NCBI GenBank assembly: GCA_013336285.1
Contig: JAAXTX010000001.1
Location: 20,201-84,200 of the forward strand
Reading direction: 5' to 3'
Source of the DNA: Candidatus Moraniibacteriota bacterium
GTDB taxonomy: Bacteria > Patescibacteriota > Minisyncoccia > Moranbacterales > UBA1568
DNA: 64,000 bases
Part shown: piece by piece, positions 1 through 64,000 of the stretch
How the letters are laid out: each line of letters begins with the position of its first letter
Position numbering within the stretch: the first letter of the stretch is position 1
Notes under the pieces: model-generated
Seen by the model: only the letters and a program-made list of their open reading frames with translations
What the model was told of the DNA's origin: nothing
Databases searched by the model: none
Made by a program: the position numbers and the translations under genes

Positions 1-229
1 GGTCCGCCGCCGAATATGAGTCTCGCGACAAGAATCATCGCGCCCATCCCGATCATCCAGAGAAGCTGTTTCCCTGTGAGCGGCCCGGCGATCTTATCCT
101 CGACGTCTATGAATTGCGGTACATTCGATATCATAGCACAAAATGGTTCTTCATTCCGAACGACAACCACTCACGGAAGCCGACTCCGTGATCCGGTAGC
201 CCGTCTCGGATGCGGACAAACAAAATTCG

Positions 230-1708
230 TCATGGACGCTTATCCGCATCCCCTCCGCGAAGATCGACGACGCGACCGGATATGTCAGACGAGTCATCAC
301 TTCCCGTGTTTACGGGATGAATATGAAAGGGATTCCTCGGAGGTTCCGGCTCGACCATTCTGGCAGACGAATCGTTCCCGGTCCCATTGAATGGCGCAGC
401 GGACGGAAGCGGCGCGGACTGAGACGGCCTCGAGTCGTGACGGATCGAAAGATTCCGATCGGATCCGAGTTCGACAGGTAGGGAATGCTTCGAGGAAAAG
501 GATATATTTCCTCCCGAAGTGTCTTTCGAAACAGCATTTTCTTTCACTGCCGGACGCATGTTGCCGTCCCGCTGAAACGCCGTTCCGGAAACATTCGACC
601 GGATAGATGGTATCGTGCCGTTCTCGCGACGAGGCGCCGGCTGCGGTACCGGCACCGCGGGAATGCCCGCGGCAACGGCTGCCGCGGATTTCAATCCGAG
701 CCCCCTTGAGACGGCAGCAGCCTGTGTCGACGCCAGAGTCAGTTCAGTCAGGGCGGGCGCTTTGGACGAAACGGGTTTCGTTATCGACGCGACCGGTAAG
801 GAAGCCGGAGCAGGAGCACGTACTTCCGGAGCCACAGGACGGGCAGGCGCCTGACGCGCATCCATCGCTCCGGTGGGAGCTGTCGCGCGAAAAACAGGGG
901 GGGTACTGGTCGGAGCGGGAGCCGGACCTTTCTCGACGGTGTGAAACGCAGGAAATATTATCGCCGAATTTTCCGGATCGATATCGAGTGCCGCGTTATC
1001 CTCGATGGACCGTATTATCAGATTAAGCCTCTCCCGATCCTCCGATGAAAGTTTTTTTCCGTTTTCCGAGTCGAACAGGAACTTTCCCCGGACCATCGGG
1101 TCGTGATATCCGACACCAAGATCATTCCGGTAGGCACGGATCCAGTTGGCGAGACTCGGTCGCACCGGCTCCGGATTCCCATGGATGACGATCCGATCTT
1201 TCGAGATTATCTGCTCCCCGAGCTTTGGGTATTGGCTCACTGCCTGGAGAAGCGGAAGGGAAACGGTTCCCATCGGCATCGACGCGGTCTCTTTCTCTTC
1301 GGCATTTTCCAACAACCACGGCTCAAGTTCGAACACTTTCCGTTTCGCTTCGTCAAGACCGATCACCGGCGCGGACTTCTTTGTTTCCCACTCTGCGCCG
1401 AGCTTCGCTGAGTCCGTAAAATACTCCGGGAAACGGAGAAAAATCCGCCTATTCACCTCGTACGCGATGCCATATGCGGCTGGCATGTCGATACCCGCTT
1501 CTTTCGCGATGGCGAACGGATATTCCGAAAGCGGCACCTCGCGAACGAATATATCCGCTACCGGCCAGGTCGTAGTGAAAATCAGGTCCGGCGACAGCCC
1601 GTACAGCATACTAGCCTCTTCACACAGAATCCGCGGATCGTCCAGGAGGAAAAAGTCGTGCAAAGAAGACGGGAGTTGTTTTAATTTTTGGTAGAAATCA
1701 TCCTGCAT
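230..1708 (-). CDS. hypothetical protein: N-terminal globular domain followed by a long Pro/Ala/Ser-rich low-complexity C-terminal tail
   Basis: Long uninterrupted ORF (492 aa). The N-terminal ~250 aa is ordinary in composition; the remainder is PAPAPTSTPP/AP-rich low complexity. No recognisable catalytic motifs. Confidence 0.4.
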   Translation of the reverse strand: MQDDFYQKLKQLPSSLHDFFLLDDPRILCEEASMLYGLSPDLIFTTTWPVADIFVREVPLSEYPFAIAKEAGIDMPAAYGIAYEVNRRIFLRFPEYFTDSAKLGAEWETKKSAPVIGLDEAKRKVFELEPWLLENAEEKETASMPMGTVSLPLLQAVSQYPKLGEQIISKDRIVIHGNPEPVRPSLANWIRAYRNDLGVGYHDPMVRGKFLFDSENGKKLSSEDRERLNLIIRSIEDNAALDIDPENSAIIFPAFHTVEKGPAPAPTSTPPVFRATAPTGAMDARQAPARPVAPEVRAPAPASLPVASITKPVSSKAPALTELTLASTQAAAVSRGLGLKSAAAVAAGIPAVPVPQPAPRRENGTIPSIRSNVSGTAFQRDGNMRPAVKENAVSKDTSGGNISFSSKHSLPVELGSDRNLSIRHDSRPSQSAPLPSAAPFNGTGNDSSARMVEPEPPRNPFHIHPVNTGSDDSSDISGRVVDLRGGDADKRP

Positions 1709-1965
1709 AGTAATGTTTCTCTAGCCATCCCGTTTGAGATATCGACTCAGTTGAACCATCCGTCGGTCCTTTACTGTTTAATTCACTTTTCATGACATTC
1801 TTGTTTACTTCGTAAATCGATAATCAGTTTAACCGATTCACGAAACTTCATAATGCATTAGCTTCCCGCATTCAATATCGTCAGAATACCAATCACCCAC
1901 CATGTCCGGAAGCGTTCCTTTCCCATATATCCCACGAATCATTTTCTCGAACCAGGTCAGGACTA

Positions 1966-4365
1966 TCATGTGGTATATGGCCTTCCTTGCCGATTCACTA
2001 TTACGCCGGGAGTTGTCCCACCAGCGTTCCCCGCCGTATTCACATTGTACATGCCGTACTTGACCAATCCTCGAGTACGATTGTCCGATTTCAGGCGATT
2101 CATAGTAATGCGCGCATCCATGATCTTCTTGTCAGCAGGATCATCCACGTCAAGAGGTCTCGTGATGTCCATACGTGCCTCCTTCTCGTATGCCTTGATA
2201 AAGTCGACGGGCTTCTGCTTGTCCTCATCGGCAAGACCCGCCGCAATCGTCGCGACTTTGCCAGAGGGAAGGTGCTCGGCAATCCGAGGCATATATTTCC
2301 TGATATTATCCCCGCTCATCCGCTTGTAAGTGACGGCATCGGACTTCTCGAAGACTTTATTCTGCTGATCCTCCTTTCGCGCGATTTCCGCGGCAGAATC
2401 TGCCGCCTGAACCTTCATGGTATCGTGGAAATCGCCGTTTTGAGACAAATACGTTTGGTGAGCCGCGGTCCGTTGTCGCAACAAGGCCTTTCCTTGAACG
2501 CTGTTCCTCTTCTCATCAAGGTTCGCGCCCGGAATCTTGTCATCGTTAAGCCTCGTATCGAAGTTTCTCTCATACGCCGTGAGTGCCGTATTGAGATGCG
2601 TCGAAAGCATCGCTGCCTTATCGCCGTCCTTAGCAAGCTCGTCTGCGATCGTTTGGTTGATCTTGTTGGTCTCCAGGCCGGCCTGAAGCACTTCTCCGGT
2701 CAACGCGTTGGCGGTCTGATTTTCCATCTTAACCTTACCGCTCGTCAGCACCTTCTTCATCTCGCCGATGTCGGTGCCGTGCGCCGCGGCCAGATTAACC
2801 TCACCGACCTTCTCTTTCGTTTCCTGGACGACGGCATTGTTCATGCCACCGCGATCCTTGAACCGTTTGTCGACCATCTGCACGTCCCCATGTTGCATTT
2901 CGCCATGAAGCTCCGGTCGGTTCTTCATCTCGGCCAACAAGGCTGCCATGTGGGCGCCATCTTTCCTGTTGCGGGCTTCGGCGAGCTGCTTCTTGATTTC
3001 CGTATTCGACGTATTCGAATTGATGGCACGCCGCTTGGCTTCCTCCTTGATGAGAGCCTGCTCCTTGATCTGGGCGCTCGTAGCTGACATCTTTTTGTTC
3101 GCATCACTGCCGATTTTCGACTGTACCTTATCGGCCGCAAGTGTCGTACGCTGGCCGAAACGCGTGCCGATATTATTCGCGTTATACCGCTCGTCCGAGC
3201 GTTTTTTCCACTCATTCCTGAATGAACCCCATCGCTTCTCGCCGGCAGCCAGACCCGTCACCCTCTTCATTGCGCCCATGCCTGCCTTCTGAGCCATTCC
3301 GGCTCCATAGATTCCCATCTTCTGACCGATGGACATGGAAGCCCAAATGAGTATGACCGGAACGATCGTGACGACCATGCTGGTGACCGCATGTGCCCGA
3401 TTTTCGGAAGCGGTGACACCGCTGCTATACGACTGGACGAGATCAACACGGGTACTTTGGGCGCCATTCTTGAAATTCGCAAGGAAGGTGCAGGAAACGA
3501 GTATCATGAACATCGCCGACGGACCGAAAATGGCGTACTTCATGAAATTGTCCCACCACTGCTTGGCGAGCGACTGAAATCCCGGTATGGCGGTCGCCGC
3601 GAATCCCACCGGAGAGAATATCACCAGGATGAGCAGCATCACGAGACGAATGACGAACATTATGGCAAGCATGAGCAGTGAAGCTGAGAGCAGGAACATG
3701 AAAATGATCGCCTGCACGAGATTTCCGGTCGTCTCTCCCTGCCATATCATATTGCCTTCCGTTGGCAACAGCAGCGTCTTGATATCGCTGCCGCCGATCA
3801 TCGTCTCGAATATGGTAGTCGCGTCCCCGCCGCTGTTTCCCAGCATGCTGTTGATGAAGAAATACATCGGCACGTTCGTCGCGTCGACGATGAAACGCGA
3901 CACCGGAAAACTGAAATTGACCAGGAGCGCCATCAACACGAGCTGCAGAAGCCATTTCCGGTAATTGTATGCCTGAATCTGGAAAATAGTCCCGAATGCG
4001 ACGAACAGGAGCGTCAGTATGAAGAACAGGTTGAAAAAATCCCGGACCATGCCCCAGAGCGTATAGGTGGCCGGCATATTGAAGAGCTGCTGCCAGACCG
4101 TAGCATCGGTCGACCAGGCGAATATGACCGAGGCCACACCAAGAAAAAGTGTGACGATGCCCAGAACCGCATAGAGGATAACGTTGATGGCTGTAAGGAA
4201 AACGCCGCCAACAGCATTGGAAGCGCCACTCAAAACAGCCGACGACGCATCTTTTATCCAACCGAAAGGATCCCATGCTGACGCGGTATGCACATCACAC
4301 ACGAAAAACATCATCGCGAATACGGCGACGAAAGCAAACAAAATGATTTTTTTATTGCTTTTCAC
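1966..4365 (-). CDS. TrbL/VirB6-like polytopic membrane protein with long hydrophilic K/E/A-rich C-terminal region
   Basis: 799-aa ORF. It has a signal-peptide-like N-terminus (MKSNKKIILFAFVAVFAMMFFV), multiple hydrophobic TM segments over ~350 aa, then ~400 aa of charged coiled-coil-like sequence. This architecture is typical of type IV secretion VirB6/TrbL proteins. Confidence 0.45.
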   Translation of the reverse strand: MKSNKKIILFAFVAVFAMMFFVCDVHTASAWDPFGWIKDASSAVLSGASNAVGGVFLTAINVILYAVLGIVTLFLGVASVIFAWSTDATVWQQLFNMPATYTLWGMVRDFFNLFFILTLLFVAFGTIFQIQAYNYRKWLLQLVLMALLVNFSFPVSRFIVDATNVPMYFFINSMLGNSGGDATTIFETMIGGSDIKTLLLPTEGNMIWQGETTGNLVQAIIFMFLLSASLLMLAIMFVIRLVMLLILVIFSPVGFAATAIPGFQSLAKQWWDNFMKYAIFGPSAMFMILVSCTFLANFKNGAQSTRVDLVQSYSSGVTASENRAHAVTSMVVTIVPVILIWASMSIGQKMGIYGAGMAQKAGMGAMKRVTGLAAGEKRWGSFRNEWKKRSDERYNANNIGTRFGQRTTLAADKVQSKIGSDANKKMSATSAQIKEQALIKEEAKRRAINSNTSNTEIKKQLAEARNRKDGAHMAALLAEMKNRPELHGEMQHGDVQMVDKRFKDRGGMNNAVVQETKEKVGEVNLAAAHGTDIGEMKKVLTSGKVKMENQTANALTGEVLQAGLETNKINQTIADELAKDGDKAAMLSTHLNTALTAYERNFDTRLNDDKIPGANLDEKRNSVQGKALLRQRTAAHQTYLSQNGDFHDTMKVQAADSAAEIARKEDQQNKVFEKSDAVTYKRMSGDNIRKYMPRIAEHLPSGKVATIAAGLADEDKQKPVDFIKAYEKEARMDITRPLDVDDPADKKIMDARITMNRLKSDNRTRGLVKYGMYNVNTAGNAGGTTPGVIVNRQGRPYTT

Positions 4366-4625
4366 AAACAGACAGCTCCATGAGGCGAAACGGCGGAACG
4401 CACTCTATAATTTCCATCTCCGATTATACTACAAAATTTCCGAAAAGAGAATTTGCGACATGCTTATTCTTCAGAAGAAAGATGGGGCACGCCGATACGA
4501 AGACCGTCGGTTCGACTGTCTCAAACGAAACATAAAAAGAGGAGCGTTTCGCACTGACGCCCCTCCGATTGTGATCACCGTCTCGTTTCTTAGATCGAAT
4601 ATAGTAAAGACAGATCGATATTCGA

Positions 4626-5105
4626 CTAATTCGGATTACCGGTGTCGAAATACTTCCGTTCCCAAGCCGCGCCGTCAGCGATGGAATTCCCCGTCGGTCC
4701 TACACGAAGATATTCACCTTCGTCCGTCAAATATAGATACCCGATCATCATACCGTACGGGACAAAAAATCTGCTTTTTTCCATCCTCTCGAACCTCGTC
4801 TCATAATAACGTTCGGTGTCCCGGTTCAAGACCGCCTCCTGTCCGGTCGCCGTCTCTACCGCCGACTTCAATCTCTGATCGGCGAGTGCGCCTCCGATGA
4901 TATCCCAACTGCCATATCTCATGACGACAAGGACCCGTTTCCCATGCAATTGATCCGGAACGCTTTCCCATCTTCCGCCTTGTTGGTCCTGGGACATCGG
5001 GGCGGGGATTTGATTTTCTTCGACCGCCTTCGCACAGGCATTCATAACCGTCGCCATACCGCCCAATAAGAGGACGACAACAAAATAATGCAATAACCTT
5101 TTCAT
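4626..5105 (-). CDS. small exported protein of unknown function
   Basis: Internal Met start gives MKRLLHYFVVVLLLGGMATVMNACAKA, which reads as a signal peptide. ~160 aa mature part with no recognisable motifs. The longer upstream extension of the ORF is probably not translated. Confidence 0.35.
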   Translation of the reverse strand: MKRLLHYFVVVLLLGGMATVMNACAKAVEENQIPAPMSQDQQGGRWESVPDQLHGKRVLVVMRYGSWDIIGGALADQRLKSAVETATGQEAVLNRDTERYYETRFERMEKSRFFVPYGMMIGYLYLTDEGEYLRVGPTGNSIADGAAWERKYFDTGNPN

Positions 5106-5402
5106 GATTGACTCCGAAAGTTTCGGGCCAGAAAGAACCCTTTTTTGTAAAATTTGACTGAATATTCTTTTTTTAAAGGCGAAAAAGACTTTCGCCGAAC
5201 CCGCCCGAAATGTGGGACGAGAATGTCTTGTCGTTTGTTCTGCCTTAATTATAGCACAAATAATGATTCCGTCAAGAGTCTGGTGGAAATGGTAGAGGGT
5301 CGAACGCCTCAAGCGTACCGCAACAATCGACCTCATTATTATAATGCGGCCGAAATGAGGGTCTATTTCCCGATTGATCAGGATGATCGGTACCTGCGCT
5401 TG

Positions 5403-6683
5403 CTAATAGATATATCCTTTGATCGACCTACTGGAAGTCGCGATGACACGACGATTGACCTTGCCCCATGCGTTGTAATTCATTTCGGAAACGGTGATCG
5501 TTCCGCCGGATACGTTCTCGACCAGCGCCACATGACCGTAGTACGCGCTGTCGGTCGTGACAACGATGGCCCCGACGGAAGGACTCTTGCCCGTCCGATA
5601 TCCTTGGGAGCGCGCATTATACAACCAGGCGCCGGCATTGCCGCCCCATGGGACGTACCGTTTCTGAGCGACGTACCATGTGCAATACCCGTATGGGAAC
5701 CGATGTCCCGCGCCCGCTCTCCCGTCCAGCTTGCGATATCCGCCGGAAATATCCGTCACGGCTCCGCCGCCCGTCGAAGACGCATACTGCCTCAAACCGA
5801 TACCGACCGTCGGTTTCGGCGCCTCTTTGGAACCTCCCGGGATAACGATAGTATCGCCGACGGTAAGGTCACCGTTCGCGGGAAGACTGTTGAACGAGAT
5901 TATGGCTTCGCGATCGGCTTTGAATTTGGACGTGATGGAATCAAGCGTCTCGCCCGAGGCGACCGTATGCGAAAGCCCTGCGATTGGCAGAATGAAGATC
6001 TGGTCCCCGGGCTTTATCGCGTCCACATTATCAAGGTCGTTCGCCCAGAGAATGGTATTCACCGTGATACCGTGACCGGCAGCGATGCCGGAAATGGTAT
6101 CCCCGTCTTTCACCGTATATATCGTCACTCCGCCTTCCTCTTCCGGATCGCGGGCTATGGAACTTTCGGTCTGTGCCGAAAGAAGCGCGCCACTACGGAA
6201 TACGGCAGATGTCTCCTCTTCCTGTTTCGCTTCGATATCGATACCGGTAAAGGACTTTTCAAGCTGGACCTGGGAAAGACCGATTTTTTTCGGCTCCTCG
6301 GTGGCGAACCGCTTCCTTGGCATTTCATTCGCTTGAGGCTCGGAAACACGGAAGCGTCCGAAAACAGCGCTCTTCGAGCCTTCTTCCTGCGTGAAGTTCG
6401 TCATCGAGACCAAAAGGACGCTTGATACGACCAAGGAAAACGATCCGTAATTTCGAAACGCCTCGGCGACGTCCTTTCCGATCCCATTCCTCAGTACGGA
6501 AAAATACTCGCTCTGGACACGGTGAGCGATCGTCTCTGCCTCGGCATACCACCTCACGACGGATTCCCGGATCCGTGAGAGGCTCTTATGGATGAAAGAG
6601 AGGAGTGCTATAGGAGGTGTCCCTTCTATGGGCGGGAGCGGTAGGAGAGACTCTCTTTTCAACAAAAATGGAGTCCGGTCCAT
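5403..6683 (-). CDS. peptidoglycan hydrolase: N-terminal TM anchor, two LysM repeats, C-terminal CHAP/NlpC-P60-like amidase domain
   Basis: LysM-like repeats (DGDTISGIAAGHGITVNTILWANDL...; VASGETLDSITSKFKADREAIISFNSL). C-terminal CTWYV....GHVALV Cys/His pattern typical of CHAP domains. Confidence 0.65.
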   Translation of the reverse strand: MDRTPFLLKRESLLPLPPIEGTPPIALLSFIHKSLSRIRESVVRWYAEAETIAHRVQSEYFSVLRNGIGKDVAEAFRNYGSFSLVVSSVLLVSMTNFTQEEGSKSAVFGRFRVSEPQANEMPRKRFATEEPKKIGLSQVQLEKSFTGIDIEAKQEEETSAVFRSGALLSAQTESSIARDPEEEGGVTIYTVKDGDTISGIAAGHGITVNTILWANDLDNVDAIKPGDQIFILPIAGLSHTVASGETLDSITSKFKADREAIISFNSLPANGDLTVGDTIVIPGGSKEAPKPTVGIGLRQYASSTGGGAVTDISGGYRKLDGRAGAGHRFPYGYCTWYVAQKRYVPWGGNAGAWLYNARSQGYRTGKSPSVGAIVVTTDSAYYGHVALVENVSGGTITVSEMNYNAWGKVNRRVIATSSRSIKGYIY

Positions 6684-6821
6684 CAGCGGCCGCCCTACGG
6701 TTTTACATGAAACCGAGTATACCGTCGAAAATGGCTCATGTCAAAGGTTTTTCACCAAAGAAAGGCATTTTTTTCGCTTTGCAAAAGGAAAATCAACAAA
6801 CATGAACCACGGACTTTTTTC

Positions 6822-7796
6822 ATGTATAATGTCGTCATGAACCAGAAAACGCCGAAACGGGAAACCCGTATCGAAGAGCTCGCGAAACGGTTCCTCGAAC
6901 ATCTCGAGATCGAGCTGAACCGTTCTCCGAAGACGCTCGACAGCTATACCCGTTCACTTCGGAAGTTTTTCGACGAGAGCGGCGTTCTAGAACCGGAAGA
7001 TATCACGTCCGACCGCGTACGGGAATATCGTCTCGCTCTCAACCGCGCAACGAACGCGCATGGGGAGCCTCTCCGAAAGACGACCCAGACCTATCACATC
7101 GTCGTTCTCCGTTCTTTTCTTAAGTTCCTCGCGAAAGAAGACGAGAAGACTTTCCCGGCCGAGAAAATATCCGTCGGCAAGTCACCGAACCGCGAAGTGG
7201 ACTTTCTCGAACTCGAGGAAGTGGAACGGCTGCTCGCGGCCGCCTCGGGAAGTTCATTACGCGCACTCCGTGATCGCGCCGTCCTCGAGCTCTTCTTCTC
7301 GGCGGGTCTTCGCGTTTCCGAACTCACGTCGCTCAACCGCGATTCGGTGAATCTGAAAAAGGGCGAGTTCAGCGTCCGGGGAAAAGGCGCGAAACTCCGG
7401 GTCGTCTTTCTTTCCGACGACGCCCGCGACGCGCTCTCCCGCTATCTGGACAAGCGCAGCGACATGGACCCGTCACTCTTCATCGCAGTCCCCAAGGCGA
7501 AGCGTACCGCACCGAAGGAACGAAAAGGTCACGCCGGCATGCGTCTCACCGAACGGAGCGTCCAACGTCTCGTGAAGAAGTATGCCGTCAAAGCGGGCAT
7601 CGTCAAGGATGTGCACCCGCATACGCTGCGTCATTCCTTCGCGACAGACCTGCTGCAGAATGGCGCCGACATCCGCGCGGTGCAGTCGATGCTCGGCCAT
7701 TCCTCCATCACGACGACCCAGGTATACACCCACGTTACCAACGAACGTCTCCGCGAGATTCACGAATCCTTCCACGCGAAGAAAAGGAAAAAATAG
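6822..7796 (+). CDS. tyrosine site-specific recombinase, XerC/XerD family
   Basis: C-terminal catalytic region HTLRHSFATDLLQNGADIRAVQSMLGHSSITTTQVYTHV (R..H..R..Y signature of tyrosine recombinases). N-terminal SAM-like core-binding region. The start was chosen at an internal Met; the ORF track gives 6738. Confidence 0.8.
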   Translation: MYNVVMNQKTPKRETRIEELAKRFLEHLEIELNRSPKTLDSYTRSLRKFFDESGVLEPEDITSDRVREYRLALNRATNAHGEPLRKTTQTYHIVVLRSFLKFLAKEDEKTFPAEKISVGKSPNREVDFLELEEVERLLAAASGSSLRALRDRAVLELFFSAGLRVSELTSLNRDSVNLKKGEFSVRGKGAKLRVVFLSDDARDALSRYLDKRSDMDPSLFIAVPKAKRTAPKERKGHAGMRLTERSVQRLVKKYAVKAGIVKDVHPHTLRHSFATDLLQNGADIRAVQSMLGHSSITTTQVYTHVTNERLREIHESFHAKKRKK

Positions 7797-7824
7797 GGCC
7801 CGACACATGTCGGGCTTTCTCATA
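7794..7824. terminator. bidirectional rho-independent terminator between xerC-like (+) and nrtR-like (-) genes
   Basis: GGGCCCGACAcatgTCGGGC hairpin followed by TTTCTCAT, and preceded by A-run on the other strand. Confidence 0.5.
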
Positions 7825-7836
7825 TTCGGACGATTC

Positions 7837-8517
7837 TCACAGGACATCCACGATTTTCGGTTTTCGTTCGGAAAAAGAATAAAGCCTGGCGGGACGGCTC
7901 TGCCCCGATTTCCGGATCTTCCCGGTCTCCTTGACCAGGTCGATATCCAGGATTTTCTTACGGAAGTTCCGTTTGTCAAGTTCGTGACCCAGGATGATCT
8001 CATACGCCGTCTGCAGTTCGGTGAGCGTGAATTCCTTCGGCAACAGTCCGTACGCGATATTCGAGTACCCGAGTTTGTTCCGAAGCCGGTCGATTCCCAC
8101 GGAAACGATCTTCGTATGATCGAACGCGAGCTTCGGTAGTTTGGCCGTATCGTACCAGGCTATATCGGAATAGTATTCGATGGTCGCGGGCAGGCATCGG
8201 TCGCTGTTCACGAGCGCGAAATACGCGACCGAAACGCTGCGACCGCGGACATCGCGGTCGACGCCGCCGAACGCATACAACTGTTCGAGATAGATGTCGT
8301 CGACGCCGGCTTTCTCGGAAAGCACCCGTTCCGCCGCCTGATCGAGCGATTCTTCCGGTCGGACAAGACCTCCCGGAAGTGCCCATTTTCCCTTATACGG
8401 TCCGCTGCCGATCCTAATAAGCAGGACCCTGAGCGCCCCGTCGATTACGGAGAAAATGGCGGTATCGACCGCGATGAGAATCGACTGGAAGTACTGCGGC
8501 ATATCGGTTTTTTTCAT
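7837..8517 (-). CDS. nrtR: NrtR-like transcriptional regulator of NAD metabolism (degenerate Nudix domain + C-terminal winged-helix domain)
   Basis: N-terminal Nudix fold with degenerate Nudix box (GGLVRPEESLDQAAERVLSEKAGV). C-terminal segment FTLTELQTAYEIILGHELDKRNFRKKILDIDLVKETG....RPARLYSF matches the conserved wHTH of Nudix-related transcriptional regulators. It is the last gene of the pnuC-nadR operon. Confidence 0.7.
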   Translation of the reverse strand: MKKTDMPQYFQSILIAVDTAIFSVIDGALRVLLIRIGSGPYKGKWALPGGLVRPEESLDQAAERVLSEKAGVDDIYLEQLYAFGGVDRDVRGRSVSVAYFALVNSDRCLPATIEYYSDIAWYDTAKLPKLAFDHTKIVSVGIDRLRNKLGYSNIAYGLLPKEFTLTELQTAYEIILGHELDKRNFRKKILDIDLVKETGKIRKSGQSRPARLYSFSERKPKIVDVL

Positions 8518-8587
8518 ACGGAAAGGTAAGAAGTGTATCGTTTACAGCATACTCCGGCGGATCCAATACCGTCAATCGGACATTTTT

Positions 8588-9583
8588 TTACGGATCGGGA
8601 AATTCCGCAAAGAATCCGGCTCCGTCATCGGAAAAAAGCGACTCGCACGCTATCACGGCCGTCTTCATCCGACTCTCATGATCGCCGGACAAGAGGACGT
8701 ATGGCTTCCCCTCCATTTCGAGCACTTCCCGGAATCGTGCATGCATCGCATGCCGGATCGACTTCCCGTCACGGAGCCCGTCCTGTACGAACGGGATATC
8801 CGCATCAGTCAATAGATAGAGGTCACACTTTCTTCCGGCGAACCGTTTCGCGACATCTTCCGATCGCCCGCCAAGATACCGTTCATGCCACAAGTCGGTC
8901 GCCCACGAATCAGTGTCGCAAAAAAGAAGCTTGTCGGCATATCTTGCGAGCGCATCCTCCATTCGATTCTGCTCTTCGGCGATAAAATCGAATTCCCCCG
9001 ATTCCCACGCCGTTTCGGACATGATTTTTCCTTCGGTATAGATACGACCGAATTCCGGGACCCACGTCGTCCTGAAATGCTCCGCCAACGCCCGTGACAG
9101 GGTAGTCGTACCGGTCGATTCCGCCCCGACTACGACGACACGTTTCACGAAATACGAACGGACGACCGGATGCAGATATTCCCAATTCCCATACAGGTTC
9201 CCGCGGATCGCTGTCGCGGAAATGGGCACGACCCCCCTCTTCGGGTCGACCGAAACATGTTCGGCGCCGAGGAAATGCGCGTATGTCACGCCGTACGATT
9301 CGGATGTGAACACCTTATCCGGACGATATCCGAGGAAATGCAGCGTATATTTCGCCCATGCTTCGGAGTCATCGTCTTTCATGATGTCCGGAACGACCAT
9401 CACCTTGACGGAAGGATGGATCACCCTGATCCATCCGGCCCTGGTTTCTCCCGAGATTCCCTGATCGGATCGTGCGCAAACGGCTACGGTCACCTCATCG
9501 GACTGACGGATCGCCTCCTCGATAAGGAATGAATGCCCCTTATGAAACGGAAAGAATTTCCCAACGACGAATCCCCGTGTCAT
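8588..9583 (-). CDS. nadR: NadR-type bifunctional NMN adenylyltransferase / ribosylnicotinamide kinase (no N-terminal HTH)
   Basis: Nucleotidyltransferase motif GKFFPFHKGH. A second P-loop VVVVGAESTGTTTL typical of the RNK domain. The start codon overlaps the pnuC stop (ATGA). The longer ORF in the track (to 9775) overlaps pnuC and is unlikely. Confidence 0.75.
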   Translation of the reverse strand: MTRGFVVGKFFPFHKGHSFLIEEAIRQSDEVTVAVCARSDQGISGETRAGWIRVIHPSVKVMVVPDIMKDDDSEAWAKYTLHFLGYRPDKVFTSESYGVTYAHFLGAEHVSVDPKRGVVPISATAIRGNLYGNWEYLHPVVRSYFVKRVVVVGAESTGTTTLSRALAEHFRTTWVPEFGRIYTEGKIMSETAWESGEFDFIAEEQNRMEDALARYADKLLFCDTDSWATDLWHERYLGGRSEDVAKRFAGRKCDLYLLTDADIPFVQDGLRDGKSIRHAMHARFREVLEMEGKPYVLLSGDHESRMKTAVIACESLFSDDGAGFFAEFPDP

Positions 9584-10290
9584 ACGGAAAACACCCCCTC
9601 TCCGGAAGCCGGTACCGCCTCCGGCGAATCGTCGTCGCATCTTTTCGTCAGTTCCCGTCTCCATTCGATCAAACCCATGGTCGCGAGCACCAAAAACGCG
9701 GCATAGAGCAGGGACACGAATCGCACTTCCTTCACCGCATACAGCCATATGCCGATCACGTCCACGGCGATCCACAGATACCAGCTGTCAACGACCCTGA
9801 ATATCATGAGCATCTGGGCCGCGAAACTCATCACGGTCGTCACCGCATCGAGATACGGGAACGACGCGGATTCCGGAAAGACCGACGGCCACCACGTATT
9901 CACATGCGCCATGAACCAACCGAGAGCGATCGTCCCGATAAGCACGAAAGCGGCGGTAAAGGAACGTTCCAGTACGGTTCCTTTCCGAATGAGTGATTCG
10001 TCGGACTCATCCTTCTTTCCTTTGCCGACTTTTGCCCAAAACCACCAACCGTAAAAACCGGATACGAGATAATAGATCTGTTCCACGAAATCCGAATACA
10101 GGCGGATTTGAAAGAAGAGCGCGCCATACAGTACGACCGCGACGATTCCGACCGGCCAATTCAGGATATGTTTCCTTGCCACTAACCAGACTGCCGCAAT
10201 GTTGAGAATCGTCCCGAAAAACTCAAGGTAACTCATCGGATAGCCGAGAACCGAAAAAATAATGTTGTCGATACTGAAGAATGAAAGCAT
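9580..10290 (-). CDS. pnuC: nicotinamide riboside transporter PnuC
   Basis: 236 aa, 7-8 TM helices, conserved PnuC motifs (NWPVGIVAVVLY, WWFW). It sits immediately upstream of nadR and is translationally coupled to it. Confidence 0.85.
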   Translation of the reverse strand: MLSFFSIDNIIFSVLGYPMSYLEFFGTILNIAAVWLVARKHILNWPVGIVAVVLYGALFFQIRLYSDFVEQIYYLVSGFYGWWFWAKVGKGKKDESDESLIRKGTVLERSFTAAFVLIGTIALGWFMAHVNTWWPSVFPESASFPYLDAVTTVMSFAAQMLMIFRVVDSWYLWIAVDVIGIWLYAVKEVRFVSLLYAAFLVLATMGLIEWRRELTKRCDDDSPEAVPASGEGVFSV

Positions 10291-10379
10291 AGGTGTGTTC
10301 GATCACGCGGATTATCATGTCATGGAAATTTCACCCCGGCGGATGACCGATCGACCTGCGGCATCCTTCCGCCTATTCC

Positions 10380-10420
10380 ATTGTTAGTGTATTATACACA
10401 CTATATAAATGATGTCAAAT
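10380..10420 (-). promoter_or_regulatory. consensus sigma70-type promoter (-35 TTGACA, 16-nt spacer, -10 TATAAT) with overlapping palindromic operator TAGTGTATTATACACACTA, driving pnuC-nadR-nrtR
   Basis: Minus-strand reading is ggaTTTGACAtcatttatatagtgtgTATAATacactaac. The 40-nt core is almost identical to the cassette at 25331-25380. The palindrome half-sites TAGTGT/ACACTA overlap the -10 element, a typical repressor position. Confidence 0.55.
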
Positions 10421-10513
10421 CCTCAGCTTTCAAACATCAAAAAAACCGGCGACTCATCATGCAATTTCGCACGATCTGTCGCCGGAACTCACTTTCTCGA
10501 GACGCTCTCAACG

Positions 10514-11182
10514 TCAGTAATAGGCATCCAATTCGCAGGTGTTGGGCATAACCTCCTGTATTGCCGTAAACACCACCGTATCGGCAATCTGTTTCGGAGA
10601 GATGAACCTCACGACCTTGGAACGATATTCGTTTACCATATCTTCCGAAAGACCGTCCCATTCCCTTGTTTCCACCGGACCCAGGAGAAAATCGCACACA
10701 GATAACTCGCCGGCCCTCCCTTCAACGGCGTTGATACTCTTGCCCAGGTTATGTAAAAGCGTGAATGCGCCTGAATAAAAGGGTGCGCCCGGCAATCCCT
10801 TCTTTACGCACTGCCCGAGCATATTGATGATCCTCCCGCCATGAGACATGAATGCCTTTGCGGAAGTGATCGCATAAACATGAGCATCCAGGAACGGCCG
10901 TATCGCAAGGTACCCGCCGAAATCAAAATTGTCGCTCTCAAGAAACGGGATGGCGGCCGTCACCATGAGATCGAAGTCCCTCAGGTCGTCAAACAATCCG
11001 GAAAATAATACTTTGACTTGCTCCATATCCCGAAGGTCGCAACATATGCCCTTACCGGGATTTTCCGGCCTGAACGTATGGAAATACGTCCAGACAACAT
11101 CATACCCAGCCGCATGAAGCGCTTTCACGATCGCACTCCCGATATCGCTTCCACCGCCGATCACCAACGCTTTTTTCTGCTT
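10514..11182 (-). CDS. Rossmann-fold short-chain dehydrogenase/reductase-like protein
   Basis: N-terminal KKALVIGGGSDIGSAIVKALHAAGYDV dinucleotide-binding motif. Start set at the MKQKK internal Met that has an upstream SD. Confidence 0.55.
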   Translation of the reverse strand, partial: KQKKALVIGGGSDIGSAIVKALHAAGYDVVWTYFHTFRPENPGKGICCDLRDMEQVKVLFSGLFDDLRDFDLMVTAAIPFLESDNFDFGGYLAIRPFLDAHVYAITSAKAFMSHGGRIINMLGQCVKKGLPGAPFYSGAFTLLHNLGKSINAVEGRAGELSVCDFLLGPVETREWDGLSEDMVNEYRSKVVRFISPKQIADTVVFTAIQEVMPNTCELDAYY

Positions 11183-11367
11183 CATCTCAAGTTCTCCGTT
11201 TTCGTTTATAATGAGCCTGCTGAAATATTGACTGTAAAAATTACACCATTGATGGTTTCGTGTCAATGTCTATCGTCTATCGTCTCTTCTCCCATCCACC
11301 TCATTTTCTCCGTCTCCCGACCGCCGTATCCCGCCCGACAGCCCGTTCCTTCCGACTTCGCGAAGAT

Positions 11368-11412
11368 ACGGGGATAAAACAACGCCTCGTATCGTAATGA
11401 TGCGAGGCGTTT
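11368..11412 (-). terminator. rho-independent terminator downstream of the purA-like gene
   Basis: Minus-strand AAACGCCTCG-catcattacgata-CGAGGCGTT followed by GTTTTATCCCC. Confidence 0.5.
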
Positions 11413-11436
11413 GAGCGAGGAGCCGTTTATCGTCCC

Positions 11437-12882
11437 TCACAGAAAGAACTTCTGATCCCCGAACGGTCCTACGGAAACCAAGCCGATCGGCATACCGGCC
11501 CCCTTTCCGGACCCGATGAAGCCGAGATACCTACGTGCATTCGAATGCAGACTCCAGGGAAACCTTGCCAACGAGATATCCGTGTTCCATCCCGGAAACT
11601 CCCGAAATTCGAGAGGCCGGCAACGGAACAGCAGTTCCGTGAATCGGGAACGTTCATCTTCATTCCTTTCCGGATCACATATGAGATCCGTTATCCTTAT
11701 CGTCCCATCACGCTTGCGGTGCCATTCGAAGTACCGGTCAAGTTCGACAGCATGGTAATCCCCTTCGCGACAATCCACCTCAAGGGTGTACGACACGCAC
11801 ACCCTTATGACCGGGAACCCCGAAAGTCTGTCCAGATTCGTCACGGCAAGCATCCCTTGTCGATGATTCAGGGACAGCGCGTACCGCGTAGCCAACGTAT
11901 CGAACCACCCGACACGGAACGCCCCCTGCCAAGGATTATGGCCGTTGAACGTTTCTTTGAGATGCCGTGACAGCCCCGGTTCCTCGGTCACGAACGGTCC
12001 GGCACCATGACGATGGGCATACGCTCGCACCACGTTCAACTTCCTTACGGTCGCCTTATCATGCTCCGCTTCCGAGATCAACCGATCGGCATTGGACATC
12101 GTACTGTCGGTTTTCGTCACATGAGGGAAAAAGCCCCCCTTATGATCAAGCAATACTCCCTGCGCCCCCTCGAACACGACTCCGTTCCGAAAATCCGGCC
12201 CGCGAGAGACGATGTTTTCCCTGAACGTTTCTCCGAGGGCGCGATACCCGTCAATAAGACGGTTCTGGTCCATATCCCTCAGAAATTTCTCCAAGGCCGT
12301 CATCGCTCCTTCATGACGATTTTCTGCCGCAAGTTGTTCCGCCTGGTCGATTTTCAGGGACCAGAGGAAACGTATCTTGCGAGAAACGACGTCACTCGTC
12401 AAATCCCCCATTCGGAGCATCTGCGAAGCGAACAGTCTCGAATCGCGGACGGCTTCCCCGACCCCCATTCCGACGCTCCCATGACGATTTTCACCACGAA
12501 CTGATTCCCTCATCTGATTCAGCAACTGATGAAGCGGCGTCACGACGATGCAATCAGGATGGATCGAAATCCGTTCCGATGCGTCGGGCATCCCCTTCCT
12601 TTTGAGGACATTCAGCTCGTCTTGAAGAGTCGCCGGATTCGTCAGCATGTATTCCGAGAGGTATGTCCTCGTTCCCGGAACGAACGACCCCGATCCGACC
12701 TGCGAGAAGCAATGCCATTTCCCCTCCCGTATGAGGACATGGTGAGCCGCCTGCGGTCCGCCATTATAGCGGACCACTTCCCTACTCTCGTTCGACCTGA
12801 CCAGAAAGTCGACGACCGATCCTTTCCCTTCGTCCCCGAATCCCGCGCCGGCCACTATGAACGATGTCTTTTCCACGATCAT
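11437..12882 (-). CDS. adenylosuccinate synthetase (PurA)-family protein, divergent and longer than canonical PurA
   Basis: N-terminal P-loop GAGFGDEGKGSVVDFL matches the PurA GDEGKGK motif. 481 aa. Its start overlaps the upstream gene's stop (ATGA). Confidence 0.6.
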   Translation of the reverse strand: MIVEKTSFIVAGAGFGDEGKGSVVDFLVRSNESREVVRYNGGPQAAHHVLIREGKWHCFSQVGSGSFVPGTRTYLSEYMLTNPATLQDELNVLKRKGMPDASERISIHPDCIVVTPLHQLLNQMRESVRGENRHGSVGMGVGEAVRDSRLFASQMLRMGDLTSDVVSRKIRFLWSLKIDQAEQLAAENRHEGAMTALEKFLRDMDQNRLIDGYRALGETFRENIVSRGPDFRNGVVFEGAQGVLLDHKGGFFPHVTKTDSTMSNADRLISEAEHDKATVRKLNVVRAYAHRHGAGPFVTEEPGLSRHLKETFNGHNPWQGAFRVGWFDTLATRYALSLNHRQGMLAVTNLDRLSGFPVIRVCVSYTLEVDCREGDYHAVELDRYFEWHRKRDGTIRITDLICDPERNEDERSRFTELLFRCRPLEFREFPGWNTDISLARFPWSLHSNARRYLGFIGSGKGAGMPIGLVSVGPFGDQKFFL

Positions 12883-13814
12883 TCCTCCCGATTTTCGATG
12901 GTTTCACGAAACGTTTCCAATATTCCCATGGCGTCCTGAAACGCGTCCGTACGTCTTGTCGAACCGAAACTCATCTCATCGCTCAACATGAAATTGCGAT
13001 AACCCATTTCGCCAAGCATGAGAAGGTCGGCGAGGTCGGCGAGTGAAACCTTCCGGCTTGTACCGAAAGATTCCAACAGTCTCGATGCGGCGATAGCGGT
13101 AGGGTCGGCTTCCACGATGGAGCGAAGGGCGTCGAACATGGCGAACGTATCATCCCGGATATTCTCGAACAGATCGTCCCTTGCCGCCATAAGTCTCACA
13201 TGTCCGCCATATTTTGGATATTCGTTCTTTACGAACGAGAGCCCTTTCGACGATTCGATCTTGGCGATGATCCTCGCCTGAGGATCGAGTTCGAGCAATT
13301 CGCGCAGATCGTTTTCCTCCTCGACGAATGACAACATGTAATTCCTGATTCCGAGTTCCTTCGCGGCCAGAACGTATGCGCGGTCTTCGTCGGTCAGATA
13401 CCCCGCGATACGGAGATTCCTTCCCCGTATGTTCACCGACTGTCCGGCCCCGACCGCTTGAAGCGGCGGCGGGTCGACATACACCCTGTTCCCCGAGACA
13501 CTCCTGATGAAAGTTCCCTGTTGAGAGCCGCGAAAACTGATTTCCGCCGGTATATCGACTTCTATCTCGTGATTGAGAACGATGTCGCCGAATGTCGGCA
13601 CGGCCCACGAAACGATACGAAGCTGCCTCCCCTTCAGGTCGACATACAAGGGCTTGCCTCCCATGACCGCGAGCAGCCGTCTCAACGTCTCCTTGGGATC
13701 AAGCGGCGACCTCGCACCGACGTTGAAACGCGCGGCGGTCAGAGTCCCGTTTGCCGCGATTATGCCGAGAGCATGCTCAAGATGCGGAGGTGGTAATGTC
13801 GCGAAAATTTCCAT
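12879..13814 (-). CDS. pyruvate-kinase-like / HpcH-CitE-like TIM-barrel protein (PEP/pyruvate-domain superfamily)
   Basis: N-terminal region (ATLPPPHLEHALGIIAANGTLTAARFNVGARS) resembles the PK-like barrel N-terminus. 311 aa. Assignment is superfamily-level only. Confidence 0.4.
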   Translation of the reverse strand: MEIFATLPPPHLEHALGIIAANGTLTAARFNVGARSPLDPKETLRRLLAVMGGKPLYVDLKGRQLRIVSWAVPTFGDIVLNHEIEVDIPAEISFRGSQQGTFIRSVSGNRVYVDPPPLQAVGAGQSVNIRGRNLRIAGYLTDEDRAYVLAAKELGIRNYMLSFVEEENDLRELLELDPQARIIAKIESSKGLSFVKNEYPKYGGHVRLMAARDDLFENIRDDTFAMFDALRSIVEADPTAIAASRLLESFGTSRKVSLADLADLLMLGEMGYRNFMLSDEMSFGSTRRTDAFQDAMGILETFRETIENREE

Positions 13815-13879
13815 TTTTTATCTCCCTGTTATTGATTTGTTCTTGCTTTTTAAAAAAACGGTCCCGATAAATCGGACCC

Positions 13880-13912
13880 GATAATATACACGGAATCATT
13901 AATAATGTCAAT
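13880..13912 (-). promoter_or_regulatory. consensus sigma70-type promoter (-35 TTGACA, 17 nt, -10 TATATT) for the PK-like/purA-like sub-operon, followed by CCCGATAA direct repeats
   Basis: Minus-strand aaaagaTTGACAttattaatgattccgtgTATATTatcgggtccgatttatcgggac. Two CCCGATAA copies lie just downstream of the -10. Confidence 0.5.
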
Positions 13913-13931
13913 CTTTTATAAGGGGAATCAT

Positions 13932-13972
13932 GCAAAAAAATAAAAGGGGTGAAGCGATTTCGCCTCACCCCG
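13932..13972 (-). terminator. rho-independent terminator after the Nudix gene
   Basis: GGGGTGAAGCG-attt-CGCCTCACCCC hairpin followed on the minus strand by TTTTATTTTTTTG. Confidence 0.5.
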
Positions 13973-13982
13973 TGTGTTCACC

Positions 13983-14885
13983 TTATACCCGGATATCCAG
14001 CATTCCCAGCGCCTGTTCAAAAAGCTTCCTATGATGAGAATCCTTGAACGACGCTCCAGAAAACTCACGGCGTGACAAAACGACGACTTCTTTGACTTCA
14101 CTGCCATCCCCCTTGAACATTCCTTTCACGTCTGCGACGGAAAGCGTCTTTCCGATCTCGAACACCGCCATATAGGCAGTCGTCATGGAAACCCGCTGAA
14201 ATCCGTACGCGATATCGGCATCGCTGGTAGGTGTAAAGACGGTGCCCAGGAGTTTCAGTCGGCATTCCGACTTCTCACTTCCCTGAAACTCCGCCCGCAC
14301 CTCGATATGATCGGGGTGCGGATTTCCATCATCGCGAGGAAAGGAATCCCGCGGTTTCAACCGCAGACCGATCTCTTCGAACCCCTCCCGGATGGCACTT
14401 TCCGCCGCTGACTCTATCGAGACTCCCTTCTTGTCGATGAAACCTCCGACGAGGGCGAGCGGGCCACTTCCGGCTTCTCCCTTCCGGATACAGATGAAAT
14501 AAAGATTCCCATCGCTATCCCGAATGAACGGAAGAATATCCGCCGCGACGCCCGGCTTATGATATGCCAGATGACCGACTGCATCGGCGACATACAGATA
14601 GGATCCGTTGCCGATATCGTACCGACTGACTCGTACCGCATCGCCGAAATGACCATATCGTCCGACTCCTGCATAAGCATCGGTCGCCAAACACAGCGAT
14701 ATCGACTCCCGACCACTCGGATTCGCAATCAATACCGGATCGTACTGGGACGCTTTCCCCGAATCCGAAATGAATTGTTCCAGAAGGGGCGGGCAATGAT
14801 TCGCCGCAGACAATGTTTCCAAACTGTCAAACGGACGTTTCATCAGTTCCCCCCTATACCCATAAAAGTAAAGATGTTCCTTCAT
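13983..14885 (-). CDS. Nudix hydrolase (ADP-ribose pyrophosphatase-like) with N-terminal extension
   Basis: Canonical Nudix box GGFIDKKGVSIESAAESAIREGFEEIGL. Start chosen at MKEHL, which has an AAAGGAG SD and an ATGA overlap with the ARH stop. The ORF-track start at 14960 would overlap ARH by 78 nt. Confidence 0.7.
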   Translation of the reverse strand: MKEHLYFYGYRGELMKRPFDSLETLSAANHCPPLLEQFISDSGKASQYDPVLIANPSGRESISLCLATDAYAGVGRYGHFGDAVRVSRYDIGNGSYLYVADAVGHLAYHKPGVAADILPFIRDSDGNLYFICIRKGEAGSGPLALVGGFIDKKGVSIESAAESAIREGFEEIGLRLKPRDSFPRDDGNPHPDHIEVRAEFQGSEKSECRLKLLGTVFTPTSDADIAYGFQRVSMTTAYMAVFEIGKTLSVADVKGMFKGDGSEVKEVVVLSRREFSGASFKDSHHRKLFEQALGMLDIRV

Positions 14886-15988
14886 GATTCGCTCCTTTGT
14901 TTTTCCGATAGGGCTTCCGCCAGTTCGGTCGCCGTTTGTATGACTGCTTCCTTCCTCCATAGTCCGTCGATCAGGTGCTCATGCCCTTCGAAAAGAGCCA
15001 TGCCATTCCGAGCCCCGAGCAAGGCGCCAACCATCGATCCGTTCGAATCGGTATCACCGCCGGCATTCACCGTATCGAAGAGCGTCACGATACTCCGCGG
15101 ATTCCGCAGGAACATCGCGTACGTGAACGGGATCGAGTCAAATGCGTAGCATGACCCTTTTCCGAGCGCCGTGGACAATTCTCCGATGTTCATATGCTCC
15201 CAACACCGTGTTTCGAGCATCCATCTCAACCGATCCGAAATCCTATCGGTAATGACATCATCAGAAAGAATGTTCTCACCGACAAGACACGCATCGATGA
15301 CGATTTCCAGGAATCGCGTTTCGAAGTCCTCGTCCGGAAGGGTAAGGCTGGCGAAAACCGCGTAAGCCTGCGCGAGTCCGGACGCCGCTCCCATTTGGGT
15401 CGCATGAGTCATGAGTCCGACTTTGATCATTTTGGCGTCAAAGGCCACACGATACTCGGAAAATCTCTTCTCCATATCGGCGACACTGTATCGCCTGCTC
15501 AGCCGTTGATACGCCGATGCCAGAATCATTCCGAAGGGAGCCGCTTTCATGGCGACACCGTTTCCGGCACCGTTCTCGGTTCCGGACTCACTCCAGTGAA
15601 TCCCCGCTCGGATCTTCTCCAACGCCTTCCTCGTACTCCCGCCCATTCCGCTTATCAGCATGCAGGAATCTGACACGAGTCGACGCGAGATATCATCGCA
15701 GTCAATAAGATAGCTTCCCGGGAATCCCCTTCCTACGCGTCTTATGACATCGATTATCGACTCCGCGCATGCCTGCGTATGACACCAGTCGTCGGTCCAC
15801 ATTCCGGCCTTCATTCCCTCGCCGTGAAACCGGTGGTCTTTCGGCGGATCGACATAGCCCCTGATCCGTCCGAACCTTTTCGCGATCGTTTTCGCGGAAT
15901 ATATTTCCGCCGGCATCCCGAGCGCATCGCCGATAGCGACAAAAAGCATCGCGGCTTTCATGCGGTCTTTCATTCCTTCCAAACCCAT
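14882..15988 (-). CDS. ADP-ribosylglycohydrolase (ARH/DraG family)
   Basis: 368 aa with family hallmarks: N-terminal AIGDALGMPAE, GMWTDD and a C-terminal DTDSNGSMVGALLGA metal-binding motif. Confidence 0.8.
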   Translation of the reverse strand: MGLEGMKDRMKAAMLFVAIGDALGMPAEIYSAKTIAKRFGRIRGYVDPPKDHRFHGEGMKAGMWTDDWCHTQACAESIIDVIRRVGRGFPGSYLIDCDDISRRLVSDSCMLISGMGGSTRKALEKIRAGIHWSESGTENGAGNGVAMKAAPFGMILASAYQRLSRRYSVADMEKRFSEYRVAFDAKMIKVGLMTHATQMGAASGLAQAYAVFASLTLPDEDFETRFLEIVIDACLVGENILSDDVITDRISDRLRWMLETRCWEHMNIGELSTALGKGSCYAFDSIPFTYAMFLRNPRSIVTLFDTVNAGGDTDSNGSMVGALLGARNGMALFEGHEHLIDGLWRKEAVIQTATELAEALSEKQRSES

Positions 15989-16124
15989 ATCCCTCCCTGT
16001 CTTTTGTTGTGAAAAAACATGTTCAGCCCTCTTATTACGGAGCCGAAAAACCGGAATCGAACCGCTTCCATTCCGCTTTTTCGGCGGGAAAGATATTTAC
16101 CTTTCCCGCGAAACCCTTCATGGG

Positions 16125-16829
16125 CTAAAGAACTATCTGTTCGACGATCAACGCACCGCTCTGTTGCATGGAAAACAGCGCGAACAGTTCGCTGAGATCT
16201 CGCGGGTGCACTCCGGGCAAATCATAGGTCACGACCGCATCTATCGGGATGATGACCTGCAGGTCCGACGGAATGAACCCTCTCGTCCGCAGATTCAGGA
16301 TCGCAAGTACCGTTTCCATCACGCAGATATCAGTGCATATGCCGCCGACAATGAGTGTCTTGATCTGACTCGCATTGATCCATTCGATGAATCCGGTAAG
16401 TTTGCCGATATCTCCCACTATGCCGTTATTGCAATCTTTGCGAAGCAGGAATACGAAACAGCTTTTCTCGGTCCACCTGAGCGGCTCGATAATGGCACTT
16501 TCGGGAGTTCCCAGAACGCAGTGTTCCGGATAGACCCCTTCCCGCTGACCAGCCTCATGACCTTCGGCATACATGACGACCGAGGCTTTGATCCAGTTCA
16601 GATATTCCAGCAATCGGACGCATTCCGCGACCATCGCCGGTACCTCACTGTCATCTTTCGGAGGGGACAACGGCCCGCAACCCGGCGTACAGAATCCGTC
16701 CACCAAGTCGATGAACGCGCCCCCTACCGTATTCTCAAGGTGGCGGATATCGTATGCGTCGACGATATTCAGTCCGACTCCATGCCGTTTCGCGAGTTCG
16801 CGAAACTTTTCCGCCTTTTTACTCTGCAT
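16125..16829 (-). CDS. isochorismatase-family cysteine hydrolase (PncA-like nicotinamidase candidate)
   Basis: Catalytic-Cys region TLIVGGICTDICVMETVLAI typical of the isochorismatase/nicotinamidase fold. Start at internal MQSKK with an AAGGAGAAG SD. Confidence 0.6.
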   Translation of the reverse strand: MQSKKAEKFRELAKRHGVGLNIVDAYDIRHLENTVGGAFIDLVDGFCTPGCGPLSPPKDDSEVPAMVAECVRLLEYLNWIKASVVMYAEGHEAGQREGVYPEHCVLGTPESAIIEPLRWTEKSCFVFLLRKDCNNGIVGDIGKLTGFIEWINASQIKTLIVGGICTDICVMETVLAILNLRTRGFIPSDLQVIIPIDAVVTYDLPGVHPRDLSELFALFSMQQSGALIVEQIVL

Positions 16830-17011
16830 ATTCTTCTCCTTTTTTTGTGATACGTTTTTTGATACACGGTTATTTTTTAGGAACCCTGAACGGTCACGGG
16901 ATAAGCCCAAGCTACGTCGGAAAAGACATTCCCCCGACAAAAATTGTCTTGAATTGGAAAATAATGGGGACCGATGCATTCGATATCGGTCCCCGACCTT
17001 TCAAAACGTAC

Positions 17012-18514
17012 TCATAACCGCTTCGTCTTTCCGGAACGATTTTTTCCGGGCGCTCCAGGCAGCGTACCGCTCACTTTGACGATGGCTCCGGCTTTCGCAT
17101 CGGAGAATCCCTCCAAAGCCCTCCTTACCTGACCCTGCCTCAACTGCGTCTGACCGCGCTCGCCCATATCGACGACATACTGGTCCAGACCCGCTCCCGA
17201 GGAGAGAGCTATGGCTCCGAGCATGACGTCCACGATCGCGCGCGGATCATCGATAACAAGGATATTCTCATCCGGTATGACGCCCGCCCACTGATTCCGA
17301 ATCAGCGTGTCATCATACCCGGCATACCGGTCGACGGCTTCGGGCCGTTCATCCGGATCGAACTCGAATTCCCCGACAAAGACGTTCGCCGCGTTATTCG
17401 GATTTTCCACATCTGAAGAACCGCCTCTGACCGATACGACCGGGGCGATACCTTCGAAATGCGCGATTTTCCCGTTTATCTCACTCTCGACCCTGAACGG
17501 AGTGGCCTCTCGCGATGGTTCATGATACGCGAAGTTCTGTACGAACACCTCGTACTTCCCCTTCGGAGCACGCCCTTTCGGCCACCGGGTATTCTCGATC
17601 GGCTTGGTCGTCTCACCATGAACGTTCCTGTCCACGTCGAGTTCGCCGCCGCAGCGCGAATGCTTGTGACTGAAATAGATGTGCTCCCCGCTCGGCGCGA
17701 TGACATGCAGATCGAGATCGTTCCGGTTGTCCCATATCAGCGAGAAGCGGACATCGACACCTTCATGCATGGCACCGGCCTCAAGAACCCTTTTCCTTAT
17801 CTCCTCGTCGATATCGGTCTTGCGTTCCTGCCAGGTCTTCTTCGGATAGATGAAGAACACATCGTATTTCTCCTGGAGTTTCGCGAATACCGTCCCAGAA
17901 TCCAAGTCTTCCGGCAAAGAGTCGCCGATAAGTCGCTTTACCTGATCCTTTGATATCTTGGGGTAGAATCCCTCGTCCCCAAGGAAAAACAGGATGCCTT
18001 TCTCTCCGCGCTTGAGGCAGTCCAACTCCGTATGCGTCGCGTAGTAATAGGCGAGAAGCTCATAGGACTCCTGTCCCGTTCCGCCGCCGCCTTCCTCAAG
18101 CCAGATATTTCCGAGTACTTCGTCCAGCCGGTTGTCCGACTCGAACTGCCCTACCTGAATCGGGGCCTTGTCTCCGCAGGTCGCATCACCGACGGCGGCA
18201 AAACTGATGACCGGATGTTGCACCCACCCTTTCATGATCAGCTGCCCGATAAACATCGGTAGCTTTCCGTAGATGACCTTCGCATCATCGCCGCGCGACC
18301 GCGTATCATCCATCACGACCGCGATCGGTTTGGTGTTCGGATGTTCCGCCGAATCACGACACTCCCGTATCTTCCCCTTGATGTTTAACAAGGGGTGCAC
18401 TTCGCGCTGGGTCGGTTGCGTCGGATCGCTCGCATACCCACGAAAACTGAAATGATCGTTCAGGGAAGAACGCTGACGTTCCCCTACGTCTCCATCGTAA
18501 TGATTATCACCCAT
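17012..18514 (-). CDS. vWA-like domain protein with C-terminal beta-rich domain of unknown function
   Basis: MIDAS-like DDTRS, plus vWA-like GGGTGQESYELL and ILFFLGDEGF segments in the N-terminal half. The C-terminal ~230 aa are uncharacterised. Paired with the J-domain kinase upstream (30-bp gap). Confidence 0.4.
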   Translation of the reverse strand: MGDNHYDGDVGERQRSSLNDHFSFRGYASDPTQPTQREVHPLLNIKGKIRECRDSAEHPNTKPIAVVMDDTRSRGDDAKVIYGKLPMFIGQLIMKGWVQHPVISFAAVGDATCGDKAPIQVGQFESDNRLDEVLGNIWLEEGGGGTGQESYELLAYYYATHTELDCLKRGEKGILFFLGDEGFYPKISKDQVKRLIGDSLPEDLDSGTVFAKLQEKYDVFFIYPKKTWQERKTDIDEEIRKRVLEAGAMHEGVDVRFSLIWDNRNDLDLHVIAPSGEHIYFSHKHSRCGGELDVDRNVHGETTKPIENTRWPKGRAPKGKYEVFVQNFAYHEPSREATPFRVESEINGKIAHFEGIAPVVSVRGGSSDVENPNNAANVFVGEFEFDPDERPEAVDRYAGYDDTLIRNQWAGVIPDENILVIDDPRAIVDVMLGAIALSSGAGLDQYVVDMGERGQTQLRQGQVRRALEGFSDAKAGAIVKVSGTLPGAPGKNRSGKTKRL

Positions 18515-18543
18515 CTTCTTCGACTCCTTTTTTTGATTGTTGT

Positions 18544-19647
18544 TTACGGTAATACGAATTCCAGAAACCTGATCGGCCCCCAGAGTTCGACTCTCAAATC
18601 CTGTAGCATTTTATGCATCTCCCAGGCGTCCTGTGCCCGCTGAATCGGACTTTCCCTCACGAGAAACTCCAGAAATCTTGCGAATCCCGGGGTCGTCCCG
18701 TGTGGCATCCGGTTCGTCTTCACGTTCCCACCGAGCGCGTAAATCATGCTTTTCCCGACAGCGTATAGGTCCGATGACGGCAACGGCGGTTTTCCTTCGG
18801 CGACTTCCGACGGACTGTAATCCTCGTTAAGCACCTTGAACCGCTCACCTGCTTTCTGGCCACCGATCGCATAACTCCAATCGACGAGCGAAAGATTATG
18901 ATCGCGAGGTCGGATCATGACATGCGCCGGCTCGATATTGCCATGAATGACTCCTCGGGAATGAACATACCCTACGACACTCAGGAGACGCGTAAGCATC
19001 CATGCGACGTGTTGTTCAGGTATACCGTTCCGATAACGGTCCGACTCCCTGATAGCCACAAGGTCGTAATAGCCGTCCAGCATCTCCAGGATAAGAGCCT
19101 GACGTCCGTCCTCGGCCTTGAAACGGTCGATCATCATCGGTAGATGCTTGTCCTGTGCTCCCGGATTTTCCTTGAGTCTTCTCAGTGTCCGGATCTCGTT
19201 TTGCATGAGATCGTTGTCCGCCGGATCATCGACCAGCTTCAGCACGATCTTCCGCTCGGTCATCGCGTCGATGCCGTAGTACACGGTCGAAAGATCCCCC
19301 TGGGCCAGACGCGAGCTGATCTTGTACTCCCGATCTCCGACACGGATGGAAAAACTCTCTTCCGCCGTCTCATCGGGAACCGTGGAGCCGTAGACGCCCG
19401 CCTCGATTCTCACCTTTGCCTTCTCAAAGAGCTCCGAGAGCCTCTTGAACGCCCCGTCAGCATCGCTTTTTCTCCGTGAATTCCGATCCGGATGAACCGT
19501 TTTCGATAGGTTTCGATACAGGCGTTTCACTTCGGTCAATTTGTCCCCGACGCCCGTAAGCATACCGAAAATATCTTCCGGTCCGGTCGCGGAACCTATC
19601 CTCTCGGAAAGGATTTCGAATTCCGTTTCACTGACCATATCCAACAC
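18544..19647 (-). CDS. J-domain (DnaJ-like) fused to a divergent Ser/Thr protein-kinase-like domain
   Basis: N-terminal J domain with an HPD motif (KRLYRNLSKTVHPDRN). Kinase fold follows: glycine-rich GDLSTVYYG, VLKL lysine, catalytic loop IHGNIEPAHVMI (HGN in place of HRD) and DWS in place of DFG. Confidence 0.55.
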   Translation of the reverse strand: MLDMVSETEFEILSERIGSATGPEDIFGMLTGVGDKLTEVKRLYRNLSKTVHPDRNSRRKSDADGAFKRLSELFEKAKVRIEAGVYGSTVPDETAEESFSIRVGDREYKISSRLAQGDLSTVYYGIDAMTERKIVLKLVDDPADNDLMQNEIRTLRRLKENPGAQDKHLPMMIDRFKAEDGRQALILEMLDGYYDLVAIRESDRYRNGIPEQHVAWMLTRLLSVVGYVHSRGVIHGNIEPAHVMIRPRDHNLSLVDWSYAIGGQKAGERFKVLNEDYSPSEVAEGKPPLPSSDLYAVGKSMIYALGGNVKTNRMPHGTTPGFARFLEFLVRESPIQRAQDAWEMHKMLQDLRVELWGPIRFLEFVLP

Positions 19648-19797
19648 CTCCTTCTCTCTTTCGTTGTTAAAGTTCCCCTGAAACTACTACATATGCCGAC
19701 CAGGCGCAAGGGATACCCCCACGACTCACCGGCATACGGATAATAACAAGGTGCCGGACCGGAAAAATATGAACTATTTTCCCGGTCCGACGAAAGG

Positions 19798-22248
19798 CTA
19801 TTCAGAATTCCTGTACAGCCCCAACCGTTCTATGTACTCGACGACACCCCGAGGGACGAGATCGTCTATCGATTCACCTCTTGCCAGACGTTCCCGTACC
19901 ATGGTTCCCGACCCTATGATGGGACCCATACAAATCGATTCGGAAACGGGAGGCAATTCTCCGGGAGATATCTCGTGACCCGGACGATCGACGACCACCC
20001 ACTGCAGCGTCTTCCAGATGACCGGACCATGCGTCCAGGTCCTCTGGATATCGGACTTCCCATCAGCCCCCCTGGTGACAAGGTCGGAACCGACCGCGAA
20101 CCAGATATCGGCATCGGGATACCGCTCCGCATACCGCTCCGACAGATGATAACTCGGCGTATATGTCTTATCCCGGATGTCGGTCAGGTCCACGACGACA
20201 CGGTCCAGACCACCGAACGCGATTTCCGACATGACACCGCGATGCATCGGATCGATGACATTCGCAGACGCCTTGTCAGGGCGTTCCCCGCACGGCATCA
20301 CGATTACGAGATCGAACATTTCCGTGAGTACCTTCGCTATGCCGACATGGTGGTTACACGGCGAATTGAAGCTGCCTCCATAGACGGCGATTCTCCGCTT
20401 TCCTCCGTTCCAAGTGCGACCGGCAAGCAGATCCCGTTTCAGACGTTCGTACCGCAACGTCCGCATCACACCGAGCATCGATTCCCGGAAGTCATATCCG
20501 AACGATCTGCGGGACACCTTTATGATAGGTGGGGCCTGCACCCGTTTGCGGACGGAACCGATAAACAGCTCCCAACACCGCTCAAGGTCTTTGACGAACG
20601 TTTCCTTGGTCGGGAACAGTCGGTCCAGCGTTCCTGTATCGAGTTTCATTTCCGCTTCGAGCCGGCCGGTCGCATACAGGTTCAACACCCATTCCGGTCC
20701 CTTCAGGAATTCCACGAACGCCCGCACCAGCTCGTCATGATACCCGCGACGATGCAGGTTCCCATAATCGAACGGGTCGGCCCCCGTCTCTGAAAGCTCC
20801 GCCATCGGCGCTATCGTGAAACATCGATCCGGAATGACCGGGTTCGGGAATACCTTGCGGTTCATATGATCCGCCAACTGGTATACCTCACGTTTCACGA
20901 GATCGCCTATCGGAAGGACGAATCCTGCGATATCGCCGTACATGGTCCCATACCCGAACGCGAGCTCAACCTTGTTCCCGTTTCCGATGAACACCCCACC
21001 GATTTCCTCTGTCTTTGCGGCAAGGATCTCCATGCGTACACGTGCCTGGATATTCGAGTATGCCCGCGTACCGGGTTTACAACCCGCCTTTGCCGCGATC
21101 GCATCGACAAGTTCGCCGATAGGAATCGTTTCGACGGGAACATCCAAACGACGAGCGATATCATACACTAATCCGAGTGTTTCATCGGAAGTATTCTCCG
21201 TCGGCATCGTGACCAGGAACACATTTTCTTTTCCGAGCACCTTGACCGACAATGCCGCCGTAGTAGCGGAATCGATACCGCCCGAGAGCCCAATGACCAC
21301 CTTGCGCATCCCGGATGGAAGCGTTTGGAACTGTTCATAAAAGGCGAAACTCAGGGCATTATACAGATCGGACGTATCGTCCTGGTCCACCGAAGCTATC
21401 GATGGCATATTATCCGCGAAGGTGACATCGGATGTCCCGGAAACGTACGTTCCGGACACGTGCACGATCTTCCCCTGCGAATCATACACGGTCGAACATC
21501 CGTCGAACGTTATGATGTTCTTTCCGTTGTTCTGTATCCCCACGTTGTTCACGTAGATGAGCGGAACCTTGCATTCCGCAAGCAGCATGCGCGCGACCTC
21601 GTTTCGGACCAGGTTCTTATGCCAGTCGTACGGCGAAGAAGACAGGTTGATTATGATGTCCGCCCCTTCCTCCACCAGACGGGCTCCCGGATTGCAGGCA
21701 TGATGCGTATGCCACATGTCCTCGCATATGATGATTCCCAAACGGATCGTCTTTCCCTGGAAAGTCATCTTGATCGGACGAAACGACAGCGGGTCGCCCG
21801 ATTCGAACGATTCTTCCTTCCTGGAGAAGAAATGCCTGTCATCCTCGAATACGCCGTAGTTCGGATGATTCGTCTTGATGACCTGACCGAGCATTACCCC
21901 GTCCCGGACCGCGATCGCCGCGTTCGATATCCTTCGCCGCCCGTTCTTTCCAGTCTTCCCACTTGCGGCAACCAGACTTCCGAACACCACGACGATGTCC
22001 TTTCCGACCGTCGATTCGCGGATCCGATCGTTCCACTCGAGCACGTCGTCGACGAACCCGTCGTTCCCGAACACATCCCCAAGACAATACCCGGGCACGC
22101 TCAGTTCGGGAAACACGATCAGAGGGATGCCGCGCTTCTCGGCGTCGGCGATTTCACGGACGATATGCTCACCGTTCACCCGTGAATTCCCGGGAACGAT
22201 CTTCACCTGGCAGATCGCCGCCTTGAGTCCGTTCAACTTCCTATCCAT
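19798..22248 (-). CDS. nadE: glutamine-dependent NAD+ synthetase (CN-hydrolase + NAD synthetase domains) fused to a C-terminal NadD-like NaMN/NMN adenylyltransferase domain
   Basis: N-terminal nitrilase-like domain (PELSVPGYCLGD). Central PP-loop SGGIDS ATP-pyrophosphatase. C-terminal RIAVYGGSFNSPCNHHVGIAKVL nucleotidyltransferase (H/T-x-G-H-like) domain. 816 aa in a single ORF. Confidence 0.75.
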   Translation of the reverse strand: MDRKLNGLKAAICQVKIVPGNSRVNGEHIVREIADAEKRGIPLIVFPELSVPGYCLGDVFGNDGFVDDVLEWNDRIRESTVGKDIVVVFGSLVAASGKTGKNGRRRISNAAIAVRDGVMLGQVIKTNHPNYGVFEDDRHFFSRKEESFESGDPLSFRPIKMTFQGKTIRLGIIICEDMWHTHHACNPGARLVEEGADIIINLSSSPYDWHKNLVRNEVARMLLAECKVPLIYVNNVGIQNNGKNIITFDGCSTVYDSQGKIVHVSGTYVSGTSDVTFADNMPSIASVDQDDTSDLYNALSFAFYEQFQTLPSGMRKVVIGLSGGIDSATTAALSVKVLGKENVFLVTMPTENTSDETLGLVYDIARRLDVPVETIPIGELVDAIAAKAGCKPGTRAYSNIQARVRMEILAAKTEEIGGVFIGNGNKVELAFGYGTMYGDIAGFVLPIGDLVKREVYQLADHMNRKVFPNPVIPDRCFTIAPMAELSETGADPFDYGNLHRRGYHDELVRAFVEFLKGPEWVLNLYATGRLEAEMKLDTGTLDRLFPTKETFVKDLERCWELFIGSVRKRVQAPPIIKVSRRSFGYDFRESMLGVMRTLRYERLKRDLLAGRTWNGGKRRIAVYGGSFNSPCNHHVGIAKVLTEMFDLVIVMPCGERPDKASANVIDPMHRGVMSEIAFGGLDRVVVDLTDIRDKTYTPSYHLSERYAERYPDADIWFAVGSDLVTRGADGKSDIQRTWTHGPVIWKTLQWVVVDRPGHEISPGELPPVSESICMGPIIGSGTMVRERLARGESIDDLVPRGVVEYIERLGLYRNSE

Positions 22249-22387
22249 ATATGCCTCCTCTTTTTCCGAATGATTGTATAAAAGAACTTCCTTCTCGGCA
22301 CGGACCCGGACTCTTCCGGATCCCTGTTAAAAAGGGATGCGACGGGGAGGATATTCCTCCCCGAGGCATCATCGACATTTCACGCTT

Positions 22388-23488
22388 TCAAATCCTTACT
22401 GTCGACCTGACCATGTCCGACTGCTGATACGCCAACCCTGCCGCGAGCACATCGTATTCGTAACGGAACGCGACATCCTCGAGATCCGATTCGGAACGGA
22501 GCGCTTCCGCAAAGACGTCCGACGTGACATCGAGATCGATACAGAATACCTGGCTCGAGCCGCCCATCGTCCCGCAGAGAGTCGGATCCGACGAACTGAA
22601 CAGCTTGCCGAACCGCATCGTGGCGATATGTCCGTTTACCAGGACATGCGCCGGTTCGAGATGCCTGGCTACGATTTTCACGTCAAGCCCGGTTTCCTCA
22701 CCCAGTTCCCGGATAGCGGCATCCATCGGCGACTCGTAGTCTTCTATCGCTCCGCCGGGAATGGCGAGCCACCCTGGAAAATCCTTTTTCGACGGTTTTC
22801 TCCTGCCGCAAAGGATCATCTTTCCGTTCCCTCTCGATGAACGGCATCGGACGACGATATCCACCGTCTGCCTTCCCGGTATGAACGGCGTCCCCGCATC
22901 GGCGAGCGCCTCGCAGATCATACTGAATCCGCCGAAACTTCCCATAAGCGCGATCGTGCCGGTAGCCGCGATCTTTGCGAACGATTCGTAATCATTTCCC
23001 AGGATCGCGTTCCTCAGATCGGTCGCGTGATACGGAAAACGAAATTTCTCGGCCAGATCCTTCTCCGGATTGATGACGGACAGCGAGCCCGGTATGCCGC
23101 CGCGACTCCTGAATTCGGAAAGGATCTGCTCCTCGTTGCCGGTGACGTAATCCGTCACCCGCTCGAATCCGGGAAAGCCGGTCGTATGCGCCCACCACTT
23201 ATCGAAATCACCGGGAAAATCCTGCAGGTGCACGAAGGAGACTCGCTCGGAATCGATGCCTTCGTTGATCAGGCTCCACAGGATCATCTTCTCGCGGAAT
23301 ACCGCCAGGAGCGGGTGTTTCGACACGCCGACCTCGTAGCAACTCCCGATGCCGATCACGAGACTATCCACCTGTGTCAGGAGCCATACCATGAAAAGGA
23401 TATGCCCCTTATGCGGCGGACTGAATCGTCCGATGACGTATGCCGTCCTTCCGGTCGGTCCGGAAACGATATGAACCCCGTCTTCCAT
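22388..23488 (-). CDS. nadM: bifunctional NadM-type NMN adenylyltransferase / Nudix ADP-ribose pyrophosphatase
   Basis: N-terminal GRFSPPHKGH nucleotidyltransferase motif. C-terminal canonical Nudix box GGAIEDYESPMDAAIRELGEETG. Confidence 0.8.
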   Translation of the reverse strand: MEDGVHIVSGPTGRTAYVIGRFSPPHKGHILFMVWLLTQVDSLVIGIGSCYEVGVSKHPLLAVFREKMILWSLINEGIDSERVSFVHLQDFPGDFDKWWAHTTGFPGFERVTDYVTGNEEQILSEFRSRGGIPGSLSVINPEKDLAEKFRFPYHATDLRNAILGNDYESFAKIAATGTIALMGSFGGFSMICEALADAGTPFIPGRQTVDIVVRCRSSRGNGKMILCGRRKPSKKDFPGWLAIPGGAIEDYESPMDAAIRELGEETGLDVKIVARHLEPAHVLVNGHIATMRFGKLFSSSDPTLCGTMGGSSQVFCIDLDVTSDVFAEALRSESDLEDVAFRYEYDVLAAGLAYQQSDMVRSTVRI

Positions 23489-23606
23489 ATGAGCATTCTC
23501 CTTTTGGTTGCGATCCGATCCTTCCTAAGATCAGGTCTTTTTCTGAAAAAGAACTCATCAAGGGAAAGGTGCCGCGGGAAAATGTTCTTCCCCGCGGCCC
23601 GTTTCG

Positions 23607-24950
23607 TCATACAACTACAACCTGTTTTTTTGAGCCCTCTTCTCCAAATATTTTCTTGAAGAGGGCGACCCTATCCGCCGGGCCGGTCGCTTTTTCCGGA
23701 TTATCGGAAAGTTTCACCGCAGGCACCCCGTTCGCTTCTGATACCTTACAGACCATGGAAAACGGACGGAATAAACCGAATGCCCCGTCATTCCTCGGCC
23801 AGAGTCCGCGACAGTCGTTCCCGACGAGCGTCCCCCAGCCATATGACAATGTCCCGACCGCTGACGCGTTCTCACGAGAACAACCGAGCATGGTGTCAGT
23901 ATCGAGTCCGTCGCTCGGTAAAATCATCTTCGTCATCGGATCGACGCCGTGTCGCTTCCACCACTCAACGGTGACCCGGACAGCCTCGTTCGGCTCCATC
24001 GAGTCCGGACGGACTCCTTTCCAGTCCCTCGCGAACGACGCGGGCGCATGCCTATAGAAGTGAGCGGTCCCATACGTATCCGGAAGAAGGATACTCATAT
24101 CGGGGCCGAAGTAGTCGTACCACTTCTGTGACATGGTGAATGGCGCTTGAAATATCCTATCGTGATCATTCCCCGCCAGACACCCTTCGATCATATACAG
24201 CTCGTGAGCGTTCGTACCTTTCGGATTCGCGCTCCCATGCTGCATGGCCAGAAGGACATTCGAAGTCCCGAGACACTGCGACGGAAGCATTTCCGACATG
24301 TACCTCATCACGATCTCCTGGAAAAATCGGCTCTGTCTCCGCCTCGTATCGAAAAGGATGAAGGAAAGCGCGCGTTCCTCACGCAACGCCTTCGCCTTTT
24401 CGAAAAGCCTGGCGACCATACCCGTGTATATCGACAGAATCTCCGATGAGGAAAGCTTCGCGTTCAGGATCAGATGGTAGTAATAAAGCTCCGAAACGAT
24501 CACCATCGCAATTATTTCCCAGAACGTCACCTTCCATGAGGGACCGGTGAAGGTCAGAACATACCCGCCTTCCTGTTTCTCCAGTATGAATGGAGGCAAG
24601 ACCGGACGAGACATCTCTTCCAGAAAATCATCCGACCGGATCAGGCGAGTTCGCCCGTCACTTCCTGTCATTCCTGCCAGGAACGACCGTTCCGCCGGCG
24701 TAAGACAAAGAGCCCTTGCCGCCTCAAGTTGTTCACGAAGCACATCTTCCGGGATGATGTCGGCCAGACGGATATACTTGTCACGAATGATAAGCTTGAA
24801 GGTCGTCTCGACATCCCTGTATTCGGCATGATCGAAATAGAATACGGCCATGAACCATTTGTACACGTCCGTATCGATCAGGCTTTTGACGATCGCTTCC
24901 CCGTTCGGGATACAGAATATATCCCGCAGACCGAGCCCTTGTAATTTCAT
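23607..24950 (-). CDS. pncB: nicotinate (or nicotinamide) phosphoribosyltransferase, PncB-like
   Basis: N-terminal LIDTDVYKWFMAVFYF matches the LLDTD.YK motif of type II PRTases of the NAPRT/NAMPT family. 447 aa. Confidence 0.65.
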   Translation of the reverse strand: MKLQGLGLRDIFCIPNGEAIVKSLIDTDVYKWFMAVFYFDHAEYRDVETTFKLIIRDKYIRLADIIPEDVLREQLEAARALCLTPAERSFLAGMTGSDGRTRLIRSDDFLEEMSRPVLPPFILEKQEGGYVLTFTGPSWKVTFWEIIAMVIVSELYYYHLILNAKLSSSEILSIYTGMVARLFEKAKALREERALSFILFDTRRRQSRFFQEIVMRYMSEMLPSQCLGTSNVLLAMQHGSANPKGTNAHELYMIEGCLAGNDHDRIFQAPFTMSQKWYDYFGPDMSILLPDTYGTAHFYRHAPASFARDWKGVRPDSMEPNEAVRVTVEWWKRHGVDPMTKMILPSDGLDTDTMLGCSRENASAVGTLSYGWGTLVGNDCRGLWPRNDGAFGLFRPFSMVCKVSEANGVPAVKLSDNPEKATGPADRVALFKKIFGEEGSKKQVVVV

Positions 24951-25154
24951 GCTTTCCTCCTTTTTCGGTTGTAATTGATATGACTTTATAAAGAACCCTT
25001 CACCCCGAGAGGTCTCGGGATGGGAAGAGCGGGACCGATACGCATCCGTCCGGCCATTCCGCCATACTTTTCATCCCTTGCCTGAGCCAAAATTCGACGC
25101 AGAAGCAAGATTGGACGATAACATATATGAACAATGCTGTCAATTATCTCAATG

Positions 25155-25210
25155 GTCCGTTACTTAGTGTTGTATAAACAATATATATCAGTTATTACTG
25201 ATTGTCAAGA
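25155..25210 (-). promoter_or_regulatory. consensus sigma70-type promoter (-35 TTGACA, 17 nt, -10 TATATT) for the pncB-nadM-nadE... operon, with an operator-like ACACTAAGTAA half-site at the start site
   Basis: Minus-strand reading is tcTTGACAatcagtaataactgataTATATTgtttatacaacactaagtaacgg. Confidence 0.5.
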
Positions 25211-25330
25211 AATACATTCCGTTCCGTTCCCGGATACGAAACCGGGCAAGGGAACAGATGCGACGGCTATCTCCCTAAAGTACCGCAACAAGGTTATTCT
25301 TAAGCCATATTCCCCGTTCAATCATATCCG

Positions 25331-25380
25331 GATTTGACAGGATTTATATAGTGTGTATAATACACTTAGTAAGTTCACAA
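25331..25380 (+). promoter_or_regulatory. consensus sigma70-type promoter (-35 TTGACA, 16 nt, -10 TATAAT) with overlapping palindrome TAGTGTGTATAATACACT, driving the isochorismatase-vWA-PP2C-kinase operon
   Basis: gatTTGACAggatttatatagtgtgTATAATacacttagtaag is nearly identical to the pnuC promoter at 10380-10420. A third related motif, TACTTAGTGTGTTACTTAC, lies at 25508-25530. Confidence 0.55.
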
Positions 25381-25607
25381 GGGAAAGGACGGACAGGAAG
25401 ACGAAGGAGTCACTCAGACAACCGACGGGACCTATTTCATTCCCGGTATCGCTGCCTAAACGACTATTCCTCTCCCATACCGATGCCTTGGCATCGTATC
25501 TCCTTCCCTACTTAGTGTGTTACTTACATTATATAAGCATCTTTACAACTGGATAGGCAGACGAACAACATGGCCTGTTCGAAACGTCAACAAAAAAGGA
25601 GACTACG

Positions 25608-26423
25608 ATGAAAGCACATCTTCTCATCATCGATCCGCAGAATGATTTCATGGACAGTCCGAATTCATCCCTGCCCGTGACCGGTGCAAACGACGACATG
25701 CGTCGCGTCGCCACTCTCGTGAAGCGAGTCGGCAAAAGACTCGACGATATTCACGTCACGCTCGACTCACACCGCGTCATCGATGTCGGCCATCCCGGAA
25801 TGTGGAGGGATCAGGACGGCAATCAGCCGAATCCATTCACCATAATCGGATCGGACGACATCAGGAACCGTATCTGGGCACCCAGAAGGGAGCACCTCTG
25901 GAAAAAAATGCTCGAATACGCGTTGGCGCTTGAGGCGGGGAAGAAATACCCGCTCATGGTCTGGCCCGAACACTGCGTTATCGGCACACCGGGACACAAT
26001 GTCCAGGCGGAACTGATGGCGGCGCTCATGGAGTGGGAACGCAAGGAATTCGCGAATGTCGACTACGTCGCGAAGGGCACGAACGCTTTCACGGAGCACT
26101 ACGGCGCGCTCATGGCCGAGGTTCCCGATCCGGACGACCCTTCGACCGGACTCAATGTCGGACTGCTCACGGTCCTCGCGGAAGCAGACATCATCGGCAT
26201 CGCCGGGGAGGCGCTCAGCCACTGCGTGAAGTCTACCGTCGATCAGATCGCGGAGAATATCGGCGAGGAACACATCAAGAAGTTCCATATCCTGACCGAC
26301 TGTACCAGTCCCGTTTCCAAAGTCGGCGACGGACCTGACTTTCCCGCCATTGCGGGCGAGTGGCTCGACGACATGAAAAAGCGCGGTGCGAAACTCGTCA
26401 CATCGGAAAACTTCCTACCCTGA
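25608..26423 (+). CDS. isochorismatase-family hydrolase (second PncA-like paralog)
   Basis: LLIIDPQNDF N-terminal motif. Catalytic-Cys region IIGIAGEALSHCVKSTVDQIA. SD AAAGGAG upstream. Confidence 0.6.
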   Translation: MKAHLLIIDPQNDFMDSPNSSLPVTGANDDMRRVATLVKRVGKRLDDIHVTLDSHRVIDVGHPGMWRDQDGNQPNPFTIIGSDDIRNRIWAPRREHLWKKMLEYALALEAGKKYPLMVWPEHCVIGTPGHNVQAELMAALMEWERKEFANVDYVAKGTNAFTEHYGALMAEVPDPDDPSTGLNVGLLTVLAEADIIGIAGEALSHCVKSTVDQIAENIGEEHIKKFHILTDCTSPVSKVGDGPDFPAIAGEWLDDMKKRGAKLVTSENFLP

Positions 26424-26471
26424 ACCGGGTCACGGAACGGTATAACTAACAGTTTAAAAATGGAGGCAATC

Positions 26472-27218
26472 ATGCCAAGACTCGAAGAAGGAATGGAACA
26501 GCACCGGATCGGCGGATCGAACTTCACCTTTCAGGGAACCCGAATCGACCGACTCGGAGCGACGGAATATACGCTCGTCACAATAGCAATCGATGTGACC
26601 GGATCGACCTCGAACTTCGCGGACGAACTTCGCGAAGCCCTCATAGCGGCGGTGCGATCCTGTAAGAAATCTCCGAGAGCCGATTACCTGATGATCCGCG
26701 TGATACTGTTCTCAAGCAGCATCGGCGTACGCGAGATACACGGTTTCAAGGAGCTTGCCGACATCGATCCGAACGCTTATGCGGCATTCAAACCGGACGG
26801 TTTCACACCGCTCTACGATGCCGCCTACTCGGGCATCGGCGCGATGGTCGACTACGGCGCACACCTGATGGAAAACGATTACCTGACCAACGGCATCATC
26901 TTCATCATCACTGACGGCGGGGATAACGATTCCAAAACGGCATCCCCCGCCATGATCAGGCAGAAGCTTGAGGAGGTGAAACTCGAGGAGAAACTCGAGT
27001 CGCTGGTCAGTATCCTGATCGGAGTGAACGCCCGACAGGCGAAGTCGCTCCTGGAGGATTTCCAAAGGGAGGCGGGTATCGGAAAGTACATCGACCTCGA
27101 GGATGCCTCCGAAGGGTCGCTCGCGAAATTGGCCGAATTCGTCTCACGGTCCGTATCGAGCCAGTCTCAGGCGGTCGGCACCGGCGGACCGAGCCAGAAC
27201 ATATCAGCCGTCATCTGA
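26472..27218 (+). CDS. vWA domain protein (TerY-like)
   Basis: MIDAS-like DVTGSTS, plus IFIITDGGDND. ~250 aa. First gene of a vWA-PP2C-kinase triad. Start set at the Met placed 6 nt after a GGAGG. Confidence 0.65.
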   Translation: MPRLEEGMEQHRIGGSNFTFQGTRIDRLGATEYTLVTIAIDVTGSTSNFADELREALIAAVRSCKKSPRADYLMIRVILFSSSIGVREIHGFKELADIDPNAYAAFKPDGFTPLYDAAYSGIGAMVDYGAHLMENDYLTNGIIFIITDGGDNDSKTASPAMIRQKLEEVKLEEKLESLVSILIGVNARQAKSLLEDFQREAGIGKYIDLEDASEGSLAKLAEFVSRSVSSQSQAVGTGGPSQNISAVI

Positions 27219-27294
27219 ACCGGCAAACCTGCACAAGGGGGTGACGAAGAATTCGTCGCCCCTTCTTATTGTAAAACAAAAAAAGGAGTCTGCC

Positions 27295-28173
27295 ATGAGC
27301 ACGATATTTTCGACTGATCACTATTTCCACATCGGCGAGTGGCATTCCCACGCCGGTAAACCATGTCAGGATCACGCCCTTTCGGAAGTCGGGAGTCGGT
27401 CGGCATTCATCAGTATAGCCGACGGATGTTCCAGCGGAAAAGAGACGGACATCGGCGCTCGGATCCTGAATCTCTCGACATTGGCCGCGCTCAGGGAAGA
27501 AACGCATTCCCATGAAAACCTCTCCGAGGTCGGCGCCGGAAGGATCGCGATGAGGCAGGAGCTTCTTCTCGAACAAGCGGGCAATCTGCTCGGACTCAAG
27601 GAGGATGACTTGCTCGCGACATGTCTACATGCGGCGTTGAACGAGGACGGGGGTTACGTATCAGTGCAAGGCGACGGAGTCGTCGCGATCAAGTTTCACG
27701 ACGGAAGACTTCTCCTCCGCCGATTCGAATGGGCGAACAATATGCCGTTCTATCCGGCTTATCGAAGCAGACGACTCCAGGATTTTATCTCCGCGCATGG
27801 CGGAGATGTCGATGCGCTACGATTCTCGGAAACGATATGGACAGGAAACGGGGCCGGGGGGTGGGAACAGGAAACCGTTCTTGAACACCGTATCAGGGAC
27901 GGGATCGAGGGAATAGTCATTCCGCTCGCCCGAGGAGAAGAGATCGAATTCGTCGCCCTCTTCTCGGACGGGGTCACGCAGATGAAAGAATTGGATTGGA
28001 AAGAGGCGGTCTGCCGGTTTACGGCATTCAAAAGTACGGCCGGAGAATTCCTCAAGCGTCGTATGATACGCGCCATCGGCGAGTCGGAACGGGCCGGCGG
28101 CGGACCGCTCGACGACATCGCATGCGCCATCATACGCAGTGAAACGAAAAAACAAACGGAGGAAAAGACATGA
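27295..28173 (+). CDS. PP2C-family Ser/Thr protein phosphatase
   Basis: ISIADGCSSGKETD (PP2C metal-binding D-G motif). Later acidic motifs SDGV and DDI. AAGGAG SD. Its stop overlaps the kinase start (ATGA). Confidence 0.7.
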   Translation: MSTIFSTDHYFHIGEWHSHAGKPCQDHALSEVGSRSAFISIADGCSSGKETDIGARILNLSTLAALREETHSHENLSEVGAGRIAMRQELLLEQAGNLLGLKEDDLLATCLHAALNEDGGYVSVQGDGVVAIKFHDGRLLLRRFEWANNMPFYPAYRSRRLQDFISAHGGDVDALRFSETIWTGNGAGGWEQETVLEHRIRDGIEGIVIPLARGEEIEFVALFSDGVTQMKELDWKEAVCRFTAFKSTAGEFLKRRMIRAIGESERAGGGPLDDIACAIIRSETKKQTEEKT

Positions 28174-29906
28174 AACAGGGACAGGATACGCTCACGGTAG
28201 TTCTTTCCGGTCGCGGAAAGACATCTCTTCCTCCGAGCAGCTATGTCGCCACCGGAGGAGAAGGCGCCATTTATAGGATCGGCGACACGATCGTAAAGAT
28301 ATATTCCGACCGGAAAAAAATGACGGGTGACCGCATGGAAGAAAAAATACGGCTTCTCTCGGGAATCAGACATCCGTACATAGTCGCGCCAAGAGGATTG
28401 GTAACGGATACGAAAGGCGCTCTCATCGGATACTACATGGATGCCATCGACGGAAACGGCTTCTCGGAAGTATGCGCGCCCGCATTCTGGCATCGCTCCG
28501 GATTCACGAGAGACGACGCGTGCACACTGACGGACAGGATGAGGGACGCTGTACGGGCGGCTCATGGATACCATGATGCCGTCATGGTCGATCCGAACGA
28601 GACCAATTGGATCGCGATACTCGGCGGTCAGAAAGGACCGGAGCCGAGAGTCATCGACGTGGACTCATGGGCGATCGGGAATTGGCCCGCGAAAGCCATC
28701 ATGCTGTCTATCAAGGATTGGCATAGCAGGGGGTTCGATCACCAGACCGATTGGTTTGCCTGGGGTGTCGTCAGTTTCCAGCTCTTCACCGGGACACATC
28801 CTTACAAGGGAACCCTTGATGGATTCAAAAAGGGCGACCTGGAAGGAAGAATGAAACAGAACGCTTCCGTATTCACCCCCGGAGTACGCTTGAATCAATC
28901 CGTCCGGGATTTCGGAACGATACCCGGAAGACTGCTCGACTGGTACGTCGAGACGTTTCAGCACGGCGAGCGGACCGTTCCGCCTTCCCCGTTCGACACC
29001 GGTGTGGCTACCGCGAAAAGGGCTCTGGTAAAAAGGATCCTCGCCGCAAAAAACGCGCAAGTCGTGTACGACAGGCTTTTCTCGGAGCCTGGAGAAACGG
29101 CGATCCGTATATTCCCTTGCGGGGTCATTCTGCTCCGATCGGGACGCCTCATCGATTTATCGACGAAAAAAACCGTCGATAGCGGGATTTCCGATGTAGC
29201 CGAAGTCATCGCGACAGCCGACGGTTGGCTCATCGGTAACCCGAAAGGAAACGGGACGGGATTCCGATTCATACACGGAAAAACGTCACTGAAGGAAGAC
29301 CTCGCGTCTCCGGTACCTGCGTCGGGACTGCTCAGATTCGAGAACAGGCTATTCCTGAAAACGGAACGCGGACTGACCGAGATTCGATTATTGCGTCTCG
29401 GCAAGACCCTGCTTACGGCCGGAAATACCTGGGGCACCATGCCATCCTCGACACGCTGGTTTGACGGTGTCGGTATCCAGGACGCGTTCGGGGCGACGTA
29501 TGCCATCGCGCCGTTCGGGGAATCGGGTTGCGCGCACGTCCGCATTCGGGAATTGGACGGTCAGAAAACACTTACGGCAAAAGCCGGCGAACGCTTCCTG
29601 GCGGTAGTCGTGCTGGATGCGGACGGCAAGTATCGGAAACACGAGTTCGCCTTCGATAAGACTTACGGGAATTATCGGGTATGGACCGGGGAAGTGGATA
29701 CTGCCGACCTCAATATCGCCATCCTGCCACGCGGCGTCTGCGCGACGATTGTCGAAGACGGCGAGCTGAACATACTCGTACCGGGAAGCGGCGACACTCG
29801 GAAAATCTCAGACCGGGATATCGGCACCGATATGTTTCTTGAACACTGGAACGAAAAGACGGTGTACATGCGAAACGGGGACGTCTGGCAGGTCAGACTG
29901 AAATGA
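28170..29906 (+). CDS. Ser/Thr protein kinase (TerY-P-type) with ~300-aa C-terminal extension
   Basis: Gly-loop GGEGAIYRIG, VKIY lysine, catalytic segment HDAVMVDPNETNWI, DVDSW in place of DFG. 578 aa. Confidence 0.7.
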   Translation: MKQGQDTLTVVLSGRGKTSLPPSSYVATGGEGAIYRIGDTIVKIYSDRKKMTGDRMEEKIRLLSGIRHPYIVAPRGLVTDTKGALIGYYMDAIDGNGFSEVCAPAFWHRSGFTRDDACTLTDRMRDAVRAAHGYHDAVMVDPNETNWIAILGGQKGPEPRVIDVDSWAIGNWPAKAIMLSIKDWHSRGFDHQTDWFAWGVVSFQLFTGTHPYKGTLDGFKKGDLEGRMKQNASVFTPGVRLNQSVRDFGTIPGRLLDWYVETFQHGERTVPPSPFDTGVATAKRALVKRILAAKNAQVVYDRLFSEPGETAIRIFPCGVILLRSGRLIDLSTKKTVDSGISDVAEVIATADGWLIGNPKGNGTGFRFIHGKTSLKEDLASPVPASGLLRFENRLFLKTERGLTEIRLLRLGKTLLTAGNTWGTMPSSTRWFDGVGIQDAFGATYAIAPFGESGCAHVRIRELDGQKTLTAKAGERFLAVVVLDADGKYRKHEFAFDKTYGNYRVWTGEVDTADLNIAILPRGVCATIVEDGELNILVPGSGDTRKISDRDIGTDMFLEHWNEKTVYMRNGDVWQVRLK

Positions 29907-29966
29907 TTCGTAAACGGAGCCTTGCATCGAATGATGTGGGGCTCTTATTATATCCGATGACGATTT

Positions 29967-32291
29967 CTATGCTTTTTTCAGGGGTGCCATACCGAGCATG
30001 AGCTTTTTCACGCCGACACGCTTGAACGCGATGGTCGCGATCGTTCCCGAGATCGAGATGACGATGCCGCCGCCGAATTCCGGGTGTTCCACATTGTCTC
30101 CGGGACGGAAATTCTTCTCCTTCGGAACGTTCTCGTTGACGGTTTCACCGGTTGATTCCTTCCGGCGGGAGGCGGAAGACTGAAACCCCGAAGGTTTCCT
30201 TCCACCGAAAGTGACGTCGCGTTTCCCGATCCGTTTCCTGCCATACCCGGCAAGCATCGACGGCCGTTCCTCCTCGACGACTTCCTCGAGCAGGTGAGAC
30301 GGGATCTCGCCTATGAAGCGTGAGGTCGGATTCACGTTCGTCGAACCGAAGAGCATGCGTGCCTCTGCGGACAGGAGATACAGCCGTTTCTTCGCGCGCG
30401 TGATCCCGACATACATGAGTCGCCGTTCCTCTTCGAGATCCTCCTCGGAAAAGGCGCTGCGAGAATGAGGGAATACGCCTTCTTCCAGGCCGACGATGAA
30501 GACCGTCGGGAACTCGAGCCCCTTCGCGCTGTGAAGCGTCATAAGATGAACCGCCTCCGCCTTATTGTCGATTGAATCCGTATCCGACGAGAGCGCTACT
30601 TCCTCAAGGAACGCCTGTAACGCCTCTTCAAGCGATCGATCCTCATATTTTTTCGCGACACTGAAAAGTTCACGCACGTTCAATTCACGCTCCTCGCCCT
30701 CGCCCGTACCGTCGCGAAGGGAAAGGAGGTATCCCGATTCCGTCGCGAGTTCCTTCAAGATTTCCGAGAAGGTGAGCGTCGGGGTCGCGGAAACAACTTC
30801 CGCCCGAAGCCGTGAGAAGAGTGATGCGAACGTCTTCATGATAAGGATCTTTTTCTCCGGAATGCCATACTCGGGGGAGATGACCGAAACCGCAGACAAA
30901 GGATCCGTCCCCGCCCGTTCGGCCGCATCCGCCCATTTCACCAAGGTCGCCTTACCGATACCGCGCTTCGGTTCATTGATGATCCTCGAGAGCGCGATCA
31001 TGTCCCGCGGATTCATAAGGAGCCGTGCGTACGATATGACGTCTTTCACTTCCTTTCGTTGGTAGAACTTGAGTCCGCCGACGATACGATACGGGATAGA
31101 ATACCGGAGAAAGGCCTCCTCAAGCGCCCTGGATTGGGCATTCGTGCGATACAGGGCGGCAAAATCGCCGAATCGGATCGATTCCTCGTCGTCCCCCGAA
31201 TGTTTTATCGTCCGTGCGACGAACTCGGCCTCTTCCGCCTCATCGGAAAGTGTCCGTGCGACGATAAGGTCGCCTTCTTTTTCCTCGGTCCACAATTTCT
31301 TCTCGCGCTGGTTTCGGTTTTTCGCGATGACGCTTCCGGCCGCATCGAGGATTATCTGCGTCGAACGATAGTTGCGCTCGAGCGTTATGACCTGCGCGTC
31401 CGGATAGTCCTTTTCGAACTCAAGGATATTGCGGATGTCGGCCTGTCGCCAGCGATAGATGGACTGATAGTCGTCGCCGATGACGAAGACGTTGTGATGT
31501 TTCAACGCGAGAAGACGTATCAGCCGGTACTGAAGAGGATTGGTGTCCTGATACTCGTCAACGAGTACGTACCGGAACTGATCCTGATATCGAACAAGCG
31601 TCTCCGGGGATTCCTCGAAAAGCCGGACCGTAAGACGCAGGAGATCGTCGAAATCAAGGCTCTCCGTCTTCAAGAGCTCCGACTCGTAATACTTATAGAC
31701 CTTGGCGACAAGTTCCTCGTAGTAACTGCCCGTGCGGAGAGCGTACGTATCCGCGTCGAGCGACTCCCCTTTGGCGCGCGAGATCGCTTCGAGTACGGAT
31801 CGCGGTTTGATTTGCTCTTCGCTCATGTCCAGTCCCTTCATCGCCGCCTTGACGATGCTTATCTGGTCATCCGCGTCGAGGATGTTGAAACGCGGATCAC
31901 GACCGAGCTTCGCGATATCGTTTCGGAGAATCTTAGCGGAAATCGCATGAAAAGTACCGATGTGTGGCATGCCGTGAAATGAAAGCGGTGATTCGCTCTC
32001 TTCGGCCGCCAATGCCAATAGCGCCTCGACGCGGTCGCGCATCTCTCCCGCCGCCTTGTTCGTGAAAGTCACCGCGAGGATATTATTCGGCGAAACGGCC
32101 CGTTCAGCGATAAGATAGGCGATACGGTGCGTGAGCGTCTTCGTCTTGCCCGATCCCGCCCCGGCAAGGATAAGCGAGGGTCCTTCGGTTCGCAAAACGG
32201 CTTTTTTCTGCTCCGGATTGAGTCCGGCTTCCCAGAATTTCATAGGATATGACGTTTGAAAACGGCCGATATGATCCCTCCAGTGTATCAT
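29967..32291 (-). CDS. pcrA: ATP-dependent DNA helicase PcrA/UvrD (SF1)
   Basis: Walker A AGAGSGKTKTLTHRIAYL, DEYQDTN (motif II), QNYRS, and C-terminal VTLMTLHSAKGLEF...VGITRAK motifs. Confidence 0.85.
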   Translation of the reverse strand: MIHWRDHIGRFQTSYPMKFWEAGLNPEQKKAVLRTEGPSLILAGAGSGKTKTLTHRIAYLIAERAVSPNNILAVTFTNKAAGEMRDRVEALLALAAEESESPLSFHGMPHIGTFHAISAKILRNDIAKLGRDPRFNILDADDQISIVKAAMKGLDMSEEQIKPRSVLEAISRAKGESLDADTYALRTGSYYEELVAKVYKYYESELLKTESLDFDDLLRLTVRLFEESPETLVRYQDQFRYVLVDEYQDTNPLQYRLIRLLALKHHNVFVIGDDYQSIYRWRQADIRNILEFEKDYPDAQVITLERNYRSTQIILDAAGSVIAKNRNQREKKLWTEEKEGDLIVARTLSDEAEEAEFVARTIKHSGDDEESIRFGDFAALYRTNAQSRALEEAFLRYSIPYRIVGGLKFYQRKEVKDVISYARLLMNPRDMIALSRIINEPKRGIGKATLVKWADAAERAGTDPLSAVSVISPEYGIPEKKILIMKTFASLFSRLRAEVVSATPTLTFSEILKELATESGYLLSLRDGTGEGEERELNVRELFSVAKKYEDRSLEEALQAFLEEVALSSDTDSIDNKAEAVHLMTLHSAKGLEFPTVFIVGLEEGVFPHSRSAFSEEDLEEERRLMYVGITRAKKRLYLLSAEARMLFGSTNVNPTSRFIGEIPSHLLEEVVEEERPSMLAGYGRKRIGKRDVTFGGRKPSGFQSSASRRKESTGETVNENVPKEKNFRPGDNVEHPEFGGGIVISISGTIATIAFKRVGVKKLMLGMAPLKKA

Positions 32292-32337
32292 GCAAGGGTC
32301 GGCCGGAGAAACATCGGAACGAATAAGGGAGATTCCG

Positions 32338-33627
32338 TTAGGAATCTCCCTTTGTTTTTAGGTTTCTCAGTATGAACAACGATTCCCGCATCTCTTCCGT
32401 AAGCGTTTCCGCCTTGATCCGCTCCGTTCGAATATAGGCCCCTCCGGTATCCGTCTTCTCCAGGTGTTTCCATAAGACGGCGGTCGCGGTTTTCAGGGAA
32501 GCTCCGTATCGCCCGCGATTCAATTCGAATCTGGCCCGAACCAGTTTTCCGGATAGCGAATCCATCATGAGTCCCGGATTCGTCCGTCTGAACACCCCCT
32601 TCAATTCCTCGAGCAGAAAATCCGACGTACCGTCTTTCTCCGGCCAGTCGTCATGGACCTCCTTCTCATATTCCTCCGGAACAAAAACTATCATGGACAG
32701 TTCCCTGCTGAGAATCAACTCCTTGTTCCGGACGACACTCTCCCAAATGGGGCCGATATGGCGATTGATCAGTCTGGTGACGAATCTCCTTCGAAAACCG
32801 CGGATATGCCGATCGAAATACGATGCCATCTCGCCGATATCACGGATTCCGCTCATCGGATTCACCATTCGGAACTCATCGATGATACGATCCGGCGTGA
32901 TATGCTCATCCAGGAGCACCAAAAGGTAATGCCAGTGATATCCTTCCATGTCCTCATGTGTGGACAGACGCGATCCGAGATGCCTTCTCTTGGACGGATT
33001 CCGACGATTTCCGGATTTACGTGATACGCCGACGACCGGAAGTCCGATATCCTTTCCGAGGACAGTTCGCAGGACTTCCGCAAGAACCGAGGCCTTTTCC
33101 CATTCGACGGAACTCTCCAGCCGTTTTATATGTCCGTGATTCGCCAGCTCGGGTCCGCGCACCTCGAAAAGCACGTTCGTCGCCCCCGTGATCGCGTCGA
33201 TATATTCACCTCGCGCGAGCGAGAACATCGCCGAAACCGCGAACAGACCCCGGAGTTTCACTGCGGCATGCGGAAAAGCCTCACGAAGATGACGAAACAA
33301 CCGGTCCCACGCATCCTCCGGATTCGAATCAGAAATCGAATCGCCAGCCGCACCGTCCGACAGCATGATTGCCGCAAGAACCTCATCCGTCAGGGGAACC
33401 CACGATTCCGCGAACGGCTTCACGAATTCGACAAGCTGACGGGCGAAACGTTCTTTCACACCGAGCTCCGGCTTCCGTCGATCCAAGAACACGACAAGCC
33501 TATCGACCGCACCCTTGCTCTTCGGATATCCGGTCAGTGACAGGATGTATCCGGTCGTAAGCTCCGATGCCGACATATCAAAGACAGCTTCCCAGGCCGG
33601 GAAGACACTCTTCTTATGACTGGCCAT
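32338..33627 (-). CDS. hypothetical protein (429 aa); contains an HUH-like segment GYHWHYLLVLL
   Basis: No P-loop or other recognisable catalytic motif except an H-hydrophobic-H-hydrophobic3 pattern. Start set at MASHKK, which has an AAGAAGGGGG SD. Confidence 0.4.
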   Translation of the reverse strand: MASHKKSVFPAWEAVFDMSASELTTGYILSLTGYPKSKGAVDRLVVFLDRRKPELGVKERFARQLVEFVKPFAESWVPLTDEVLAAIMLSDGAAGDSISDSNPEDAWDRLFRHLREAFPHAAVKLRGLFAVSAMFSLARGEYIDAITGATNVLFEVRGPELANHGHIKRLESSVEWEKASVLAEVLRTVLGKDIGLPVVGVSRKSGNRRNPSKRRHLGSRLSTHEDMEGYHWHYLLVLLDEHITPDRIIDEFRMVNPMSGIRDIGEMASYFDRHIRGFRRRFVTRLINRHIGPIWESVVRNKELILSRELSMIVFVPEEYEKEVHDDWPEKDGTSDFLLEELKGVFRRTNPGLMMDSLSGKLVRARFELNRGRYGASLKTATAVLWKHLEKTDTGGAYIRTERIKAETLTEEMRESLFILRNLKTKGDS

Positions 33628-33759
33628 ATATACCCCCTTCTTTTTCGTTGTTCGAATGATAAGGAACCTTCGATAATTCTTCACATAAAAGTGCCGTTTT
33701 TGCAAGCGTCGGGACAAAGAATGCTATACTGTGAATGACTCATCACGATACATCAATCT

Positions 33760-34197
33760 ATGGACGCTCTCCACCCCTACCTCGTCTTCCTGATTCCGCT
33801 TTCGGTAGGCATCGGGACCCAGGCGATCAAGTTCGTCGTATTTACGGTGAAGCATGGCTGGAAGCCGGAATACATGTTCACGCACGGACATATGCCGTCG
33901 GCACATACCGCGTTCGCCGTCTCCCTTGCCACGAGCGTCGGCTATTATGAGGGCATCGGCTCCGGTTCCTTTGCCGTCGCGGCCGCACTCGCCTTCATTC
34001 TTGTCGATGATGCCGCCCGCATCCGGATGTATCTCGGCGACCAGGGCCGATATCTCAACATGCTCGTCGAGCAGCTCGACGTGGACGGGACCAAGTTCCC
34101 CCGCCTCAAGGAACGTGTCGGGCACCGCGTAAGCGAAGTCATCGTCGGCGGCCTGATCGGTTTCGTCGCGACCCTCCTCCTCGCCGGCATTCTCTAG
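33760..34197 (+). CDS. small polytopic membrane protein (divergent PAP2/acid-phosphatase-like, DUF212-type)
   Basis: 145 aa with 3-4 TM segments. HGHMPSAHTA and S..H-like motifs reminiscent of the PAP2 superfamily. Confidence 0.4.
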   Translation: MDALHPYLVFLIPLSVGIGTQAIKFVVFTVKHGWKPEYMFTHGHMPSAHTAFAVSLATSVGYYEGIGSGSFAVAAALAFILVDDAARIRMYLGDQGRYLNMLVEQLDVDGTKFPRLKERVGHRVSEVIVGGLIGFVATLLLAGIL

Positions 34198-34286
34198 CGC
34201 CGTATTTCGAACGGAAAAGCCGTCTTCGATCGGAGACGGCTTTTCCGTTTCATTCACGTCATGAAACGGATAGATCGAACGGTTTT

Positions 34287-34372
34287 CCGTCTTTAGGGAT
34301 ACGTCGACGACATGTCGCTGAAGATGGGGCCGATAGGAAATCATCCTATCGGCGGTTCATGAACGTTTTTTC
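34287..34372. repeat. copy 1 of a conserved double-hairpin element (hairpin CCGTCTTTAG..CTGAAGATGG with conserved ACGTC..GACAT loop, then GCCGATAGG..CCTATCGGC hairpin + T-tract)
   Basis: Same architecture and near-identical CGCTGAAGATGGGGCCGA core as the elements at 41320-41386 and 42592-42670. The first stem is maintained by G-U wobble changes. Confidence 0.5.
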
Positions 34373-34398
34373 GAGACGCCCGAGACTCGTCGGGGATC

Positions 34399-34875
34399 CT
34401 ATGCGCGATACGTGTCGAACACATAGGAACCGGGAAGAATATCTTTGCCCGCCTGGATCACCACGGCATTCGCGACTTCCTGAGGCGAGATGAACCGTGA
34501 AACCTTGGACCGGAATTCCTCTTTCTCCGTCGGATGCCCGTTCCAGATCCGCGTCTCCACTGGCCCGAGCAGAAAATCACATACGAAAAGTCTTCCCTCG
34601 CGTCCCTCCTTGGAATTGATGCTCTTCCCGAGATTATGCAGGAACGCGAACGCCCCGGCATTGAACGCACAGCCCGGGAACCCACGCTCGACGCTTTGTC
34701 CGAGCATATTGATGATTCTCCCTCCGTAAGCCATCATCGTCTTTGCGGAGCAAATCACGTACACGTGCGCGTCCAGAAAAGGCCGGACGGCGAGATATCC
34801 CTCGAAATCGAGATTGTCGACCTGGATGAATAGCATAATCGAGAGGTGAACGGACGAAAATCGCTTATGATTCAA
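34399..34875 (-). pseudogene. truncated paralog (C-terminal ~55%) of the SDR-like gene at 10514-11182
   Basis: Translation aligns with the C-terminal half of the SDR-like protein, for example YLAVRPFLDAHVYVICSAK...RIINMLGQ...VCDFLLGPVETR. The N-terminal Rossmann part is absent. The 5' end overlaps the TrmB-like gene on the other strand. Confidence 0.4.
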
Positions 34876-35625
34876 GATAGACTCAGACAGATCGGTCTTT
34901 CCGATAACGAGATATCGGTATATCTTTCGATATTGGAAAATGCCGAAATATCCCCTTCAATGGTCGCAAAAATGACCAACCTCAGTCGTCCGTCGGTCTA
35001 CGCTATCGGAAAGAAGCTCGCAAGAAAAGATTTGATATCGGAGGAAGACCGTTGCTCGGGTCTGCGTTTTCTGGCCTCTCCCCCGGATGCAGTAGTCCGT
35101 GAAGTCGAATCCGAAAAGCGCGAAGTCGAATCAAGACTCGAGTTGGCAAAAGCGCTGGTTCCCGAACTCAACCTCATCCCGAAATCACAGAATTACTCCG
35201 TACCGAAAGTCAGATTCATCGAGGAATCCCTGCTGAAGGAGTACCTGTATCAGAAAGCGTCCGACTGGGACAGAAGCGGTCTCGACCGCGACGCGACCTG
35301 GTGGGGCGTGCAGGACAGTTCTCTTATCAAACACTATGGCGAATGGCTCTCCTGGTACTGGAAACGTGCCGATACCAAGCTCCAGTCAAAGATGGTCACG
35401 AACGAAAAGGAGGAGGGCCATTCGTTCGAGGGACAGACATCGTTCAGGCGCTCGATGCGATTCTGGAACAAAGGGGGGAACATCGGGGTGACCCAGGCCA
35501 TTTTCGGCGACTACGTCCTTATCGTGAACACGCGTACGAAACCACATTCCCTCTTCGAAATCCATGACGCCGTCACCGCCGAGGGTCTCCGTCAGGTTTT
35601 CCGTGGTATCTGGGAAACGTTGTGA
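34846..35625 (+). CDS. TrmB-family HTH transcriptional regulator
   Basis: N-terminal wHTH (LSDNEISVYLSILENAEISPSMVAKMTNLSRPSVYAIGKKLARKDLI) plus ~170-aa C-terminal domain. One of four paralogs in the window. Confidence 0.6.
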   Translation: MNGRKSLMIQDRLRQIGLSDNEISVYLSILENAEISPSMVAKMTNLSRPSVYAIGKKLARKDLISEEDRCSGLRFLASPPDAVVREVESEKREVESRLELAKALVPELNLIPKSQNYSVPKVRFIEESLLKEYLYQKASDWDRSGLDRDATWWGVQDSSLIKHYGEWLSWYWKRADTKLQSKMVTNEKEEGHSFEGQTSFRRSMRFWNKGGNIGVTQAIFGDYVLIVNTRTKPHSLFEIHDAVTAEGLRQVFRGIWETL

Positions 35626-35720
35626 CGACAATGATCCGGTTCACCGTAGCTCAAATCGTATAAAAAATAGGACGGAAAGCATTCGCTCTCCGTCCCGTTT
35701 TCATATCACCATGGTTCCCG

Positions 35721-36316
35721 TCAGGATTTCCTGTCCGAAATTATCCTGTTCACTTCCCATCCGATCTGCCTCCAGTTCCCGCTGAAGGTTCCGTTGGGAT
35801 GTTCCTTATCGAGAATAGCCAATTCGCCTTCGAAATATTTCACGGATAACGTCTCTCCCGCACCGGAATCCGGATAGGGAAATTCGATCATGAACGCACC
35901 CGGGGAATCGGTCTCGACCAACGTCGCGTCGGGAACATTTCGCAGATAGTAATCCTTCCACTCTGCCAGGGAGTGCGTGCCGACAAGAAGTTTCGCAAGC
36001 GGATCAGGAGCCGCCGTTACGTCGATGATAAGCACATCGATGATCGGAAACACGGAATTCGTCATGTTACGGACAATACCCTTATATCGGCGTCTGTCCC
36101 CGGATGAGACATCGAAATACGTCGTTTCCCCTTCCTCGTATCCGGCAGAAAGTTCGAATTCGGTTCCCTTGAAAAGTTGGCGTAATTCACGCGTTATCGT
36201 CGCCGAACCTATCGGTAAATCATCCTTTGGGGACAGCTGGAAGCTTATGATCTCACGATACGGCGACATGAGTCCGATCGTCGAACCCAATCGCTTCCCG
36301 ATATCATGTATATTCA
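35721..36316 (-). CDS. hypothetical protein (198 aa)
   Basis: Start at MNIHDIGK with a GGAGAA SD. No recognisable motifs. Confidence 0.4.
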
Positions 36317-36459
36317 TTATTCGGTTCTCCTTTCGGTTTGATTGGTAAGATACGTATCTGGTTTCAACCGATTCATACCATTCCGGAACTTCCGGTGTCA
36401 AACCGCGGACACCGCTCGACAATACAGAACCGATAAAAATTCATATATGATTCTGATCG

Positions 36460-36503
36460 AAAAAAACAGAAAACGGGTCCCCCGACGGGGCCCGTTTTAA
36501 GAA
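36460..36503. terminator. bidirectional terminator-like hairpin
   Basis: AAAACGGGTCCCC-cgac-GGGGCCCGTTTT flanked by an A-run and TTTAAG. Confidence 0.4.
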
Positions 36504-36944
36504 AGTTCGGGAGAATCAGGATTCCGTATCGAACGGATTCTCCGGCATCTCGCCGTCTCTATCGCGATCAGTTGTCACGGCATAAGCGTCTACCGCGGCG
36601 TCCATCGCGATCTCGACGGTCTAAGCACCGACTCCCAATTCTCCAGATCCGACCTCATTGACACTTTACGCAAGGCCGGAATGGCCAACGCATATATCGG
36701 GAACCTCGATACTCATGGGAGTATGATTACCGATTACGGATGGACGGGACTACAACAGTCCCATATTCCCGAAAAGGGTCAGAGTGATCACCGGAACGAG
36801 CGCGAGAAGAAACGCGAAAGCGATTTCCTCGTCAGCCACCCTCCTGGAGCACTCCGTACACCCCACGCCGTCTGCGTGCTTGTGCACTTCGTCCGACCCG
36901 ACCATGGATTTCGCCTCCATAGTTTTGTCTTACTTGTTAACATG

Positions 36945-36985
36945 TAAAAAGAAAAACGGGGTCCCCATCTGGGATCACCCGTTTC
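36945..36985 (-). terminator. rho-independent terminator downstream of the rSAM/small-protein operon
   Basis: Minus-strand AAACGGG-tgatcccagatgggga-CCCCGTTT followed by TTCTTTTT. Confidence 0.45.
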
Positions 36986-37135
36986 GCTATTACCTTGACA
37001 GTATACGCCATTTCCATGTGAAAGTCAAACATGGATTCATCATACCTTTTCCGTATACGTCAGGCTCCGACGACCGTCCCACGGAAAATAAAGACTGCCC
37101 CCGGCTTGCGAGAGCAGTACATATTCCTTTGTCGC

Positions 37136-37411
37136 TCAGAGCGACGCCATTCTCACTTTCGCAAGTGCCTTGAATCCGTTCAGTGACCGGATGCTCCTGG
37201 GCGCGTTCGCGAACAACTGCGTTTCACGGACCCATTTCGGGAACGTGGAGAAACGAAGTTTGTTCACGAGTCGTTCCGCTGTAAACAATGCCTCCGGTAC
37301 TTTTTCTGTCGCAACCTTCAAAACTACCTGTTTTGCTGTCTCGACGGCGACGAGCTGGATCGGAGCGGTCTGTTGTGCACTTGCCCCGACTACTGCTGAC
37401 TGTAACATCAT
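37136..37411 (-). CDS. small protein (91 aa), predicted helical, co-transcribed downstream of the radical-SAM/SPASM gene
   Basis: Start MMLQSAVVG with an AAGAGGA SD. Gln/Ala/Val-rich N-terminus. No Cys. Confidence 0.4.
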   Translation of the reverse strand: MMLQSAVVGASAQQTAPIQLVAVETAKQVVLKVATEKVPEALFTAERLVNKLRFSTFPKWVRETQLFANAPRSIRSLNGFKALAKVRMASL

Positions 37412-37640
37412 TCCTCTTTTTTTTATTTGGCTAATATATCGGGAAGCCGAGCCGCTCCCCGTGTGTTTGTTAATTGAAGAGTAAAGCACTGACTTGTATT
37501 TCTGTCAAGCACCGTATGGATCATCTCCGTTCACTGAGACCCCGTATCTTGCCGTATGAAAAGAATGGCGTTCATGATATCGCATTTCATCATTAAAAAA
37601 GACTCTCCGGGTTCGGGAGAGTCTTCGTTTGTTCGTTCAT

Positions 37641-39089
37641 TCAAAAGAAATACCGTTCACCCGTGTCGGCACGGAGACAGCGGACCCCGTCCATCGGCAA
37701 CGGCTTCGCGAGCCTTGGCAGAAACATGTCGCCGGGCATAACCGATACGGATTCCGGCACGACGGCGATTTCCTCGCCATCGGCAGATCGCCCGAGTGGC
37801 ACAATCGCTCCGACGGCACGCAACACGTCCGCTACCTTTTTCGATGCGATCCGTACCGTTCCGGAGAACACGATATCGGAGAACTCTTTCGAAAGTACGG
37901 TGAATGATTGGTTCCGACGATTGAACACGATCGTTCCCCATCCCTCATCACGCGTCCGCGCGTTGCGGTAGACGGAAAATAATTCTCCCGTCTCTTCGGC
38001 CGACCCGCTGACATTCCTTCGGATGAAGCATGAGGCGTCCTCTTCCGAAAGCGGTTCACCCATATACATGGTCTTTCCCTTAACGGTTCCGCCACCATCC
38101 CACATGCAGCCCGTACGGCATCCGCCTCCGCAGATCCCGTAAGCGGCGCAGCCGACGCACGCATCGGGAACAAGTGCGGTCATCGCCCATCCGTTCGCCT
38201 TCCGCCAGCTCCGATCATACGCGCGTATCATGTCCCCGCCATACTCGTCGAGATACGGCGCCTGGATACATGCACGAAACCGTCCGTCGGGAGAGATCAC
38301 TCCGAACGAGCGACCCGCCATGCACACACGCGGCGTATGAACCGTCAGGAACGTCTTCCAATCTGTCGGAAAAAGCCGTATCAGGACGCAAGGCGGAATG
38401 GGAAGCGTCGAGTCGATCTTCATGCCTGCGTCGCGCAATGATCCGATGGCTTCGAAATATGCCCGGTATGCCGTCGTATCCAGGACGAAATCTCCGTGCC
38501 CGACTGCTCCCCACGATGGCAGGAACGGCGTCACCGTCATCGCCCTGACTCCCGTTTCAAGAAGCTTGCGTCCGACCGGCAGAAGCCCGTGGATATTCTT
38601 CGCCGTCGCCACGAAGTTCGGCGTGACCGAAACGCCGCGCTCGCGAAGGTGTCCGATGCCGCGAAGGGTTTCCGGAAACGCGCCCGGAACACCTACCATC
38701 ATGTCATGCAGGGTCCCGACTCCGTGGATCGAGATGAGAGCGGAATTCAGACCTGCCCTCGCGAGTCGATCCGCGGCATAGGGCGTGACCAGACGACCGT
38801 TGCTGTTGATGCTCACGTAGCACCCGCCTCGGCGATAGATATCCATGACTTCATAAAGATGTTCACCGACGAGAAACGGCTCCCCACCGGTCGGGCAGAC
38901 CGCCATGACCCCTCGTTCGACGGATATCTCGGCTATCCGGATATTGCGCTCCCGGTCTTCCGGTCGGGGCTCGAATACCTTCAGGCATCGTTCCGGGTTA
39001 TAGCAGAAGGCGCAGGCGTTGTTGCACTGGGTCGTCAGCTCATGCTGCTGGATGAGTGGGGCCGTGGTGAGATATCGGTTCGTTTCCAT
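37641..39089 (-). CDS. radical SAM enzyme with C-terminal SPASM/twitch-like Cys cluster
   Basis: CNNACAFC (CxxxCxxC) near the N-terminus, GGEPFL glycine-rich SAM motif, and C-terminal CVGCAAYGICGGGCRTGC auxiliary-cluster motif. 482 aa. Confidence 0.75.
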   Translation of the reverse strand: METNRYLTTAPLIQQHELTTQCNNACAFCYNPERCLKVFEPRPEDRERNIRIAEISVERGVMAVCPTGGEPFLVGEHLYEVMDIYRRGGCYVSINSNGRLVTPYAADRLARAGLNSALISIHGVGTLHDMMVGVPGAFPETLRGIGHLRERGVSVTPNFVATAKNIHGLLPVGRKLLETGVRAMTVTPFLPSWGAVGHGDFVLDTTAYRAYFEAIGSLRDAGMKIDSTLPIPPCVLIRLFPTDWKTFLTVHTPRVCMAGRSFGVISPDGRFRACIQAPYLDEYGGDMIRAYDRSWRKANGWAMTALVPDACVGCAAYGICGGGCRTGCMWDGGGTVKGKTMYMGEPLSEEDASCFIRRNVSGSAEETGELFSVYRNARTRDEGWGTIVFNRRNQSFTVLSKEFSDIVFSGTVRIASKKVADVLRAVGAIVPLGRSADGEEIAVVPESVSVMPGDMFLPRLAKPLPMDGVRCLRADTGERYFF

Positions 39090-39199
39090 GATCGTCTCCG
39101 TTAGAGTATTCGTTGTGAAAGGACTTCCTATGACGTGATGATATGGAACTTGCCTAATCCGTACAAACTGTCGTACAATACCGACAACACTTCATACCT

Positions 39200-40012
39200 A
39201 TGATAGAAACACTCCTTGCCGAAGCCGGGTTCAGCGGGAACGAGTCGCTCATCTACGGCGACCTGCTGGCACATTCCCCTTCCGGCGCTTCTGCCATCGC
39301 CAAACGATGCGGACTGTCGCGCAGCTCGGTATATACGGTGCTCGGCGTCCTCATTTCCCGCGGACTCGTAGGAACGACCCACCGAAACGAGATCAAACAG
39401 TTCGTCGCCGAGGACGTCTCCGCCCTGCGGGAACTTTCCGAACGGAAGCGGAAGGATATGGAACGCGAGGCGAAGGCCATCACGCTGCTTGAGACAACGA
39501 TTGCGTCAATGAAGGGACCCGCCGACCCGAAGCTGCCGCAGATCCTTTCCTTCGAAGGTCAGGAAGGCCTCAAGAAGATCTATCTCTCGATGCTTCGTGA
39601 CGCGAAGAGGGGGTCGAACCTGCGCATCCTCCGCGACGAGTTCGTCTGGGATCCCGCGTGGGAATTCGTCTTCGGCGCGGAATGGAAACGGCGCGTAAAA
39701 CGATGGAAAATCGACCTCGATATACGCACGCGCCTTCTCGTGAATCCGTCCGCGTTGGAAAAGTCGAAATCGAAATTTTACGCTTCCCGGAAAAAGACCG
39801 TGACGAAATATCTGCCGGAGCGGGAGACCGTGAAGGATTTCGCCCTCTACGTCATAGACGATGTCGCGAGCATCCTCTCCATGGAAGACGGCAATCTCGT
39901 CGGCATCCGCGTCACCAACCGCCGCATCGCCGAGAATTTCGCCTCACTTTTCGATACGCTCTGGGGCAAGCAGCGGTCCGGAAAAAAAGACCGTAACGGT
40001 AAGCGAACCTGA
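39200..40012 (+). CDS. TrmB-family HTH transcriptional regulator
   Basis: N-terminal wHTH (SGASAIAKRCGLSRSSVYTVLGVLISRGLV). 270 aa. Confidence 0.6.
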   Translation: MIETLLAEAGFSGNESLIYGDLLAHSPSGASAIAKRCGLSRSSVYTVLGVLISRGLVGTTHRNEIKQFVAEDVSALRELSERKRKDMEREAKAITLLETTIASMKGPADPKLPQILSFEGQEGLKKIYLSMLRDAKRGSNLRILRDEFVWDPAWEFVFGAEWKRRVKRWKIDLDIRTRLLVNPSALEKSKSKFYASRKKTVTKYLPERETVKDFALYVIDDVASILSMEDGNLVGIRVTNRRIAENFASLFDTLWGKQRSGKKDRNGKRT

Positions 40013-40064
40013 GCGGGTCCGCCTTTTTCATAACAAACTGCCCGGAAATTCCGATGATACGGCC

Positions 40065-40781
40065 CTATTCCTCGCCCACATCAAGCATTTTATCGAATTC
40101 CTGTTTCGTCATCCTGTCTTCACCGAGCTTCCGGTCGTCGAGAAATATCAGCTGTTCCGGTGACCGTTTGCTCGATCTGAAAGTTGACACGAGCGATCGC
40201 GCGATCGGTGAATCACTTTCACGCACATTTCTTTCGAGGATAGAGAGTTCCTTTCCGATCCGTTCGGAAACGGATTCGCTTCTAAGCAGGCCTGAAATCA
40301 AGAGCCACGCCACGAAAGCAAAGGCGACATACATACAAACACCCGACCGATCGCCGGAACGGAAAGAGACGGATGCGAACAGTAGGCTCGAAAACGTTAC
40401 GAAAGTGACCGCGTCGTCGTTTAACATTTTTTTGAACAGATACAGGCATGCTTTCGGTATACGAAAAGACTTATAAACGACGACGACGAAAACGACGACC
40501 GGGATTATGAACAACAGAAGTCTCCTTTTCTGACGTATTCTTAAAGGAAACATCGACACGTATTCGGTCATTAGATGTTGGAATCCCCGTGATATTCCAA
40601 ACGCTTCAAGACGCATCGACAACCAGTCCCTCACGGGATAATAAGTACCACGGACGCCTCCGAGATAATGGAAAAGGTCGGAGCAGACAAAAATTATTGA
40701 CCACCAAACAAAGATCCAAAAAAACGGTTCTGATCGCCGTATCGGCAAGATCCCGTACGATCGAGGACCCGAAGAGTTCAC
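40065..40781 (-). CDS. hypothetical membrane protein
   Basis: Several hydrophobic segments (FFWIFVWWSIIFV; LLLFIIPVVVFVVVVY; VAFAFVAWLLISGLL) plus a charged C-terminal tail. Start uncertain. Confidence 0.35.
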   Translation of the reverse strand: MNSSGPRSYGILPIRRSEPFFWIFVWWSIIFVCSDLFHYLGGVRGTYYPVRDWLSMRLEAFGISRGFQHLMTEYVSMFPLRIRQKRRLLLFIIPVVVFVVVVYKSFRIPKACLYLFKKMLNDDAVTFVTFSSLLFASVSFRSGDRSGVCMYVAFAFVAWLLISGLLRSESVSERIGKELSILERNVRESDSPIARSLVSTFRSSKRSPEQLIFLDDRKLGEDRMTKQEFDKMLDVGEE

Positions 40782-40924
40782 CGAGTCGTTGTATCGGTTT
40801 CCGATTCATGTCGGTAATGAAGTGTTCATATCATCCTATTCCTTTCCGGTATTCCGCGCAAATCAAAAAAGCGTAAGGAATGGTTCTTCCTTACGCTATG
40901 ACAGCATCCGACCGACCGCCGACA

Positions 40925-41284
40925 TCATGACGGGATCTCCAACTTGTCCGTCACCTCGTCCGAAAAGGCGAGACGGACCTCGGACCAGTCCCAACCGCAG
41001 AGCGCCGTCACGACAAGCGCCACTGTGCCGTTCGGACCCCTGAAGTGGGAGAGCTTCTCGAACAGGTATTCGATAGCCCGGTCGGCCGCCTCGTTCCGGA
41101 TGACGATGCCAAGCTCGCCGATGAACGACTCGATGTCGCGCATCGCCTCCTCGGAAAGGACGAAGAGTTTCTTCCCGCGACGCGTCCGCTCCGGCGCCCC
41201 GACACGAAGGTCGAATCCGTCCACGGAAAGATCGTACTCGCCTTTCCTGACGGGCCTGAGTGCTCCGAACATCTGATATCTCAT
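40925..41284 (-). CDS. hypothetical protein (119 aa)
   Basis: GGAGA SD 6 nt upstream of the ATG. No recognisable motifs. Confidence 0.45.
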   Translation of the reverse strand: MRYQMFGALRPVRKGEYDLSVDGFDLRVGAPERTRRGKKLFVLSEEAMRDIESFIGELGIVIRNEAADRAIEYLFEKLSHFRGPNGTVALVVTALCGWDWSEVRLAFSDEVTDKLEIPS

Positions 41285-41319
41285 GTTTATCTCCTTTGAT
41301 TTGAATTTTAAATATCGGA

Positions 41320-41386
41320 TCCATCTTCAGGAGTACGTCGGGACATACCGCTGAAGATGGGGCCGACTACAGTTATCGTATCGGCC
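41320..41386. repeat. copy 2 of the conserved double-hairpin element
   Basis: CCATCTTCAG-gagtacgtcgggacatacc-GCTGAAGATGG, then GGGCCGA-ctacagttatcgta-TCGGCCC. Confidence 0.5.
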
Positions 41387-41900
41387 CGCATTGTACCATC
41401 GACAGATGCCAAGAATGGCAACCGATATGAACCGCTCGGGATTGACCCATATCGGATATCGCACTGTCGGTAGGTGCCGAACATATCCTGTGCATCACAC
41501 GGTTCCAGCCGCGCGAACATTCACATAGAATATGTTCCGGTCATCGAAGCGTCTTCCCTCTCTTGGGGGACATGACCCTCTCATCACGGCAATCGCCCAT
41601 AGCCACGCGCCTTTCGTAAAGAATTCCCTCCCGAACGAGGTTCCCACCATCTTGTCTTGGAAATATCCGAAGAAAAATGGATGATTCTTTACAGCGAGAG
41701 ACAAATACCCCGCGAAGACTGTTGGGAACAATCTTCGGGGACCGGGTTTATGCATGCCATGACCGAATGACCACCCCTTGCAACCGGGGTTACGAAAAGA
41801 ACAACCGAACCCTTGTCCGGTATCGAATCCGCATCCCGCGATACGACCTCGATACCGGAGCCGACAGAAATTATTCATGTCGGCCACTCTACTGTTCGAC

Positions 41901-41972
41901 CCGCTTCGGCCGGATCTCCTTCGTTTCCTCTTGCGAGGTTCTGTTGACAACGGGCGAAGTGGACCCGTCCGG
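41901..41972. repeat. conserved ~70-nt 3'-UTR box (copy A) immediately after the stop of small paralog A
   Basis: ccgcttcggccggatctccttcgtttcctcttgcgaggttctgttgacaacgggcgaagtggacccgtcc. Differs at ~8 positions from copy B at 42676-42745. Confidence 0.45.
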
Positions 41973-41973
41973 A

Positions 41974-42379
41974 TCAGTTCAAGACACGAAGTCCCTTCCT
42001 ACACATCTTAATCCGTACCGTATGACGCGAGCCCCCTGGATCATCGTCTTGGGATGAAAACATCCATCCGTGCCAAAACTTCACGATAATCAGATTCCCA
42101 CGCACGATAACGGATTCGATGCGAGAAATGTCTTCATCATAAGGGTCGTGAGCCCCGAAGATGGAGACGATCGAAAGGCACCCGCGCTTGTCCCGCCAGA
42201 GGACGTGTACCCTTTGAAAGGTATCAAAGGTATCCCCAACGCTCCACTCCCATAATTTCGAAGGCACGACACAAATATCGGCTCGTCCTTCGGGGTAGAC
42301 GTTGGAATGCACACGACACTCCCAGCGGGTACTCCGCTTGACCGCACGGTCCGCGGCCTGTTCAGAAATAGCCTGCATA
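41974..42379 (-). CDS. small hypothetical protein, paralog A (135 aa)
   Basis: Start MQAIS with a GGGGGAGG SD. Homologous over its length to paralog B, for example PEGRADICVV/PKGRQDVCLV, HVLWRDKRGCL/YLVWKDEDGHL and IVKFWHG/TVKFGSG. Confidence 0.5.
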
Positions 42380-42575
42380 CCTCCCCCTTTGCCCCGAAAG
42401 GCCTTTGTGTTCGTCATTTTTTTATGACGAGCGGTTACAAGGAACTTCTTTCTTTACCGGTCAAACGCCCTCACTTGATCCGGGGCAAGGACTTATCGAA
42501 CATCCACAGTTTGATCTTGACAGCAATTACCCTGACGAAAAACTGAAATTTGTTCATTTATATCTCCTGATAAAA

Positions 42576-42670
42576 CCGTTAAAAAAATTAACCCATCTTC
42601 AGCAGCACGTCTGCGACATACCGCTGAAGATGGGGCCGACAAGAATGCTATTCGGGTCGGCCGGGTTTTA
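42576..42670. repeat. copy 3 of the conserved double-hairpin element; its first hairpin plus TTAATTTTTTT acts as a minus-strand intrinsic terminator
   Basis: CCCATCTTCAGC-agcacgtctgcgacatacc-GCTGAAGATGGG, then GGCCGAC-aagaatgctattcgg-GTCGGCC followed by GGGTTTTAT. Confidence 0.5.
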
Positions 42671-42675
42671 TCGAT

Positions 42676-42745
42676 CCGCTCCGGCCGGATCTCCTTCGTT
42701 TCCATTGCGAGGTTCTGTTGCCAACGGGAGAAGTGATCCCGTCCG
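42676..42745. repeat. conserved ~70-nt 3'-UTR box (copy B) after the stop of small paralog B
   Basis: ccgctccggccggatctccttcgtttccattgcgaggttctgttgccaacgggagaagtgatcccgtccg. Confidence 0.45.
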
Positions 42746-42753
42746 ACCGAAAT

Positions 42754-43110
42754 TCAAAGCTTCGACGAACAGCTTCTCTCCCAGGGAGATCCGCTGTAGG
42801 CGCCTCCGCTTCCGAATTTCACCGTCACCGCGTCGCCCTCGACCTCGATACTCTGGGAACTGATATAGTCCTTCGAGTTTCGGGTATTCGCGAGTTCGCG
42901 GTTCCGGAGGTGCCCGTCTTCGTCCTTCCAGACGAGATACAGGGTGTCGTATCCGTACGACGTCCCGTTCTCAGCCGCATGACTGACAAGACAGACATCC
43001 TGTCTTCCCTTGGGAAACGTGGGGCTATACGTGAAATCGCAGCCGAGCTTCGGCGCGATTCCGTTGATATAGCCACGCGCTTCTTCCCGGGTAATGGTAG
43101 GGTGCTCCAT
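42754..43110 (-). CDS. small hypothetical protein, paralog B (118 aa)
   Basis: AGGAGG SD 4 nt upstream of the ATG. Homologous to paralog A (see 41974-42379). Confidence 0.5.
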   Translation of the reverse strand: MEHPTITREEARGYINGIAPKLGCDFTYSPTFPKGRQDVCLVSHAAENGTSYGYDTLYLVWKDEDGHLRNRELANTRNSKDYISSQSIEVEGDAVTVKFGSGGAYSGSPWERSCSSKL

Positions 43111-43179
43111 GTTTCCTCCTGAATTTGAGGTTGATAGGGATATTTTGATCGGTTTTCCGGATATTCCGTCAAACAGGCT

Positions 43180-43353
43180 CTATGATCCGGTTCTCATCCG
43201 ATTCCTGAGTTCGGCCTTGGATCGTTTCCGGTCATACCCTTTCTTCCCGCTCTTCGTGGAGTGAGCCCCGCCCTTGTGACGGAGAAGGTCCACCACCTCC
43301 GTCGGAAGTCGCCACTTGGACGGCTTCGGTTTACGTACCACTATCTTTTTCGA
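43180..43353 (-). CDS. small highly basic protein (58 aa)
   Basis: MSKKIVVRKPKPSKWRLPTEVVDLLRHKGGAHSTKSGKKGYDRKRSKAELRNRMRTGS. Strong SD AAGGAGA. The longer ORF in the track starts at an unlikely upstream Met. Confidence 0.4.
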   Translation of the reverse strand, partial: SKKIVVRKPKPSKWRLPTEVVDLLRHKGGAHSTKSGKKGYDRKRSKAELRNRMRTGS

Positions 43354-43805
43354 CATTATTCTCTCCTTTTTTATCAATTTTCCATTATAAATGTTCTTTT
43401 TCCGGTCAATGACATTCCCTCGGGAACCATGTGTGAAAGACTCATATTGGGGGAATGAATATATTTGAATATTGCCCCGAAATGGCCCGAACACATGGTT
43501 CCACCAGGCTTCCGACCCGCATTTCGCGCTTTCTTGCCGCCATCGCGTCGAAATCGGCGTGTCGCCCAGTTATCCGAGTATGGAATGCCTATCTTTTGAG
43601 GTACCGGCGACGGGTCATTCGACTCGACCAGACAACATAGCGCATCATATAAATCCTGTCAAGTAACATGGACACTATTGCTAACATATTACTTATATAT
43701 GCATTATAAAGGCGTTATTATAATATAAATTATGTCTATGCGATTTGTCTAAATAATTCTAATTGTTTGACGGAACATATGTATCAATCAATATGTCCAT
43801 CGATA

Positions 43806-43834
43806 TTGACAACATATGCCTGGCATGCTAGGAT
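43806..43834 (+). promoter_or_regulatory. sigma70-like promoter (-35 TTGACA, 17 nt, -10 TAGGAT) in an AT-rich intergenic island
   Basis: atatTGACAacatatgcctggcatgcTAGGATgcg. Confidence 0.4.
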
Positions 43835-43840
43835 GCGCGG

Positions 43841-44170
43841 AAAGTGATTACTTGATGTTTGTTAACAATTTAACCACGGAGGAAATTATGGACTGACCAC
43901 TTTTTTTCCTGACGGGATGAGCACGTCTGTCATGAGACGTCGCTCATCCCCGCGATGGAAACGGGTCGGTTCCTGAATATCTCCACAAACCAAAAAGGAG
44001 GAAACGTGCAATGAACGATTAGCATTATCCCGCCCAGATCGGCAAGCTTTCGCTGAAAATTATGCGGAGCACTGAAAAAAATAGCACAATATGTAGGCCA
44101 AACGTCCAAACGGACGGATAGCCCTTTCAAAAAACCCCGGTGATCGTATTCATACGACCCGGGGTTCTTC
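43841..44170 (+). ncRNA. candidate ~330-nt non-coding transcript (promoter to intrinsic terminator) containing a GGGATGAGC..GCTCATCCC hairpin and two SD-preceded mini-ORFs (MD*, MND*)
   Basis: No ORF longer than 19 codons between the promoter at 43806 and the terminator at 44129-44176. It contains two perfect SD sequences (GGAGG, AAAGGAGG), each followed by a 2-3 codon ORF. No match to known RNA family motifs that I can recognise. Confidence 0.2.
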
Positions 44171-44176
44171 TTTTTC
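44129..44176. terminator. bidirectional rho-independent terminator
   Basis: AAAAAACCCCGG-tgatcgtattcatacga-CCGGGGTTCTTCTTTTT. Confidence 0.6.
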
Positions 44177-44189
44177 GGATATTGTTCGC

Positions 44190-44945
44190 CTATTCTTCAG
44201 ACTGGTATCTTTCGGCAGCTTCCCATGCCAGGTCGAGAATAGCCTTAAATGAGTCCGCGATATCCTTGTCCTCGATGACGACGCCTGTCAATCGGTCACC
44301 CAGTGACGCGATCCTGACCTTGTCTCCGTACACCGCGATGTCGGATTTTATCGGAAACCTATCAAACGGGACCTTTCTCCTTTGTCCATCGGCGGTGCTT
44401 TCCAGCACGCCGTTCGTATACGTGTAAATGACCTTGGTCATGATGCCTTTCGCGATCCGTTTCGCGCGGGATTTTTCCCGGACTTCCTTCGGAAACACCT
44501 TCTCGATGGAATCGACGCAATACGCCATATTGACGACGTCACAGGCGGACATCGTGAATTCTTCGATCATCGTCAATATTCCCTCCCTGCCTTCGTAATA
44601 TCGAACCACCGGACGGCCGGCATCCTTGTTGTTCATCGATTGCAGCTGCGGAAGCAGCTTCTTCAAATCCTCGCTCTTCCTGCGGATCTCCCGTTCCTGA
44701 CCGTCGAGAATATCGAGAAGTCGTTCCGGGTCTGCCGCGACGAAAAACTGCTTCTTTCCTTTATGAAAGCTGCTCATCAGACCCTTTTCCATGAGTCCCT
44801 CGATAACGAAGTAGGTCGTTGCACGATTCACGCCCGCCTTATTCGAGATTCCCTGTACCGCCGATTGTCCCAATTCCAAGGAGGCCAGATAGACTTTTAC
44901 CTCTTTCTCATTCAATCCGATCTCCATGAGTTCCCGTTCGAGCAT
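44190..44945 (-). CDS. TrmB-family HTH transcriptional regulator
   Basis: N-terminal wHTH (LNEKEVKVYLASLELGQSAVQGISNKAGVNRATTYFVIEGLMEKGLM). 251 aa. Confidence 0.6.
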   Translation of the reverse strand: MLERELMEIGLNEKEVKVYLASLELGQSAVQGISNKAGVNRATTYFVIEGLMEKGLMSSFHKGKKQFFVAADPERLLDILDGQEREIRRKSEDLKKLLPQLQSMNNKDAGRPVVRYYEGREGILTMIEEFTMSACDVVNMAYCVDSIEKVFPKEVREKSRAKRIAKGIMTKVIYTYTNGVLESTADGQRRKVPFDRFPIKSDIAVYGDKVRIASLGDRLTGVVIEDKDIADSFKAILDLAWEAAERYQSEE

Positions 44946-45062
44946 ACGGTTTCACTTATATCATTTCCCCGACAGTATACTACGACGAATGCCTGTATCC
45001 AAGCCGAAACGCCTATTGATACCCTTTTTCACGTTGATCCCGGTTACTGACCGGAAGGGATG

Positions 45063-46355
45063 TCATCTTGAGGCGTTCATCGTTTCAAGTTCCTCCGTGA
45101 TCACTTTCTTATCGTTCCATGGGATTTTTATGTCACGGACCTGCATGACTTCCTCCGCTCCTTTCCCCGTGATCAGAAGCGTGTCACCGGATGAAAGCAG
45201 TGAAAGTCCCTTGCGTATCGCCTCACGCCGATCCCGGATACGGAACAGCGTAGTCCCCGCATCCATATTCCGGATACCGGACTCCACCTCGTCGAGTATA
45301 CGATCGGGATCCTCATAATACGGATCTTCGTCGGTAAGGATGATGACATCCGCCACCGAAGAGACGATTTCGCCCATCATCGGTCGCTTTCCGCGGTCCC
45401 GATCACCGCACGCGCCGAAGACCGACACGATCTTCGTCCCTTCTTTTTTCATCGATGAGACCAGTTCATACAGTTTACCAAGGGAATCCGGCGTAAGGGC
45501 ATAATCGATAAGTATGGTGGCCCCGATATCATTAGGGACGGATTCCATCCTTCCAGCCACCAAAGAAATTTCGGAAGTGGCTTTTGCCGCCGTTTCCACA
45601 GGCACGCCGAGGACGACCGCCGCCCCGAGTGCCGCAAGCGTATTTTCAACGTTGAACTTCCCCGGCAACGAAAGCGAAAACCGCGTCTCTCCGACAGAGA
45701 AACGCGCCCCGTCCATGGTAAGGACAAGATTTTCCGCCAGTAGGTCGGCGGACGATTCAACGGTGGAAAACGTCTTCTTTCGTTTCGCCTTCGCCAGAAA
45801 GAATTCCGGCTCCCACATATCCAGATTCACGACCACCGCCTTCGCCAGATCGAACAGCTTTCCCTTCGCGCGTCGATATTCCTCCATCGTCTTGTGATAA
45901 TCGAGGTGTTCGCGTGTAACGTTGGTAATGACGGCGACCTCGAATCGGAGACCGGCGACGCGCCCCTGATCAAGCGCGTGCGAGGACACTTCCAGGACGA
46001 CATGCGAGCATCCGGCATTCTTCGCGTCATGCAGGAATTTCTGCAGATGGTATCCGCCAAGCGTCGTGAATTTCGACGCATTCACCTTTTCCCGGCCCGC
46101 TATCCGGAACGAGATCGTCGATGCGAGCGCGACGCGTTTCCCGTCCGCTTCGAGCATCCGTGCGAGGATGTTCGCGGTCGTCGTCTTCCCGTTCGTCCCC
46201 GTCACTCCGATTATGGTAAGTCCTCGTGCGGGAATCCCGAACCACGCGGCCGAAAGCCATGCCTCGACGCGGTGCGCGATGTTCTTGATCGATTGCGGGG
46301 ATACCTTAGAGATGAGCCGTTTCATTTTTTTCATACGATCATTTTCCGAAAACAT
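45063..46355 (-). CDS. Mur ligase family protein (MurE/MurF-like UDP-N-acetylmuramoyl-peptide ligase)
   Basis: P-loop GVTGTNGKTTTANILARML, central-domain motifs, C-terminal domain. 430 aa. Confidence 0.7.
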   Translation of the reverse strand: MFSENDRMKKMKRLISKVSPQSIKNIAHRVEAWLSAAWFGIPARGLTIIGVTGTNGKTTTANILARMLEADGKRVALASTISFRIAGREKVNASKFTTLGGYHLQKFLHDAKNAGCSHVVLEVSSHALDQGRVAGLRFEVAVITNVTREHLDYHKTMEEYRRAKGKLFDLAKAVVVNLDMWEPEFFLAKAKRKKTFSTVESSADLLAENLVLTMDGARFSVGETRFSLSLPGKFNVENTLAALGAAVVLGVPVETAAKATSEISLVAGRMESVPNDIGATILIDYALTPDSLGKLYELVSSMKKEGTKIVSVFGACGDRDRGKRPMMGEIVSSVADVIILTDEDPYYEDPDRILDEVESGIRNMDAGTTLFRIRDRREAIRKGLSLLSSGDTLLITGKGAEEVMQVRDIKIPWNDKKVITEELETMNASR

Positions 46356-47412
46356 GAATCACTCCCGATTGAATCCGCTGGATGAATCTGTAGGTCATAT
46401 AACGCCACGGTGAAAGAACGATATCGTATGTTCCCGGAAAAACGACGGCCGCAGTCGCGGGAGAGAACCCGAATTTGAAACGTGTGATGCCGAGCCATTT
46501 TCCGTGCCCGGACATGAAATCGGCGACATTCACTCCACCGAAATCATACCACGAACACCCTCTCCGTTTCGCTTCGCGCATGCCCTCCCACTGGAGAAGG
46601 AACGGGGCCATGTCCGCCCGGAAACGGTCGTCCGATCCTCCATGCAGATACGTGGCAGTCTTGCCATGGAAGATGACCAGGTTCGCGGCGACAACCGTTC
46701 CTTCCTTCTCGGCCACGAAAATCACGCCGTCCTCACCGAGAAGCGCCGTGCACATCGCCTCATAGTACGTTTTCGGATGCGGGACGATGCCTTTCCGATC
46801 TGCGGTTCCCGTCACGAGCCTGATGAACGCTTCACGATATTTCCGCTCCGTCGAAACGGCGATGCTTACTCCGCGCTTTTCGGCTATACGGATATTGTAT
46901 CTTGTCTTCGATTTCATCGCCGACAGCAAGTTCTCCTCGGAAGGGGCCAGACCGACACGAAACGTCTCGCGTGGCTGCATATCATGAGGCGCCCTTACTG
47001 TCATCATGTCTTTCGCCGCATCACGAATCCCTGAAAGCACGTCCGCCGTCTCCGGCTCGATCCGTATCCACCCGATTTTCAATTCCTTCGCCTTCGTAAA
47101 CAGCATCTCCATTATGCCATTCAACTCTCCCTTCTTGATTCTTAATTCTTTATTCCCAGCTTCCGTTTGATCATTGAGAATTGATGCCTTGGTGCTATTT
47201 CGAAATCCATCCCCCTTGTTTTCCGTTACCTGTTCGCTATTGACTGTCTTTGGCCCCCTCGGCACATACAGATACTCTCCCACGATCGGCAACCGATGAA
47301 CAACCCCGTTCGCGATCCAGCCCTCACCGCAAATACGAGCGGTCCGTCTTCCGACCGTTTCCTGAAACCGCATCCATTCTTCCGACTGAAGTAACTCGTC
47401 CGTCATATTCAT
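46339..47412 (-). CDS. FemAB-family aminoacyltransferase (peptidoglycan interpeptide bridge formation)
   Basis: FemX-like motifs (LLQSEEWMRFQ; KTRYNIRIAEKRGV; YLHGGSD). Adjacent to the Mur ligase. Start chosen at internal MNMTDE. Confidence 0.65.
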   Translation of the reverse strand: MNMTDELLQSEEWMRFQETVGRRTARICGEGWIANGVVHRLPIVGEYLYVPRGPKTVNSEQVTENKGDGFRNSTKASILNDQTEAGNKELRIKKGELNGIMEMLFTKAKELKIGWIRIEPETADVLSGIRDAAKDMMTVRAPHDMQPRETFRVGLAPSEENLLSAMKSKTRYNIRIAEKRGVSIAVSTERKYREAFIRLVTGTADRKGIVPHPKTYYEAMCTALLGEDGVIFVAEKEGTVVAANLVIFHGKTATYLHGGSDDRFRADMAPFLLQWEGMREAKRRGCSWYDFGGVNVADFMSGHGKWLGITRFKFGFSPATAAVVFPGTYDIVLSPWRYMTYRFIQRIQSGVIHVFGK

Positions 47413-47589
47413 CCGATTTTCCGATTTCAAAATGGAATTCATTCGATGTTGAGTCAAAACTCAAGGCCGCCCCGACTCTATAGACTTATGACCTTACTGA
47501 CTTTATCAACCGTTCCCGTTCAAGTTTCGAAATTCCCCAAACTTTCGACTTTATGGACCTTACAGACTTTATGGACTTGCGATTCATCC

Positions 47590-48165
47590 CTATTTCTTCT
47601 TTCCTAACAGCCTCAATGCCGCACGGACCTTCTCGCCGACATCCTTCGTTTCGGTCGGGACGACCTTGAGCGCGTCGCGTGCCTCCGAAACCTTGTACCC
47701 GAGCGACAGGAGCGCCTCGATCGCGTCGCCGTCCGGAGTCTGAACGCCGGTGCCCTTTCCGGTCGGTGCCGATACCCGGTTCTGAAGTTCGACGATGACC
47801 TTTTCCGCGGTCTTCTTGCCGACACCCGACACCTGGGTAAGGAGCGACGGATCACGATTCACGATCGCTGTCCGGATAGTATCCGGGTCCGCTATAGCGA
47901 GGATGCCAAGCGCCGCCTTCGGACCGATGCCGGAAACCGAAATAAGGGACTCGAAGATGGAGAGCTCGTCTTCTGAAAGAAATCCGTAGAGTGCGAGTGC
48001 GTCCTCACGGACATGGGTATGTATATGAAAGGATACCTCGTCCGTTCCGGCGATCTTGCCAAGTACGTATGCCGAAACACTCACCTTATACCCGACACCG
48101 GACACGTCCACGATGACGGCACCGTCCCGTATGCCAAGATTTCTACCCGAAAGCCATGCGATCAT
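47590..48165 (-). CDS. ruvA: Holliday junction DNA helicase subunit RuvA
   Basis: MIAWLSGRNLGIRDGAVIVDVSGVGYKVSVS N-terminal OB domain, HhH motifs (SGIGPKAALGIL; GVGKKTAEKVIVEL) and C-terminal domain III. The track ORF is artificially extended upstream. Confidence 0.8.
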   Translation of the reverse strand: MIAWLSGRNLGIRDGAVIVDVSGVGYKVSVSAYVLGKIAGTDEVSFHIHTHVREDALALYGFLSEDELSIFESLISVSGIGPKAALGILAIADPDTIRTAIVNRDPSLLTQVSGVGKKTAEKVIVELQNRVSAPTGKGTGVQTPDGDAIEALLSLGYKVSEARDALKVVPTETKDVGEKVRAALRLLGKKK

Positions 48166-48302
48166 ACCGGTTGTTTCATGAATGGGATCCTCCTCATGAT
48201 AGCGGATTCCGGGTCGGTACGCCACGACTTGCCAGAATCCGGAAGCCGTGATAGAAAGGGAAGGACCTCGAATCGGGTCTTTTTTCATCATCAAGAGCAG
48301 CC

Positions 48303-48573
48303 TATGCCTATCAAAAAGAACGCCAAGAAGTACATGCGCGTGACCGAGCACAAGACGGCCCGCAACAAAGTCGTGAAGGGCGTGCTGAAGAGCGCCGTCA
48401 AGACCGCCCGCGAAGCCGTTGTCGCCGGCAAGATCGACGACGCCAAAGACATGTTCAGGAAGGCGCAGAAGGCCATCGACAAGGCCGTCGCGAAGGGCAT
48501 CCTCAAGAAAAATACCGCAGCCCGCAAGAAATCCCGCCTCAACGCCCTCATCAAGAAGGCCGTGGTCAAGTAG
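48303..48573 (+). CDS. rpsT: 30S ribosomal protein S20
   Basis: MPIKKNAKKYMRVTEHKTARNKVVK....ILKKNTAARKKSRLNALIKKA is typical S20 sequence. 90 aa. Followed by a terminator. Confidence 0.85.
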
Positions 48574-48601
48574 CCAGCCCGTTCTCCCGATTTCAGACAA
48601 G

Positions 48602-48634
48602 AAAAAACCCCGCCATTCGGTGGGGTTTTTCGTT
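48602..48634. terminator. bidirectional rho-independent terminator after rpsT
   Basis: AAAAAACCCCGCC-attcg-GTGGGGTTTTTCG. Confidence 0.6.
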
Positions 48635-48665
48635 GATGGTTTTCTGTCAGCCGTACGATAACGGG

Positions 48666-49556
48666 TCAATACCCCATGCGGGAAAATACCACGCCGAGAC
48701 TCGACCAGCCGACGTTGGGGCCTTCCTCCTCAAGGAAGCCTCCGAACGTCGACGTCATGCCGAACGTCACGAACTTCCCTCGGGACGTGGGTGTGAGTGT
48801 TCGGGACACGCCATCGCGGAACATCCCGTCTCCGGTTTCCTTGCTGAGGAGAAATCGGTATACCGCATTCGGGAACGGTTCAAAGAGAAGATTGGTGATC
48901 CGACAAGAAGCCAGAAGCCCCGTTGCGTCGGCTACTCTGCCTTCGCCGTATAGCAGGTTACAGGCAGCCATTCTTTCCGATCCGTTTTTTCTCCCGCAGG
49001 AAGATCCGCAGCGACCGGTTTCCCTCTCCGGATTCCAATCGAGAAGCGCCTCCCCGAACACCGAATCCGGAGGAATTGCGCCGTCAAAAAGTTCCGCTTC
49101 GACATATTCGACAAGAGAGTCGATCAATTCGATCATATGCTTGTTCCTTGACTGCGGTAGGATATCTGAAGATACGAGTTGCCACCCCGACCGCGGCGTT
49201 CCACTGAAGACCAGTGGGTCGTTCGGCAGTTTATACGGATCGTCCAATATGACCCCATCAGGATCGAATTGTCCCTTGTTAAGGAAAAACGGTCCCCCGG
49301 GATCCGATGTGTTCCGTCCACCGGACAGCGCCCCGGATGCCATCTCGGCCAAACGGAGCGGCCGTTCACCGATGCGGTCATGATAGTAAACGAGCAAGCC
49401 ATGCTGACTCGCATGCAGTTCAAGCGTGTCGAGCGAAAAAGGGATCCGGGGAAGTTCAAACGTGATGTCGAAGACATCTTTTGCCGCACTCGGACTGAAA
49501 TAACGGTCGTCGAAAAGTCGCTGGGCCGTTTCGAGAGAAGCGCCTGAGTTCGCCAT
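48666..49556 (-). CDS. hypothetical protein (296 aa)
   Basis: Long ORF with no recognisable motifs. Confidence 0.4.
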   Translation of the reverse strand: MANSGASLETAQRLFDDRYFSPSAAKDVFDITFELPRIPFSLDTLELHASQHGLLVYYHDRIGERPLRLAEMASGALSGGRNTSDPGGPFFLNKGQFDPDGVILDDPYKLPNDPLVFSGTPRSGWQLVSSDILPQSRNKHMIELIDSLVEYVEAELFDGAIPPDSVFGEALLDWNPERETGRCGSSCGRKNGSERMAACNLLYGEGRVADATGLLASCRITNLLFEPFPNAVYRFLLSKETGDGMFRDGVSRTLTPTSRGKFVTFGMTSTFGGFLEEEGPNVGWSSLGVVFSRMGY

Positions 49557-49656
49557 GGAAATCTCCTTGATATTTTAATGTTCAAAAAACCAGCACTTCG
49601 CTGGTCGGCCATGATACCACCTCAGTATGGAAAAATCAACGGATCATCCGATCGAG

Positions 49657-50607
49657 TCACAATTTCTCCACGAAAAGCGTCAGGGCAAGCTCGTCACCCA
49701 TGCGACCAGTCTTCATATCGGCATCCAACGACGCAAGCAGTGAGAATCCCGATTTCAGACGGGCAAACGGGAAGGCATCCATCCGTGACAATAATTTTCC
49801 GACGAGATACGGCTTCATGCCGGTCGCACGAGCGATATCGTCCGCTCGGATATTTCCTCGGTCATATTCCCCCCGGACCTTGAACAGTTCGCGCATCTGC
49901 CAGGCGAGTAACCCGAACACTTTCGGAACGCCACCGCCATTTCGCGCCTCGCGGAGAAGCATTGACGCCGCCCTGCCGCGGTTACCGACCAAGAGTGCGT
50001 CAAGTGCGTCGAACACCTTTTCAATCGGATTCTCCTCCGTGAACAATGCGATGTCGGCTACGGTTATCTCGCCGGATTCCCGATAAGAAACAAGCGTCTC
50101 AGCAAGACTCGAGAGTCGTGCCGAATCGGATTCACACGCCGAAACGGCCTTTATAGCGGCTTCGCGGGCACAGGAAACGGCATACGAAGATCGTTTGATT
50201 TCGGCAATAAAGAATTTTGTCGCATCGGATGAATTCATGATGTCGAACACTTCCGTTTTTCCGGCGTGTTTTTTCAGATACGCGAACAACGGATTCTTAG
50301 CCAAAGGAGCGGTGGTTTCCGAAAACAGCATCGACACGGAACCGGTAATCCCTTTCAATCCCTCTACGGTCGCTTTCTGCGTCTCATCGGAACATTCGCA
50401 CGCCCCCCTGATGTCGATCAGCTTTACCGAGGAAAACAGGTCATCCGCGATAGCGGAAACGATATCCGAAGGAAGCGACTCACGTCGGTCGCCTGCATGA
50501 ATAGCAACGATGGTGCCGTCCGGGTATTTTTTTCTGAAGGCGTCACGGAGTTCCGTCCGACGTCGGACGGTCCGGTACCCGTCTTTTCCATACATGAGGA
50601 TGACCAT
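49657..50607 (-). CDS. holA: DNA polymerase III delta subunit (HolA)-like
   Basis: 316 aa. N-terminal MVILMYGKDGY...  C-terminal helical domain with GMKPYLVGKLL. Overall delta-subunit-like arrangement; low sequence conservation is expected for this family. Confidence 0.5.
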   Translation of the reverse strand: MVILMYGKDGYRTVRRRTELRDAFRKKYPDGTIVAIHAGDRRESLPSDIVSAIADDLFSSVKLIDIRGACECSDETQKATVEGLKGITGSVSMLFSETTAPLAKNPLFAYLKKHAGKTEVFDIMNSSDATKFFIAEIKRSSYAVSCAREAAIKAVSACESDSARLSSLAETLVSYRESGEITVADIALFTEENPIEKVFDALDALLVGNRGRAASMLLREARNGGGVPKVFGLLAWQMRELFKVRGEYDRGNIRADDIARATGMKPYLVGKLLSRMDAFPFARLKSGFSLLASLDADMKTGRMGDELALTLFVEKL

Positions 50608-50689
50608 AGTGAATACGATATATGTACCCCATTATACCAAAACGCCCCGATATTGTCGGGGCGTCACTCAAAGCACCGGGTCGATAAGA

Positions 50690-51892
50690 CTAGGCCGCCG
50701 GTTTCCATTCCACGCTCTGGGCGGGAATGACTACCTCGACCCAGATCTGTCCCGTGACGAACTTGACCTCTTTCCCGGACTCGTCATAGAAGAACAGTTT
50801 GGAATCGGCGCCCGCCCTGGACTTCTTCCAAGTCCCTTTTATTTCCTGGCCGTTCAGATAATATTTGGCTGAGCCGCTATCCGTCGTATCAAACCACGGA
50901 TCGCCAAGCTGAAGGTTATTGTATCGTCCGGAAATATTCGTCGGGCCCGTTTTCTCACCGTCAGGAAGGTTCGCCCAAGGATCCTGCACGCCGCGAGCCT
51001 TGTAATCCACATCGGCCATAATCTGCTCGTTCTCAGCCGTTACGACGACGATATTCTTCGGGGCGATACGCTGTCCATTATTGCGGTCCGTATCCGGTGT
51101 GCCTCCCCATGTGCGGAGATATGAATTCGTTCCCCTGTCATAGTCATACTCGGCTTCCATTATGCCCGGATAACCGACTCGGAGATGTCCGCCGCTCGGA
51201 CGTTCGGATTCCACGGCATCAGCCTGGTGCGGATATCCAGCAAACGTGGTCGTGGAGCTGTATCCGAATTCCTTCGCGCAATCAAGTATGGACTGCCCTT
51301 TCGCATACCCGGTATCCTCGACACGCATCAGGCCAGTCCGTTCCTTGCGAAAACAGCACTGCGGGGCTTTCTTCCCTCCCTGTCCGTTGCAGTCTATATT
51401 ATCGATTACGCCCTCGTTGAGTTTCTGTATGGCAAATGCCGATCCTCCCCAACCCACGAATATCGCGTCAAGCCCTTTGGCGATGTTGATATAATCATGC
51501 CGAGCGCTTCGCAAGGCACCTATCTCGGTCGGCATATCGCACAGATACACTCCCATAAGCCGCGTAACGAAAATTCCCTCGGCCGGATTCGGCATCTCGA
51601 ATACCATGTCCGCCTGCGAAAATCCTGCGACGGGACGGGCTTGAATATCCACAGGCTGCATGAACGCGAACGGTCGGCGATTCCAATTGTCGCAGGCGAG
51701 TCCGGAAATCGGACTCACGTTCCCCTCATTGAGCGGACCCTGGGTCACGCCTCCCTGTGAGGCGGTGTTCTCCATGCTGATCTTGTCTGTACGGACCCGA
51801 CGGAGCGCGTCCCGACCCACCGTGACATAAGTGATAATCCCGGCGATGACGACAGCCAACACCGCGATGATGATTTTCTGTCTCTTATCCAT
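50690..51892 (-). CDS. membrane-anchored/exported protein (possible DUF3048/YerB-like)
   Basis: Start at MDKRQKIIIAVLAVVIAGIITYV (signal anchor). ~400 aa extracytoplasmic region with no catalytic motifs recognised. Confidence 0.4.
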   Translation of the reverse strand: MDKRQKIIIAVLAVVIAGIITYVTVGRDALRRVRTDKISMENTASQGGVTQGPLNEGNVSPISGLACDNWNRRPFAFMQPVDIQARPVAGFSQADMVFEMPNPAEGIFVTRLMGVYLCDMPTEIGALRSARHDYINIAKGLDAIFVGWGGSAFAIQKLNEGVIDNIDCNGQGGKKAPQCCFRKERTGLMRVEDTGYAKGQSILDCAKEFGYSSTTTFAGYPHQADAVESERPSGGHLRVGYPGIMEAEYDYDRGTNSYLRTWGGTPDTDRNNGQRIAPKNIVVVTAENEQIMADVDYKARGVQDPWANLPDGEKTGPTNISGRYNNLQLGDPWFDTTDSGSAKYYLNGQEIKGTWKKSRAGADSKLFFYDESGKEVKFVTGQIWVEVVIPAQSVEWKPAA

Positions 51893-51998
51893 AACAAAAG
51901 GGGGTTGATTAAGCTTTCCGATAAAGTATACCACAGGAAACGCGCTTCCCGCGACCCACCGACGACATATAAAAAGCGGGTCATACGAACCCGCTTGT

Positions 51999-52355
51999 TC
52001 AACCGCAAGGATTGAGTCTTTTGTACTCATTATGAATGCGGGAATCGAGGTAGGTGAACGTCGAGATGTTCGGTCTCAGAAGGATGAGACGTGAACCGTC
52101 CCTGATCTCTTCGAATCGTACCGAGACTTTTTCCCTCATTCCGACGACAGAAGCGACGAATAGTCGCCTTCCAGTATCATATCGATACCGGATCTTGCCA
52201 CCGATATCGATGACTTCTTCACCGATTTCCCTCTGCTTGGGCGTTATCGCGCTCCGAAGAAGATTCCTGGAAAACGAGTCGATCGCCAAGACCACCGCCT
52301 CACGGCACAGTACCGATATGGTCGGTCTTTCCGCACACATTTCATTCGTACCCAT
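51999..52355 (-). CDS. hypothetical small protein (possible PRC-barrel-like)
   Basis: 118-aa ORF. Weak call. Confidence 0.3.
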   Translation of the reverse strand: MGTNEMCAERPTISVLCREAVVLAIDSFSRNLLRSAITPKQREIGEEVIDIGGKIRYRYDTGRRLFVASVVGMREKVSVRFEEIRDGSRLILLRPNISTFTYLDSRIHNEYKRLNPCG

Positions 52356-52463
52356 GTGCTGCTCCCTTGTTAAGATTCCTAAGATGCGGACATTCGAACT
52401 GTACAGCTTCCAAGGAATGAAATCAACCCTTCTCCGTCAAGCATATAAAAGCCGGTATCCCAT

Positions 52464-53984
52464 TCAGGATACCGGCTTCAGATCCGCTCCGATCACCTTC
52501 CTCGCAACGATATGAAAATGATACCAAAGCACCCAATGCTCTATGGCGGCGGGAAGCGCTCGAATATTATTCTTCATTGCCCCGAAGAGACTTTTCCAGT
52601 ACCATTTCCGCGCACGGGAAAAAAATCCTATCAGCACCATACTCAGAAAGAACGCCTGCGTGCCTCCCCAAGAAAGACCCTGTCTCAACGAGTCGTTCGG
52701 CCGATAATGGAGAAGGAACAATTGTAAACGCCGATCATACCGTTCGGGAGAGTATATGGCCGAAACGATCCGACCATATCCCTTTTCAAGCTCCTCGGGA
52801 GACATATTTTTCGGAATATAGCCGACACTGCCGTCGGTATTGTCGCCGGTCGACTTCCCAAGCAGTCTTCCTTCGGATTCCAGGCGCTTATATAACTTCG
52901 TTCCCGGCAAAGCCTGAAGCGTCCCGACCATAGCGGTCATGATACCGGTTTCCTGGATGAATCGGATCATCTTCCCGAAGGTCTCCCCGGTGTCCGAATC
53001 GAATCCGATAACGAATCCCGCCTGTACCTGGATTCCGGCCGACAAGAGCCGACCGACGGCTTTTGGGACGTCGACACCTACGTTTTGGTGTTTATTCGAT
53101 GCGATCAGACTTTCGATTTCCGGCGTTTCGATACCTATAAACACGCGGAAGAACACGGCCCTTCTCATCAAATCGATCAATTCCTCGTCGTCTGCCAGGG
53201 TGATGTCGACCTGGGTGTAGAACTGGAACGGATACCCGTGCTTCTCCTGAAACTTGGCGGTTTCAGCGAGAACGAGCTTTGCCTTCTTGATATTCGCGAT
53301 GAAGTTATCATCGACGAAAAAAACGGATCCCTTCCAGCCCGTGCGGCGAAGCGATTCCAACTCCGCGACCACCATTGACTCGCTTTTCAAACGTATCCTG
53401 CGACCGAACAGGTCTATCACGTTACAGAACTCACAATCCCACACGCAACCCCGTCCCGACTGCACTGCCATGGAACTGTACTTGTGCATATTCTTTCGGA
53501 CAAGGTCCCATCTCGGAATGGGCGTTTCCCTGAGATCGGCCCAAGTATTCGGCTCCGGTTTATACACCGGATCGATATTTCCGGATTCGATGTCCCGTAG
53601 AAATCGTGGAAACGTCAATTCCGCCTCCCCCAGCACCAGGTGATCTGCCAGGCCGGAGAACCGTTCGGGGTCGGCCGTTGCCATCGGTCCTCCAAGAACC
53701 GTCCTCTTTCCGAGTGCGCGACATCTGGTAAGAACCAGTTCCGTCGCCTCGCTCTGAGCGAGCATGGCACTTACGAGAATGATATCCGACGCTTCAATCA
53801 TTTTTTCAGTCAGCCGTTCGACATTCTCGTCTACCAAAACGGTTTTCCACTGTCTCGGAATCATGGCGCCGACCGTCAGGAGTCCGAGTGGAGGAAATGC
53901 CGCTTTTTTCCCAGTAAACTTCAAGGCATGCTTGAAGCTCCAAAACGTATCCGTACATTCCGGATACACCAATAGAACGTTCAT
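52464..53984 (-). CDS. B12-binding domain radical SAM protein (DUF4070-type C-terminus)
   Basis: N-terminal cobalamin-binding-like domain (MNVLLVYPE...DIILVSAM). Radical SAM cluster motif SGRGCVWDCEFC. 506 aa. Confidence 0.75.
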   Translation of the reverse strand: MNVLLVYPECTDTFWSFKHALKFTGKKAAFPPLGLLTVGAMIPRQWKTVLVDENVERLTEKMIEASDIILVSAMLAQSEATELVLTRCRALGKRTVLGGPMATADPERFSGLADHLVLGEAELTFPRFLRDIESGNIDPVYKPEPNTWADLRETPIPRWDLVRKNMHKYSSMAVQSGRGCVWDCEFCNVIDLFGRRIRLKSESMVVAELESLRRTGWKGSVFFVDDNFIANIKKAKLVLAETAKFQEKHGYPFQFYTQVDITLADDEELIDLMRRAVFFRVFIGIETPEIESLIASNKHQNVGVDVPKAVGRLLSAGIQVQAGFVIGFDSDTGETFGKMIRFIQETGIMTAMVGTLQALPGTKLYKRLESEGRLLGKSTGDNTDGSVGYIPKNMSPEELEKGYGRIVSAIYSPERYDRRLQLFLLHYRPNDSLRQGLSWGGTQAFFLSMVLIGFFSRARKWYWKSLFGAMKNNIRALPAAIEHWVLWYHFHIVARKVIGADLKPVS

Positions 53985-54291
53985 CTAAGCCCCCTCTTAT
54001 TTTCATGTTAAAGACTTCTATGTTAATGACCTTGCCAATATCTCTCCTTTTTCTTCGAGATCGGAAGAAAAGTATTTCATAGTACCCGTATCACCGAGCT
54101 TTCGCAAGTCTTCCGCGACATTCGCGCTTACTCCGAGTGGTTCTTCAAACCGATTCGTTTTCGATCCCGGTATGATTTTGCCGCCGACTGTTTCCCGCTT
54201 TCAATTGTAACGTTCGCCGCCGGCGATGGTACGGGACATTGTCCTGCTTACCACAGTAACTCGCAAACAAGTTGACCGACAAATATATTCT

Positions 54292-56958
54292 TTACGCTTT
54301 CAGGCTCCCCCAGTCCTTTCCGATCGCCGTTTCGGCGATGAGAGGGACTCGCAGTCGATATGCCGATTCCATGACGCGTTTCGCCTCTGTCGCGAATTCC
54401 TCGGCAATCGCTTCCTTTACTTCGAAAATGAGTTCGTCGTGTACCTGAAGCAACATCCGCGCCTGGTCACCGTACTTCGGCAGCATTTCCGAAACGCGAA
54501 TCATGGCAAGTTTTACGATATCGGCCTCAAGCCCCTGGATAGGCATATTGATCGCCATGCGTTCGCCGGACTGTGCCAGATTCCGATTCTGACTCGATAT
54601 CTCGGGCACATATCGGCGACGGCCAAGTTCCGTCTCCACATACCCCTTCTCCCGCGCGAGTGTCTTCATCGATTCCATATAGGATGTGACACCCGGAAAT
54701 TTCCTGAAATATGTTTCGATGAACTCAGCCGCCTCCGTCGTGGGAATACCGAGACTCTGAGAAAGACCGTACGCGCTCATGCCGTACATGAGTCCGAAAT
54801 TGAACACTTTCGCCTGACGCCTCATATCGCTCGTCACTTCTTCGGGCATCACGCCAAAGACTGCCGATGCCGTCGCCTTATGGACATCCTCGCCTGTGGC
54901 GAACGATGTCATGAGCGATTCGTCGCCGCTCACGTGTGCCATAACGCGAAGCTCGATCTGCGAGTAATCGGCGCCCACGAAGAGATGCCCGGGTTCCGCT
55001 TCGAACGCGCCACGGATCGCGACGCTCCACTTTTCCCTTGCCGGAATATTCTGCAGGTTCGGCTCGGTAGAGGAAAGACGGCCGGTCGTCGTCACCGCCT
55101 GCTGATATGTCGTATGGATTCGCGACTGCGCGTCGACAAGCGATGGAAAGGCGTCGAGATATGTCGTCTTCAGTTTGAAAAGTTCCCGTTCCTCCTCCAC
55201 GAGGGAAACGATCGGATACTCCTTGAGTTTCGCGAGTTCCGTCGACGCCGTGGAAATGCCGGTCTTCGTCCTTTTGAGACCGGTCGTGGGGATCGCAAGA
55301 TCGACGAAAAGCACTTCCGCAAGCTGCTTTGGCGAATTGATATTGAATTCCTTTCCGGCAAGATCGAAGACCTTCCGTTCCACCGTCTTGAGTTCCTTGC
55401 CCAACGTATCCGAAAGGTCACGGAACTTTCCGGTATTGAGTCGGATCCCTTCCCGCTCCATATTCGCGAGAATCGGGATGAGCGGAATTTCGACTTCGGC
55501 AAACAACCGGGAGAGATTCCACTGCCCGGCCTGCTCGCGCGAAACCGACCCCATCTTATCGCGCAGCCGCGACGAGAGACGGGATATGCCCTCCGCGACG
55601 GATGCGAACGTTTCGGGATCGAATTCCTCAAGCAGCAAATGTTCGAGCTCGATCCTCGTTCCCGCCTGAAGCAGATAGCTGGCGACCATCGTGTCGAACG
55701 CAATGCCGGCAAGCTTGATATCCTCATCGCGAAGCGTATGCCATGCGGCCTTCGCGTCATGAAAGACCTTCGGTATCTTTCCGTCCTCGAGGAATTCTTT
55801 TATTACGACTTTCGTTTCATCGTTCCATTCCGCCGTAACGGCGCCATTCGCATGAGCGAGTTCGACCGTCTCGATACCGGCGCTTCCGAAGAGCGACGCT
55901 TCGCCGGAAACGATATTCACCGCCACTCTCTCACCTTCCGTTTCGTGAAGAAACGTCTTCACCTCCTCCGGTGTTTTCAATACCTTCGGCTTTTTCTTTT
56001 TCCCTTCCCTCTGCGTTCCTCCTTCCGCATTCCTTTTGCCTGATTCTTTATTCATCATTCGTGATTCCGTTCCGCCAGGTATGCGTTTCAGCAGACTGAA
56101 AAATCCGTTCGCCCTGAACAGTTCCGCCACGACGACCGTGTCGAAATCGCGGGCTACGCAGGCCGCCGGATCGAACGCGACCGGAGCGTTCGTGTCGATC
56201 GTTCCGAGCTCCTTCGAGAAAAACGCCATCTCCCTGTCCGCGACAAGTTTTTTTCGTACCGTCTCTTTCACCGAATCAAGCGAGTCATAGACTTTCTCGA
56301 GCGATCCGAATTCCCGAAGCAGGTCCGTCGCCGTCTTCACGCCGATTCCCGCCACGCCGGGAATATTGTCCGAGTTATCGCCCGCAAGCCCCTTGTAATC
56401 GGGAATGGCAGCGGGAAGAAAACCATATTTGGCCATGACCGCCGCCTTGTCGTAAAGCACGATGTCCTTCACGCCCTTGCGAAGCGCGAAGACCTTCACC
56501 AGAGGCGTCACCAGCTGTAACGCGTCATTGTCACCCGTGACGATAACCGTCGGGATACCGAGCTCGGACGCCTGTCTCGCGAGCGTTCCCACGCAATCGT
56601 CCGCCTCGAATCCTTCCTGCTCATAGATCGGAATGTTGAACGCGCGGACCAGATCCTTCACGAGCGGAATCTGGGCATACAGATCGTCCGGTGCCTTGAC
56701 CCGGGTCGCCTTGTAGTCGGCGAACTTCTCATGACGGAAGGTCGGCACGGCCAAATCGAACGACGCGGCGATGTATTCCGGATGAAACTTCTCCAGGACG
56801 GACAAAAGCGTCATCGCCACGCCATACACGGCACCGACGGTCTGCCCGGCCTTGTTCGTCAGGGGCGGCAACGCATGATACGCGCGATGAATGAGCGCGT
56901 TCCCGTCAAGAAGTACGAGAATTTTTTCTTCCGATTTCTTTGCCATAGAGTTTTTCAA
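54292..56958 (-). CDS. polA: DNA polymerase I (5'-3' exonuclease + polymerase domains)
   Basis: 888 aa. N-terminal 5' nuclease (LVLLDGNALIHRAYHAL). C-terminal family-A polymerase motifs (DYSQIELR; KVFNFGLMYG; QVHDELIFE). Confidence 0.9.
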   Translation of the reverse strand: MKNSMAKKSEEKILVLLDGNALIHRAYHALPPLTNKAGQTVGAVYGVAMTLLSVLEKFHPEYIAASFDLAVPTFRHEKFADYKATRVKAPDDLYAQIPLVKDLVRAFNIPIYEQEGFEADDCVGTLARQASELGIPTVIVTGDNDALQLVTPLVKVFALRKGVKDIVLYDKAAVMAKYGFLPAAIPDYKGLAGDNSDNIPGVAGIGVKTATDLLREFGSLEKVYDSLDSVKETVRKKLVADREMAFFSKELGTIDTNAPVAFDPAACVARDFDTVVVAELFRANGFFSLLKRIPGGTESRMMNKESGKRNAEGGTQREGKKKKPKVLKTPEEVKTFLHETEGERVAVNIVSGEASLFGSAGIETVELAHANGAVTAEWNDETKVVIKEFLEDGKIPKVFHDAKAAWHTLRDEDIKLAGIAFDTMVASYLLQAGTRIELEHLLLEEFDPETFASVAEGISRLSSRLRDKMGSVSREQAGQWNLSRLFAEVEIPLIPILANMEREGIRLNTGKFRDLSDTLGKELKTVERKVFDLAGKEFNINSPKQLAEVLFVDLAIPTTGLKRTKTGISTASTELAKLKEYPIVSLVEEERELFKLKTTYLDAFPSLVDAQSRIHTTYQQAVTTTGRLSSTEPNLQNIPAREKWSVAIRGAFEAEPGHLFVGADYSQIELRVMAHVSGDESLMTSFATGEDVHKATASAVFGVMPEEVTSDMRRQAKVFNFGLMYGMSAYGLSQSLGIPTTEAAEFIETYFRKFPGVTSYMESMKTLAREKGYVETELGRRRYVPEISSQNRNLAQSGERMAINMPIQGLEADIVKLAMIRVSEMLPKYGDQARMLLQVHDELIFEVKEAIAEEFATEAKRVMESAYRLRVPLIAETAIGKDWGSLKA

Positions 56959-57139
56959 ACGTTACCGACTTTCGACTTTATGGACTTTAAGACCTTATGG
57001 ACTTGTACCATTCAACTTTCCGCTTCTATTACAGCCTTTTTCCGGGGAAAAGTAAACCGGTCGGCACGATAGCGACCGCAGGCGCGAAAAAGGCGGGGTT
57101 CAACCCGCCTCATTGAAAACCATTATGCGATCACGGCAT

Positions 57140-57520
57140 TTATTCTCCTCCAAGAAGCTTTGTCCGAAGATCGTCCGCCCTTGCCGAATCGACCGCTTCG
57201 CCGGTTTGCTTTTCGATCTCGCCCGCTTCCCGCTCTATCGCGGCAATCTCATCTTCGAATTCATTTTTCGCCGCATCAAGATCGTCGGTATATTTCCGAT
57301 ATGCTGCCTGATATTCCGGGTCGTTCTCATCAAGAGCACCGCCATCCTCCTCGAATGCCTTATCGATCTCGTCGTAAAGGGCATCCTCGACTCCGTCGAG
57401 TACCGCGATCGGGTCGTCGCCACGCTCCAACATGGCTATGAACTCGGCCTTCTTCTTATCATCAAGCCCGTTGACATCTTTGACGAACCCGATCACCTCT
57501 TCTTTGGTATCCATGGCCAT
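57140..57520 (-). CDS. small acidic hypothetical protein
   Basis: 126 aa, very Asp/Glu-rich. Confidence 0.35.
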   Translation of the reverse strand: MAMDTKEEVIGFVKDVNGLDDKKKAEFIAMLERGDDPIAVLDGVEDALYDEIDKAFEEDGGALDENDPEYQAAYRKYTDDLDAAKNEFEDEIAAIEREAGEIEKQTGEAVDSARADDLRTKLLGGE

Positions 57521-57552
57521 AGGATTTTCGTTAGTGACAAACGCCCCGACTG

Positions 57553-58155
57553 TCAGACGGCGAACTGCCCGGAAAGGGGAGCGCTCTCTTCATTGCCGCC
57601 CCAAAGCCGATCCTGGAGTTCCTTTCGCTTCTTCCGTACTTCCGTTACGGATCCGCCGCATTCCTGCCGCTTCTGCTGCCACTTCTCGTATTTCCTCCCC
57701 ATCCTCTCTTCGCGCATCTGAAAAAACTTCTGCTGCAGCGAGAGTTTCGCCTCCCGCAATCCCGACTTTGCGAAACGCTCCCGGTCCATTCCGCGCTCAT
57801 AGGCCTGTCTGCCGCGTTTCTGAAGACTCTCATACGCGACCGAGGCCGCTCCGACCGTCGCATCGACCGTATTCCTTACTCCGTCTTTCACCATTTCCGG
57901 TGCCGCGAAGGCGTAGTCCACCGCCTTTCCGCCGAACTCCTTGATACGGTTCGCCCCGTCTTGCAATCGTTCCTTCGTCGAATTCCATTTCTCACGTACG
58001 GACGACATGAAAGCCGACCTCCGTTCCTGCCCGATTTCCCGATAGGATTTCTGTTCCGTTCCTTTTTCACTTCCTTCGCTTTGTTCCGTCAACGGAGGCA
58101 TCCTCTCCGGAGTAGGACCCGTCTGGGAACCGGGGGCGCTATTTTCTGATCTCAT
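57553..58155 (-). CDS. hypothetical protein (200 aa, charged/helical)
   Basis: ORF only. Confidence 0.35.
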   Translation of the reverse strand: MRSENSAPGSQTGPTPERMPPLTEQSEGSEKGTEQKSYREIGQERRSAFMSSVREKWNSTKERLQDGANRIKEFGGKAVDYAFAAPEMVKDGVRNTVDATVGAASVAYESLQKRGRQAYERGMDRERFAKSGLREAKLSLQQKFFQMREERMGRKYEKWQQKRQECGGSVTEVRKKRKELQDRLWGGNEESAPLSGQFAV

Positions 58156-58287
58156 AATGAGGCTTCCGTTTATCGGATTATCAAGTCATTCACGCTGAGA
58201 TGATATCAGAAAATACCGAGAGCCGCAATCTCCGACCATAATATATTCCCAAAAAAAATGGCTTATTAAACTGTTTTTTGTTGCCAA

Positions 58288-58316
58288 TTGACTTGATTGA
58301 AAAAGTATGCTATACT
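58288..58316 (+). promoter_or_regulatory. consensus sigma70-type promoter (-35 TTGACT, 17 nt, -10 TATACT)
   Basis: aatTGACTtgattgaaaaagtatgcTATACTttta, preceded by an A/T-rich UP-like region. Confidence 0.5.
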
Positions 58317-58322
58317 TTTATG

Positions 58323-58549
58323 TTCTGAAAAGTGGTTCTTTAGTAAAAGCAGCTCCCTTTCGGTAAAAGGGACGGATGATTTCGCATGACCCCTCGTGCC
58401 GGATATATGCCGAGCCTGGAGGGCCTGTCAACTCCCAACGGGGGAAGATGGGGAAATCATCAAACAAAGCACAGGGTCTGGAGATGGGGAGAGGATATAT
58501 ACATATTCAAACTCTTCCAACATTTCTCCAGACCCTTTCCCCTTTTTAT
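58323..58549 (+). ncRNA. candidate ~225-nt small RNA from consensus promoter to strong intrinsic terminator
   Basis: Terminator AGGGTCTGGAGA-(38-nt loop)-TCTCCAGACCCT + TTCCCCTTTTTATA at 58472-58549. Internal hairpin CTCCCTTTCGGTAAAAGGGACGG. No credible ORF. Contains the GAAGATGGGG..GAAATCATC motif shared with the double-hairpin repeats. Confidence 0.3.
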
Positions 58550-59106
58550 ACGTCTTTATATATCACCGCGATATGGCGGATCGAATGGAGAAGTAGCTTC
58601 ATATCGACAACGGGCACGAGGATATATCCGATGAAAAATCCGACCGGACATTACCTCGCCTCAGAAAAGGCATGGGGGATGCGAGGAGCGCGTATCTCGA
58701 TTCATCATTCGCTTGCGCCGCCTTTTCCGCACAGGGTGAGATTAAGAAGTGTTCGCAACGGCAAATGATTTACAGGATTTCCGTACGATAAATACCTATC
58801 CGTTTAAATCTAGGAGGGATTTCGAAAATTAGAAAAAATGGTACGGCAAAGGAGCGTGAGATGGGTAAGATTCGATAGATTCGTGAGACACGGCACCAGC
58901 CGATGTTTTTTTATCCGCAACAATGCTTACGAGAAGACGCTATCTTGGTCCGGTTCCCCTCCCTTGCCGTATACTGTTGTCTACCGTCTGCCGTTCTCTC
59001 CCCTCACTCGCCGACCTCACGAATCATCCGCTTCATCACTTACTGTTTTCTATCATATACAGGCTACCCTCTGCCGTCTATCGATGGTAAAATACGGACA
59101 CATGAA

Positions 59107-62100
59107 ATGCGAACTACCAACAGCATCAGAAGCGTCGCGGACGGATACCGACACGACTCCGCACCGGGAATCGTCGGATTTTGAAATCGACACGAACCAG
59201 GAGTCACGGGAACGTGAATTGGCTGCGGTCCATAAATGGACACGCGGTTTTTTCGAGATGCACTATCCGAATTTTCCATTCGGAACAAAGAATCACTTTC
59301 TCAATTATTGTGAACGGGAAGGCTTCGCGACAACCGGCATCGGACCGAGAACAATGGACAGGGAAGGTGCGTCAAACGCGATGTTTTCAGGTAAGACACT
59401 CCTGACAAGGGAATATTCTGAAACACGAGGCTCCGATAAAGTCTTCGTAAATTCGGACGTAATCATCTCGTTTTTCGAGGAGATTATCGACTACGTGAAC
59501 AAAAAGGCTGCCGGAGATCCGGATTCCGCGAAACTCTTCTGTCAGAACATGGGTGGCGCGATGGAAAACATCCGAAACACATGGATAAGCAGCAATCTTG
59601 ATATCGCGCAAGAGTTCGGGATAGCGGCAAACGCGTGGAATACGCCGTGTCTCAGACAAGCTCTTGCCGGGCCTTTACTCTCGGAAACATGGGACCGGAT
59701 CGAGGGAGCCGGCATGAACGAGGTACGTGATACGTCCGACGCATTGTCAGCGTTGCCGCAAAGCGAACGAATGAATATCATCCGACTCGTGCCAATGCTT
59801 TCGAATGCGAACGAAGACGAAAAAGCTGTCACCGACCTGACTCGGCGGCAGGAAAAATATCTCGCGCTTCTTACGAGACTTGCCGATACCGATATCCCGA
59901 CAGTGCGATTCGCTGCCATGCGCGCACTTGCCGCCACGGAGCAGGATTCGGATCCACTCGAGGAAAAAGATGTGAAGCGGTCTTTATGGGATTCTGTCCT
60001 TGAAAAAGATACGTCTCCTTGTTCGCCGGAACAGGAAGCGGTTTCCGTACGGTTGAAACGGACTGTCATTCCCGAGCATTCCCTTCCATACGGATACTCG
60101 GCGATACTTCCCATTGCCAGCGATATGGTCGCTTTCTATGACGAGGATTACATCCCGCAGCATCTCGCCCGAATCGACTCGGAAACGCTCTCCAGGCTCA
60201 TCGTTTCCGAAAGCGATACCGACTGGGGCGCGGTGAACCGTATTCGTGAGTTCCTTCTGGAAAAACGTGTCCTTACGAAAGATCGGATCAAGGAATCCGT
60301 GTCGGGTCTTTCGAAGTGCCTCTTTAGCGATGAGTCCTTCTCTGACACCGATACGCTCGCCAAGAGATTCTTTTCGGCGTCCGGCGTCATAGCCGAAGAT
60401 CGATGGAAAGATCTCTTGGACGGCATGTCACGGGTTCAGTCATACGAGCAGGTTCTCTGGAAGAATATCGGAAATATCCGGGAACGAATCGCCATGGAAC
60501 ATGCATTCCGCATAAACGAAAAGGAACGACGACTGAAAGAACTTACCGAAACGCATACACCCGAAAATAAGCGGCTGCAGCGTGAGTTGCTGAATCGGTT
60601 CGCCGCCGATAATGCTGCCGACAGTACTCGACAATGGCAAGAAGAGGATTCGATGCGTGAATCATTGAAGAAGGCAATGGATATCGGATCGGCAAAGAAA
60701 ACCGTCAGCGACATTTTGGAGGAGCTTCGAAACGGTCGGGACCGACTCGAGCAAGACTTTCTCGTTTTTATTGAATCAAGGATAGAAGCGGGGACGCTAT
60801 CCGGCGAGATACACCGGGTTTCTCCGGTCTCCTATGACGATCTTTTTAAAGATTCCGCCATCATACCTTTCGAACCGAATGGCGGAGACCTCGAAAACAT
60901 TCGACTCCTGCAACAACTCCATGCTCCGGACGGCGCCGAACTCCTCGGAATGCCATTCGATACGTTGCCGATACGGTCACAGGTGCACTTTCTCCTCACC
61001 CGTATTCGTGAAAATGATTCTGCCGCGGAACGGTTCCGCCTCGTCTTGGAAAAACATCCCGCACTTAAAGACGATATCGCCTATTCGTTCCTCGTCACGG
61101 CGGAGGGATCGGAATACGGCGAGACCGTTCTCACGCTTGCCGAATCACTCGACACCGAAACGCTCGGACCGATCCTGAAGAAATACGCGGAGATCACGAA
61201 AGACGCGGATGCGGTCGCGGAGTTCGTTCGGATGGAGTTTTCCGATCTGGATGTGACCGAGACGGCATCAGTCACCGAGACGATCACAAAGAATCTGCTC
61301 CGCCGCGGGCGGGAACTCCTCGTCGAATTTTCAAAGCATGCCGATTCCGATACGTTGCTTCGCCGGCTTGACAATATCAGTGCCAGTGTCGAACTGTACA
61401 AGAAAACCTTTCGCTCACTGTACGAATCAGGCAAACTGAAAAACCCCGCAGATATGGCGAATAGCGAAATCCTGTCCCTGTCGCCGGAAGATCTTTCGGA
61501 AGTCGACAAGGAATGGATGCGAAATCTCTACCGAAAAAGCTACCCGGAAGAAAGTTATTCCTCCTCGTTTCGCGAAGCGATTTTTGCCGGCTTAGATAAG
61601 CGCATGGAAAATATCGGCCCCGGCACGCGCTGTCACATCCTCAAAAGAAACGGTAAAAACGTATCATTTGTTTTTTTTGAAGATACCGGCGAAGCCGAAG
61701 ACGGTCGAGTTGAAAAATTCGGCAGCTCATTCAATGTGGAGCCGGAATACCGTAGCGATATGGTCGGAGGGGCGTTTTGGGACACGGTCCTCGCCTCGGA
61801 ATCAAACGGTTCCATCATAACCATCACCGGCGATCATGCCTTACCGAATCCCGTTTCCGATTTCTACATCAACAAGAAAGGTTTCTTCGGCATCGGCATG
61901 CGAACCGTCGGAGACCGCCCGCTTCCGCTTCTCCGCAGGGACGAGCAACAGGAAAAGAAACTTCTCACCAGAAAGACGACGGTGGCGATGTCCTTCGAAC
62001 TTGGCGAACGCATTGCCGCCGACACGGCGCCGCACGCGTGGAGCAAATGGGTGACGGCCGAAAAAACCGACCGAGACGGCATGGAACAAACCATCATCCG

Positions 62101-62269
62101 TCGAACGGCCGAGGGATTCTTCCTTTCTTGTATACTTACCGATCCGAAAGATACGACAAAAAACAATGTCGTTTTGATATTCGAGGACCCTGATGAGCGA
62201 ATGAATATCGACAATCGGCACCCGTCAGAGACGGCGACCGCTCACCAGAAAACGGAAACGACGGTCTGA
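59107..62269 (+). CDS. large hypothetical protein (~1050 aa), alpha-helical, possible HEAT/ARM-like repeats
   Basis: Long ORF. The segment PTVRFAAMRALAATEQD resembles a HEAT repeat. Start uncertain (track ORF begins 58838; the first Met with nearby purine-rich sequence is ~59107). Confidence 0.45.
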
Positions 62270-62339
62270 AGATCCGATTGGCATTCGGTCCTTATCCAGT
62301 CCTTCAATATCCCGAAACCGTGAGCGAATCCCCGGAGAA

Positions 62340-63268
62340 TCATAGTCGCACGAAGTATTCGTCATCGTCATAATCCCCTTGTTCGAATGGCTTCGGTCCG
62401 GCAGCTTCCCCTGGGTCTTCCACTCCGCCGACAACGTCCGGTGAACCGGTGACGGGAGCGGCAGTCGAATCTTTTTTCAGTATTTTCTTTTTTGAAAATT
62501 GTTCGGGTCCGGGAGTTTTTCCCCATATATATTCGAAAACGTGCTTGTGCAATTCGTAGAGAAACGGGTCATGTACGATGACACCGATCATCTTATCGGA
62601 TGAGAACGTGACGTATGAGACTTTTCCGTCGTAGATTTCCATCGCGCTTTCGAGCACCGGAAATCCCTTTTCGGACGGAATAAGCCGCGTATCCGTCACC
62701 GAAGGCGCCAGCTTTCCCATATACTCGCGGGCTACGGGAGAATCGAAAAGAAGCAATCTTTTGTCGATGCCGAGCTTCTCACGCTTTGCCATATATCGTC
62801 GGTTGATCACGTCGATATTCTTCCGGACCGCCTCGATATCGGCATAGGTAAGAATGACTGTCTTGCTTGTCAGCGAATCATTCAATACCTTTTCGATGCC
62901 TTCAGGCCCCTCATAAATCTCGATGCCAGGGGCACCAGAAACGAGGTTGAAGCTTGAAATGAGTGAAGGTAACAGACCGTCAAGCGACAGTTCGGCGTCC
63001 TTAAGAGCTTTTCTCCTGGATTCCACCAGATCACGGAGGACAGAGGGATGCTTCGGCGAAAAACGCGCGACTTTCCCCGCTTCTTCCTCCTTTTCGACGA
63101 GTCCCATTTCGACCAAATCATCCAAAACCTTGTACACAAGCCCCCGTTTGAGGGTCGTTTTTTTGGCGAGCGACCCGGCCGGCCGCACGCCGTGCGTCAA
63201 AAGTGCCTCATACACTTCGGCCTGCGCCGGAGTCAATATCGATTTTGAGAGGGTCTCAGAATACATAG
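62340..63268 (-). CDS. TrmB-family HTH transcriptional regulator
   Basis: N-terminal wHTH (LTPAQAEVYEALLTHGVRPAGSLAKKTTLKRGLVYKVLDDLVEMGLV). Start set at MYSETLSKS; the track ORF extends further upstream. Confidence 0.55.
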
Positions 63269-63544
63269 AGCAGATAACAGATAACGTTAAACAGGGAACC
63301 GGCTCGTCTGCCCGCTCCCCTGCACAAGGTGAGCTGTCCCGTACTCGGGACTGAGGGGTGGGAGGCCATTTTCCTACTTCACTTCCATCGCCACGCCGAA
63401 GCCTATGGCGGAGGCGTGTCACTCCACACTCCTATTTTACTCCATTCCCCATTTCCTGTCAAAGCTCTATGACATAATACATTACATTTCAATACTATTT
63501 TTAACTTTATAGTAAGTATTTACAAATATTATAGTCACGCAGTA

Positions 63545-63573
63545 TTGACACTATGGCAAATACCTGCTATACT
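63545..63573 (+). promoter_or_regulatory. consensus sigma70-type promoter (-35 TTGACA, 17 nt, -10 TATACT) with AT-rich UP-like region, followed by >400 nt GA-rich ORF-free leader
   Basis: agtaTTGACActatggcaaatacctgcTATACTtcgctg. Upstream 63470-63540 is >75% A/T. Confidence 0.5.
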
Positions 63574-64000
63574 TCGCTGTTACGATGAGAGATCGAGCAG
63601 AGAGAAAGGGAGAGAAAGAAACGTACCTTCAAGAGAGAACCGGAAAGACTACTCCCGTTGTCAGAGAGAGACACGGAGAGGAACCGGGTCTCGGGATCCG
63701 TGAGAACCGACCCCTTCGTCCTCTTTCCAAGAACAAATGATGGTTTGGAAAGACCTAGTACCTTCTATTCAAATAGCGCGAACTGCCTTCAGTCGTCACC
63801 TCGCTCGGTCTCCGTCTTCTTACGAAAAGAGCGTCGGAACGGACGCGAAACGAGAGAGGTTCCGGGAACACGTCCTGTTACTACCCTGGTTCGCTAGGAA
63901 CAAATGTTTCTCATTCGAATGAGAGCCATGAAGATCCTTGAGAGAGACTTCCTATGAGTACCGCCTCGGCGGGAAACGGGATGAGCTTGAGGTGATCATT

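What the first reader, a model, noticed from the sequence alone, without database searches (positions are those of the whole stretch)
10380..25380. One promoter-operator cassette, two operons: NAD-salvage genes and a vWA-PP2C-kinase triad appear to share an NrtR-type operator
The 40-nt sequence GGATTTGACA-(4 nt)-TTATATAGTGTGTATAATACACT occurs twice. It is on the minus strand at 10380-10420, upstream of pnuC-nadR-nrtR, and on the plus strand at 25331-25380, upstream of isochorismatase-vWA-PP2C-STK. Both copies have perfect -35 and -10 hexamers at 16-nt spacing, and a palindrome (TAGTGT...ACACTA) overlapping the -10. Related half-sites (TACTTAGTGT) sit at the start site of the divergent minus-strand promoter (25155-25210) and at 25508-25530. 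An NrtR-like Nudix/wHTH regulator is encoded in the pnuC operon. Co-regulation of a TerY-P-type phospho-signalling triad with NAD salvage by an ADP-ribose-sensing repressor has not, to my knowledge, been described.
Basis: partly seen in the sequence, partly recalled or inferred. Interest (0 to 1): 0.8.

Follow-up and report, generated by a model that had tools for sequence, protein, structure and literature searches.

The report
NrtR operators, NAD salvage, kinase triad
In an uncultured ultra-small (Moranbacteria/CPR) bacterium, one repressor-binding promoter design sits in front of three NAD-recycling operons. One of them joins a nicotinamidase-like enzyme to a vWA-phosphatase-kinase signalling trio, and this four-gene block is conserved in about 70 other species and in huge phages, which suggests an undescribed phospho-control of NAD recycling.

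Summary
The 33-nt core of the promoter-operator sequence occurs exactly twice in the window, with 0 expected by chance. The palindrome TAGTGT-N7-ACACTA occurs four times (0.33 expected), only in the two NAD intergenic regions.

The 226-aa protein is a genuine NrtR. The palindrome carries the published NrtR core GT-N7-AC and overlaps the -10/start site of three promoters:
- pnuC-nadR-nrtR
- pncB-nadM-nadE/D
- the plus-strand operon

That operon starts with a nicotinamidase-like protein, so the triad lies inside an NAD-salvage operon.

In 67 of 69 species loci the order PncA-like > vWA > PP2C > kinase-propeller is kept. NrtR or PncB is often adjacent, and the operator is about 26-fold enriched upstream. 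The block also occurs in huge phages.

There is one important nuance. A conserved terminator-like hairpin separates vWA from PP2C in 50 of 65 loci, so PP2C and the kinase probably depend on read-through.

The triad is TerY-P-like in architecture but fails strict membership. I found no paper describing this module. DNA binding, the ADP-ribose response and the triad's function remain untested.

The parts
10391..10418 (-). P(pnuC): -35 TTGACA at 10418-10413, 16-nt spacer, -10 TATAAT at 10396-10391
   Evidence: 12/12 match
10385..10403 (.). Operator O1, TAGTGTGTATAATACACTA (perfect arms), overlapping the -10 and start site of P(pnuC)
   Evidence: GT-N7-AC core as described in PMC2330246
9580..10290 (-). 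pnuC (nicotinamide riboside transporter)
   Evidence: PF04973, 2.3e-50
8588..9583 (-). nadR-type NMN adenylyltransferase / ribosylnicotinamide kinase. It has no HTH domain. Its ATG overlaps the pnuC stop codon (ATGA).
   Evidence: TIGR01526, 1.9e-64, match starts at ORF residue 65
8531..8575 (-). nrtR-proximal promoter TTGACG-18-TATGCT with a degenerate operator (TGCTGT-N7-ACACTT, about 8531-8549). It is conserved in L002 and L068.
7837..8517 (-). nrtR (Nudix-like sensor domain plus winged helix; the Nudix box is degenerate, RVLSEK)
7798..7815 (-). Intrinsic terminator that ends the pnuC-nadR-nrtR operon
25180..25208 (-). P(pncB): TTGACA-17-TATATT
   Evidence: 11/12 match
25165..25183 (.). Operator O3, TAGTGTTGTATAAACAATA, overlapping the -10 and start site of P(pncB)
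24985..24995 (-). boxA-like element TTCTTTATAAA in the pncB leader, preceded by a hairpin
   Evidence: consensus from PMC5725501
23607..24950 (-). pncB (nicotinate phosphoribosyltransferase family)
   Evidence: NF003704, 2.4e-85
22388..23488 (-). nadM-Nudix (NMN adenylyltransferase / ADP-ribose pyrophosphatase type)
19798..22248 (-). nadE (glutamine-dependent NAD synthetase) fused to a nadD-like adenylyltransferase. The hairpin at 19753-19791 probably ends this operon.
25334..25361 (+). P(cassette): TTGACA-16-TATAAT
   Evidence: 12/12 match
25349..25367 (.). Operator O2, TAGTGTGTATAATACACTT, overlapping the -10 and start site of P(cassette)
   Evidence: identical in L002 and L068
25513..25531 (.). 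Operator O4, TAGTGTGTTACTTACATTA, in the roughly 240-nt leader, 77 nt before the ATG (possible roadblock position)
   Evidence: the equivalent second site is present in L002, L068, L005, L012 and others
25538..25549 (+). Degenerate boxA-like element CATCTTTACAAC in the cassette leader
25608..26423 (+). Nicotinamidase-like (PncA-like) isochorismatase-fold protein. It keeps the D9/K156/C206 triad and the D53/H55/H122 metal site.
26472..27218 (+). vWA protein (TerY/YegL-like) with a MIDAS-like D41-x-T-G-S45...T112...D148 motif and a conserved disordered Ser/Gln-rich C-terminal tail
27236..27264 (+). Terminator-like GC-rich hairpin between vWA and PP2C. The U-tract is weak in this genome.
   Evidence: (present in 50/65 loci)
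27295..28173 (+). PP2C-family phosphatase
   Evidence: PF13672, 1.4e-15
28170..29906 (+). Ser/Thr-type protein kinase (residues about 1-270) fused to a C-terminal beta-propeller (about 295-578). Its start overlaps the PP2C stop codon.
29916..29945 (+). Terminator-like hairpin that ends the cassette

Best explanation
The palindrome TAGTGT-N7-ACACTA is the operator of the NrtR repressor encoded at 7837-8517.

Shown by sequence:
- Operators overlap the -10 hexamer and start site of three consensus sigma-70-type promoters: pnuC-nadR-nrtR; pncB-nadM-nadE/D; and PncA-like-vWA-(hairpin)-PP2C-kinase.
- A fourth operator lies in the long leader of the last operon.
- A weak fifth operator lies on the nrtR-proximal promoter.

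Inferred from what is established for the NrtR family:
- NrtR dimers occlude these promoters when NAD turnover is low.
- NrtR leaves the DNA when ADP-ribose accumulates. ADP-ribose is released together with nicotinamide when NAD is cleaved.
- Release switches on, together, riboside uptake and conversion, nicotinate salvage, NAD synthetase and nicotinamide deamidation.

The nicotinamidase-like gene and the vWA gene are transcribed as a pair. A conserved terminator-like hairpin then lets only a fraction of transcripts continue into the translationally coupled PP2C and kinase-propeller genes (inferred). The signalling enzymes would thus be co-regulated but made at a lower level.

The most likely role of the triad is a reversible phospho-switch: the kinase and PP2C act on the conserved Ser-rich tail of the vWA protein, which tunes the nicotinamidase/PncB step (speculative).

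The near-identical second copy of the promoter-operator probably arose by duplication, when pnuC-nadR and a 15-kb NAD/ADP-ribose island came to lie between nrtR and the cassette. In the closest relatives, nrtR and the cassette are direct divergent neighbours.
For: Operator statistics in the window.

Promoter overlap.

NrtR identity.

Published NrtR features (PMC2330246): a 21-bp palindrome with a GT-N7-AC core, sites overlapping promoters, and regulons of the type pnuC-nadR-nrtR and pncA/pncB.

Conservation:
- Identical promoter-operator in L002 and L068, although the proteins are only about 72% identical.
- Sites upstream of the cassette in 38/68 loci, a 26-fold enrichment.
- 117 of 172 sites lie upstream of NAD genes.
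- A variant palindrome lies between a divergent nrtR and the cassette in non-CPR loci.

Cassette unity:
- 67/69 loci keep the order, including Bradyrhizobium, Desulfosudis, Accumulibacter and Chthonomonadaceae.
- nrtR is within the locus in 35 and pncB in 36 of the 69.
- The median PncA-like-to-vWA gap is 45 nt.
- The PP2C stop overlaps the kinase start.
- The spacer after the hairpin holds only a ribosome-binding site.
- No promoter-like site lies on the plus strand between 26.4 and 27.3 kb.

Ancestral arrangement and duplication.
Against: - No binding, transcript or effector data exist for this organism, which is an uncultured MAG.
- A hairpin plus T-tract follows vWA in 50/65 loci. PP2C and the kinase could therefore be largely insulated from the NrtR promoter.
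- 30 of 68 loci show no site within 450 nt at the threshold used. Phage and Bradyrhizobium copies have no nrtR nearby, so NrtR control is frequent but not obligatory.
- The PncA-like protein fails the Pfam and NCBIfam cut-offs. A second, more canonical nicotinamidase-like gene lies at 16125-16979, so its substrate is uncertain.
- The NrtR score is below the NCBIfam equivalog cut-off (184 vs 400).
Confidence: 0.7

Rival explanations
1. NrtR controls only the nicotinamidase-like and vWA genes. The conserved hairpin after vWA is an efficient terminator, and PP2C-kinase are expressed independently, for example from a promoter inside vWA. The signalling enzymes would then not be part of the NrtR regulon.
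For: A terminator-like hairpin with a T-rich tail lies in the vWA>PP2C spacer in 50/65 loci, against 1/71 in the PncA-like>vWA spacer.
Against: Only 20-40 nt containing a ribosome-binding site follow the hairpin. No promoter-like site was found on the plus strand in 26.4-27.3 kb. The gene order is invariant in 67/69 loci. The window's own U-tract is weak. The boxA-like leader motif may favour read-through.
Confidence: 0.2
2. The palindrome is the site of a regulator other than NrtR, or the repeat is simply a duplicated strong promoter whose symmetry is incidental.
For: No binding data exist. About half of the identity between the two copies is explained by the -35 and -10 hexamers themselves.
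Against: The arms are conserved while the 7-nt spacer varies across dozens of genomes. The sites track NAD genes and nrtR. The GT-N7-AC core matches the NrtR family. NadR here has no HTH domain, and no other regulator is encoded in the pnuC, pncB or cassette operons (the nine genes between 10.5 and 19.6 kb were screened, and two of them have no family hit). Non-CPR loci have a different palindrome exactly where nrtR is divergent.
Confidence: 0.07
3. The first gene is not a nicotinamidase. It is an amidase dedicated to the triad, for example acting on a modified nucleotide or on a protein side chain. The four genes (plus PncB) would form a mobile conflict or counter-defence module, and NrtR control in CPR bacteria would be a secondary acquisition.
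For: The cassette occurs in huge-phage genomes LR745208.1 and LR756511.1, in 100-470 kb IMG/VR contigs, and in prophage-like Bradyrhizobium regions without nrtR. The protein fails the Pfam and NCBIfam isochorismatase/nicotinamidase cut-offs. A second nicotinamidase-like paralogue lies in the same island. TerY-P-like modules are known defence systems (PMC11090510).
Against: The D-K-C triad, the D/H/H metal site and the WPEHC motif of nicotinamidases are invariant. PncB is the most frequent neighbour, including in phages. There is no PADLOC hit to TerY-P models.
Confidence: 0.25

Closest known systems
NrtR regulons of NAD metabolism (Rodionov et al. 2008, PMC2330246)
   Same: A Nudix-like sensor plus winged-helix repressor. 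A 19-21-bp palindrome with a GT-N7-AC core overlapping promoters. Autoregulation. Targets pnuC-nadR-nrtR (as in Streptococcus), pncA/pncB divergons, nadM and nadE.
   Different: Here the regulon includes a vWA gene and, by read-through, a PP2C phosphatase and a kinase-propeller. This membership recurs across CPR and some Proteobacteria. No such target is listed in that paper. The unidentified 'nrtX-nrtY' genes of that paper could not be checked.
TerY-P triad (Anantharaman et al. 2012, as summarised in PMC11090510; Gao et al. 2020 defence version)
   Same: Gene order vWA - PP2C - Ser/Thr kinase. A TerY/YegL-type vWA with a MIDAS-like motif. Proposed to act as a phosphorylation-dependent switch.
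   Different: The kinase carries a C-terminal beta-propeller instead of a zinc ribbon or OB fold. The first MIDAS Ser is Thr. There are no hits to PADLOC TerY-P models. The triad is always preceded by a nicotinamidase-like gene and is linked to NAD genes rather than to tellurite, restriction or CoCoNuT genes.
ARG-centred systems under Nudix (NrtR-like) or WYL repressors with vWA 'chaperones' (Iyer et al. 2022, PMC9503650 section 3.8)
   Same: An ADP-ribose-sensing Nudix-HTH repressor controls non-biosynthetic genes that include a vWA protein and phosphatases. An ADP-ribosylglycohydrolase gene lies in the same island here, at 14882-15988.
   Different: The core of those systems is ARG plus a rhodanese, calcineurin, HD or HAD phosphatase. 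They have no nicotinamidase-like gene, no PP2C and no kinase. Here the ARG gene is 10 kb away, in another transcription unit.
Phage-encoded NAD salvage (NadV with NadM or NadR; PMC7824862, PMC9503650)
   Same: Large phages carry NAD-rebuilding enzymes, presumably to counter NAD depletion. The present cassette, often with PncB, is also found in huge phages.
   Different: The described phage pathway uses NadV/NadM/NadR. A deamidating PncA-like/PncB route coupled to a vWA-PP2C-kinase trio is not mentioned in those surveys.
boxA / Nus-factor elements outside rRNA operons (Baniulyte et al. 2017, PMC5725501)
   Same: A motif matching GYTCTTTAANA-like consensus lies 40-80 nt before the start codon in the leader.
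   Different: It is unverified. The boxA of CPR rRNA leaders could not be examined, and the window's own copies are degenerate.

Membership tests
NrtR family of transcription factors | N-terminal Nudix-like domain plus C-terminal NrtR-type winged-helix DNA-binding domain | tested here: met
   PF21906 NrtR_WHD 6.1e-27 (94 bits against a cut-off of 27) and PF00293 3.4e-12. AraR 5bs6 5.9e-49, S. oneidensis NrtR 3gz5 1.6e-37.
NrtR family of transcription factors | Palindromic operator of about 21 bp with a GT-N7-AC core, located at promoters of NAD genes and of nrtR itself | tested here: met
   in the window; across 81 loci; family description in PMC2330246.
NrtR family of transcription factors | DNA binding relieved by ADP-ribose | not testable with these tools
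   Needs EMSA or footprinting with purified protein. The Nudix box is degenerate (RVLSEK), as expected for a sensor rather than a hydrolase.
NrtR family of transcription factors | NCBIfam equivalog NF050029 cut-off | tested here: not met
   184 bits against a cut-off of 400. The protein is a family member but not an equivalog of the curated seed group.
TerY-P triad | TerY-like vWA domain with a MIDAS motif (DxSxS...T...D) | tested here: met
   AF2 model, pLDDT 84. Foldseek top hits are vWA / integrin I domains, E about 1e-7. D41-V-T-G-S45, T112 and D148 are invariant, with the first Ser replaced by Thr. JGI names the protein YegL.
TerY-P triad | PP2C phosphatase and Ser/Thr kinase encoded directly after the vWA gene | tested here: met
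   PP2C_2, 1.4e-15; kinase profile vs PDB, MAP3K9 4.7e-5. Foldseek finds kinase domains; gene order.
TerY-P triad | Kinase fused at its C-terminus to a zinc ribbon (or to an OB fold in the defence version) | tested here: not met
   residues about 295-578 are an all-beta propeller. The best full-length matches are the LRRK2 kinase-WD40 region.
TerY-P triad | Sequence match to curated TerY-P defence models | tested here: not met
   no PADLOC hit for the vWA or PP2C to any TerY model. The kinase gives only faint hits to mad6 and PD-T4-6.
Nicotinamidase (PncA), isochorismatase superfamily | Asp-Lys-Cys catalytic triad and Asp/His/His metal site, with the WPxHC motif | tested here: met
   aligned to nicotinamidases 29iv, 3pl1 and 2h0r. 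D9, K156, C206, D53, H55 and H122 are invariant or nearly so in 20 sequences.
Nicotinamidase (PncA), isochorismatase superfamily | Curated family thresholds (Pfam PF00857; NCBIfam NF008623) | tested here: not met
   13.3 bits against 27; 23.8 bits against 174. This is a divergent subfamily with insertions.
Nicotinamidase (PncA), isochorismatase superfamily | Nicotinamide deamidase activity | not testable with these tools
   Needs an enzyme assay or complementation. A paralogous candidate lies at 16125-16979.
Intrinsic terminator / attenuator | GC-rich hairpin followed by a U-tract | tested here: inconclusive
   Met in 50/65 loci. In the window the stem is strong (13 pairs), but the tail CTTATTGTAA is weak.
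boxA (NusB/NusE site) | Match to the boxA consensus in a transcribed leader, and identity with the organism's rRNA-leader boxA | tested here: inconclusive
   The motif YTCTTTRAMAA is found in 32/69 leaders, a 19-fold enrichment. No rRNA leader was available for comparison.

The most novel reading that the evidence does not exclude
The nicotinamidase-like enzyme, the vWA protein, PP2C and the kinase-propeller (usually with PncB) form one self-contained, horizontally mobile module, shared by CPR bacteria, scattered Proteobacteria and huge phages. In it, a Ser/Thr phospho-switch senses the state of the cell, for example NAD cleavage during infection or host contact, and gates recycling of nicotinamide into NAD. 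In cells the module is wired to ADP-ribose through NrtR. In phages it would serve as a regulated counter-measure to NAD-depleting immunity. This would be the first post-translational signalling layer dedicated to bacterial NAD salvage.
Probability: 0.3. Interest if true: 0.8.

Novelty: new variant of a known kind. Interest (0 to 1): 0.65.

Why it matters
NrtR regulons are known, and so are vWA-PP2C-kinase triads, but the two have not been connected.

The comparative data show that the connection is not a quirk of one MAG. The four-gene block is kept in about 70 species-level genomes. It belongs to a kinase family with 927 representatives (50%-identity clusters) at E <= 1e-30. It sits beside nrtR and pncB in about half of the loci, and it is carried by huge phages.

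If the block is functional, it implies that NAD recycling is under phospho-regulatory control as well as transcriptional control. NAD recycling is critical for genome-reduced CPR bacteria, which depend on salvage, and for phages facing NAD-depleting defences.

It also gives a concrete, testable function to an uncharacterised vWA/kinase family, and a defined operator set for NrtR in Patescibacteria.

Tried and rejected
- Known RNA elements. Rfam found nothing in the whole window at gathering thresholds. It found nothing in the three leaders at E <= 1.
- Leader structure. The 240-nt cassette leader does not fold significantly better than shuffles (z = -1.39). I therefore dropped the riboswitch idea, despite apparent compensatory changes in two hairpins between the window and L002.
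- Sequence-only identification of the vWA protein failed. Pfam gave no hit, a PDB profile search gave only noise, and only 3 of 25 members touched PF00092 weakly. Structure prediction plus Foldseek was needed.
- PADLOC gave no support for membership of a known defence system.
- I tried to verify the boxA-like motif against CPR rRNA leaders, but none of the fetched loci contains a 16S start.
- I tried to find what 'nrtX-nrtY' in Rodionov 2008 are. No supplement is held and a text search was uninformative. I cannot exclude that part of this cassette was glimpsed there.
- The two kinases in the island are unrelated beyond the fold. The two nicotinamidase-like proteins share only the PEHCVxGTP motif, so neither pair is a recent duplication.

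Full report
**Observation.** TTGACA-N4-TTATATAGTGTGTATAATACACT is found twice, at 10418..10386 on the minus strand and 25334..25366 on the plus strand. No shuffle gave a match. Both copies are perfect TTGACA-16-TATAAT promoters, and the 19-nt palindrome TAGTGT-GTATAAT-ACACTA contains the -10 hexamer. Leaving the spacer free, TAGTGT-N7-ACACTA with up to 2 mismatches gives four sites in 64 kb against 0.33 expected: 10385-10403, 25165-25183, 25349-25367 and 25513-25531. One overlaps the -10/start of the divergent promoter TTGACA-17-TATATT at 25208..25180. The other lies in the leader, 77 nt before the plus-strand ATG.

**Genes.** The window comes from a Candidatus Moranbacteria MAG (CPR/Patescibacteria).
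- Downstream of the first copy lie pnuC, a nadR-type NMNAT/RNK and nrtR, ending in a clean terminator. NadR has no HTH domain, and its ATG overlaps the pnuC stop. NrtR matches NrtR_WHD at 6e-27, AraR 5bs6 at 5.9e-49 and S. oneidensis NrtR 3gz5 at 1.6e-37, and has a degenerate Nudix box.
- The first plus-strand gene is a divergent nicotinamidase-like protein. It is below the Pfam and NCBIfam cut-offs. It aligns to solved nicotinamidases. The Asp-Lys-Cys triad, the Asp/His/His metal site and the WPEHC motif are invariant across the family.
- The next protein has no Pfam hit. An AF2 model (pLDDT 84) matches only vWA / integrin I domains. It has a MIDAS-like D-x-T-G-S...T...D motif and a conserved, disordered Ser/Gln-rich C-terminal tail.
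- Then come a PP2C phosphatase and a 578-aa protein that is a protein kinase domain plus a C-terminal beta-propeller.

**Is the palindrome an NrtR operator?** The founding paper of the family states three things (PMC2330246). Most NrtR motifs are 21-bp palindromes with a conserved GT-N7-AC core. The sites overlap promoters or lie between the promoter and the start codon. Regulons include pnuC-nadR-nrtR and pncA/pncB divergons. TAGT[GT]-N7-[AC]ACTA fits this description.

Comparative evidence is strong.
- A genome-contig scan with a kinase alignment gave 79 species-level loci.
- The motif lies within 450 nt upstream of the nicotinamidase-like gene in 38 of 68 loci. Its density there is 2.17/kb against 0.083/kb elsewhere.
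- Of 172 sites in 81 loci, 117 lie within 650 nt upstream of the PncA-like gene, nrtR, pncB, pnuC or nadM.
- Several of the remaining sites precede nadA or nadK, for example in L003/L008.
- Two other Moranbacteria have the identical roughly 45-nt promoter-operator, although their proteins are about 72% identical.
- The arms are conserved while the spacer varies, as expected for a protein-binding site.
- In Desulfosudis, Agitococcus, Thiodictyon and Accumulibacter, nrtR is divergent from the cassette. The intergenic region there carries a different palindrome of the TTAGTTGC-N5-GCAACTAA type.

**The cassette.** The unexpected result is the conservation of the gene block.
- The order PncA-like > vWA > PP2C > kinase is kept in 67 of 69 loci with enough upstream sequence.
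- nrtR lies within the fetched locus in 35 of these and pncB in 36. In 20 loci nrtR is directly upstream.
- In one Parcubacteria genome the block sits inside nadK-nrtR-[cassette]-pncB-nadE.
- The kinase family has 927 representatives at E <= 1e-30 among 1.84 billion, all unnamed.
- The block, often with PncB inserted, is also present in 100-470 kb IMG/VR viral contigs.
- Of two GenBank huge-phage genomes, LR745208.1 carries all four genes. In LR756511.1, vWA, PP2C and the kinase were found within the 9-kb flanks, but no PncA-like gene.
- It also lies in a Bradyrhizobium region flanked by a phage-type Dam methylase, an exonuclease and a HerA-like ATPase.
- None of these phage or Bradyrhizobium copies has nrtR nearby.

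**Operon structure.**
- The PncA-like and vWA genes are about 45 nt apart.
- PP2C and the kinase overlap.
- The vWA-PP2C spacer holds a GC-rich hairpin with a T-rich tail in 50 of 65 loci, against 1 of 71 for the preceding spacer. The window's copy is at 27236-27264, with a weak tail.
- Only a ribosome-binding site follows the hairpin.

The simplest reading is one operon with an internal attenuator, giving high PncA-like and vWA levels and low PP2C and kinase levels. This step is inferred, not shown. A motif resembling boxA (YTCTTTRAMAA) is 19-fold enriched in the last 150 nt of the leaders. It also occurs in the pncB leader. It may relate to read-through, but I could not validate it.

**Origin of the duplicate.** In the closest relatives, nrtR is the direct divergent neighbour of the cassette. 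The nrtR-proximal promoter TTGAC-N18-TATGCT, with its degenerate site, is conserved in the window at 8575..8531. In the window, pnuC-nadR (with a second copy of the promoter-operator) and a 15-kb minus-strand island now separate nrtR from the cassette. This argues for duplication of a promoter-operator module during a rearrangement.

**Comparison with the known.** NrtR control of NAD salvage is already known. The triad resembles TerY-P in order and domain types (PMC11090510). It fails two defining tests. The kinase's C-terminal domain is a propeller rather than a zinc ribbon or OB fold. No PADLOC TerY-P model matches. The nearest described NrtR-linked non-biosynthetic systems are the ARG-centred systems with vWA chaperones (PMC9503650), which have different cores. 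Full-text searches and two broad surveys of phage NAD systems mention no nicotinamidase-vWA-PP2C-kinase module. One caveat is that the identity of 'nrtX-nrtY' in the 2008 paper could not be checked.

**Verdict.** NrtR binding and the ADP-ribose response are inferred from family membership. Co-transcription of PP2C and the kinase is inferred from the anatomy. The role of the triad as a phospho-switch on the vWA tail that modulates the nicotinamide-to-nicotinate step is a hypothesis. I rate the finding a new variant of a known kind, with interest 0.65.

Noticed in passing
window 10514-25000, minus strand: The whole stretch between the two operator copies is an NAD/ADP-ribose island. In order it holds: pncB; nadM-Nudix; a nadE-nadD fusion (816 aa); a DnaJ-domain Ser/Thr kinase (19647-18544); an unknown 500-aa protein; a second, more canonical nicotinamidase-like isochorismatase (16979-16125); an ADP-ribosylglycohydrolase (15988-14882); an unknown 325-aa protein; a pyruvate-kinase-barrel-like protein; purA; and an SDR. 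The island therefore contains two kinases and two nicotinamidase-like paralogues.
   Followed up: partly
L087-L108 (IMG/VR), L109 = LR745208.1 204265-223950, L110 = LR756511.1 110944-130623: Cassette genes, often with a PncB-family gene, occur in viral contigs of 100-470 kb and in two deposited huge-phage genomes, without nrtR. L109 has PncA-like, vWA, PP2C and the kinase. In L110 no PncA-like gene was found within the 9-kb flanks. In L109 a NUDIX gene and ParB/GmrSD_N-like genes follow the kinase.
   Followed up: partly
L064 / L065 (Bradyrhizobium embrapense SEMIA 6208; Bradyrhizobium sp. Leo170) and L087-L089: Cultivable Bradyrhizobium strains carry the cassette (about 42% identical kinase) in a prophage-like setting: radical SAM, phage-type Dam methylase, RNase T-like exonuclease and a HerA-like ATPase. 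An extra gene of about 125 aa lies between PP2C and the kinase; the same is seen in phage L109.
   Followed up: partly
window 25538-25549 (+) and 24985-24995 (-); leaders of 32/69 loci: A boxA-like motif (YTCTTTRAMAA) lies 40-80 nt before the start codons of the PncA-like gene and of pncB. It usually follows a hairpin, is 19-fold enriched over background, and suggests Nus-factor involvement. It could not be checked against CPR rRNA leaders.
   Followed up: partly
window 27236-27264 (+) and the equivalent spacer in 50/65 loci: A conserved terminator-like hairpin lies between the vWA and PP2C genes, inside an otherwise tight four-gene block.
   Followed up: yes
window 27130-27218 (vWA residues about 220-248): The vWA protein ends in a strongly conserved, predicted-disordered tail, LAKLAxFVSQSVSSQSQALGTGGPSQ (pLDDT < 50). 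It is a plausible substrate of the kinase and PP2C.
   Followed up: partly
window 5403-7796; L002 4205-6698: A LysM-CHAP peptidoglycan hydrolase and a tyrosine recombinase (phage-integrase family) lie next to nrtR, both in the window and in another Moranbacteria genome. In that relative, nrtR directly faces the cassette. This is consistent with a rearrangement or insertion in the window's lineage.
   Followed up: partly
window 8531-8575 (-): nrtR keeps its own weak proximal promoter (TTGACG-18-TATGCT) with a degenerate operator, conserved in L002 and L068. nrtR can therefore be transcribed both from P(pnuC) and on its own.
   Followed up: partly

What the first reader, a model, noticed from the sequence alone, without database searches (positions are those of the whole stretch)
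11437..13912. PurA-like ligase + PK/CitE-like TIM-barrel sub-operon with its own consensus promoter and CCCGATAA direct repeats
A divergent adenylosuccinate-synthetase-family protein (481 aa) is translationally coupled to a pyruvate-kinase-like/HpcH-CitE-like barrel protein. The pair has a dedicated TTGACA-17-TATATT promoter, followed immediately by two CCCGATAA repeats that may be an operator. Neither enzyme is needed for canonical NAD salvage. Together with the PRTase, Nudix and ARH genes upstream, they could make or process a modified nucleotide, as proposed for PRTase/CitE-like modules linked to Ter and TerY-P systems.
Basis: inference. Interest (0 to 1): 0.6.

Follow-up and report, generated by a model that had tools for sequence, protein, structure and literature searches.

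The report
PurA-like ligase and short pyruvate kinase cassette
Two overlapping genes for an adenylosuccinate-synthetase relative that has lost its aspartate pocket and for a truncated pyruvate kinase are real. They form the enzyme half of an uncharacterised four-gene cassette found beside NAD genes in many bacteria and archaea and also in large phages.

Summary
A 311-aa pyruvate-kinase-like gene (12879-13814, minus strand) overlaps a 481-aa PurA-like gene (11437-12882) by ATGA. A TTGACA-17-TATATT promoter precedes the pair, and terminator hairpins flank the unit on both sides.

The PurA-like protein is not housekeeping PurA. It keeps the GTP and catalytic residues. Every known L-aspartate determinant is replaced by a family-specific signature.

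The barrel protein is a short pyruvate kinase with catalytic residues intact. It is not CitE or HpcH.

In 83 related loci from CPR bacteria, DPANN archaea, Acidobacteria, Myxococcota, Clostridia and others, the pair travels with a vWA/MIDAS protein and a J-domain kinase-like protein. These loci usually sit beside NAD genes (NadE, NMNAT, NrtR). About 200 Bxz1-like mycobacteriophages and several jumbo-phage contigs carry the cassette too. In this window, PncA-like, ARH and Nudix-like genes split it, which explains the separate promoter.

The function is inferred, not shown. I propose GTP-driven coupling of a 6-oxopurine-type nucleotide to a non-aspartate amine, supported by a PEP-dependent phosphotransferase. 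I found no published description.

The parts
13883..13911 (-). Sigma-70-type promoter TTGACA-17-TATATT for the bicistron
   Evidence: 11/12 match; one of 8 sites at 11/12 or better in 64 kb, against 0.49 in shuffles. The -35 box is aligned in relative L084.
13862..13884 (-). Two TTATCGGG copies forming the imperfect inverted repeat ATCGG-GT-CCGAT-TT-ATCGGGA, just after and overlapping the -10 box; candidate operator
   Evidence: The GTCCGAT core is conserved in register in L084. No RNA structure signal. An operator role is inferred.
12879..13814 (-). Short pyruvate-kinase-like protein (311 aa; A barrel plus small B domain, no C domain)
11437..12882 (-). PurA-family GTP-dependent ligase (481 aa) with a rebuilt acceptor pocket
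   Evidence: Pfam Adenylsucc_synt 233 bits, but NCBIfam purA equivalogs score 194 and 178 against cut-offs of 402 and 395, and PurZ scores 52.6 against 300. Residue mapping to E. coli PurA is.
11374..11411 (-). Terminator-like hairpin plus U-run that ends the bicistron
   Evidence: -24.8 kcal/mol for the 77-nt fold that contains it; z = -3.5; 0 of 200 shuffles fold as well.
13946..13971 (-). Intrinsic terminator that ends the upstream transcription unit (after the Nudix-like gene)
   Evidence: 11-bp stem, 8 GC pairs, U-run.
17012..18514 (-). vWA/MIDAS protein (500 aa: conserved N-terminal tail, vWA domain, beta-sandwich, helical C-terminus); conserved cassette partner
18544..19647 (-). J-domain (HPD) plus protein-kinase-like protein; conserved cassette partner
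   Evidence: Pfam Pkinase plus DnaJ. The catalytic loop is HGN, not HRD, in 35 of 44 homologues. Present in 48 of 83 loci.
19798..22248 (-). NadE (CN-hydrolase plus NAD synthase) fused to an NMNAT-like domain; frequent neighbour of the cassette
   Evidence: Homologues are found in 33 of 83 loci.
13983..16979 (-). Nudix-like (13983-14960), ARH (14882-15988) and isochorismatase/PncA-like (16125-16979) genes, inserted between the vWA and PK-like genes in this lineage
   Evidence: The same insertion, minus ARH, occurs in L084. Most other loci have vWA directly upstream of the PK-like gene.

Best explanation
The two genes are the enzymatic half of a conserved, horizontally mobile cassette. The cassette comprises a J-domain kinase-like protein, a vWA/MIDAS protein, a short pyruvate kinase and a PurA-family ligase.

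Shown:
- The four genes co-occur across many phyla and in phages.
- The ligase keeps the GTP-binding, phosphoryl-transfer and catalytic residues of PurA and part of its IMP site.
- The ligase has replaced all L-aspartate determinants.
- The barrel is a PK homologue with intact PEP, metal and phosphoryl-transfer residues.
- In cells the cassette usually sits among NAD synthesis and salvage genes.

Inferred:
- The ligase uses GTP to phosphorylate the 6-oxo group of an IMP-like nucleotide. It then displaces the phosphate with an amine that is not aspartate, giving an N6-substituted or plain adenine-type nucleotide.
- The short PK uses PEP either to recharge the GDP produced or to lift the product from diphosphate to triphosphate.
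- The output feeds or alters the adenine-nucleotide/NAD pool handled by the neighbouring NMNAT and NadE enzymes.
- The vWA and J-domain proteins scaffold or regulate the enzymes.

In this genome the cassette was split by three NAD/ADP-ribose genes, so the PK-ligase pair acquired its own promoter and a small palindromic operator-like site.
For: Co-occurrence. In a tblastn survey of 83 loci (80 from GTDB species representatives, 3 from look-ups of homologues), the PK-like gene was present in 83, vWA in 80, the PurA-like gene in 56, the kinase in 48 and NadE in 33. The PK-like gene is followed directly by the PurA-like gene on the same strand in 47 of 55 loci.

NAD link. At least one dedicated NAD gene family lies within about 10 kb in 30 of 65 long loci. 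These include NrtR, NMNAT, a PRK-type kinase, NAD kinase and NAPRTase.

Ligase residues against E. coli PurA:
- Kept: GDEGKG (D13, K16), H41, Q224, T239, D333 and the SxGP motif. R143 is kept in this protein and in most family members.
- Changed: N38 to Q, T128/T129 to S/C, R131 to variable, V273 to invariant H, T300 to W, T301 to Q, R303 to variable, R304 deleted, R305 to F.
- Established PurA mutagenesis and structures identify R131, R303, R304, T300, T301 and V273 as aspartate determinants (my own knowledge).
- The protein fails the PurA and PurZ equivalog cut-offs.

PK-like protein. The family is small and distinct, with 162 clusters at E <= 1e-30 among 1.84 billion representatives.

Phage copies:
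- Catera gp249-250-252 and about 200 cluster C mycobacteriophages, whose PurA homologue carries the same signature residues.
- Jumbo phage LR745208.
- Three IMG/VR contigs.

In other loci the position after the PK-like gene is filled by PP-loop amidoligases. NadE follows it in Chloroflexi-type loci, and one protein is a PK-QueC fusion. This fits a shared theme of activating an oxygen and replacing it with nitrogen.
Against: - No substrate is identified, and no PurB-type lyase or obvious amine donor is encoded nearby.
- PK cannot recharge the AMP made by PP-loop enzymes, so the NTP-regeneration idea does not explain the NadE and QueC variants.
- In DPANN loci an ARH, not a ligase, follows the PK-like gene.
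- The vWA and kinase-like partners are not expected in a simple metabolic pathway.
- The NAD link is frequent but not universal. Clostridial and phage loci lack dedicated NAD genes.
- R143 and the T128/T129 positions are not strictly conserved, so the nucleotide substrate may not be IMP.
Confidence: 0.4

Rival explanations
1. Protein-directed ligase. The PurA-like enzyme uses the N-terminal alpha-amine, or the N-terminal tail, of the vWA partner in place of free L-aspartate. This would attach a purine nucleotide through C6 to the protein and give an N6-peptidyl-AMP. The PK-like and J-domain proteins would act on the same protein complex.
For: The vWA protein has a conserved, low-confidence N-terminal tail that starts Met-Gly-Gly(-Gly)-x-Tyr-Asp-x-Asp-Val. 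Gly at position 2 favours Met removal (my own knowledge).

This tail type occurs in 55 loci, and 51 of them have the PurA-like gene. The alternative MYSW-type tail occurs in 21 loci, none with the PurA-like gene (Fisher p = 4e-15, uncorrected for phylogeny).

The tail tracks the ligase better than it tracks the kinase. The phage cases agree: Catera has an MGSG tail with the ligase, and LR745208 has a non-MGG tail without it.

The rebuilt pocket is rich in W, F, H, Q and N rather than Arg.
Against: The correlation may only reflect two cassette subfamilies. L090 has an MGGG tail with a PK-QueC fusion and no PurA-like gene. L027, L029 and L041 also have an MGG-type tail with no PurA-like gene nearby. 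No PurA-family enzyme is known to modify a protein. No structural or co-folding test was possible.
Confidence: 0.15
2. Conflict module. The cassette is a phage takeover or counter-defence device, or its cellular counterpart. It would protect or rebuild the NAD/adenylate pool, or make a nucleotide analogue, during infection. It would not be a steady-state metabolic pathway.
For: The cassette is present in about 200 Bxz1-like mycobacteriophages, in jumbo phage LR745208 and in three large IMG/VR contigs. Its distribution across bacteria and archaea is patchy.

Its partners are typical of conflict systems. The kinase domain hits PADLOC PD-T4-6 and mad6 models. ARH, Nudix and NrtR (an ADP-ribose sensor) are neighbours.

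Phage NAD-reconstitution pathways are precedents (my own knowledge).
Against: There are no PADLOC hits for the ligase, the PK-like protein or the vWA protein. The cassette sits inside NAD biosynthesis operons, not in defence islands. It is enriched in small-genome CPR and DPANN organisms, where a metabolic role is plausible. GC content is uniform, with no sign of an island.
Confidence: 0.2
3. Ordinary housekeeping. In this reduced genome the two genes are simply the organism's adenylosuccinate synthetase and pyruvate kinase. They would be divergent because CPR proteins evolve fast.
For: NCBI annotates the ligase as adenylosuccinate synthetase. No second PurA homologue is present in the 64-kb window. 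The catalytic cores of both enzymes are intact.
Against: All aspartate determinants are replaced by a signature conserved across phyla and in phages. Scores are far below the equivalog cut-offs. The same family occurs in large-genome Myxococcota, Acidobacteria, Planctomycetes, Clostridia and Methanosarcinales, which are expected to have canonical purA and pyk. The genes are always linked to vWA and kinase-like genes. The PK-like family is tiny compared with true PKs.
Confidence: 0.08
4. Ter/TerY-P-type system. A vWA-kinase switch would be coupled to synthesis of a nucleoside-like metabolite by a PRTase and a CitE-like lyase.
For: A vWA protein and a kinase-like protein accompany nucleotide-type enzymes. 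A NAPRTase lies 10 kb upstream.
Against: The barrel is a PK, not CitE/HpcH. No TerB, TerC or TerD genes, PP2C phosphatase or ATP-grasp genes occur in the window or among the recurrent neighbour families. The PRTase is a standard NAD-salvage NAPRTase and not a cassette member. The vWA domain matches no Pfam VWA or TerY model.
Confidence: 0.05

Closest known systems
Adenylosuccinate synthetase PurA (EC 6.3.4.4)
   Same: Full-length PurA fold (PDB hits at E = 1e-40 with the single sequence and 1e-72 with the family profile). It shares the GDEGKG P-loop, catalytic Asp13 and His41, Gln224, Thr239, guanine-specifying Asp333 and the C-terminal SxGP motif. The R143 equivalent is kept in this protein and in most family members.
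   Different: Only 29-30% identity to E. coli PurA. It fails both NCBIfam equivalog cut-offs. R131, V273, T300, T301, R303, R304 and R305 are replaced (V273 to invariant His; TTGRRR to WQGxF). N38 becomes Q and K331 becomes N. There is an insertion of about 40 residues after residue 370. The gene is embedded in a vWA/kinase cassette rather than in a purine context.
PurZ (phage 2-aminoadenine pathway PurA paralogue)
   Same: A PurA-family enzyme recruited by phages with an altered substrate.
   Different: NCBIfam PurZ scores 52.6 against a cut-off of 300. PurZ keeps aspartate as the nucleophile and changes the nucleotide. Here the aspartate site is what changed.
'PurA-like adenylosuccinate synthetase' of cluster C (Bxz1-like) mycobacteriophages, e.g. 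Catera gp252
   Same: Same subfamily. It is 34-38% identical and shares the signatures RxNGGxQAxH, FSQFGS, GSCG, TRHG, WQGxFR and T(N/H)LD. It sits next to a Ser/Thr-kinase-like gene and a vWA homologue that is 44% identical.
   Different: The phage cassette lacks the PK-like gene and any NAD neighbours. It is annotated only by homology, and I found no functional study.
Pyruvate kinase, including the short PK of Entamoeba histolytica (PDB 8iw2)
   Different: 17-23% identity. It falls below the Pfam and NCBIfam cut-offs and has no C-terminal allosteric domain. It forms a distinct small family of 162 clusters and is always paired with a vWA protein.
Ter-associated nucleoside-like metabolite module and TerY-P triad (Anantharaman, Iyer and Aravind 2012; recalled, paper not held)
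   Same: The concept of a vWA protein plus a kinase coupled to nucleotide-type biosynthetic enzymes.
   Different: No homologous enzymes are shared. There is no PP2C phosphatase, no Ter proteins, no ATP-grasp enzyme and no CitE-like lyase, and the only PRTase nearby is an NAD-salvage NAPRTase. The kinase has a J-domain and usually lacks the catalytic Asp.

Membership tests
Adenylosuccinate synthetase (PurA equivalog) | Score above the curated equivalog cut-off (NCBIfam NF002223, TIGR00184) | tested here: not met
   193.9 against 402 and 178.1 against 395.55.
Adenylosuccinate synthetase (PurA equivalog) | GTP P-loop GDEGKG, catalytic Asp13 and His41, Gln224, guanine-specific Asp333 | tested here: met
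   All conserved in the window protein and in the family alignment. K331 becomes Asn.
Adenylosuccinate synthetase (PurA equivalog) | L-aspartate determinants R131, V273, T300, T301, R303, R304/R305 | tested here: not met
   R131 is variable, V273 is His (invariant), T300 is Trp, T301 is Gln, R303 is variable, R304 is deleted and R305 is Phe.
Adenylosuccinate synthetase (PurA equivalog) | Sole purA of the genome, in a purine-metabolism context | not testable with these tools
   There is no second homologue in the 64-kb window, but the rest of the MAG and the complete relatives could not be scanned. The context is a vWA/kinase/NAD cassette, not purine genes.
PurZ | NCBIfam NF038379 cut-off | tested here: not met
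   52.6 against 300.
Pyruvate kinase | PK barrel fold with catalytic and metal-binding residues (rabbit R73, N75, D113, K270, E272, D296, T328) | tested here: met
Pyruvate kinase | Curated score cut-offs (Pfam PF00224 GA 30; NCBIfam TIGR01064 306) | tested here: not met
   24.7 bits and 24.8 bits. Many homologues do pass the Pfam cut-off.
Pyruvate kinase | C-terminal alpha/beta (allosteric) domain | tested here: not met
   The protein ends after the barrel at 311 aa. A solved short PK of 321 aa exists.
CitE / HpcH-HpaI lyases | Sequence or closest-fold match to CitE/HpcH | tested here: not met
TerY-P triad / Ter metabolite module | vWA (TerY), PP2C phosphatase and active Ser/Thr kinase; Ter proteins; PRTase, ATP-grasp and CitE-like enzymes | tested here: not met
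   A vWA protein and a kinase-like protein are present. No PP2C, Ter or ATP-grasp proteins were found in the window or among the recurrent neighbour families I annotated. The kinase catalytic Asp is Asn in 35 of 44 homologues.
Known anti-phage defence systems (PADLOC) | HMM match of the component proteins | tested here: not met
   Only the kinase domain hits generic kinase models (PD-T4-6, mad6). The ligase, PK-like, vWA, ARH and Nudix proteins have no hits.

The most novel reading that the evidence does not exclude
The PurA-like enzyme could be a protein-directed nucleotide ligase. After Met removal, the invariant Gly-rich N-terminus of the vWA partner would replace L-aspartate as the nucleophile. 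The protein would then become covalently linked to a purine nucleotide through the base, giving an N6-peptidyl-AMP. This modification has no known precedent. It would operate in a cassette shared by CPR bacteria, DPANN archaea and large phages and tied to NAD homeostasis.
Probability: 0.12. Interest if true: 0.9.

Novelty: new variant of a known kind. Interest (0 to 1): 0.66.

Why it matters
PurA has been regarded as a single-reaction family, with PurZ as the only functional variant known to me. This work defines a third branch that spans several phyla and phages. It keeps the GTP-driven activation chemistry but has rebuilt the acceptor site, so a new reaction is likely.

Its fixed partnership with a truncated pyruvate kinase, a vWA/MIDAS protein and a J-domain kinase-like protein defines a cassette for which I found no published description. 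So do its placement inside NAD operons of minimal-genome CPR and DPANN organisms and its presence in about 200 mycobacteriophages.

Solving it could reveal a new nucleotide or NAD-related metabolite, or a new protein modification. It could also explain a long-annotated but unexplained gene set in Bxz1-like phages. It would also correct a widespread mis-annotation of these proteins as adenylosuccinate synthetase and pyruvate kinase.

Tried and rejected
- Riboswitch or attenuator in the 5' UTR: rejected. There is no Rfam hit and the fold is no better than shuffles.
- NrtR control of this promoter: not supported. The NrtR-box-like palindrome shared by the pnuC and 25334 promoters is absent here.
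- The 500-aa gene as a PRTase: rejected. It is a vWA domain protein, and the true NAPRTase is at 23607-24950.
- CitE/HpcH identity for the barrel: rejected.
- Compositional island: none.
- Literature: nine full-text searches found no functional description of the cassette. The two Aravind-lab papers I wanted (NAD-utilising pathways 2012, Ter systems 2012) are not held.
- NAD genes near the phage copy in JayJay: none were found in the 65 kb I examined.
- A second purA in the genome: this could not be tested beyond the window.
- Pure GTP regeneration as the role of the PK-like enzyme: weakened, because PP-loop enzymes (NadE, QueC-like) replace the PurA-like gene in some loci.
Full report
**The observation**

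On the minus strand, a 311-aa ORF (12879-13814) and a 481-aa ORF (11437-12882) overlap by ATGA. A TTGACA-17-TATATT promoter lies at 13911-13883. Only eight sites in the 64-kb window match the sigma-70 consensus at 11 of 12 or better, against 0.49 expected from shuffles. The 11/12 sites I examined (13911, 10418, 25208/25334, 6744) lie just upstream of genes, so this organism uses such promoters and this is one of its strong ones.

The unit is insulated on both sides. The upstream Nudix-like gene ends with an 11-bp GC-rich hairpin and U-run at 13971-13946. The PurA-like gene is followed by a hairpin and U-run at 11411-11374 (z = -3.5).

The two CCCGATAA copies are real, at 13863-13870 and 13877-13884. 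In the closest relative (L084, 65-75% aa identity), the -35 box and a GTCCGAT heptamer are conserved in register. That heptamer is followed there by ATCCGGA and here by ATCGGGA. The element is therefore best described as an imperfect palindrome, TCCGAT-n-ATC(S)GGA, just after the -10 box.

This site is a candidate operator. The leader RNA shows no structure signal and no Rfam match. The palindrome that I take to be the NrtR box is absent here. It is identical in the pnuC promoter and in a promoter at 25334.

**The PurA-like protein**

It matches Pfam Adenylsucc_synt strongly. It scores only about half of the NCBIfam equivalog cut-offs for PurA and far below the cut-off for PurZ. Alignment of 31 family members, and of the family profile to E. 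coli PurA structures, gives a clear pattern.

Residues kept:
- the P-loop GDEGKG (D13, K16)
- H41, Q224 and T239
- D333 and the C-terminal SxGP motif
- R143, kept in this protein and in most family members

Residues changed:
- N38 to Gln
- T128/T129 to Ser/Cys
- R131 to variable
- V273 to an invariant His
- the loop T300-T301-G-R303-R304-R305 to W-Q-G-x-F

From the PurA literature (my own knowledge), R131, R303, R304, T300, T301 and V273 are the aspartate determinants. The enzyme therefore very probably keeps GTP-dependent activation of a nucleotide oxygen but does not use L-aspartate.

Homologues of about 40% identity are annotated as adenylosuccinate synthetase in Patescibacteria, Thermoanaerobaculia, Leptospiraceae, Myxococcales and Spirochaetota MAGs.

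**The barrel protein**

It falls just below the Pfam PK threshold. A family profile nevertheless hits only pyruvate kinases in the PDB (E = 6e-12). Invariant residues align with the PK catalytic and metal-binding positions.

It is a PK A-plus-B-domain protein without the C domain. The family is small and well separated from true PKs. It has 162 clusters at E <= 1e-30 among 1.84 billion representatives.

**The wider context**

Gene-neighbourhood look-ups and a scan of GTDB species representatives found 269 species with the PK-like gene, and I kept 80 of those loci. Three further loci came from look-ups of homologues, giving 83 in all. The species span Patescibacteria, DPANN and Methanosarcinales archaea, Acidobacteriota, Myxococcota, Clostridia, Chloroflexota, Planctomycetota and others.

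A tblastn survey of the 83 loci gave these counts:

| Gene | Loci with a hit |
|---|---|
| PK-like | 83 |
| 500-aa gene (window 17012-18514) | 80 |
| PurA-like | 56 |
| Kinase-like (window 18544-19647) | 48 |
| NadE | 33 |

The PK-like gene is directly followed by the PurA-like gene in 47 of 55 loci.

The kinase-like protein carries a J-domain with an HPD motif. In 35 of 44 homologues its catalytic loop reads HGN instead of HRD, so it may be a pseudokinase.

The usual order is (NadE-NMNAT)-(PRK-type kinase)-kinase-vWA-PK-ligase. Variant layouts exist:
- Clostridia have PK-ligase-kinase(P-loop)-kinase-vWA.
- Chloroflexi have NMNAT-vWA-PK-NadE.
- DPANN archaea have Nudix-NMNAT-kinase-vWA-x-PK-ARH-NAD kinase.

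**The arrangement in this window**

The window encodes, in order:
- NAPRTase
- NMNAT-Nudix
- NadE-NMNAT
- J-domain kinase-like protein
- vWA protein
- PncA-like protein
- ARH
- Nudix-like protein
- [terminator, promoter]
- PK-like protein
- PurA-like protein
- [terminator]
- SDR
- PnuC
- NadR-like protein
- NrtR

In this window and in L084, PncA-like and Nudix-like genes are inserted between the vWA and PK-like genes, and this window also has ARH there. That insertion explains why the enzyme pair has its own promoter. The "sub-operon" is therefore a lineage-specific split of a larger conserved cassette.

**Phage copies**

The vWA domain is 44% identical to a hypothetical protein of about 200 cluster C (Bxz1-like) mycobacteriophages. 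In those phages it is flanked by a Ser/Thr-kinase-like gene and a "PurA-like adenylosuccinate synthetase". That phage enzyme carries the same signature residues as the window protein.

A 485-kb uncultured phage has J-kinase-vWA-PK-like genes and a nearby ARH. Three large IMG/VR contigs carry vWA-PK-ligase, the full four genes, or kinase-vWA-PK.

One protein fuses the PK-like domain to a QueC-like PP-loop domain. It sits next to a vWA gene, an AAA_28 kinase, NrdD, a thymidylate-synthase-like gene and dCTP deaminase.

**Mechanism**

The shown facts are the anatomy, the residue patterns and the co-occurrence. The rest is inference.

The most economical reading has three steps:
1. The ligase phosphorylates a 6-oxo (lactam) oxygen of an IMP-like nucleotide with GTP.
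2. It couples that nucleotide to a non-aspartate amine.
3. The short PK uses PEP to recharge GDP, or to raise the product to the triphosphate.

The product would enter the adenine-nucleotide/NAD pool through the neighbouring NMNAT and NadE enzymes. PP-loop amidoligases (NadE, QueC-like) occupy the same position in other cassettes. That fits a theme of activating an oxygen and replacing it with nitrogen. It also weakens a pure NTP-regeneration role for the PK, and DPANN loci place an ARH there instead.

An intriguing alternative comes from the vWA tail. An MGG(G)xYDxDV N-terminus occurs in 55 loci, 51 of them with the ligase. An MYSW-type N-terminus occurs in 21 loci, none with the ligase. The phage cases agree. 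This could mean that the ligase acts on the vWA N-terminus. It could also simply mark two cassette subfamilies, and L090 is a counter-example.

The housekeeping reading is unlikely but not formally excluded. I could not scan whole genomes for a second purA.

**Literature and novelty**

Nine full-text searches found no functional description of the cassette. The phage genes are named by homology only.

I class this as a new variant of a known kind. It is a PurA-family enzyme with a rebuilt acceptor site and a truncated PK, both fixed in an undescribed four-gene cassette.

Noticed in passing
window 10391-10418 (-) and 25334-25361 (+): Two perfect 12/12 sigma-70 promoters share an identical core of about 25 nt, TTTATATAGTGTGTATAATACACT. 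One is upstream of pnuC-nadR-nrtR and the other upstream of the + strand gene at 25608-26423. The shared core contains the palindrome TAGTGTnnATnATACACTA over the -10 box. It is probably the operator of the NrtR encoded at 7837-8517.
   Followed up: partly
window 18544-19647 (-) and 44 homologues: The cassette kinase has a J-domain with an HPD motif. Its catalytic loop is HGN(I)xPxH/N, with the HRD Asp replaced by Asn in 35 of 44 homologues, while the VAIK Lys and APE Glu are kept. It is possibly a pseudokinase that recruits DnaK.
   Followed up: partly
window 17012-18514 (-), residues 234-365; phage hits H77-H101: The beta-sandwich domain of the vWA protein (DUF2135/YfaP-like, DLDLH...DVDxN motifs) has stand-alone homologues in several hundred phage genomes. 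These include Vi01-like Salmonella, Klebsiella, Escherichia, Caulobacter and Bacillus phages. They are annotated as hypothetical or, oddly, as 'putative DNA-directed RNA polymerase'.
   Followed up: no
L090 4358-7556 (GCA_964457955.1 contig CAYWEY010000022.1): A vWA gene with an MGGG tail is followed by a PK-like::QueC-like fusion and an AAA_28 (NadR-type) kinase. The cluster also holds NrdD, a radical-SAM/B12 protein, a thymidylate-synthase-like gene and dCTP deaminase. It is a nucleotide-metabolism version of the cassette, not an NAD version.
   Followed up: partly
L030 14820-16916 and L004 (family f37): A protein of about 700 aa lies downstream of the PurA-like gene in two loci. It combines a protein kinase domain with a C-terminal stretch that carries an HxGH-type nucleotidyltransferase motif (seen by eye; Pfam detects only the kinase). 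Two other recurrent unknown proteins (f35, f36) flank it.
   Followed up: no
window 6738-7796 (+): A tyrosine recombinase/integrase gene sits beside NrtR at the edge of the NAD gene cluster. GC content is uniform across the window, so there is no compositional sign of an island.
   Followed up: partly
RefSeq records of cluster C mycobacteriophages (e.g. NC_008207.1 gp252): RefSeq names the phage PurA-like protein '2-aminooxy adenylosuccinate synthetase', while GenBank records say 'PurA-like adenylosuccinate synthetase'. I found no experimental basis for either name.
   Followed up: no
window 8588-9775 (-) versus 9580-10290 (-): The longest NadR-like ORF (GTG start) overlaps the PnuC ORF by about 195 nt. 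The true NadR start is probably further downstream.
   Followed up: no
vWA proteins across loci: MGG-type vWA proteins end in a conserved basic tail...GKxRxGKxxRL-COOH. Chloroflexi-type proteins end instead in a CxxC...CxxC zinc-ribbon-like motif.
   Followed up: no

What the first reader, a model, noticed from the sequence alone, without database searches (positions are those of the whole stretch)
17012..19647. J-domain fused to a divergent kinase, paired with a 500-aa vWA/beta-domain protein
The protein at 18544-19647 opens with a DnaJ-type J domain with an HPD motif (LYRNLSKTVHPDRN). It continues into a protein-kinase fold whose catalytic HRD is replaced by HGN and whose DFG is replaced by DWS. 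It may therefore be a pseudokinase or an atypical kinase that recruits Hsp70. The next gene, 30 bp downstream, encodes a vWA-like domain plus an uncharacterised C-terminal beta-rich domain. This is a second kinase+vWA pairing in the same island, after the triad at 26472-29906.
Basis: seen in the sequence. Interest (0 to 1): 0.65.

Follow-up and report, generated by a model that had tools for sequence, protein, structure and literature searches.

The report
J-domain pseudokinase, vWA partner, PurA-like operon
The two genes are real: a chaperone-recruiting (J-domain) dead kinase and a metal-site adaptor (vWA) protein. Together they form the conserved front of an apparently undescribed operon with an unusual adenylosuccinate-synthetase-like enzyme, often inside NAD-recycling gene clusters and also carried by mycobacteriophages.

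Summary
Gene 18544-19647(-) encodes a J domain (HPD intact) fused to a protein-kinase fold with HGN in place of HRD and DWS in place of DFG. Gene 17012-18514(-), 29 nt downstream, encodes a MIDAS-type vWA domain with an inserted beta-sandwich.

The catalytic Asp is missing across the whole family, replaced by N, A, S or G. This is therefore a pseudokinase, not an atypical kinase.

The pair is not a stand-alone signalling couple, and it shows no sequence relation to the PP2C/kinase-like genes at 26460-29906.

- It is the constant core of an operon, J-pseudokinase > vWA > [pyruvate-kinase-barrel-like] > divergent PurA-like ligase. I found this operon in Patescibacteria, Acidobacteriota, Myxococcota, Leptospirales and other phyla.
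- The operon often lies co-directionally inside NAD salvage clusters (NadE-NMNAT, NAPRT, nicotinamidase, NrtR), as it does in this window.
- A short form (kinase, vWA, PurA-like) occurs in about 200 cluster C1 mycobacteriophage records and on actinobacterial megaplasmids.

I found no literature describing it.

The most likely role is inferred, not shown. The pair would be a non-catalytic, nucleotide-sensing scaffold that uses the vWA MIDAS site and recruited DnaK to control the PurA-like enzyme in adenylate/NAD pool maintenance.

The parts
18544..19647 (-). J-domain pseudokinase gene (367 aa from GTG 19647; more likely 364 aa from ATG 19638)
   Evidence: ORF. Pfam DnaJ and Pkinase both above gathering score. 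AF2 pLDDT 94.7. Kinase fold by Foldseek. RBS AAGGAGG lies before ATG 19638, and the NCBI protein is 364 aa.
19399..19629 (-). J domain (about aa 7-83): helices 7-19, 36-51 and 57-83, with H52-P53-D54 between helices II and III
   Evidence: HPD is present in 48 of 62 close homologues.
18580..19353 (-). Pseudokinase domain (about aa 99-356). K137, E151, D256, E281 and R337 are kept. The catalytic loop is H235-G-N237-I-E239-P-A-H242, DFG is replaced by DWS, and the Gly-rich loop is degenerate (AQGDLS).
   Evidence: Alignment of 62 sequences and 147 representatives.
17012..18514 (-). 500-aa vWA/beta-sandwich protein
17780..18337 (-). vWA domain, main part (about aa 60-245), with MIDAS residues D69-x-T71-x-S73, T146 and D180
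   Evidence: Invariant columns in the 61-sequence alignment. Fold.
17360..17758 (-). Inserted beta-sandwich (about aa 253-385), distantly DUF2135/YfaP-like; absent from the phage and plasmid short forms
   Evidence: Weak DUF2135 hits in 4 of 61 members. phrog_1735 at E 8e-30. Short forms.
17012..17317 (-). Returning vWA strand, helical C-terminal region (aa 400-477) and basic tail ending in RL
   Evidence: An x-R-L C-terminus occurs in about 90% of 120 homologues.
18485..18514 (-). Near-invariant N-terminal peptide of the vWA protein (family consensus M-G-G-G-x-Y-[D/S]-G-D-V; here MGDNHYDGDV)
   Evidence: G2 and Y6 in 118 of 118, D9 in 113 and V10 in 110. A similar MGxGx[WY] motif occurs in the phage and plasmid forms.
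12879..13814 (-). Pyruvate-kinase-barrel-like protein (311 aa), an optional third operon member
   Evidence: Pfam PK E 1.5e-5, below gathering score. NCBIfam pyruvate kinase E 2e-9, far below cut-off. Found next to the vWA gene in 25 loci.
11437..12882 (-). Divergent PurA-like GTP-dependent ligase (481 aa, 'WQG clade'), the usual third or fourth operon member
   Evidence: Pfam Adenylsucc_synt E 6e-69. It fails the PurA equivalog cut-offs, 194 against 402 bits. The Asp loop TTGRxRR is replaced by WQGxFR. Linkage is shown.
19798..22248 (-). NadE (glutamine-dependent NAD synthase) fused to NMNAT, immediately upstream
   Evidence: The same fusion lies upstream of the pair in 16 related loci.
19753..19791 (-). 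17-bp-stem hairpin between nadE-NMNAT and the J-pseudokinase gene
   Evidence: It is one of several similar intercistronic hairpins in the cluster.
7837..26423 (-). Surrounding NAD cluster: NrtR 7837-8517, NadR-like 8588-9775, PnuC 9580-10290, Nudix-like 13983-14960, ADP-ribosylglycohydrolase 14882-15988, isochorismatase/nicotinamidase-like 16125-16979, NadM-Nudix 22388-23488, NAPRT 23607-24950, nicotinamidase-like 25608-26423 (plus strand)

Best explanation
**What it is (shown).**
- Gene 18544-19647 encodes a cytoplasmic J-domain protein whose C-terminal two-thirds is a Hanks-type kinase fold. That fold has lost the catalytic Asp, the catalytic-loop Lys and Asn, and the Gly-rich loop. It keeps the ATP-anchoring Lys137-Glu151 pair and the metal-binding Asp256. 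By definition this is a pseudokinase.
- Gene 17012-18514 encodes an adaptor-type protein. It has a complete MIDAS vWA domain, an inserted beta-sandwich, a helical C-terminal region and two near-invariant terminal peptides.
- The two genes form a conserved, horizontally mobile unit.
- Their usual third partner is a neofunctionalised PurA-family GTP-dependent ligase, sometimes with a pyruvate-kinase-barrel-like protein.
- In many lineages, including this Moranbacteria contig, the unit lies inside an NAD salvage/biosynthesis cluster.

**How it most likely works (inferred).**
- The pseudokinase acts as a non-catalytic, nucleotide-binding sensor or scaffold.
- The vWA protein uses its MIDAS metal site to grip an acidic residue of a partner. 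Candidates are the PurA-like enzyme, the conserved DNDL loop of the pseudokinase, or its own YDGDV N-terminus.
- Where HPD is intact, as here, the J domain recruits housekeeping DnaK as the ATP-driven motor. DnaK would then assemble, release or reset that complex.
- The output is control of the PurA-like ligase, and so of adenine-nucleotide and NAD pool restoration.
- This would be functionally analogous to MoxR(AAA+)-vWA enzyme activases, with Hsp70 in place of MoxR.
For: **Identity of the parts.**

**Pseudokinase status is family-wide.**
- 62 of 62 close homologues lack the catalytic Asp. All keep K137 and E151, and 59 of 62 keep D256.
- Among 147 representatives of 1190 clusters at 50% identity (E <= 1e-30), the third catalytic-loop residue is N, A, S, G or other. 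Only 4 have D.

**MIDAS.** The MIDAS residues are invariant in 61 sequences.

**Operon structure.**
- The J-pseudokinase lies directly upstream of the vWA gene, on the same strand, in 63 of 74 informative species-representative loci.
- PurA-like is in the same locus in 39 of 53 informative loci, and directly downstream in 29.
- Gene order is J-pseudokinase, then vWA, then optionally PK-like, then PurA-like.
- Intergenic gaps are small or overlapping.

**Taxonomic spread.** At least 157 GTDB species representatives across at least 8 phyla.

**NAD context.**. In the window the cluster includes NrtR, a NadR-like protein and PnuC.

**The same triad in phages and plasmids.**
- Bixzunavirus mycobacteriophages carry it. 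Pairwise E-values to the window proteins are 1e-40, 5e-45 and 9e-60.
- Rhodococcus and Tsukamurella megaplasmids carry it together with a Nudix gene.

**PurA-like neofunctionalisation.**

**J domain and context.** An intact HPD goes with the PK-like plus NAD context: 16 of 23 loci against 8 of 29, an odds ratio of about 6, not corrected for phylogeny.

**Precedent.** vWA domains acting as peptide-binding co-chaperones of an NTPase motor are described in PMC7159879.
Against: - No interaction, nucleotide binding or DnaK stimulation was tested. No multimer model could be run.
- HPD is lost in roughly half or more of the wider family. In a Myxococcota branch the J domain is replaced by a zinc ribbon plus a beta domain. 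DnaK recruitment therefore cannot be the universal core of the mechanism.
- PurA-like is absent from the locus in about a quarter of informative cases. Some WQG-clade PurA-like genes stand alone.
- Nannocystis vWA homologues lack both recognisable partners.
- A Rhizobium jumbo phage has vWA plus PurA-like without a detectable pseudokinase nearby.
- In the window itself, three genes and a strong terminator plus a promoter-like site separate the pair from PK-like and PurA-like.
- The substrate of the PurA-like enzyme is unknown.
Confidence: 0.4

Rival explanations
1. Active atypical kinase. Despite HGN and DWS, the enzyme would transfer phosphate (or AMP or another group). The target would be the vWA protein (for example Tyr6), the PurA-like enzyme, or DnaK recruited through the J domain.
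For: - K137, E151 and D256 are kept, as are the APE Glu and R337. Several polar residues around the active site are conserved: H235, E239, H242 and D249-H250-N251.
- Tyr6 is invariant at the vWA N-terminus.
- A PP2C gene lies near one variant locus.
- From memory, kinase-fold enzymes with non-canonical sites can be active (SelO, SidJ, weak activity in JAK2 JH2).
Against: - The residue replacing the catalytic Asp is not fixed. It is N, A, S, G, C or H across the family, and Ala in the phage protein. That fits relaxed constraint at the position rather than a new catalytic residue.
- The Gly-rich loop is degenerate and carries an Asp.
- The catalytic-loop Lys is Glu, Asp or Thr, and the Asn is His in most members.
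- No phosphatase is conserved in the neighbourhood.
Confidence: 0.12
2. Biological-conflict system, either anti-phage defence or, in phages, counter-defence. The vWA/pseudokinase pair would sense an invader or damage signal. The PurA-like enzyme would be the effector, altering or restoring purine/NAD nucleotide pools.
For: - Distribution is patchy across phyla, with 50-65% identity between them.
- The system is carried by lytic mycobacteriophages and by megaplasmids.
- It is associated with Nudix, ADP-ribosylglycohydrolase and NAD salvage genes.
- A PP2C/kinase-like cluster and UvrD lie nearby in the window.
- The kinase domain matches PADLOC kinase models PD-T4-6, MkoA and mad6.
- From memory, phages are known to rebuild NAD+ against NAD-depleting immunity.
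Against: - The PADLOC hits are generic kinase-domain matches. The vWA protein hits nothing in PADLOC.
- Sequence conservation is unusually high for a conflict system.
- In CPR and other genomes the genes are co-directional with housekeeping NAD genes and lie near NrtR.
- No nuclease, pore or NADase effector is linked.
- The long form was not found in IMG/VR viral contigs.
Confidence: 0.2
3. Ordinary neighbours. PurA would be the housekeeping adenylosuccinate synthetase, and the J-kinase and vWA genes unrelated genes that merely sit beside nucleotide-metabolism genes.
For: - Public annotations call the third gene simply 'adenylosuccinate synthetase'.
- In the window the pair is separated from PurA-like by three genes and a terminator.
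Against: - Gene order is conserved across unrelated phyla, phages and plasmids.
- The PurA-like protein fails all PurA equivalog cut-offs and lacks the Asp-binding loop. None of its top 120 homologues has the canonical motif.
- vWA and PurA-like reading frames overlap in many loci.
Confidence: 0.04

Closest known systems
MoxR(AAA+)-vWA chaperone/co-chaperone pairs (CbbQ-CbbO, NorQ-NorD, RavA-ViaA, BchI-BchD)
   Same: A MIDAS vWA adaptor is encoded next to a target enzyme and coupled to an ATP-driven remodelling motor. The concept is described in PMC7159879; the examples are from memory.
   Different: There is no MoxR or other AAA+ gene in the neighbourhood. The presumed motor is host DnaK, recruited in trans by a J domain carried on a pseudokinase. 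This is an analogy, not membership.
GAK / auxilin-2 (eukaryotic kinase + J domain protein; from memory)
   Same: A kinase-fold domain and a J domain sit in one polypeptide, and the J domain recruits Hsp70 to remodel a specific assembly.
   Different: GAK has an active N-terminal kinase and a C-terminal J domain, and acts on clathrin. Here the J domain is N-terminal, the kinase is dead, the protein is bacterial or phage-encoded, and no homology beyond the domain families is implied.
JAK JH2 and HER3 pseudokinases (HGN/HRN in place of HRD; from memory)
   Same: The catalytic Asp is replaced by Asn while the beta3 Lys, the alphaC Glu and the DFG Asp are kept. That pattern is typical of ATP-binding regulatory pseudokinases.
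   Different: The lineages are unrelated. This family also changes the catalytic-loop Lys and Asn and the Gly-rich loop. It is not among the bacterial pseudokinase families listed in the 2025 review PMC12599244.
TerY-P triad (vWA + PP2C phosphatase + Ser/Thr kinase; from memory, Anantharaman et al. 2012)
   Same: A kinase-fold gene is paired with a vWA gene near nucleotide-metabolism genes. A PP2C/kinase-like set sits 7 kb away in the window.
   Different: There is no conserved phosphatase and the kinase is dead. There is no sequence similarity to the neighbouring set. The partner here is a PurA-like ligase.
Phage-encoded J-domain proteins that hijack DnaK (e.g. Rki of RB43; from memory)
   Same: The mycobacteriophage orthologue gp249 carries VHPDR, so it could engage host DnaK.
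   Different: Rki is a stand-alone J protein. Here the J domain is fused to a pseudokinase and is operonic with vWA and PurA-like.
PurA and PurZ adenylosuccinate-synthetase family (for the linked enzyme)
   Same: The GDEGKG P-loop, FEGAQG, GWFD and the LD guanine-specificity motif are kept. PHROGs puts it in phrog_1211.
   Different: It scores 194 bits against cut-offs of about 400 bits for PurA, and 53 against 300 bits for PurZ. The Asp-binding TTGRxRR loop is replaced by WQGxFR throughout the clade.

Membership tests
J-domain protein (DnaJ/Hsp40 co-chaperone class) | J-domain sequence and fold (helices I-IV) | tested here: met
   Pfam DnaJ 29.9 bits against a gathering score of 27.8. The N-terminal 97 aa hit only J domains in the PDB. 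AF2 helices at 7-19, 36-51 and 57-83.
J-domain protein (DnaJ/Hsp40 co-chaperone class) | HPD tripeptide between helices II and III | tested here: met
   H52-P53-D54 in the window protein. Present in 48 of 62 close homologues. Present in only 25 of 56 species-representative proteins and about 49 of 147 diverse representatives.
J-domain protein (DnaJ/Hsp40 co-chaperone class) | Stimulates Hsp70/DnaK ATPase | not testable with these tools
   Needs a biochemical assay.
Catalytically competent Hanks-type Ser/Thr/Tyr protein kinase | Bilobal protein-kinase fold with APE Glu-Arg pair | tested here: met
   Foldseek to PLK1, PknB and Aurora, E about 1e-12. E281 and R337 are invariant.
Catalytically competent Hanks-type Ser/Thr/Tyr protein kinase | Catalytic Asp of HRD, plus the catalytic-loop Lys and Asn | tested here: not met
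   The loop is HGNIEPAH, so Asp is Asn, Lys is Glu and Asn is His. No Asp occurs at this position in 62 of 62 close homologues. It occurs in 4 of 147 representatives.
Catalytically competent Hanks-type Ser/Thr/Tyr protein kinase | GxGxxG glycine-rich loop | tested here: not met
   The loop is L-A-Q-G-D-L-S-T-V-Y, with a single conserved Gly and an Asp.
Catalytically competent Hanks-type Ser/Thr/Tyr protein kinase | beta3 Lys, alphaC Glu and DFG Asp (ATP/Mg anchoring) | tested here: met
   K137 and E151 in 62 of 62. D256 in 59 of 62, as DWS, DWC or DWA.
vWA (von Willebrand factor A) domain with MIDAS | vWA Rossmann-like fold | tested here: met
vWA (von Willebrand factor A) domain with MIDAS | MIDAS motif DxSxS...T...D | tested here: met
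   D69-x-T71-x-S73, the GGGG-T146-GQES loop, and D180. D69, S73 and D180 are invariant. The Thr/Ser assignment is read from the alignment, not from a metal-bound structure.
DUF2135 / YfaP family | Match to PF09906 | tested here: inconclusive
   The window protein has no hit. 4 of 61 homologues hit at a best E of 0.0018. One homologue is named 'YfaP family protein' by NCBI.
TerY-P type vWA/PP2C/kinase triad | Adjacent PP2C phosphatase and an active kinase | tested here: not met
   No phosphatase is conserved next to the pair. The kinase is dead. There is no similarity to the neighbouring PP2C-containing set.
MoxR-vWA chaperone systems | Adjacent MoxR-class AAA+ ATPase | tested here: not met
   No AAA+ MoxR gene occurs among the conserved neighbours in 86 loci.
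Known anti-phage defence systems (PADLOC-DB 2.0) | System-specific protein models for both genes | tested here: not met
   The vWA protein has no hit. The kinase gives only generic kinase-domain matches to PD-T4-6, MkoA and mad6.
Adenylosuccinate synthetase PurA (linked gene 11437-12882) | NCBIfam equivalog score and the Asp-binding loop | tested here: not met
   194 against 402 bits and 178 against 396 bits. The TTGRxRR loop is replaced by WQGxFR.

The most novel reading that the evidence does not exclude
The triad could be a mobile adenylate/NAD-pool rescue device, acting as counter-defence in phages, that uses new chemistry.

- The PurA-like ligase has had its aspartate loop replaced. It may couple 6-phospho-IMP to a non-aspartate amine.
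- One candidate amine is the exposed, invariant Gly2 alpha-amine of the vWA protein. That would create a protein-tethered N6-linked adenylate.
- The ATP pocket of the pseudokinase could then read that adenylate, and J-domain-recruited DnaK could reset the complex.

Nothing in my data excludes this. Nothing beyond the invariant MGGGxY N-terminus, the altered PurA loop and the strict gene linkage supports it.
Probability: 0.06. Interest if true: 0.92.

Novelty: new variant of a known kind. Interest (0 to 1): 0.68.

Why it matters
- **A testable hypothesis for a large unannotated family.** There are at least 1190 clusters at 50% identity for the pseudokinase and more than 1500 vWA homologues. In most records I inspected, the two genes are labelled only 'hypothetical protein', 'kinase' or 'serine/threonine kinase'.
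- **A possible new way to couple Hsp70 to an enzyme.** The route would be a J-domain pseudokinase plus a MIDAS adaptor, parallel to the MoxR-vWA activases.
- **A flag on a mis-annotated enzyme.** A whole clade labelled 'adenylosuccinate synthetase' probably does something else.
- **A link to phage biology.** NAD and purine nucleotide homeostasis in CPR bacteria would be connected to genes carried by about 200 mycobacteriophage records. These phages are genetically tractable in M. smegmatis, so the function is directly testable.
- **Possible relevance to immunity.** If the phage copies protect nucleotide or NAD pools, this bears on the interplay between NAD-depleting immunity and phage counter-measures.

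Tried and rejected
- **Relation to the neighbouring triad at 26460-29906.** BLASTP found nothing. The triad's vWA could not be confirmed by Pfam, NCBIfam or PDB sequence search.
- **Known defence system.** PADLOC gives only generic kinase hits.
- **Literature.** Nine full-text searches found no description of the pair or the triad. The 2025 bacterial pseudokinase review lists other families. SEA-PHAGES notes only say the kinase and the PurA-like gene are conserved in C1 phages.
- **Gene fusions between operon members.** The long PurA-like ORFs are over-extended starts from my ORF caller, not fusions. A '714-aa cluster' in Nannocystis is an antisense artefact.
- **Riboswitches and tRNAs.** There are no Rfam hits at gathering score and no tRNAs in the window.
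- **NrtR operator search.** I found only a set of similar intercistronic hairpins and no clear operator.
- **Long form in IMG/VR viral contigs.** None found.
- **The AFDB50 fold library** was unavailable.
- **A J-pseudokinase next to vWA/PurA-like in Rhizobium phage RHph_TM40.** Not detected.
- **Neighbours of the Nannocystis vWA homologues.** Uninformative.
- **Profile search of the vWA alignment against PDB sequences.** Nothing significant.


Full report
**Source and observation.** The window is a 'Candidatus Moranbacteria' (CPR/Patescibacteria) metagenome contig. The two proteins are identical to HGA31_00185 and HGA31_00180. Both ORFs are on the minus strand as described.

The 367-aa product of 18544-19647 contains LYRNLSKTVHPDRN, VIHGNIEPAHV and LVDWSYA. 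An AAGGAGG box 8 nt before ATG 19638, and the 364-aa NCBI model, make 19638 the likelier start. The 500-aa gene starts 29 nt after the stop of the first and has its own AAGGAG box.

**The J-domain pseudokinase.**
- Pfam finds DnaJ and Pkinase, both above gathering score. The N-terminal 97 residues alone hit only J domains in the PDB.
- The AF2 model is very confident (pLDDT 94.7). It superposes on PLK1, PknB and Aurora kinase domains.
- In 62 aligned homologues, K137 (beta3 Lys) and E151 (alphaC Glu) are invariant, and D256 of 'DWS' is present in 59. The APE Glu and its Arg partner are invariant.
- The catalytic loop is H-G-N-[IVL]-[ED]-P-x-H and the Gly-rich loop is AxGDLS.
- A full HMMER scan of 1.8 billion representatives finds 1190 family clusters at E <= 1e-30.
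- Among the best 147 of these, the former Asp position is N in about 80, A in 25 and S, G, C or H in the rest. It is D in only 4. A position that drifts among small or polar residues has lost its role. This is a pseudokinase that probably still binds nucleotide, not an atypical catalyst.
- The HPD is intact here and in 48 of 62 close relatives. It is intact in only 25 of 56 species-representative proteins and about a third of diverse representatives.
- A Myxococcota branch replaces the J domain with a zinc ribbon plus a beta-rich segment.

**The vWA protein.**
- No Pfam, NCBIfam or PADLOC model matches it.
- MIDAS residues D69-x-T71-x-S73, T146 and D180 are invariant or nearly so.
- Residues 253-385 form a beta-sandwich inserted before the last vWA strand. 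It is weakly DUF2135/YfaP-like and matches phrog_1735. Phage and plasmid homologues lack it.
- Both termini are predicted to be disordered yet are near-invariant. The N-terminus is MGGGxY[DS]GDV and the C-terminus is x-R-L. The N-terminal theme recurs in the short forms. I cannot explain this.

**Context, which changes the picture.**
- Neighbourhoods of homologues and 80 loci from GTDB species representatives show a conserved order. It runs J-pseudokinase, then vWA, then optionally a roughly 310-aa pyruvate-kinase-barrel-like protein, then a roughly 470-aa PurA-like protein.
- By tblastn, the pseudokinase is directly upstream in 63 of 74 informative loci. PurA-like is in the locus in 39 of 53 and directly downstream in 29. 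Gaps are short and the vWA and PurA-like frames often overlap.
- Hosts span Patescibacteria, Acidobacteriota, Myxococcota, Leptospirales, Planctomycetota, Omnitrophota, Gammaproteobacteria and others.
- In the window, PK-like (12879-13814) and PurA-like (11437-12882) are present. They are separated from the pair by an isochorismatase/nicotinamidase-like gene, an ADP-ribosylglycohydrolase gene and a Nudix-like gene. A strong terminator and a promoter-like site precede PK-like.
- The PurA-like protein keeps the P-loop, FEGAQG, GWFD and the guanine-specificity LD motif. It scores half the PurA equivalog cut-offs and replaces the aspartate loop TTGRxRR with WQGxFR.
- None of its 120 best homologues has the canonical loop. 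It is a distinct paralogue clade, annotated everywhere simply as adenylosuccinate synthetase.

**NAD link.**
- In many loci the module is co-directional with a NadE-NMNAT fusion (16 loci), a PRK-family kinase (11 loci), NMNAT, nicotinamidase, NAPRT and the regulator NrtR.
- One Parcubacteria locus adds NadA, NadB, NadE and NAD kinase.
- The window carries NrtR, a NadR-like protein, PnuC, NadM-Nudix, NAPRT, NadE-NMNAT, two nicotinamidase-like genes and an ADP-ribosylglycohydrolase around the pair.
- An intact HPD is commoner in the PK-like plus NAD context: 16 of 23 against 8 of 29. This is not phylogenetically corrected.

**Phages and plasmids.**
- tblastn of the vWA protein hits 662 phage records, of which 201 are Mycobacterium phages.
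- In Bixzunavirus (cluster C1) phages the order is 'kinase' (357 aa), then a vWA homologue (351 aa), then 'PurA-like adenylosuccinate synthetase'.
- All three are homologous to the window proteins, with E-values of 1e-40, 5e-45 and 9e-60. The phage kinase has VHPDR, HGAITPDN and DWC, and the phage PurA-like has WQGKFR.
- Rhodococcus and Tsukamurella megaplasmids carry the same three genes plus a Nudix hydrolase.
- A Rhizobium jumbo phage has vWA and PurA-like near a PRTase-like gene and an NMNAT/Nudix gene, with no detectable pseudokinase.
- The long form was not found in IMG/VR.

**Mechanism.**
- Shown: the domain identities, the family-wide loss of catalytic residues with retention of ATP-anchoring residues, the intact MIDAS, and the conserved operon with its NAD, phage and plasmid contexts.
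- Inferred: the pair is a non-catalytic sensor/adaptor that controls the PurA-like ligase, with DnaK as the motor where HPD is kept. This is by analogy with MoxR-vWA enzyme activases (concept in PMC7159879).
- Alternatives are an active atypical kinase, a conflict system, and mere neighbours. They are weighed in the rival explanations above.
- I put 0.4 on the scaffold/chaperone-adaptor model as stated. The identification of the parts and of the operon I regard as secure.

**Known or new.** Nine literature searches found no description. The recent catalogue of bacterial pseudokinase families does not include it. Each domain type is familiar, but the architecture and the triad appear undescribed. 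I rate it a new variant of a known kind, with good experimental access through mycobacteriophages.

Noticed in passing
window 11437-12882 (-) and homologues P0241-P0360: A whole clade annotated 'adenylosuccinate synthetase' lacks the aspartate-binding TTGRxRR loop. It has [WF]Q[GS]xFR instead and fails the PurA and PurZ equivalog cut-offs, so it probably has a different amine substrate. Some members stand alone without the pseudokinase/vWA pair (L092).
   Followed up: partly
window 16084-16109, 19753-19791, 22343-22363, 23572-23597: Similar GC-rich intercistronic hairpins (CGGGRAAR...YTTYCCCG) lie between genes of the minus-strand NAD cluster. There are 7 exact-arm instances in the window against about 0.5 in shuffles. 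They could be terminators, attenuators, RNA-processing sites or operators.
   Followed up: partly
window 19798-22248 (-): An 816-aa fusion of glutamine-dependent NAD synthase (CN_hydrolase + NAD_synthase) with an NMNAT domain. The same fusion recurs upstream of the pair in 16 related loci from several phyla.
   Followed up: partly
The middle gene is a PP2C (E 3e-15). The 578-aa 'kinase' has only sub-threshold kinase hits, and the 252-aa 'vWA' has no profile or PDB sequence hit. It is unrelated in sequence to the pair studied and is not co-conserved with it.
   Followed up: partly
L098 (Klebsiella phage KPP-1) 2777-4807; Ackermannviridae, Vequintavirinae and phiCbK-like phages: The beta-sandwich insert of the vWA protein (aa 234-353) has 33-40% identical counterparts inside a 676-aa phage protein of unknown function (phrog_1735). 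This protein is present in hundreds of Salmonella, Klebsiella, Escherichia and Caulobacter phages.
   Followed up: partly
window 6738-7796 (+) and 5403-6683 (-): A tyrosine recombinase (Phage_integrase) gene lies directly beside NrtR at the edge of the NAD cluster, next to a LysM-CHAP peptidoglycan hydrolase. There is no tRNA in the window. I did not test whether the cluster is an integrated island.
   Followed up: no
L034, L037, L038, L040-L042 (Nannocystis spp.): vWA homologues (51-53% identity) occur here without a recognisable J-pseudokinase or PurA-like neighbour. The flanking ORFs have no Pfam hits.
   Followed up: partly
L089 (Myxococcota-type metagenome contig): In this variant system the pseudokinase carries an N-terminal zinc ribbon plus a beta-rich region instead of the J domain. 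Its neighbours are a Band7/SPFH double-zinc-ribbon protein, a PP2C and a divergently oriented PurA-like gene.
   Followed up: partly
PHROGs phrog_1211; RefSeq NC_008207 gp252: The product name '2-aminooxy adenylosuccinate synthetase' appears to be a garbled PurZ-type label propagated to proteins that do not reach the PurZ model cut-off (53 against 300 bits for the window protein).
   Followed up: no
window 18544-19647 (-), C-terminus: The pseudokinase ends in a conserved GPxxFLEFxM-COOH. This is a further terminal motif of unknown role.
   Followed up: no
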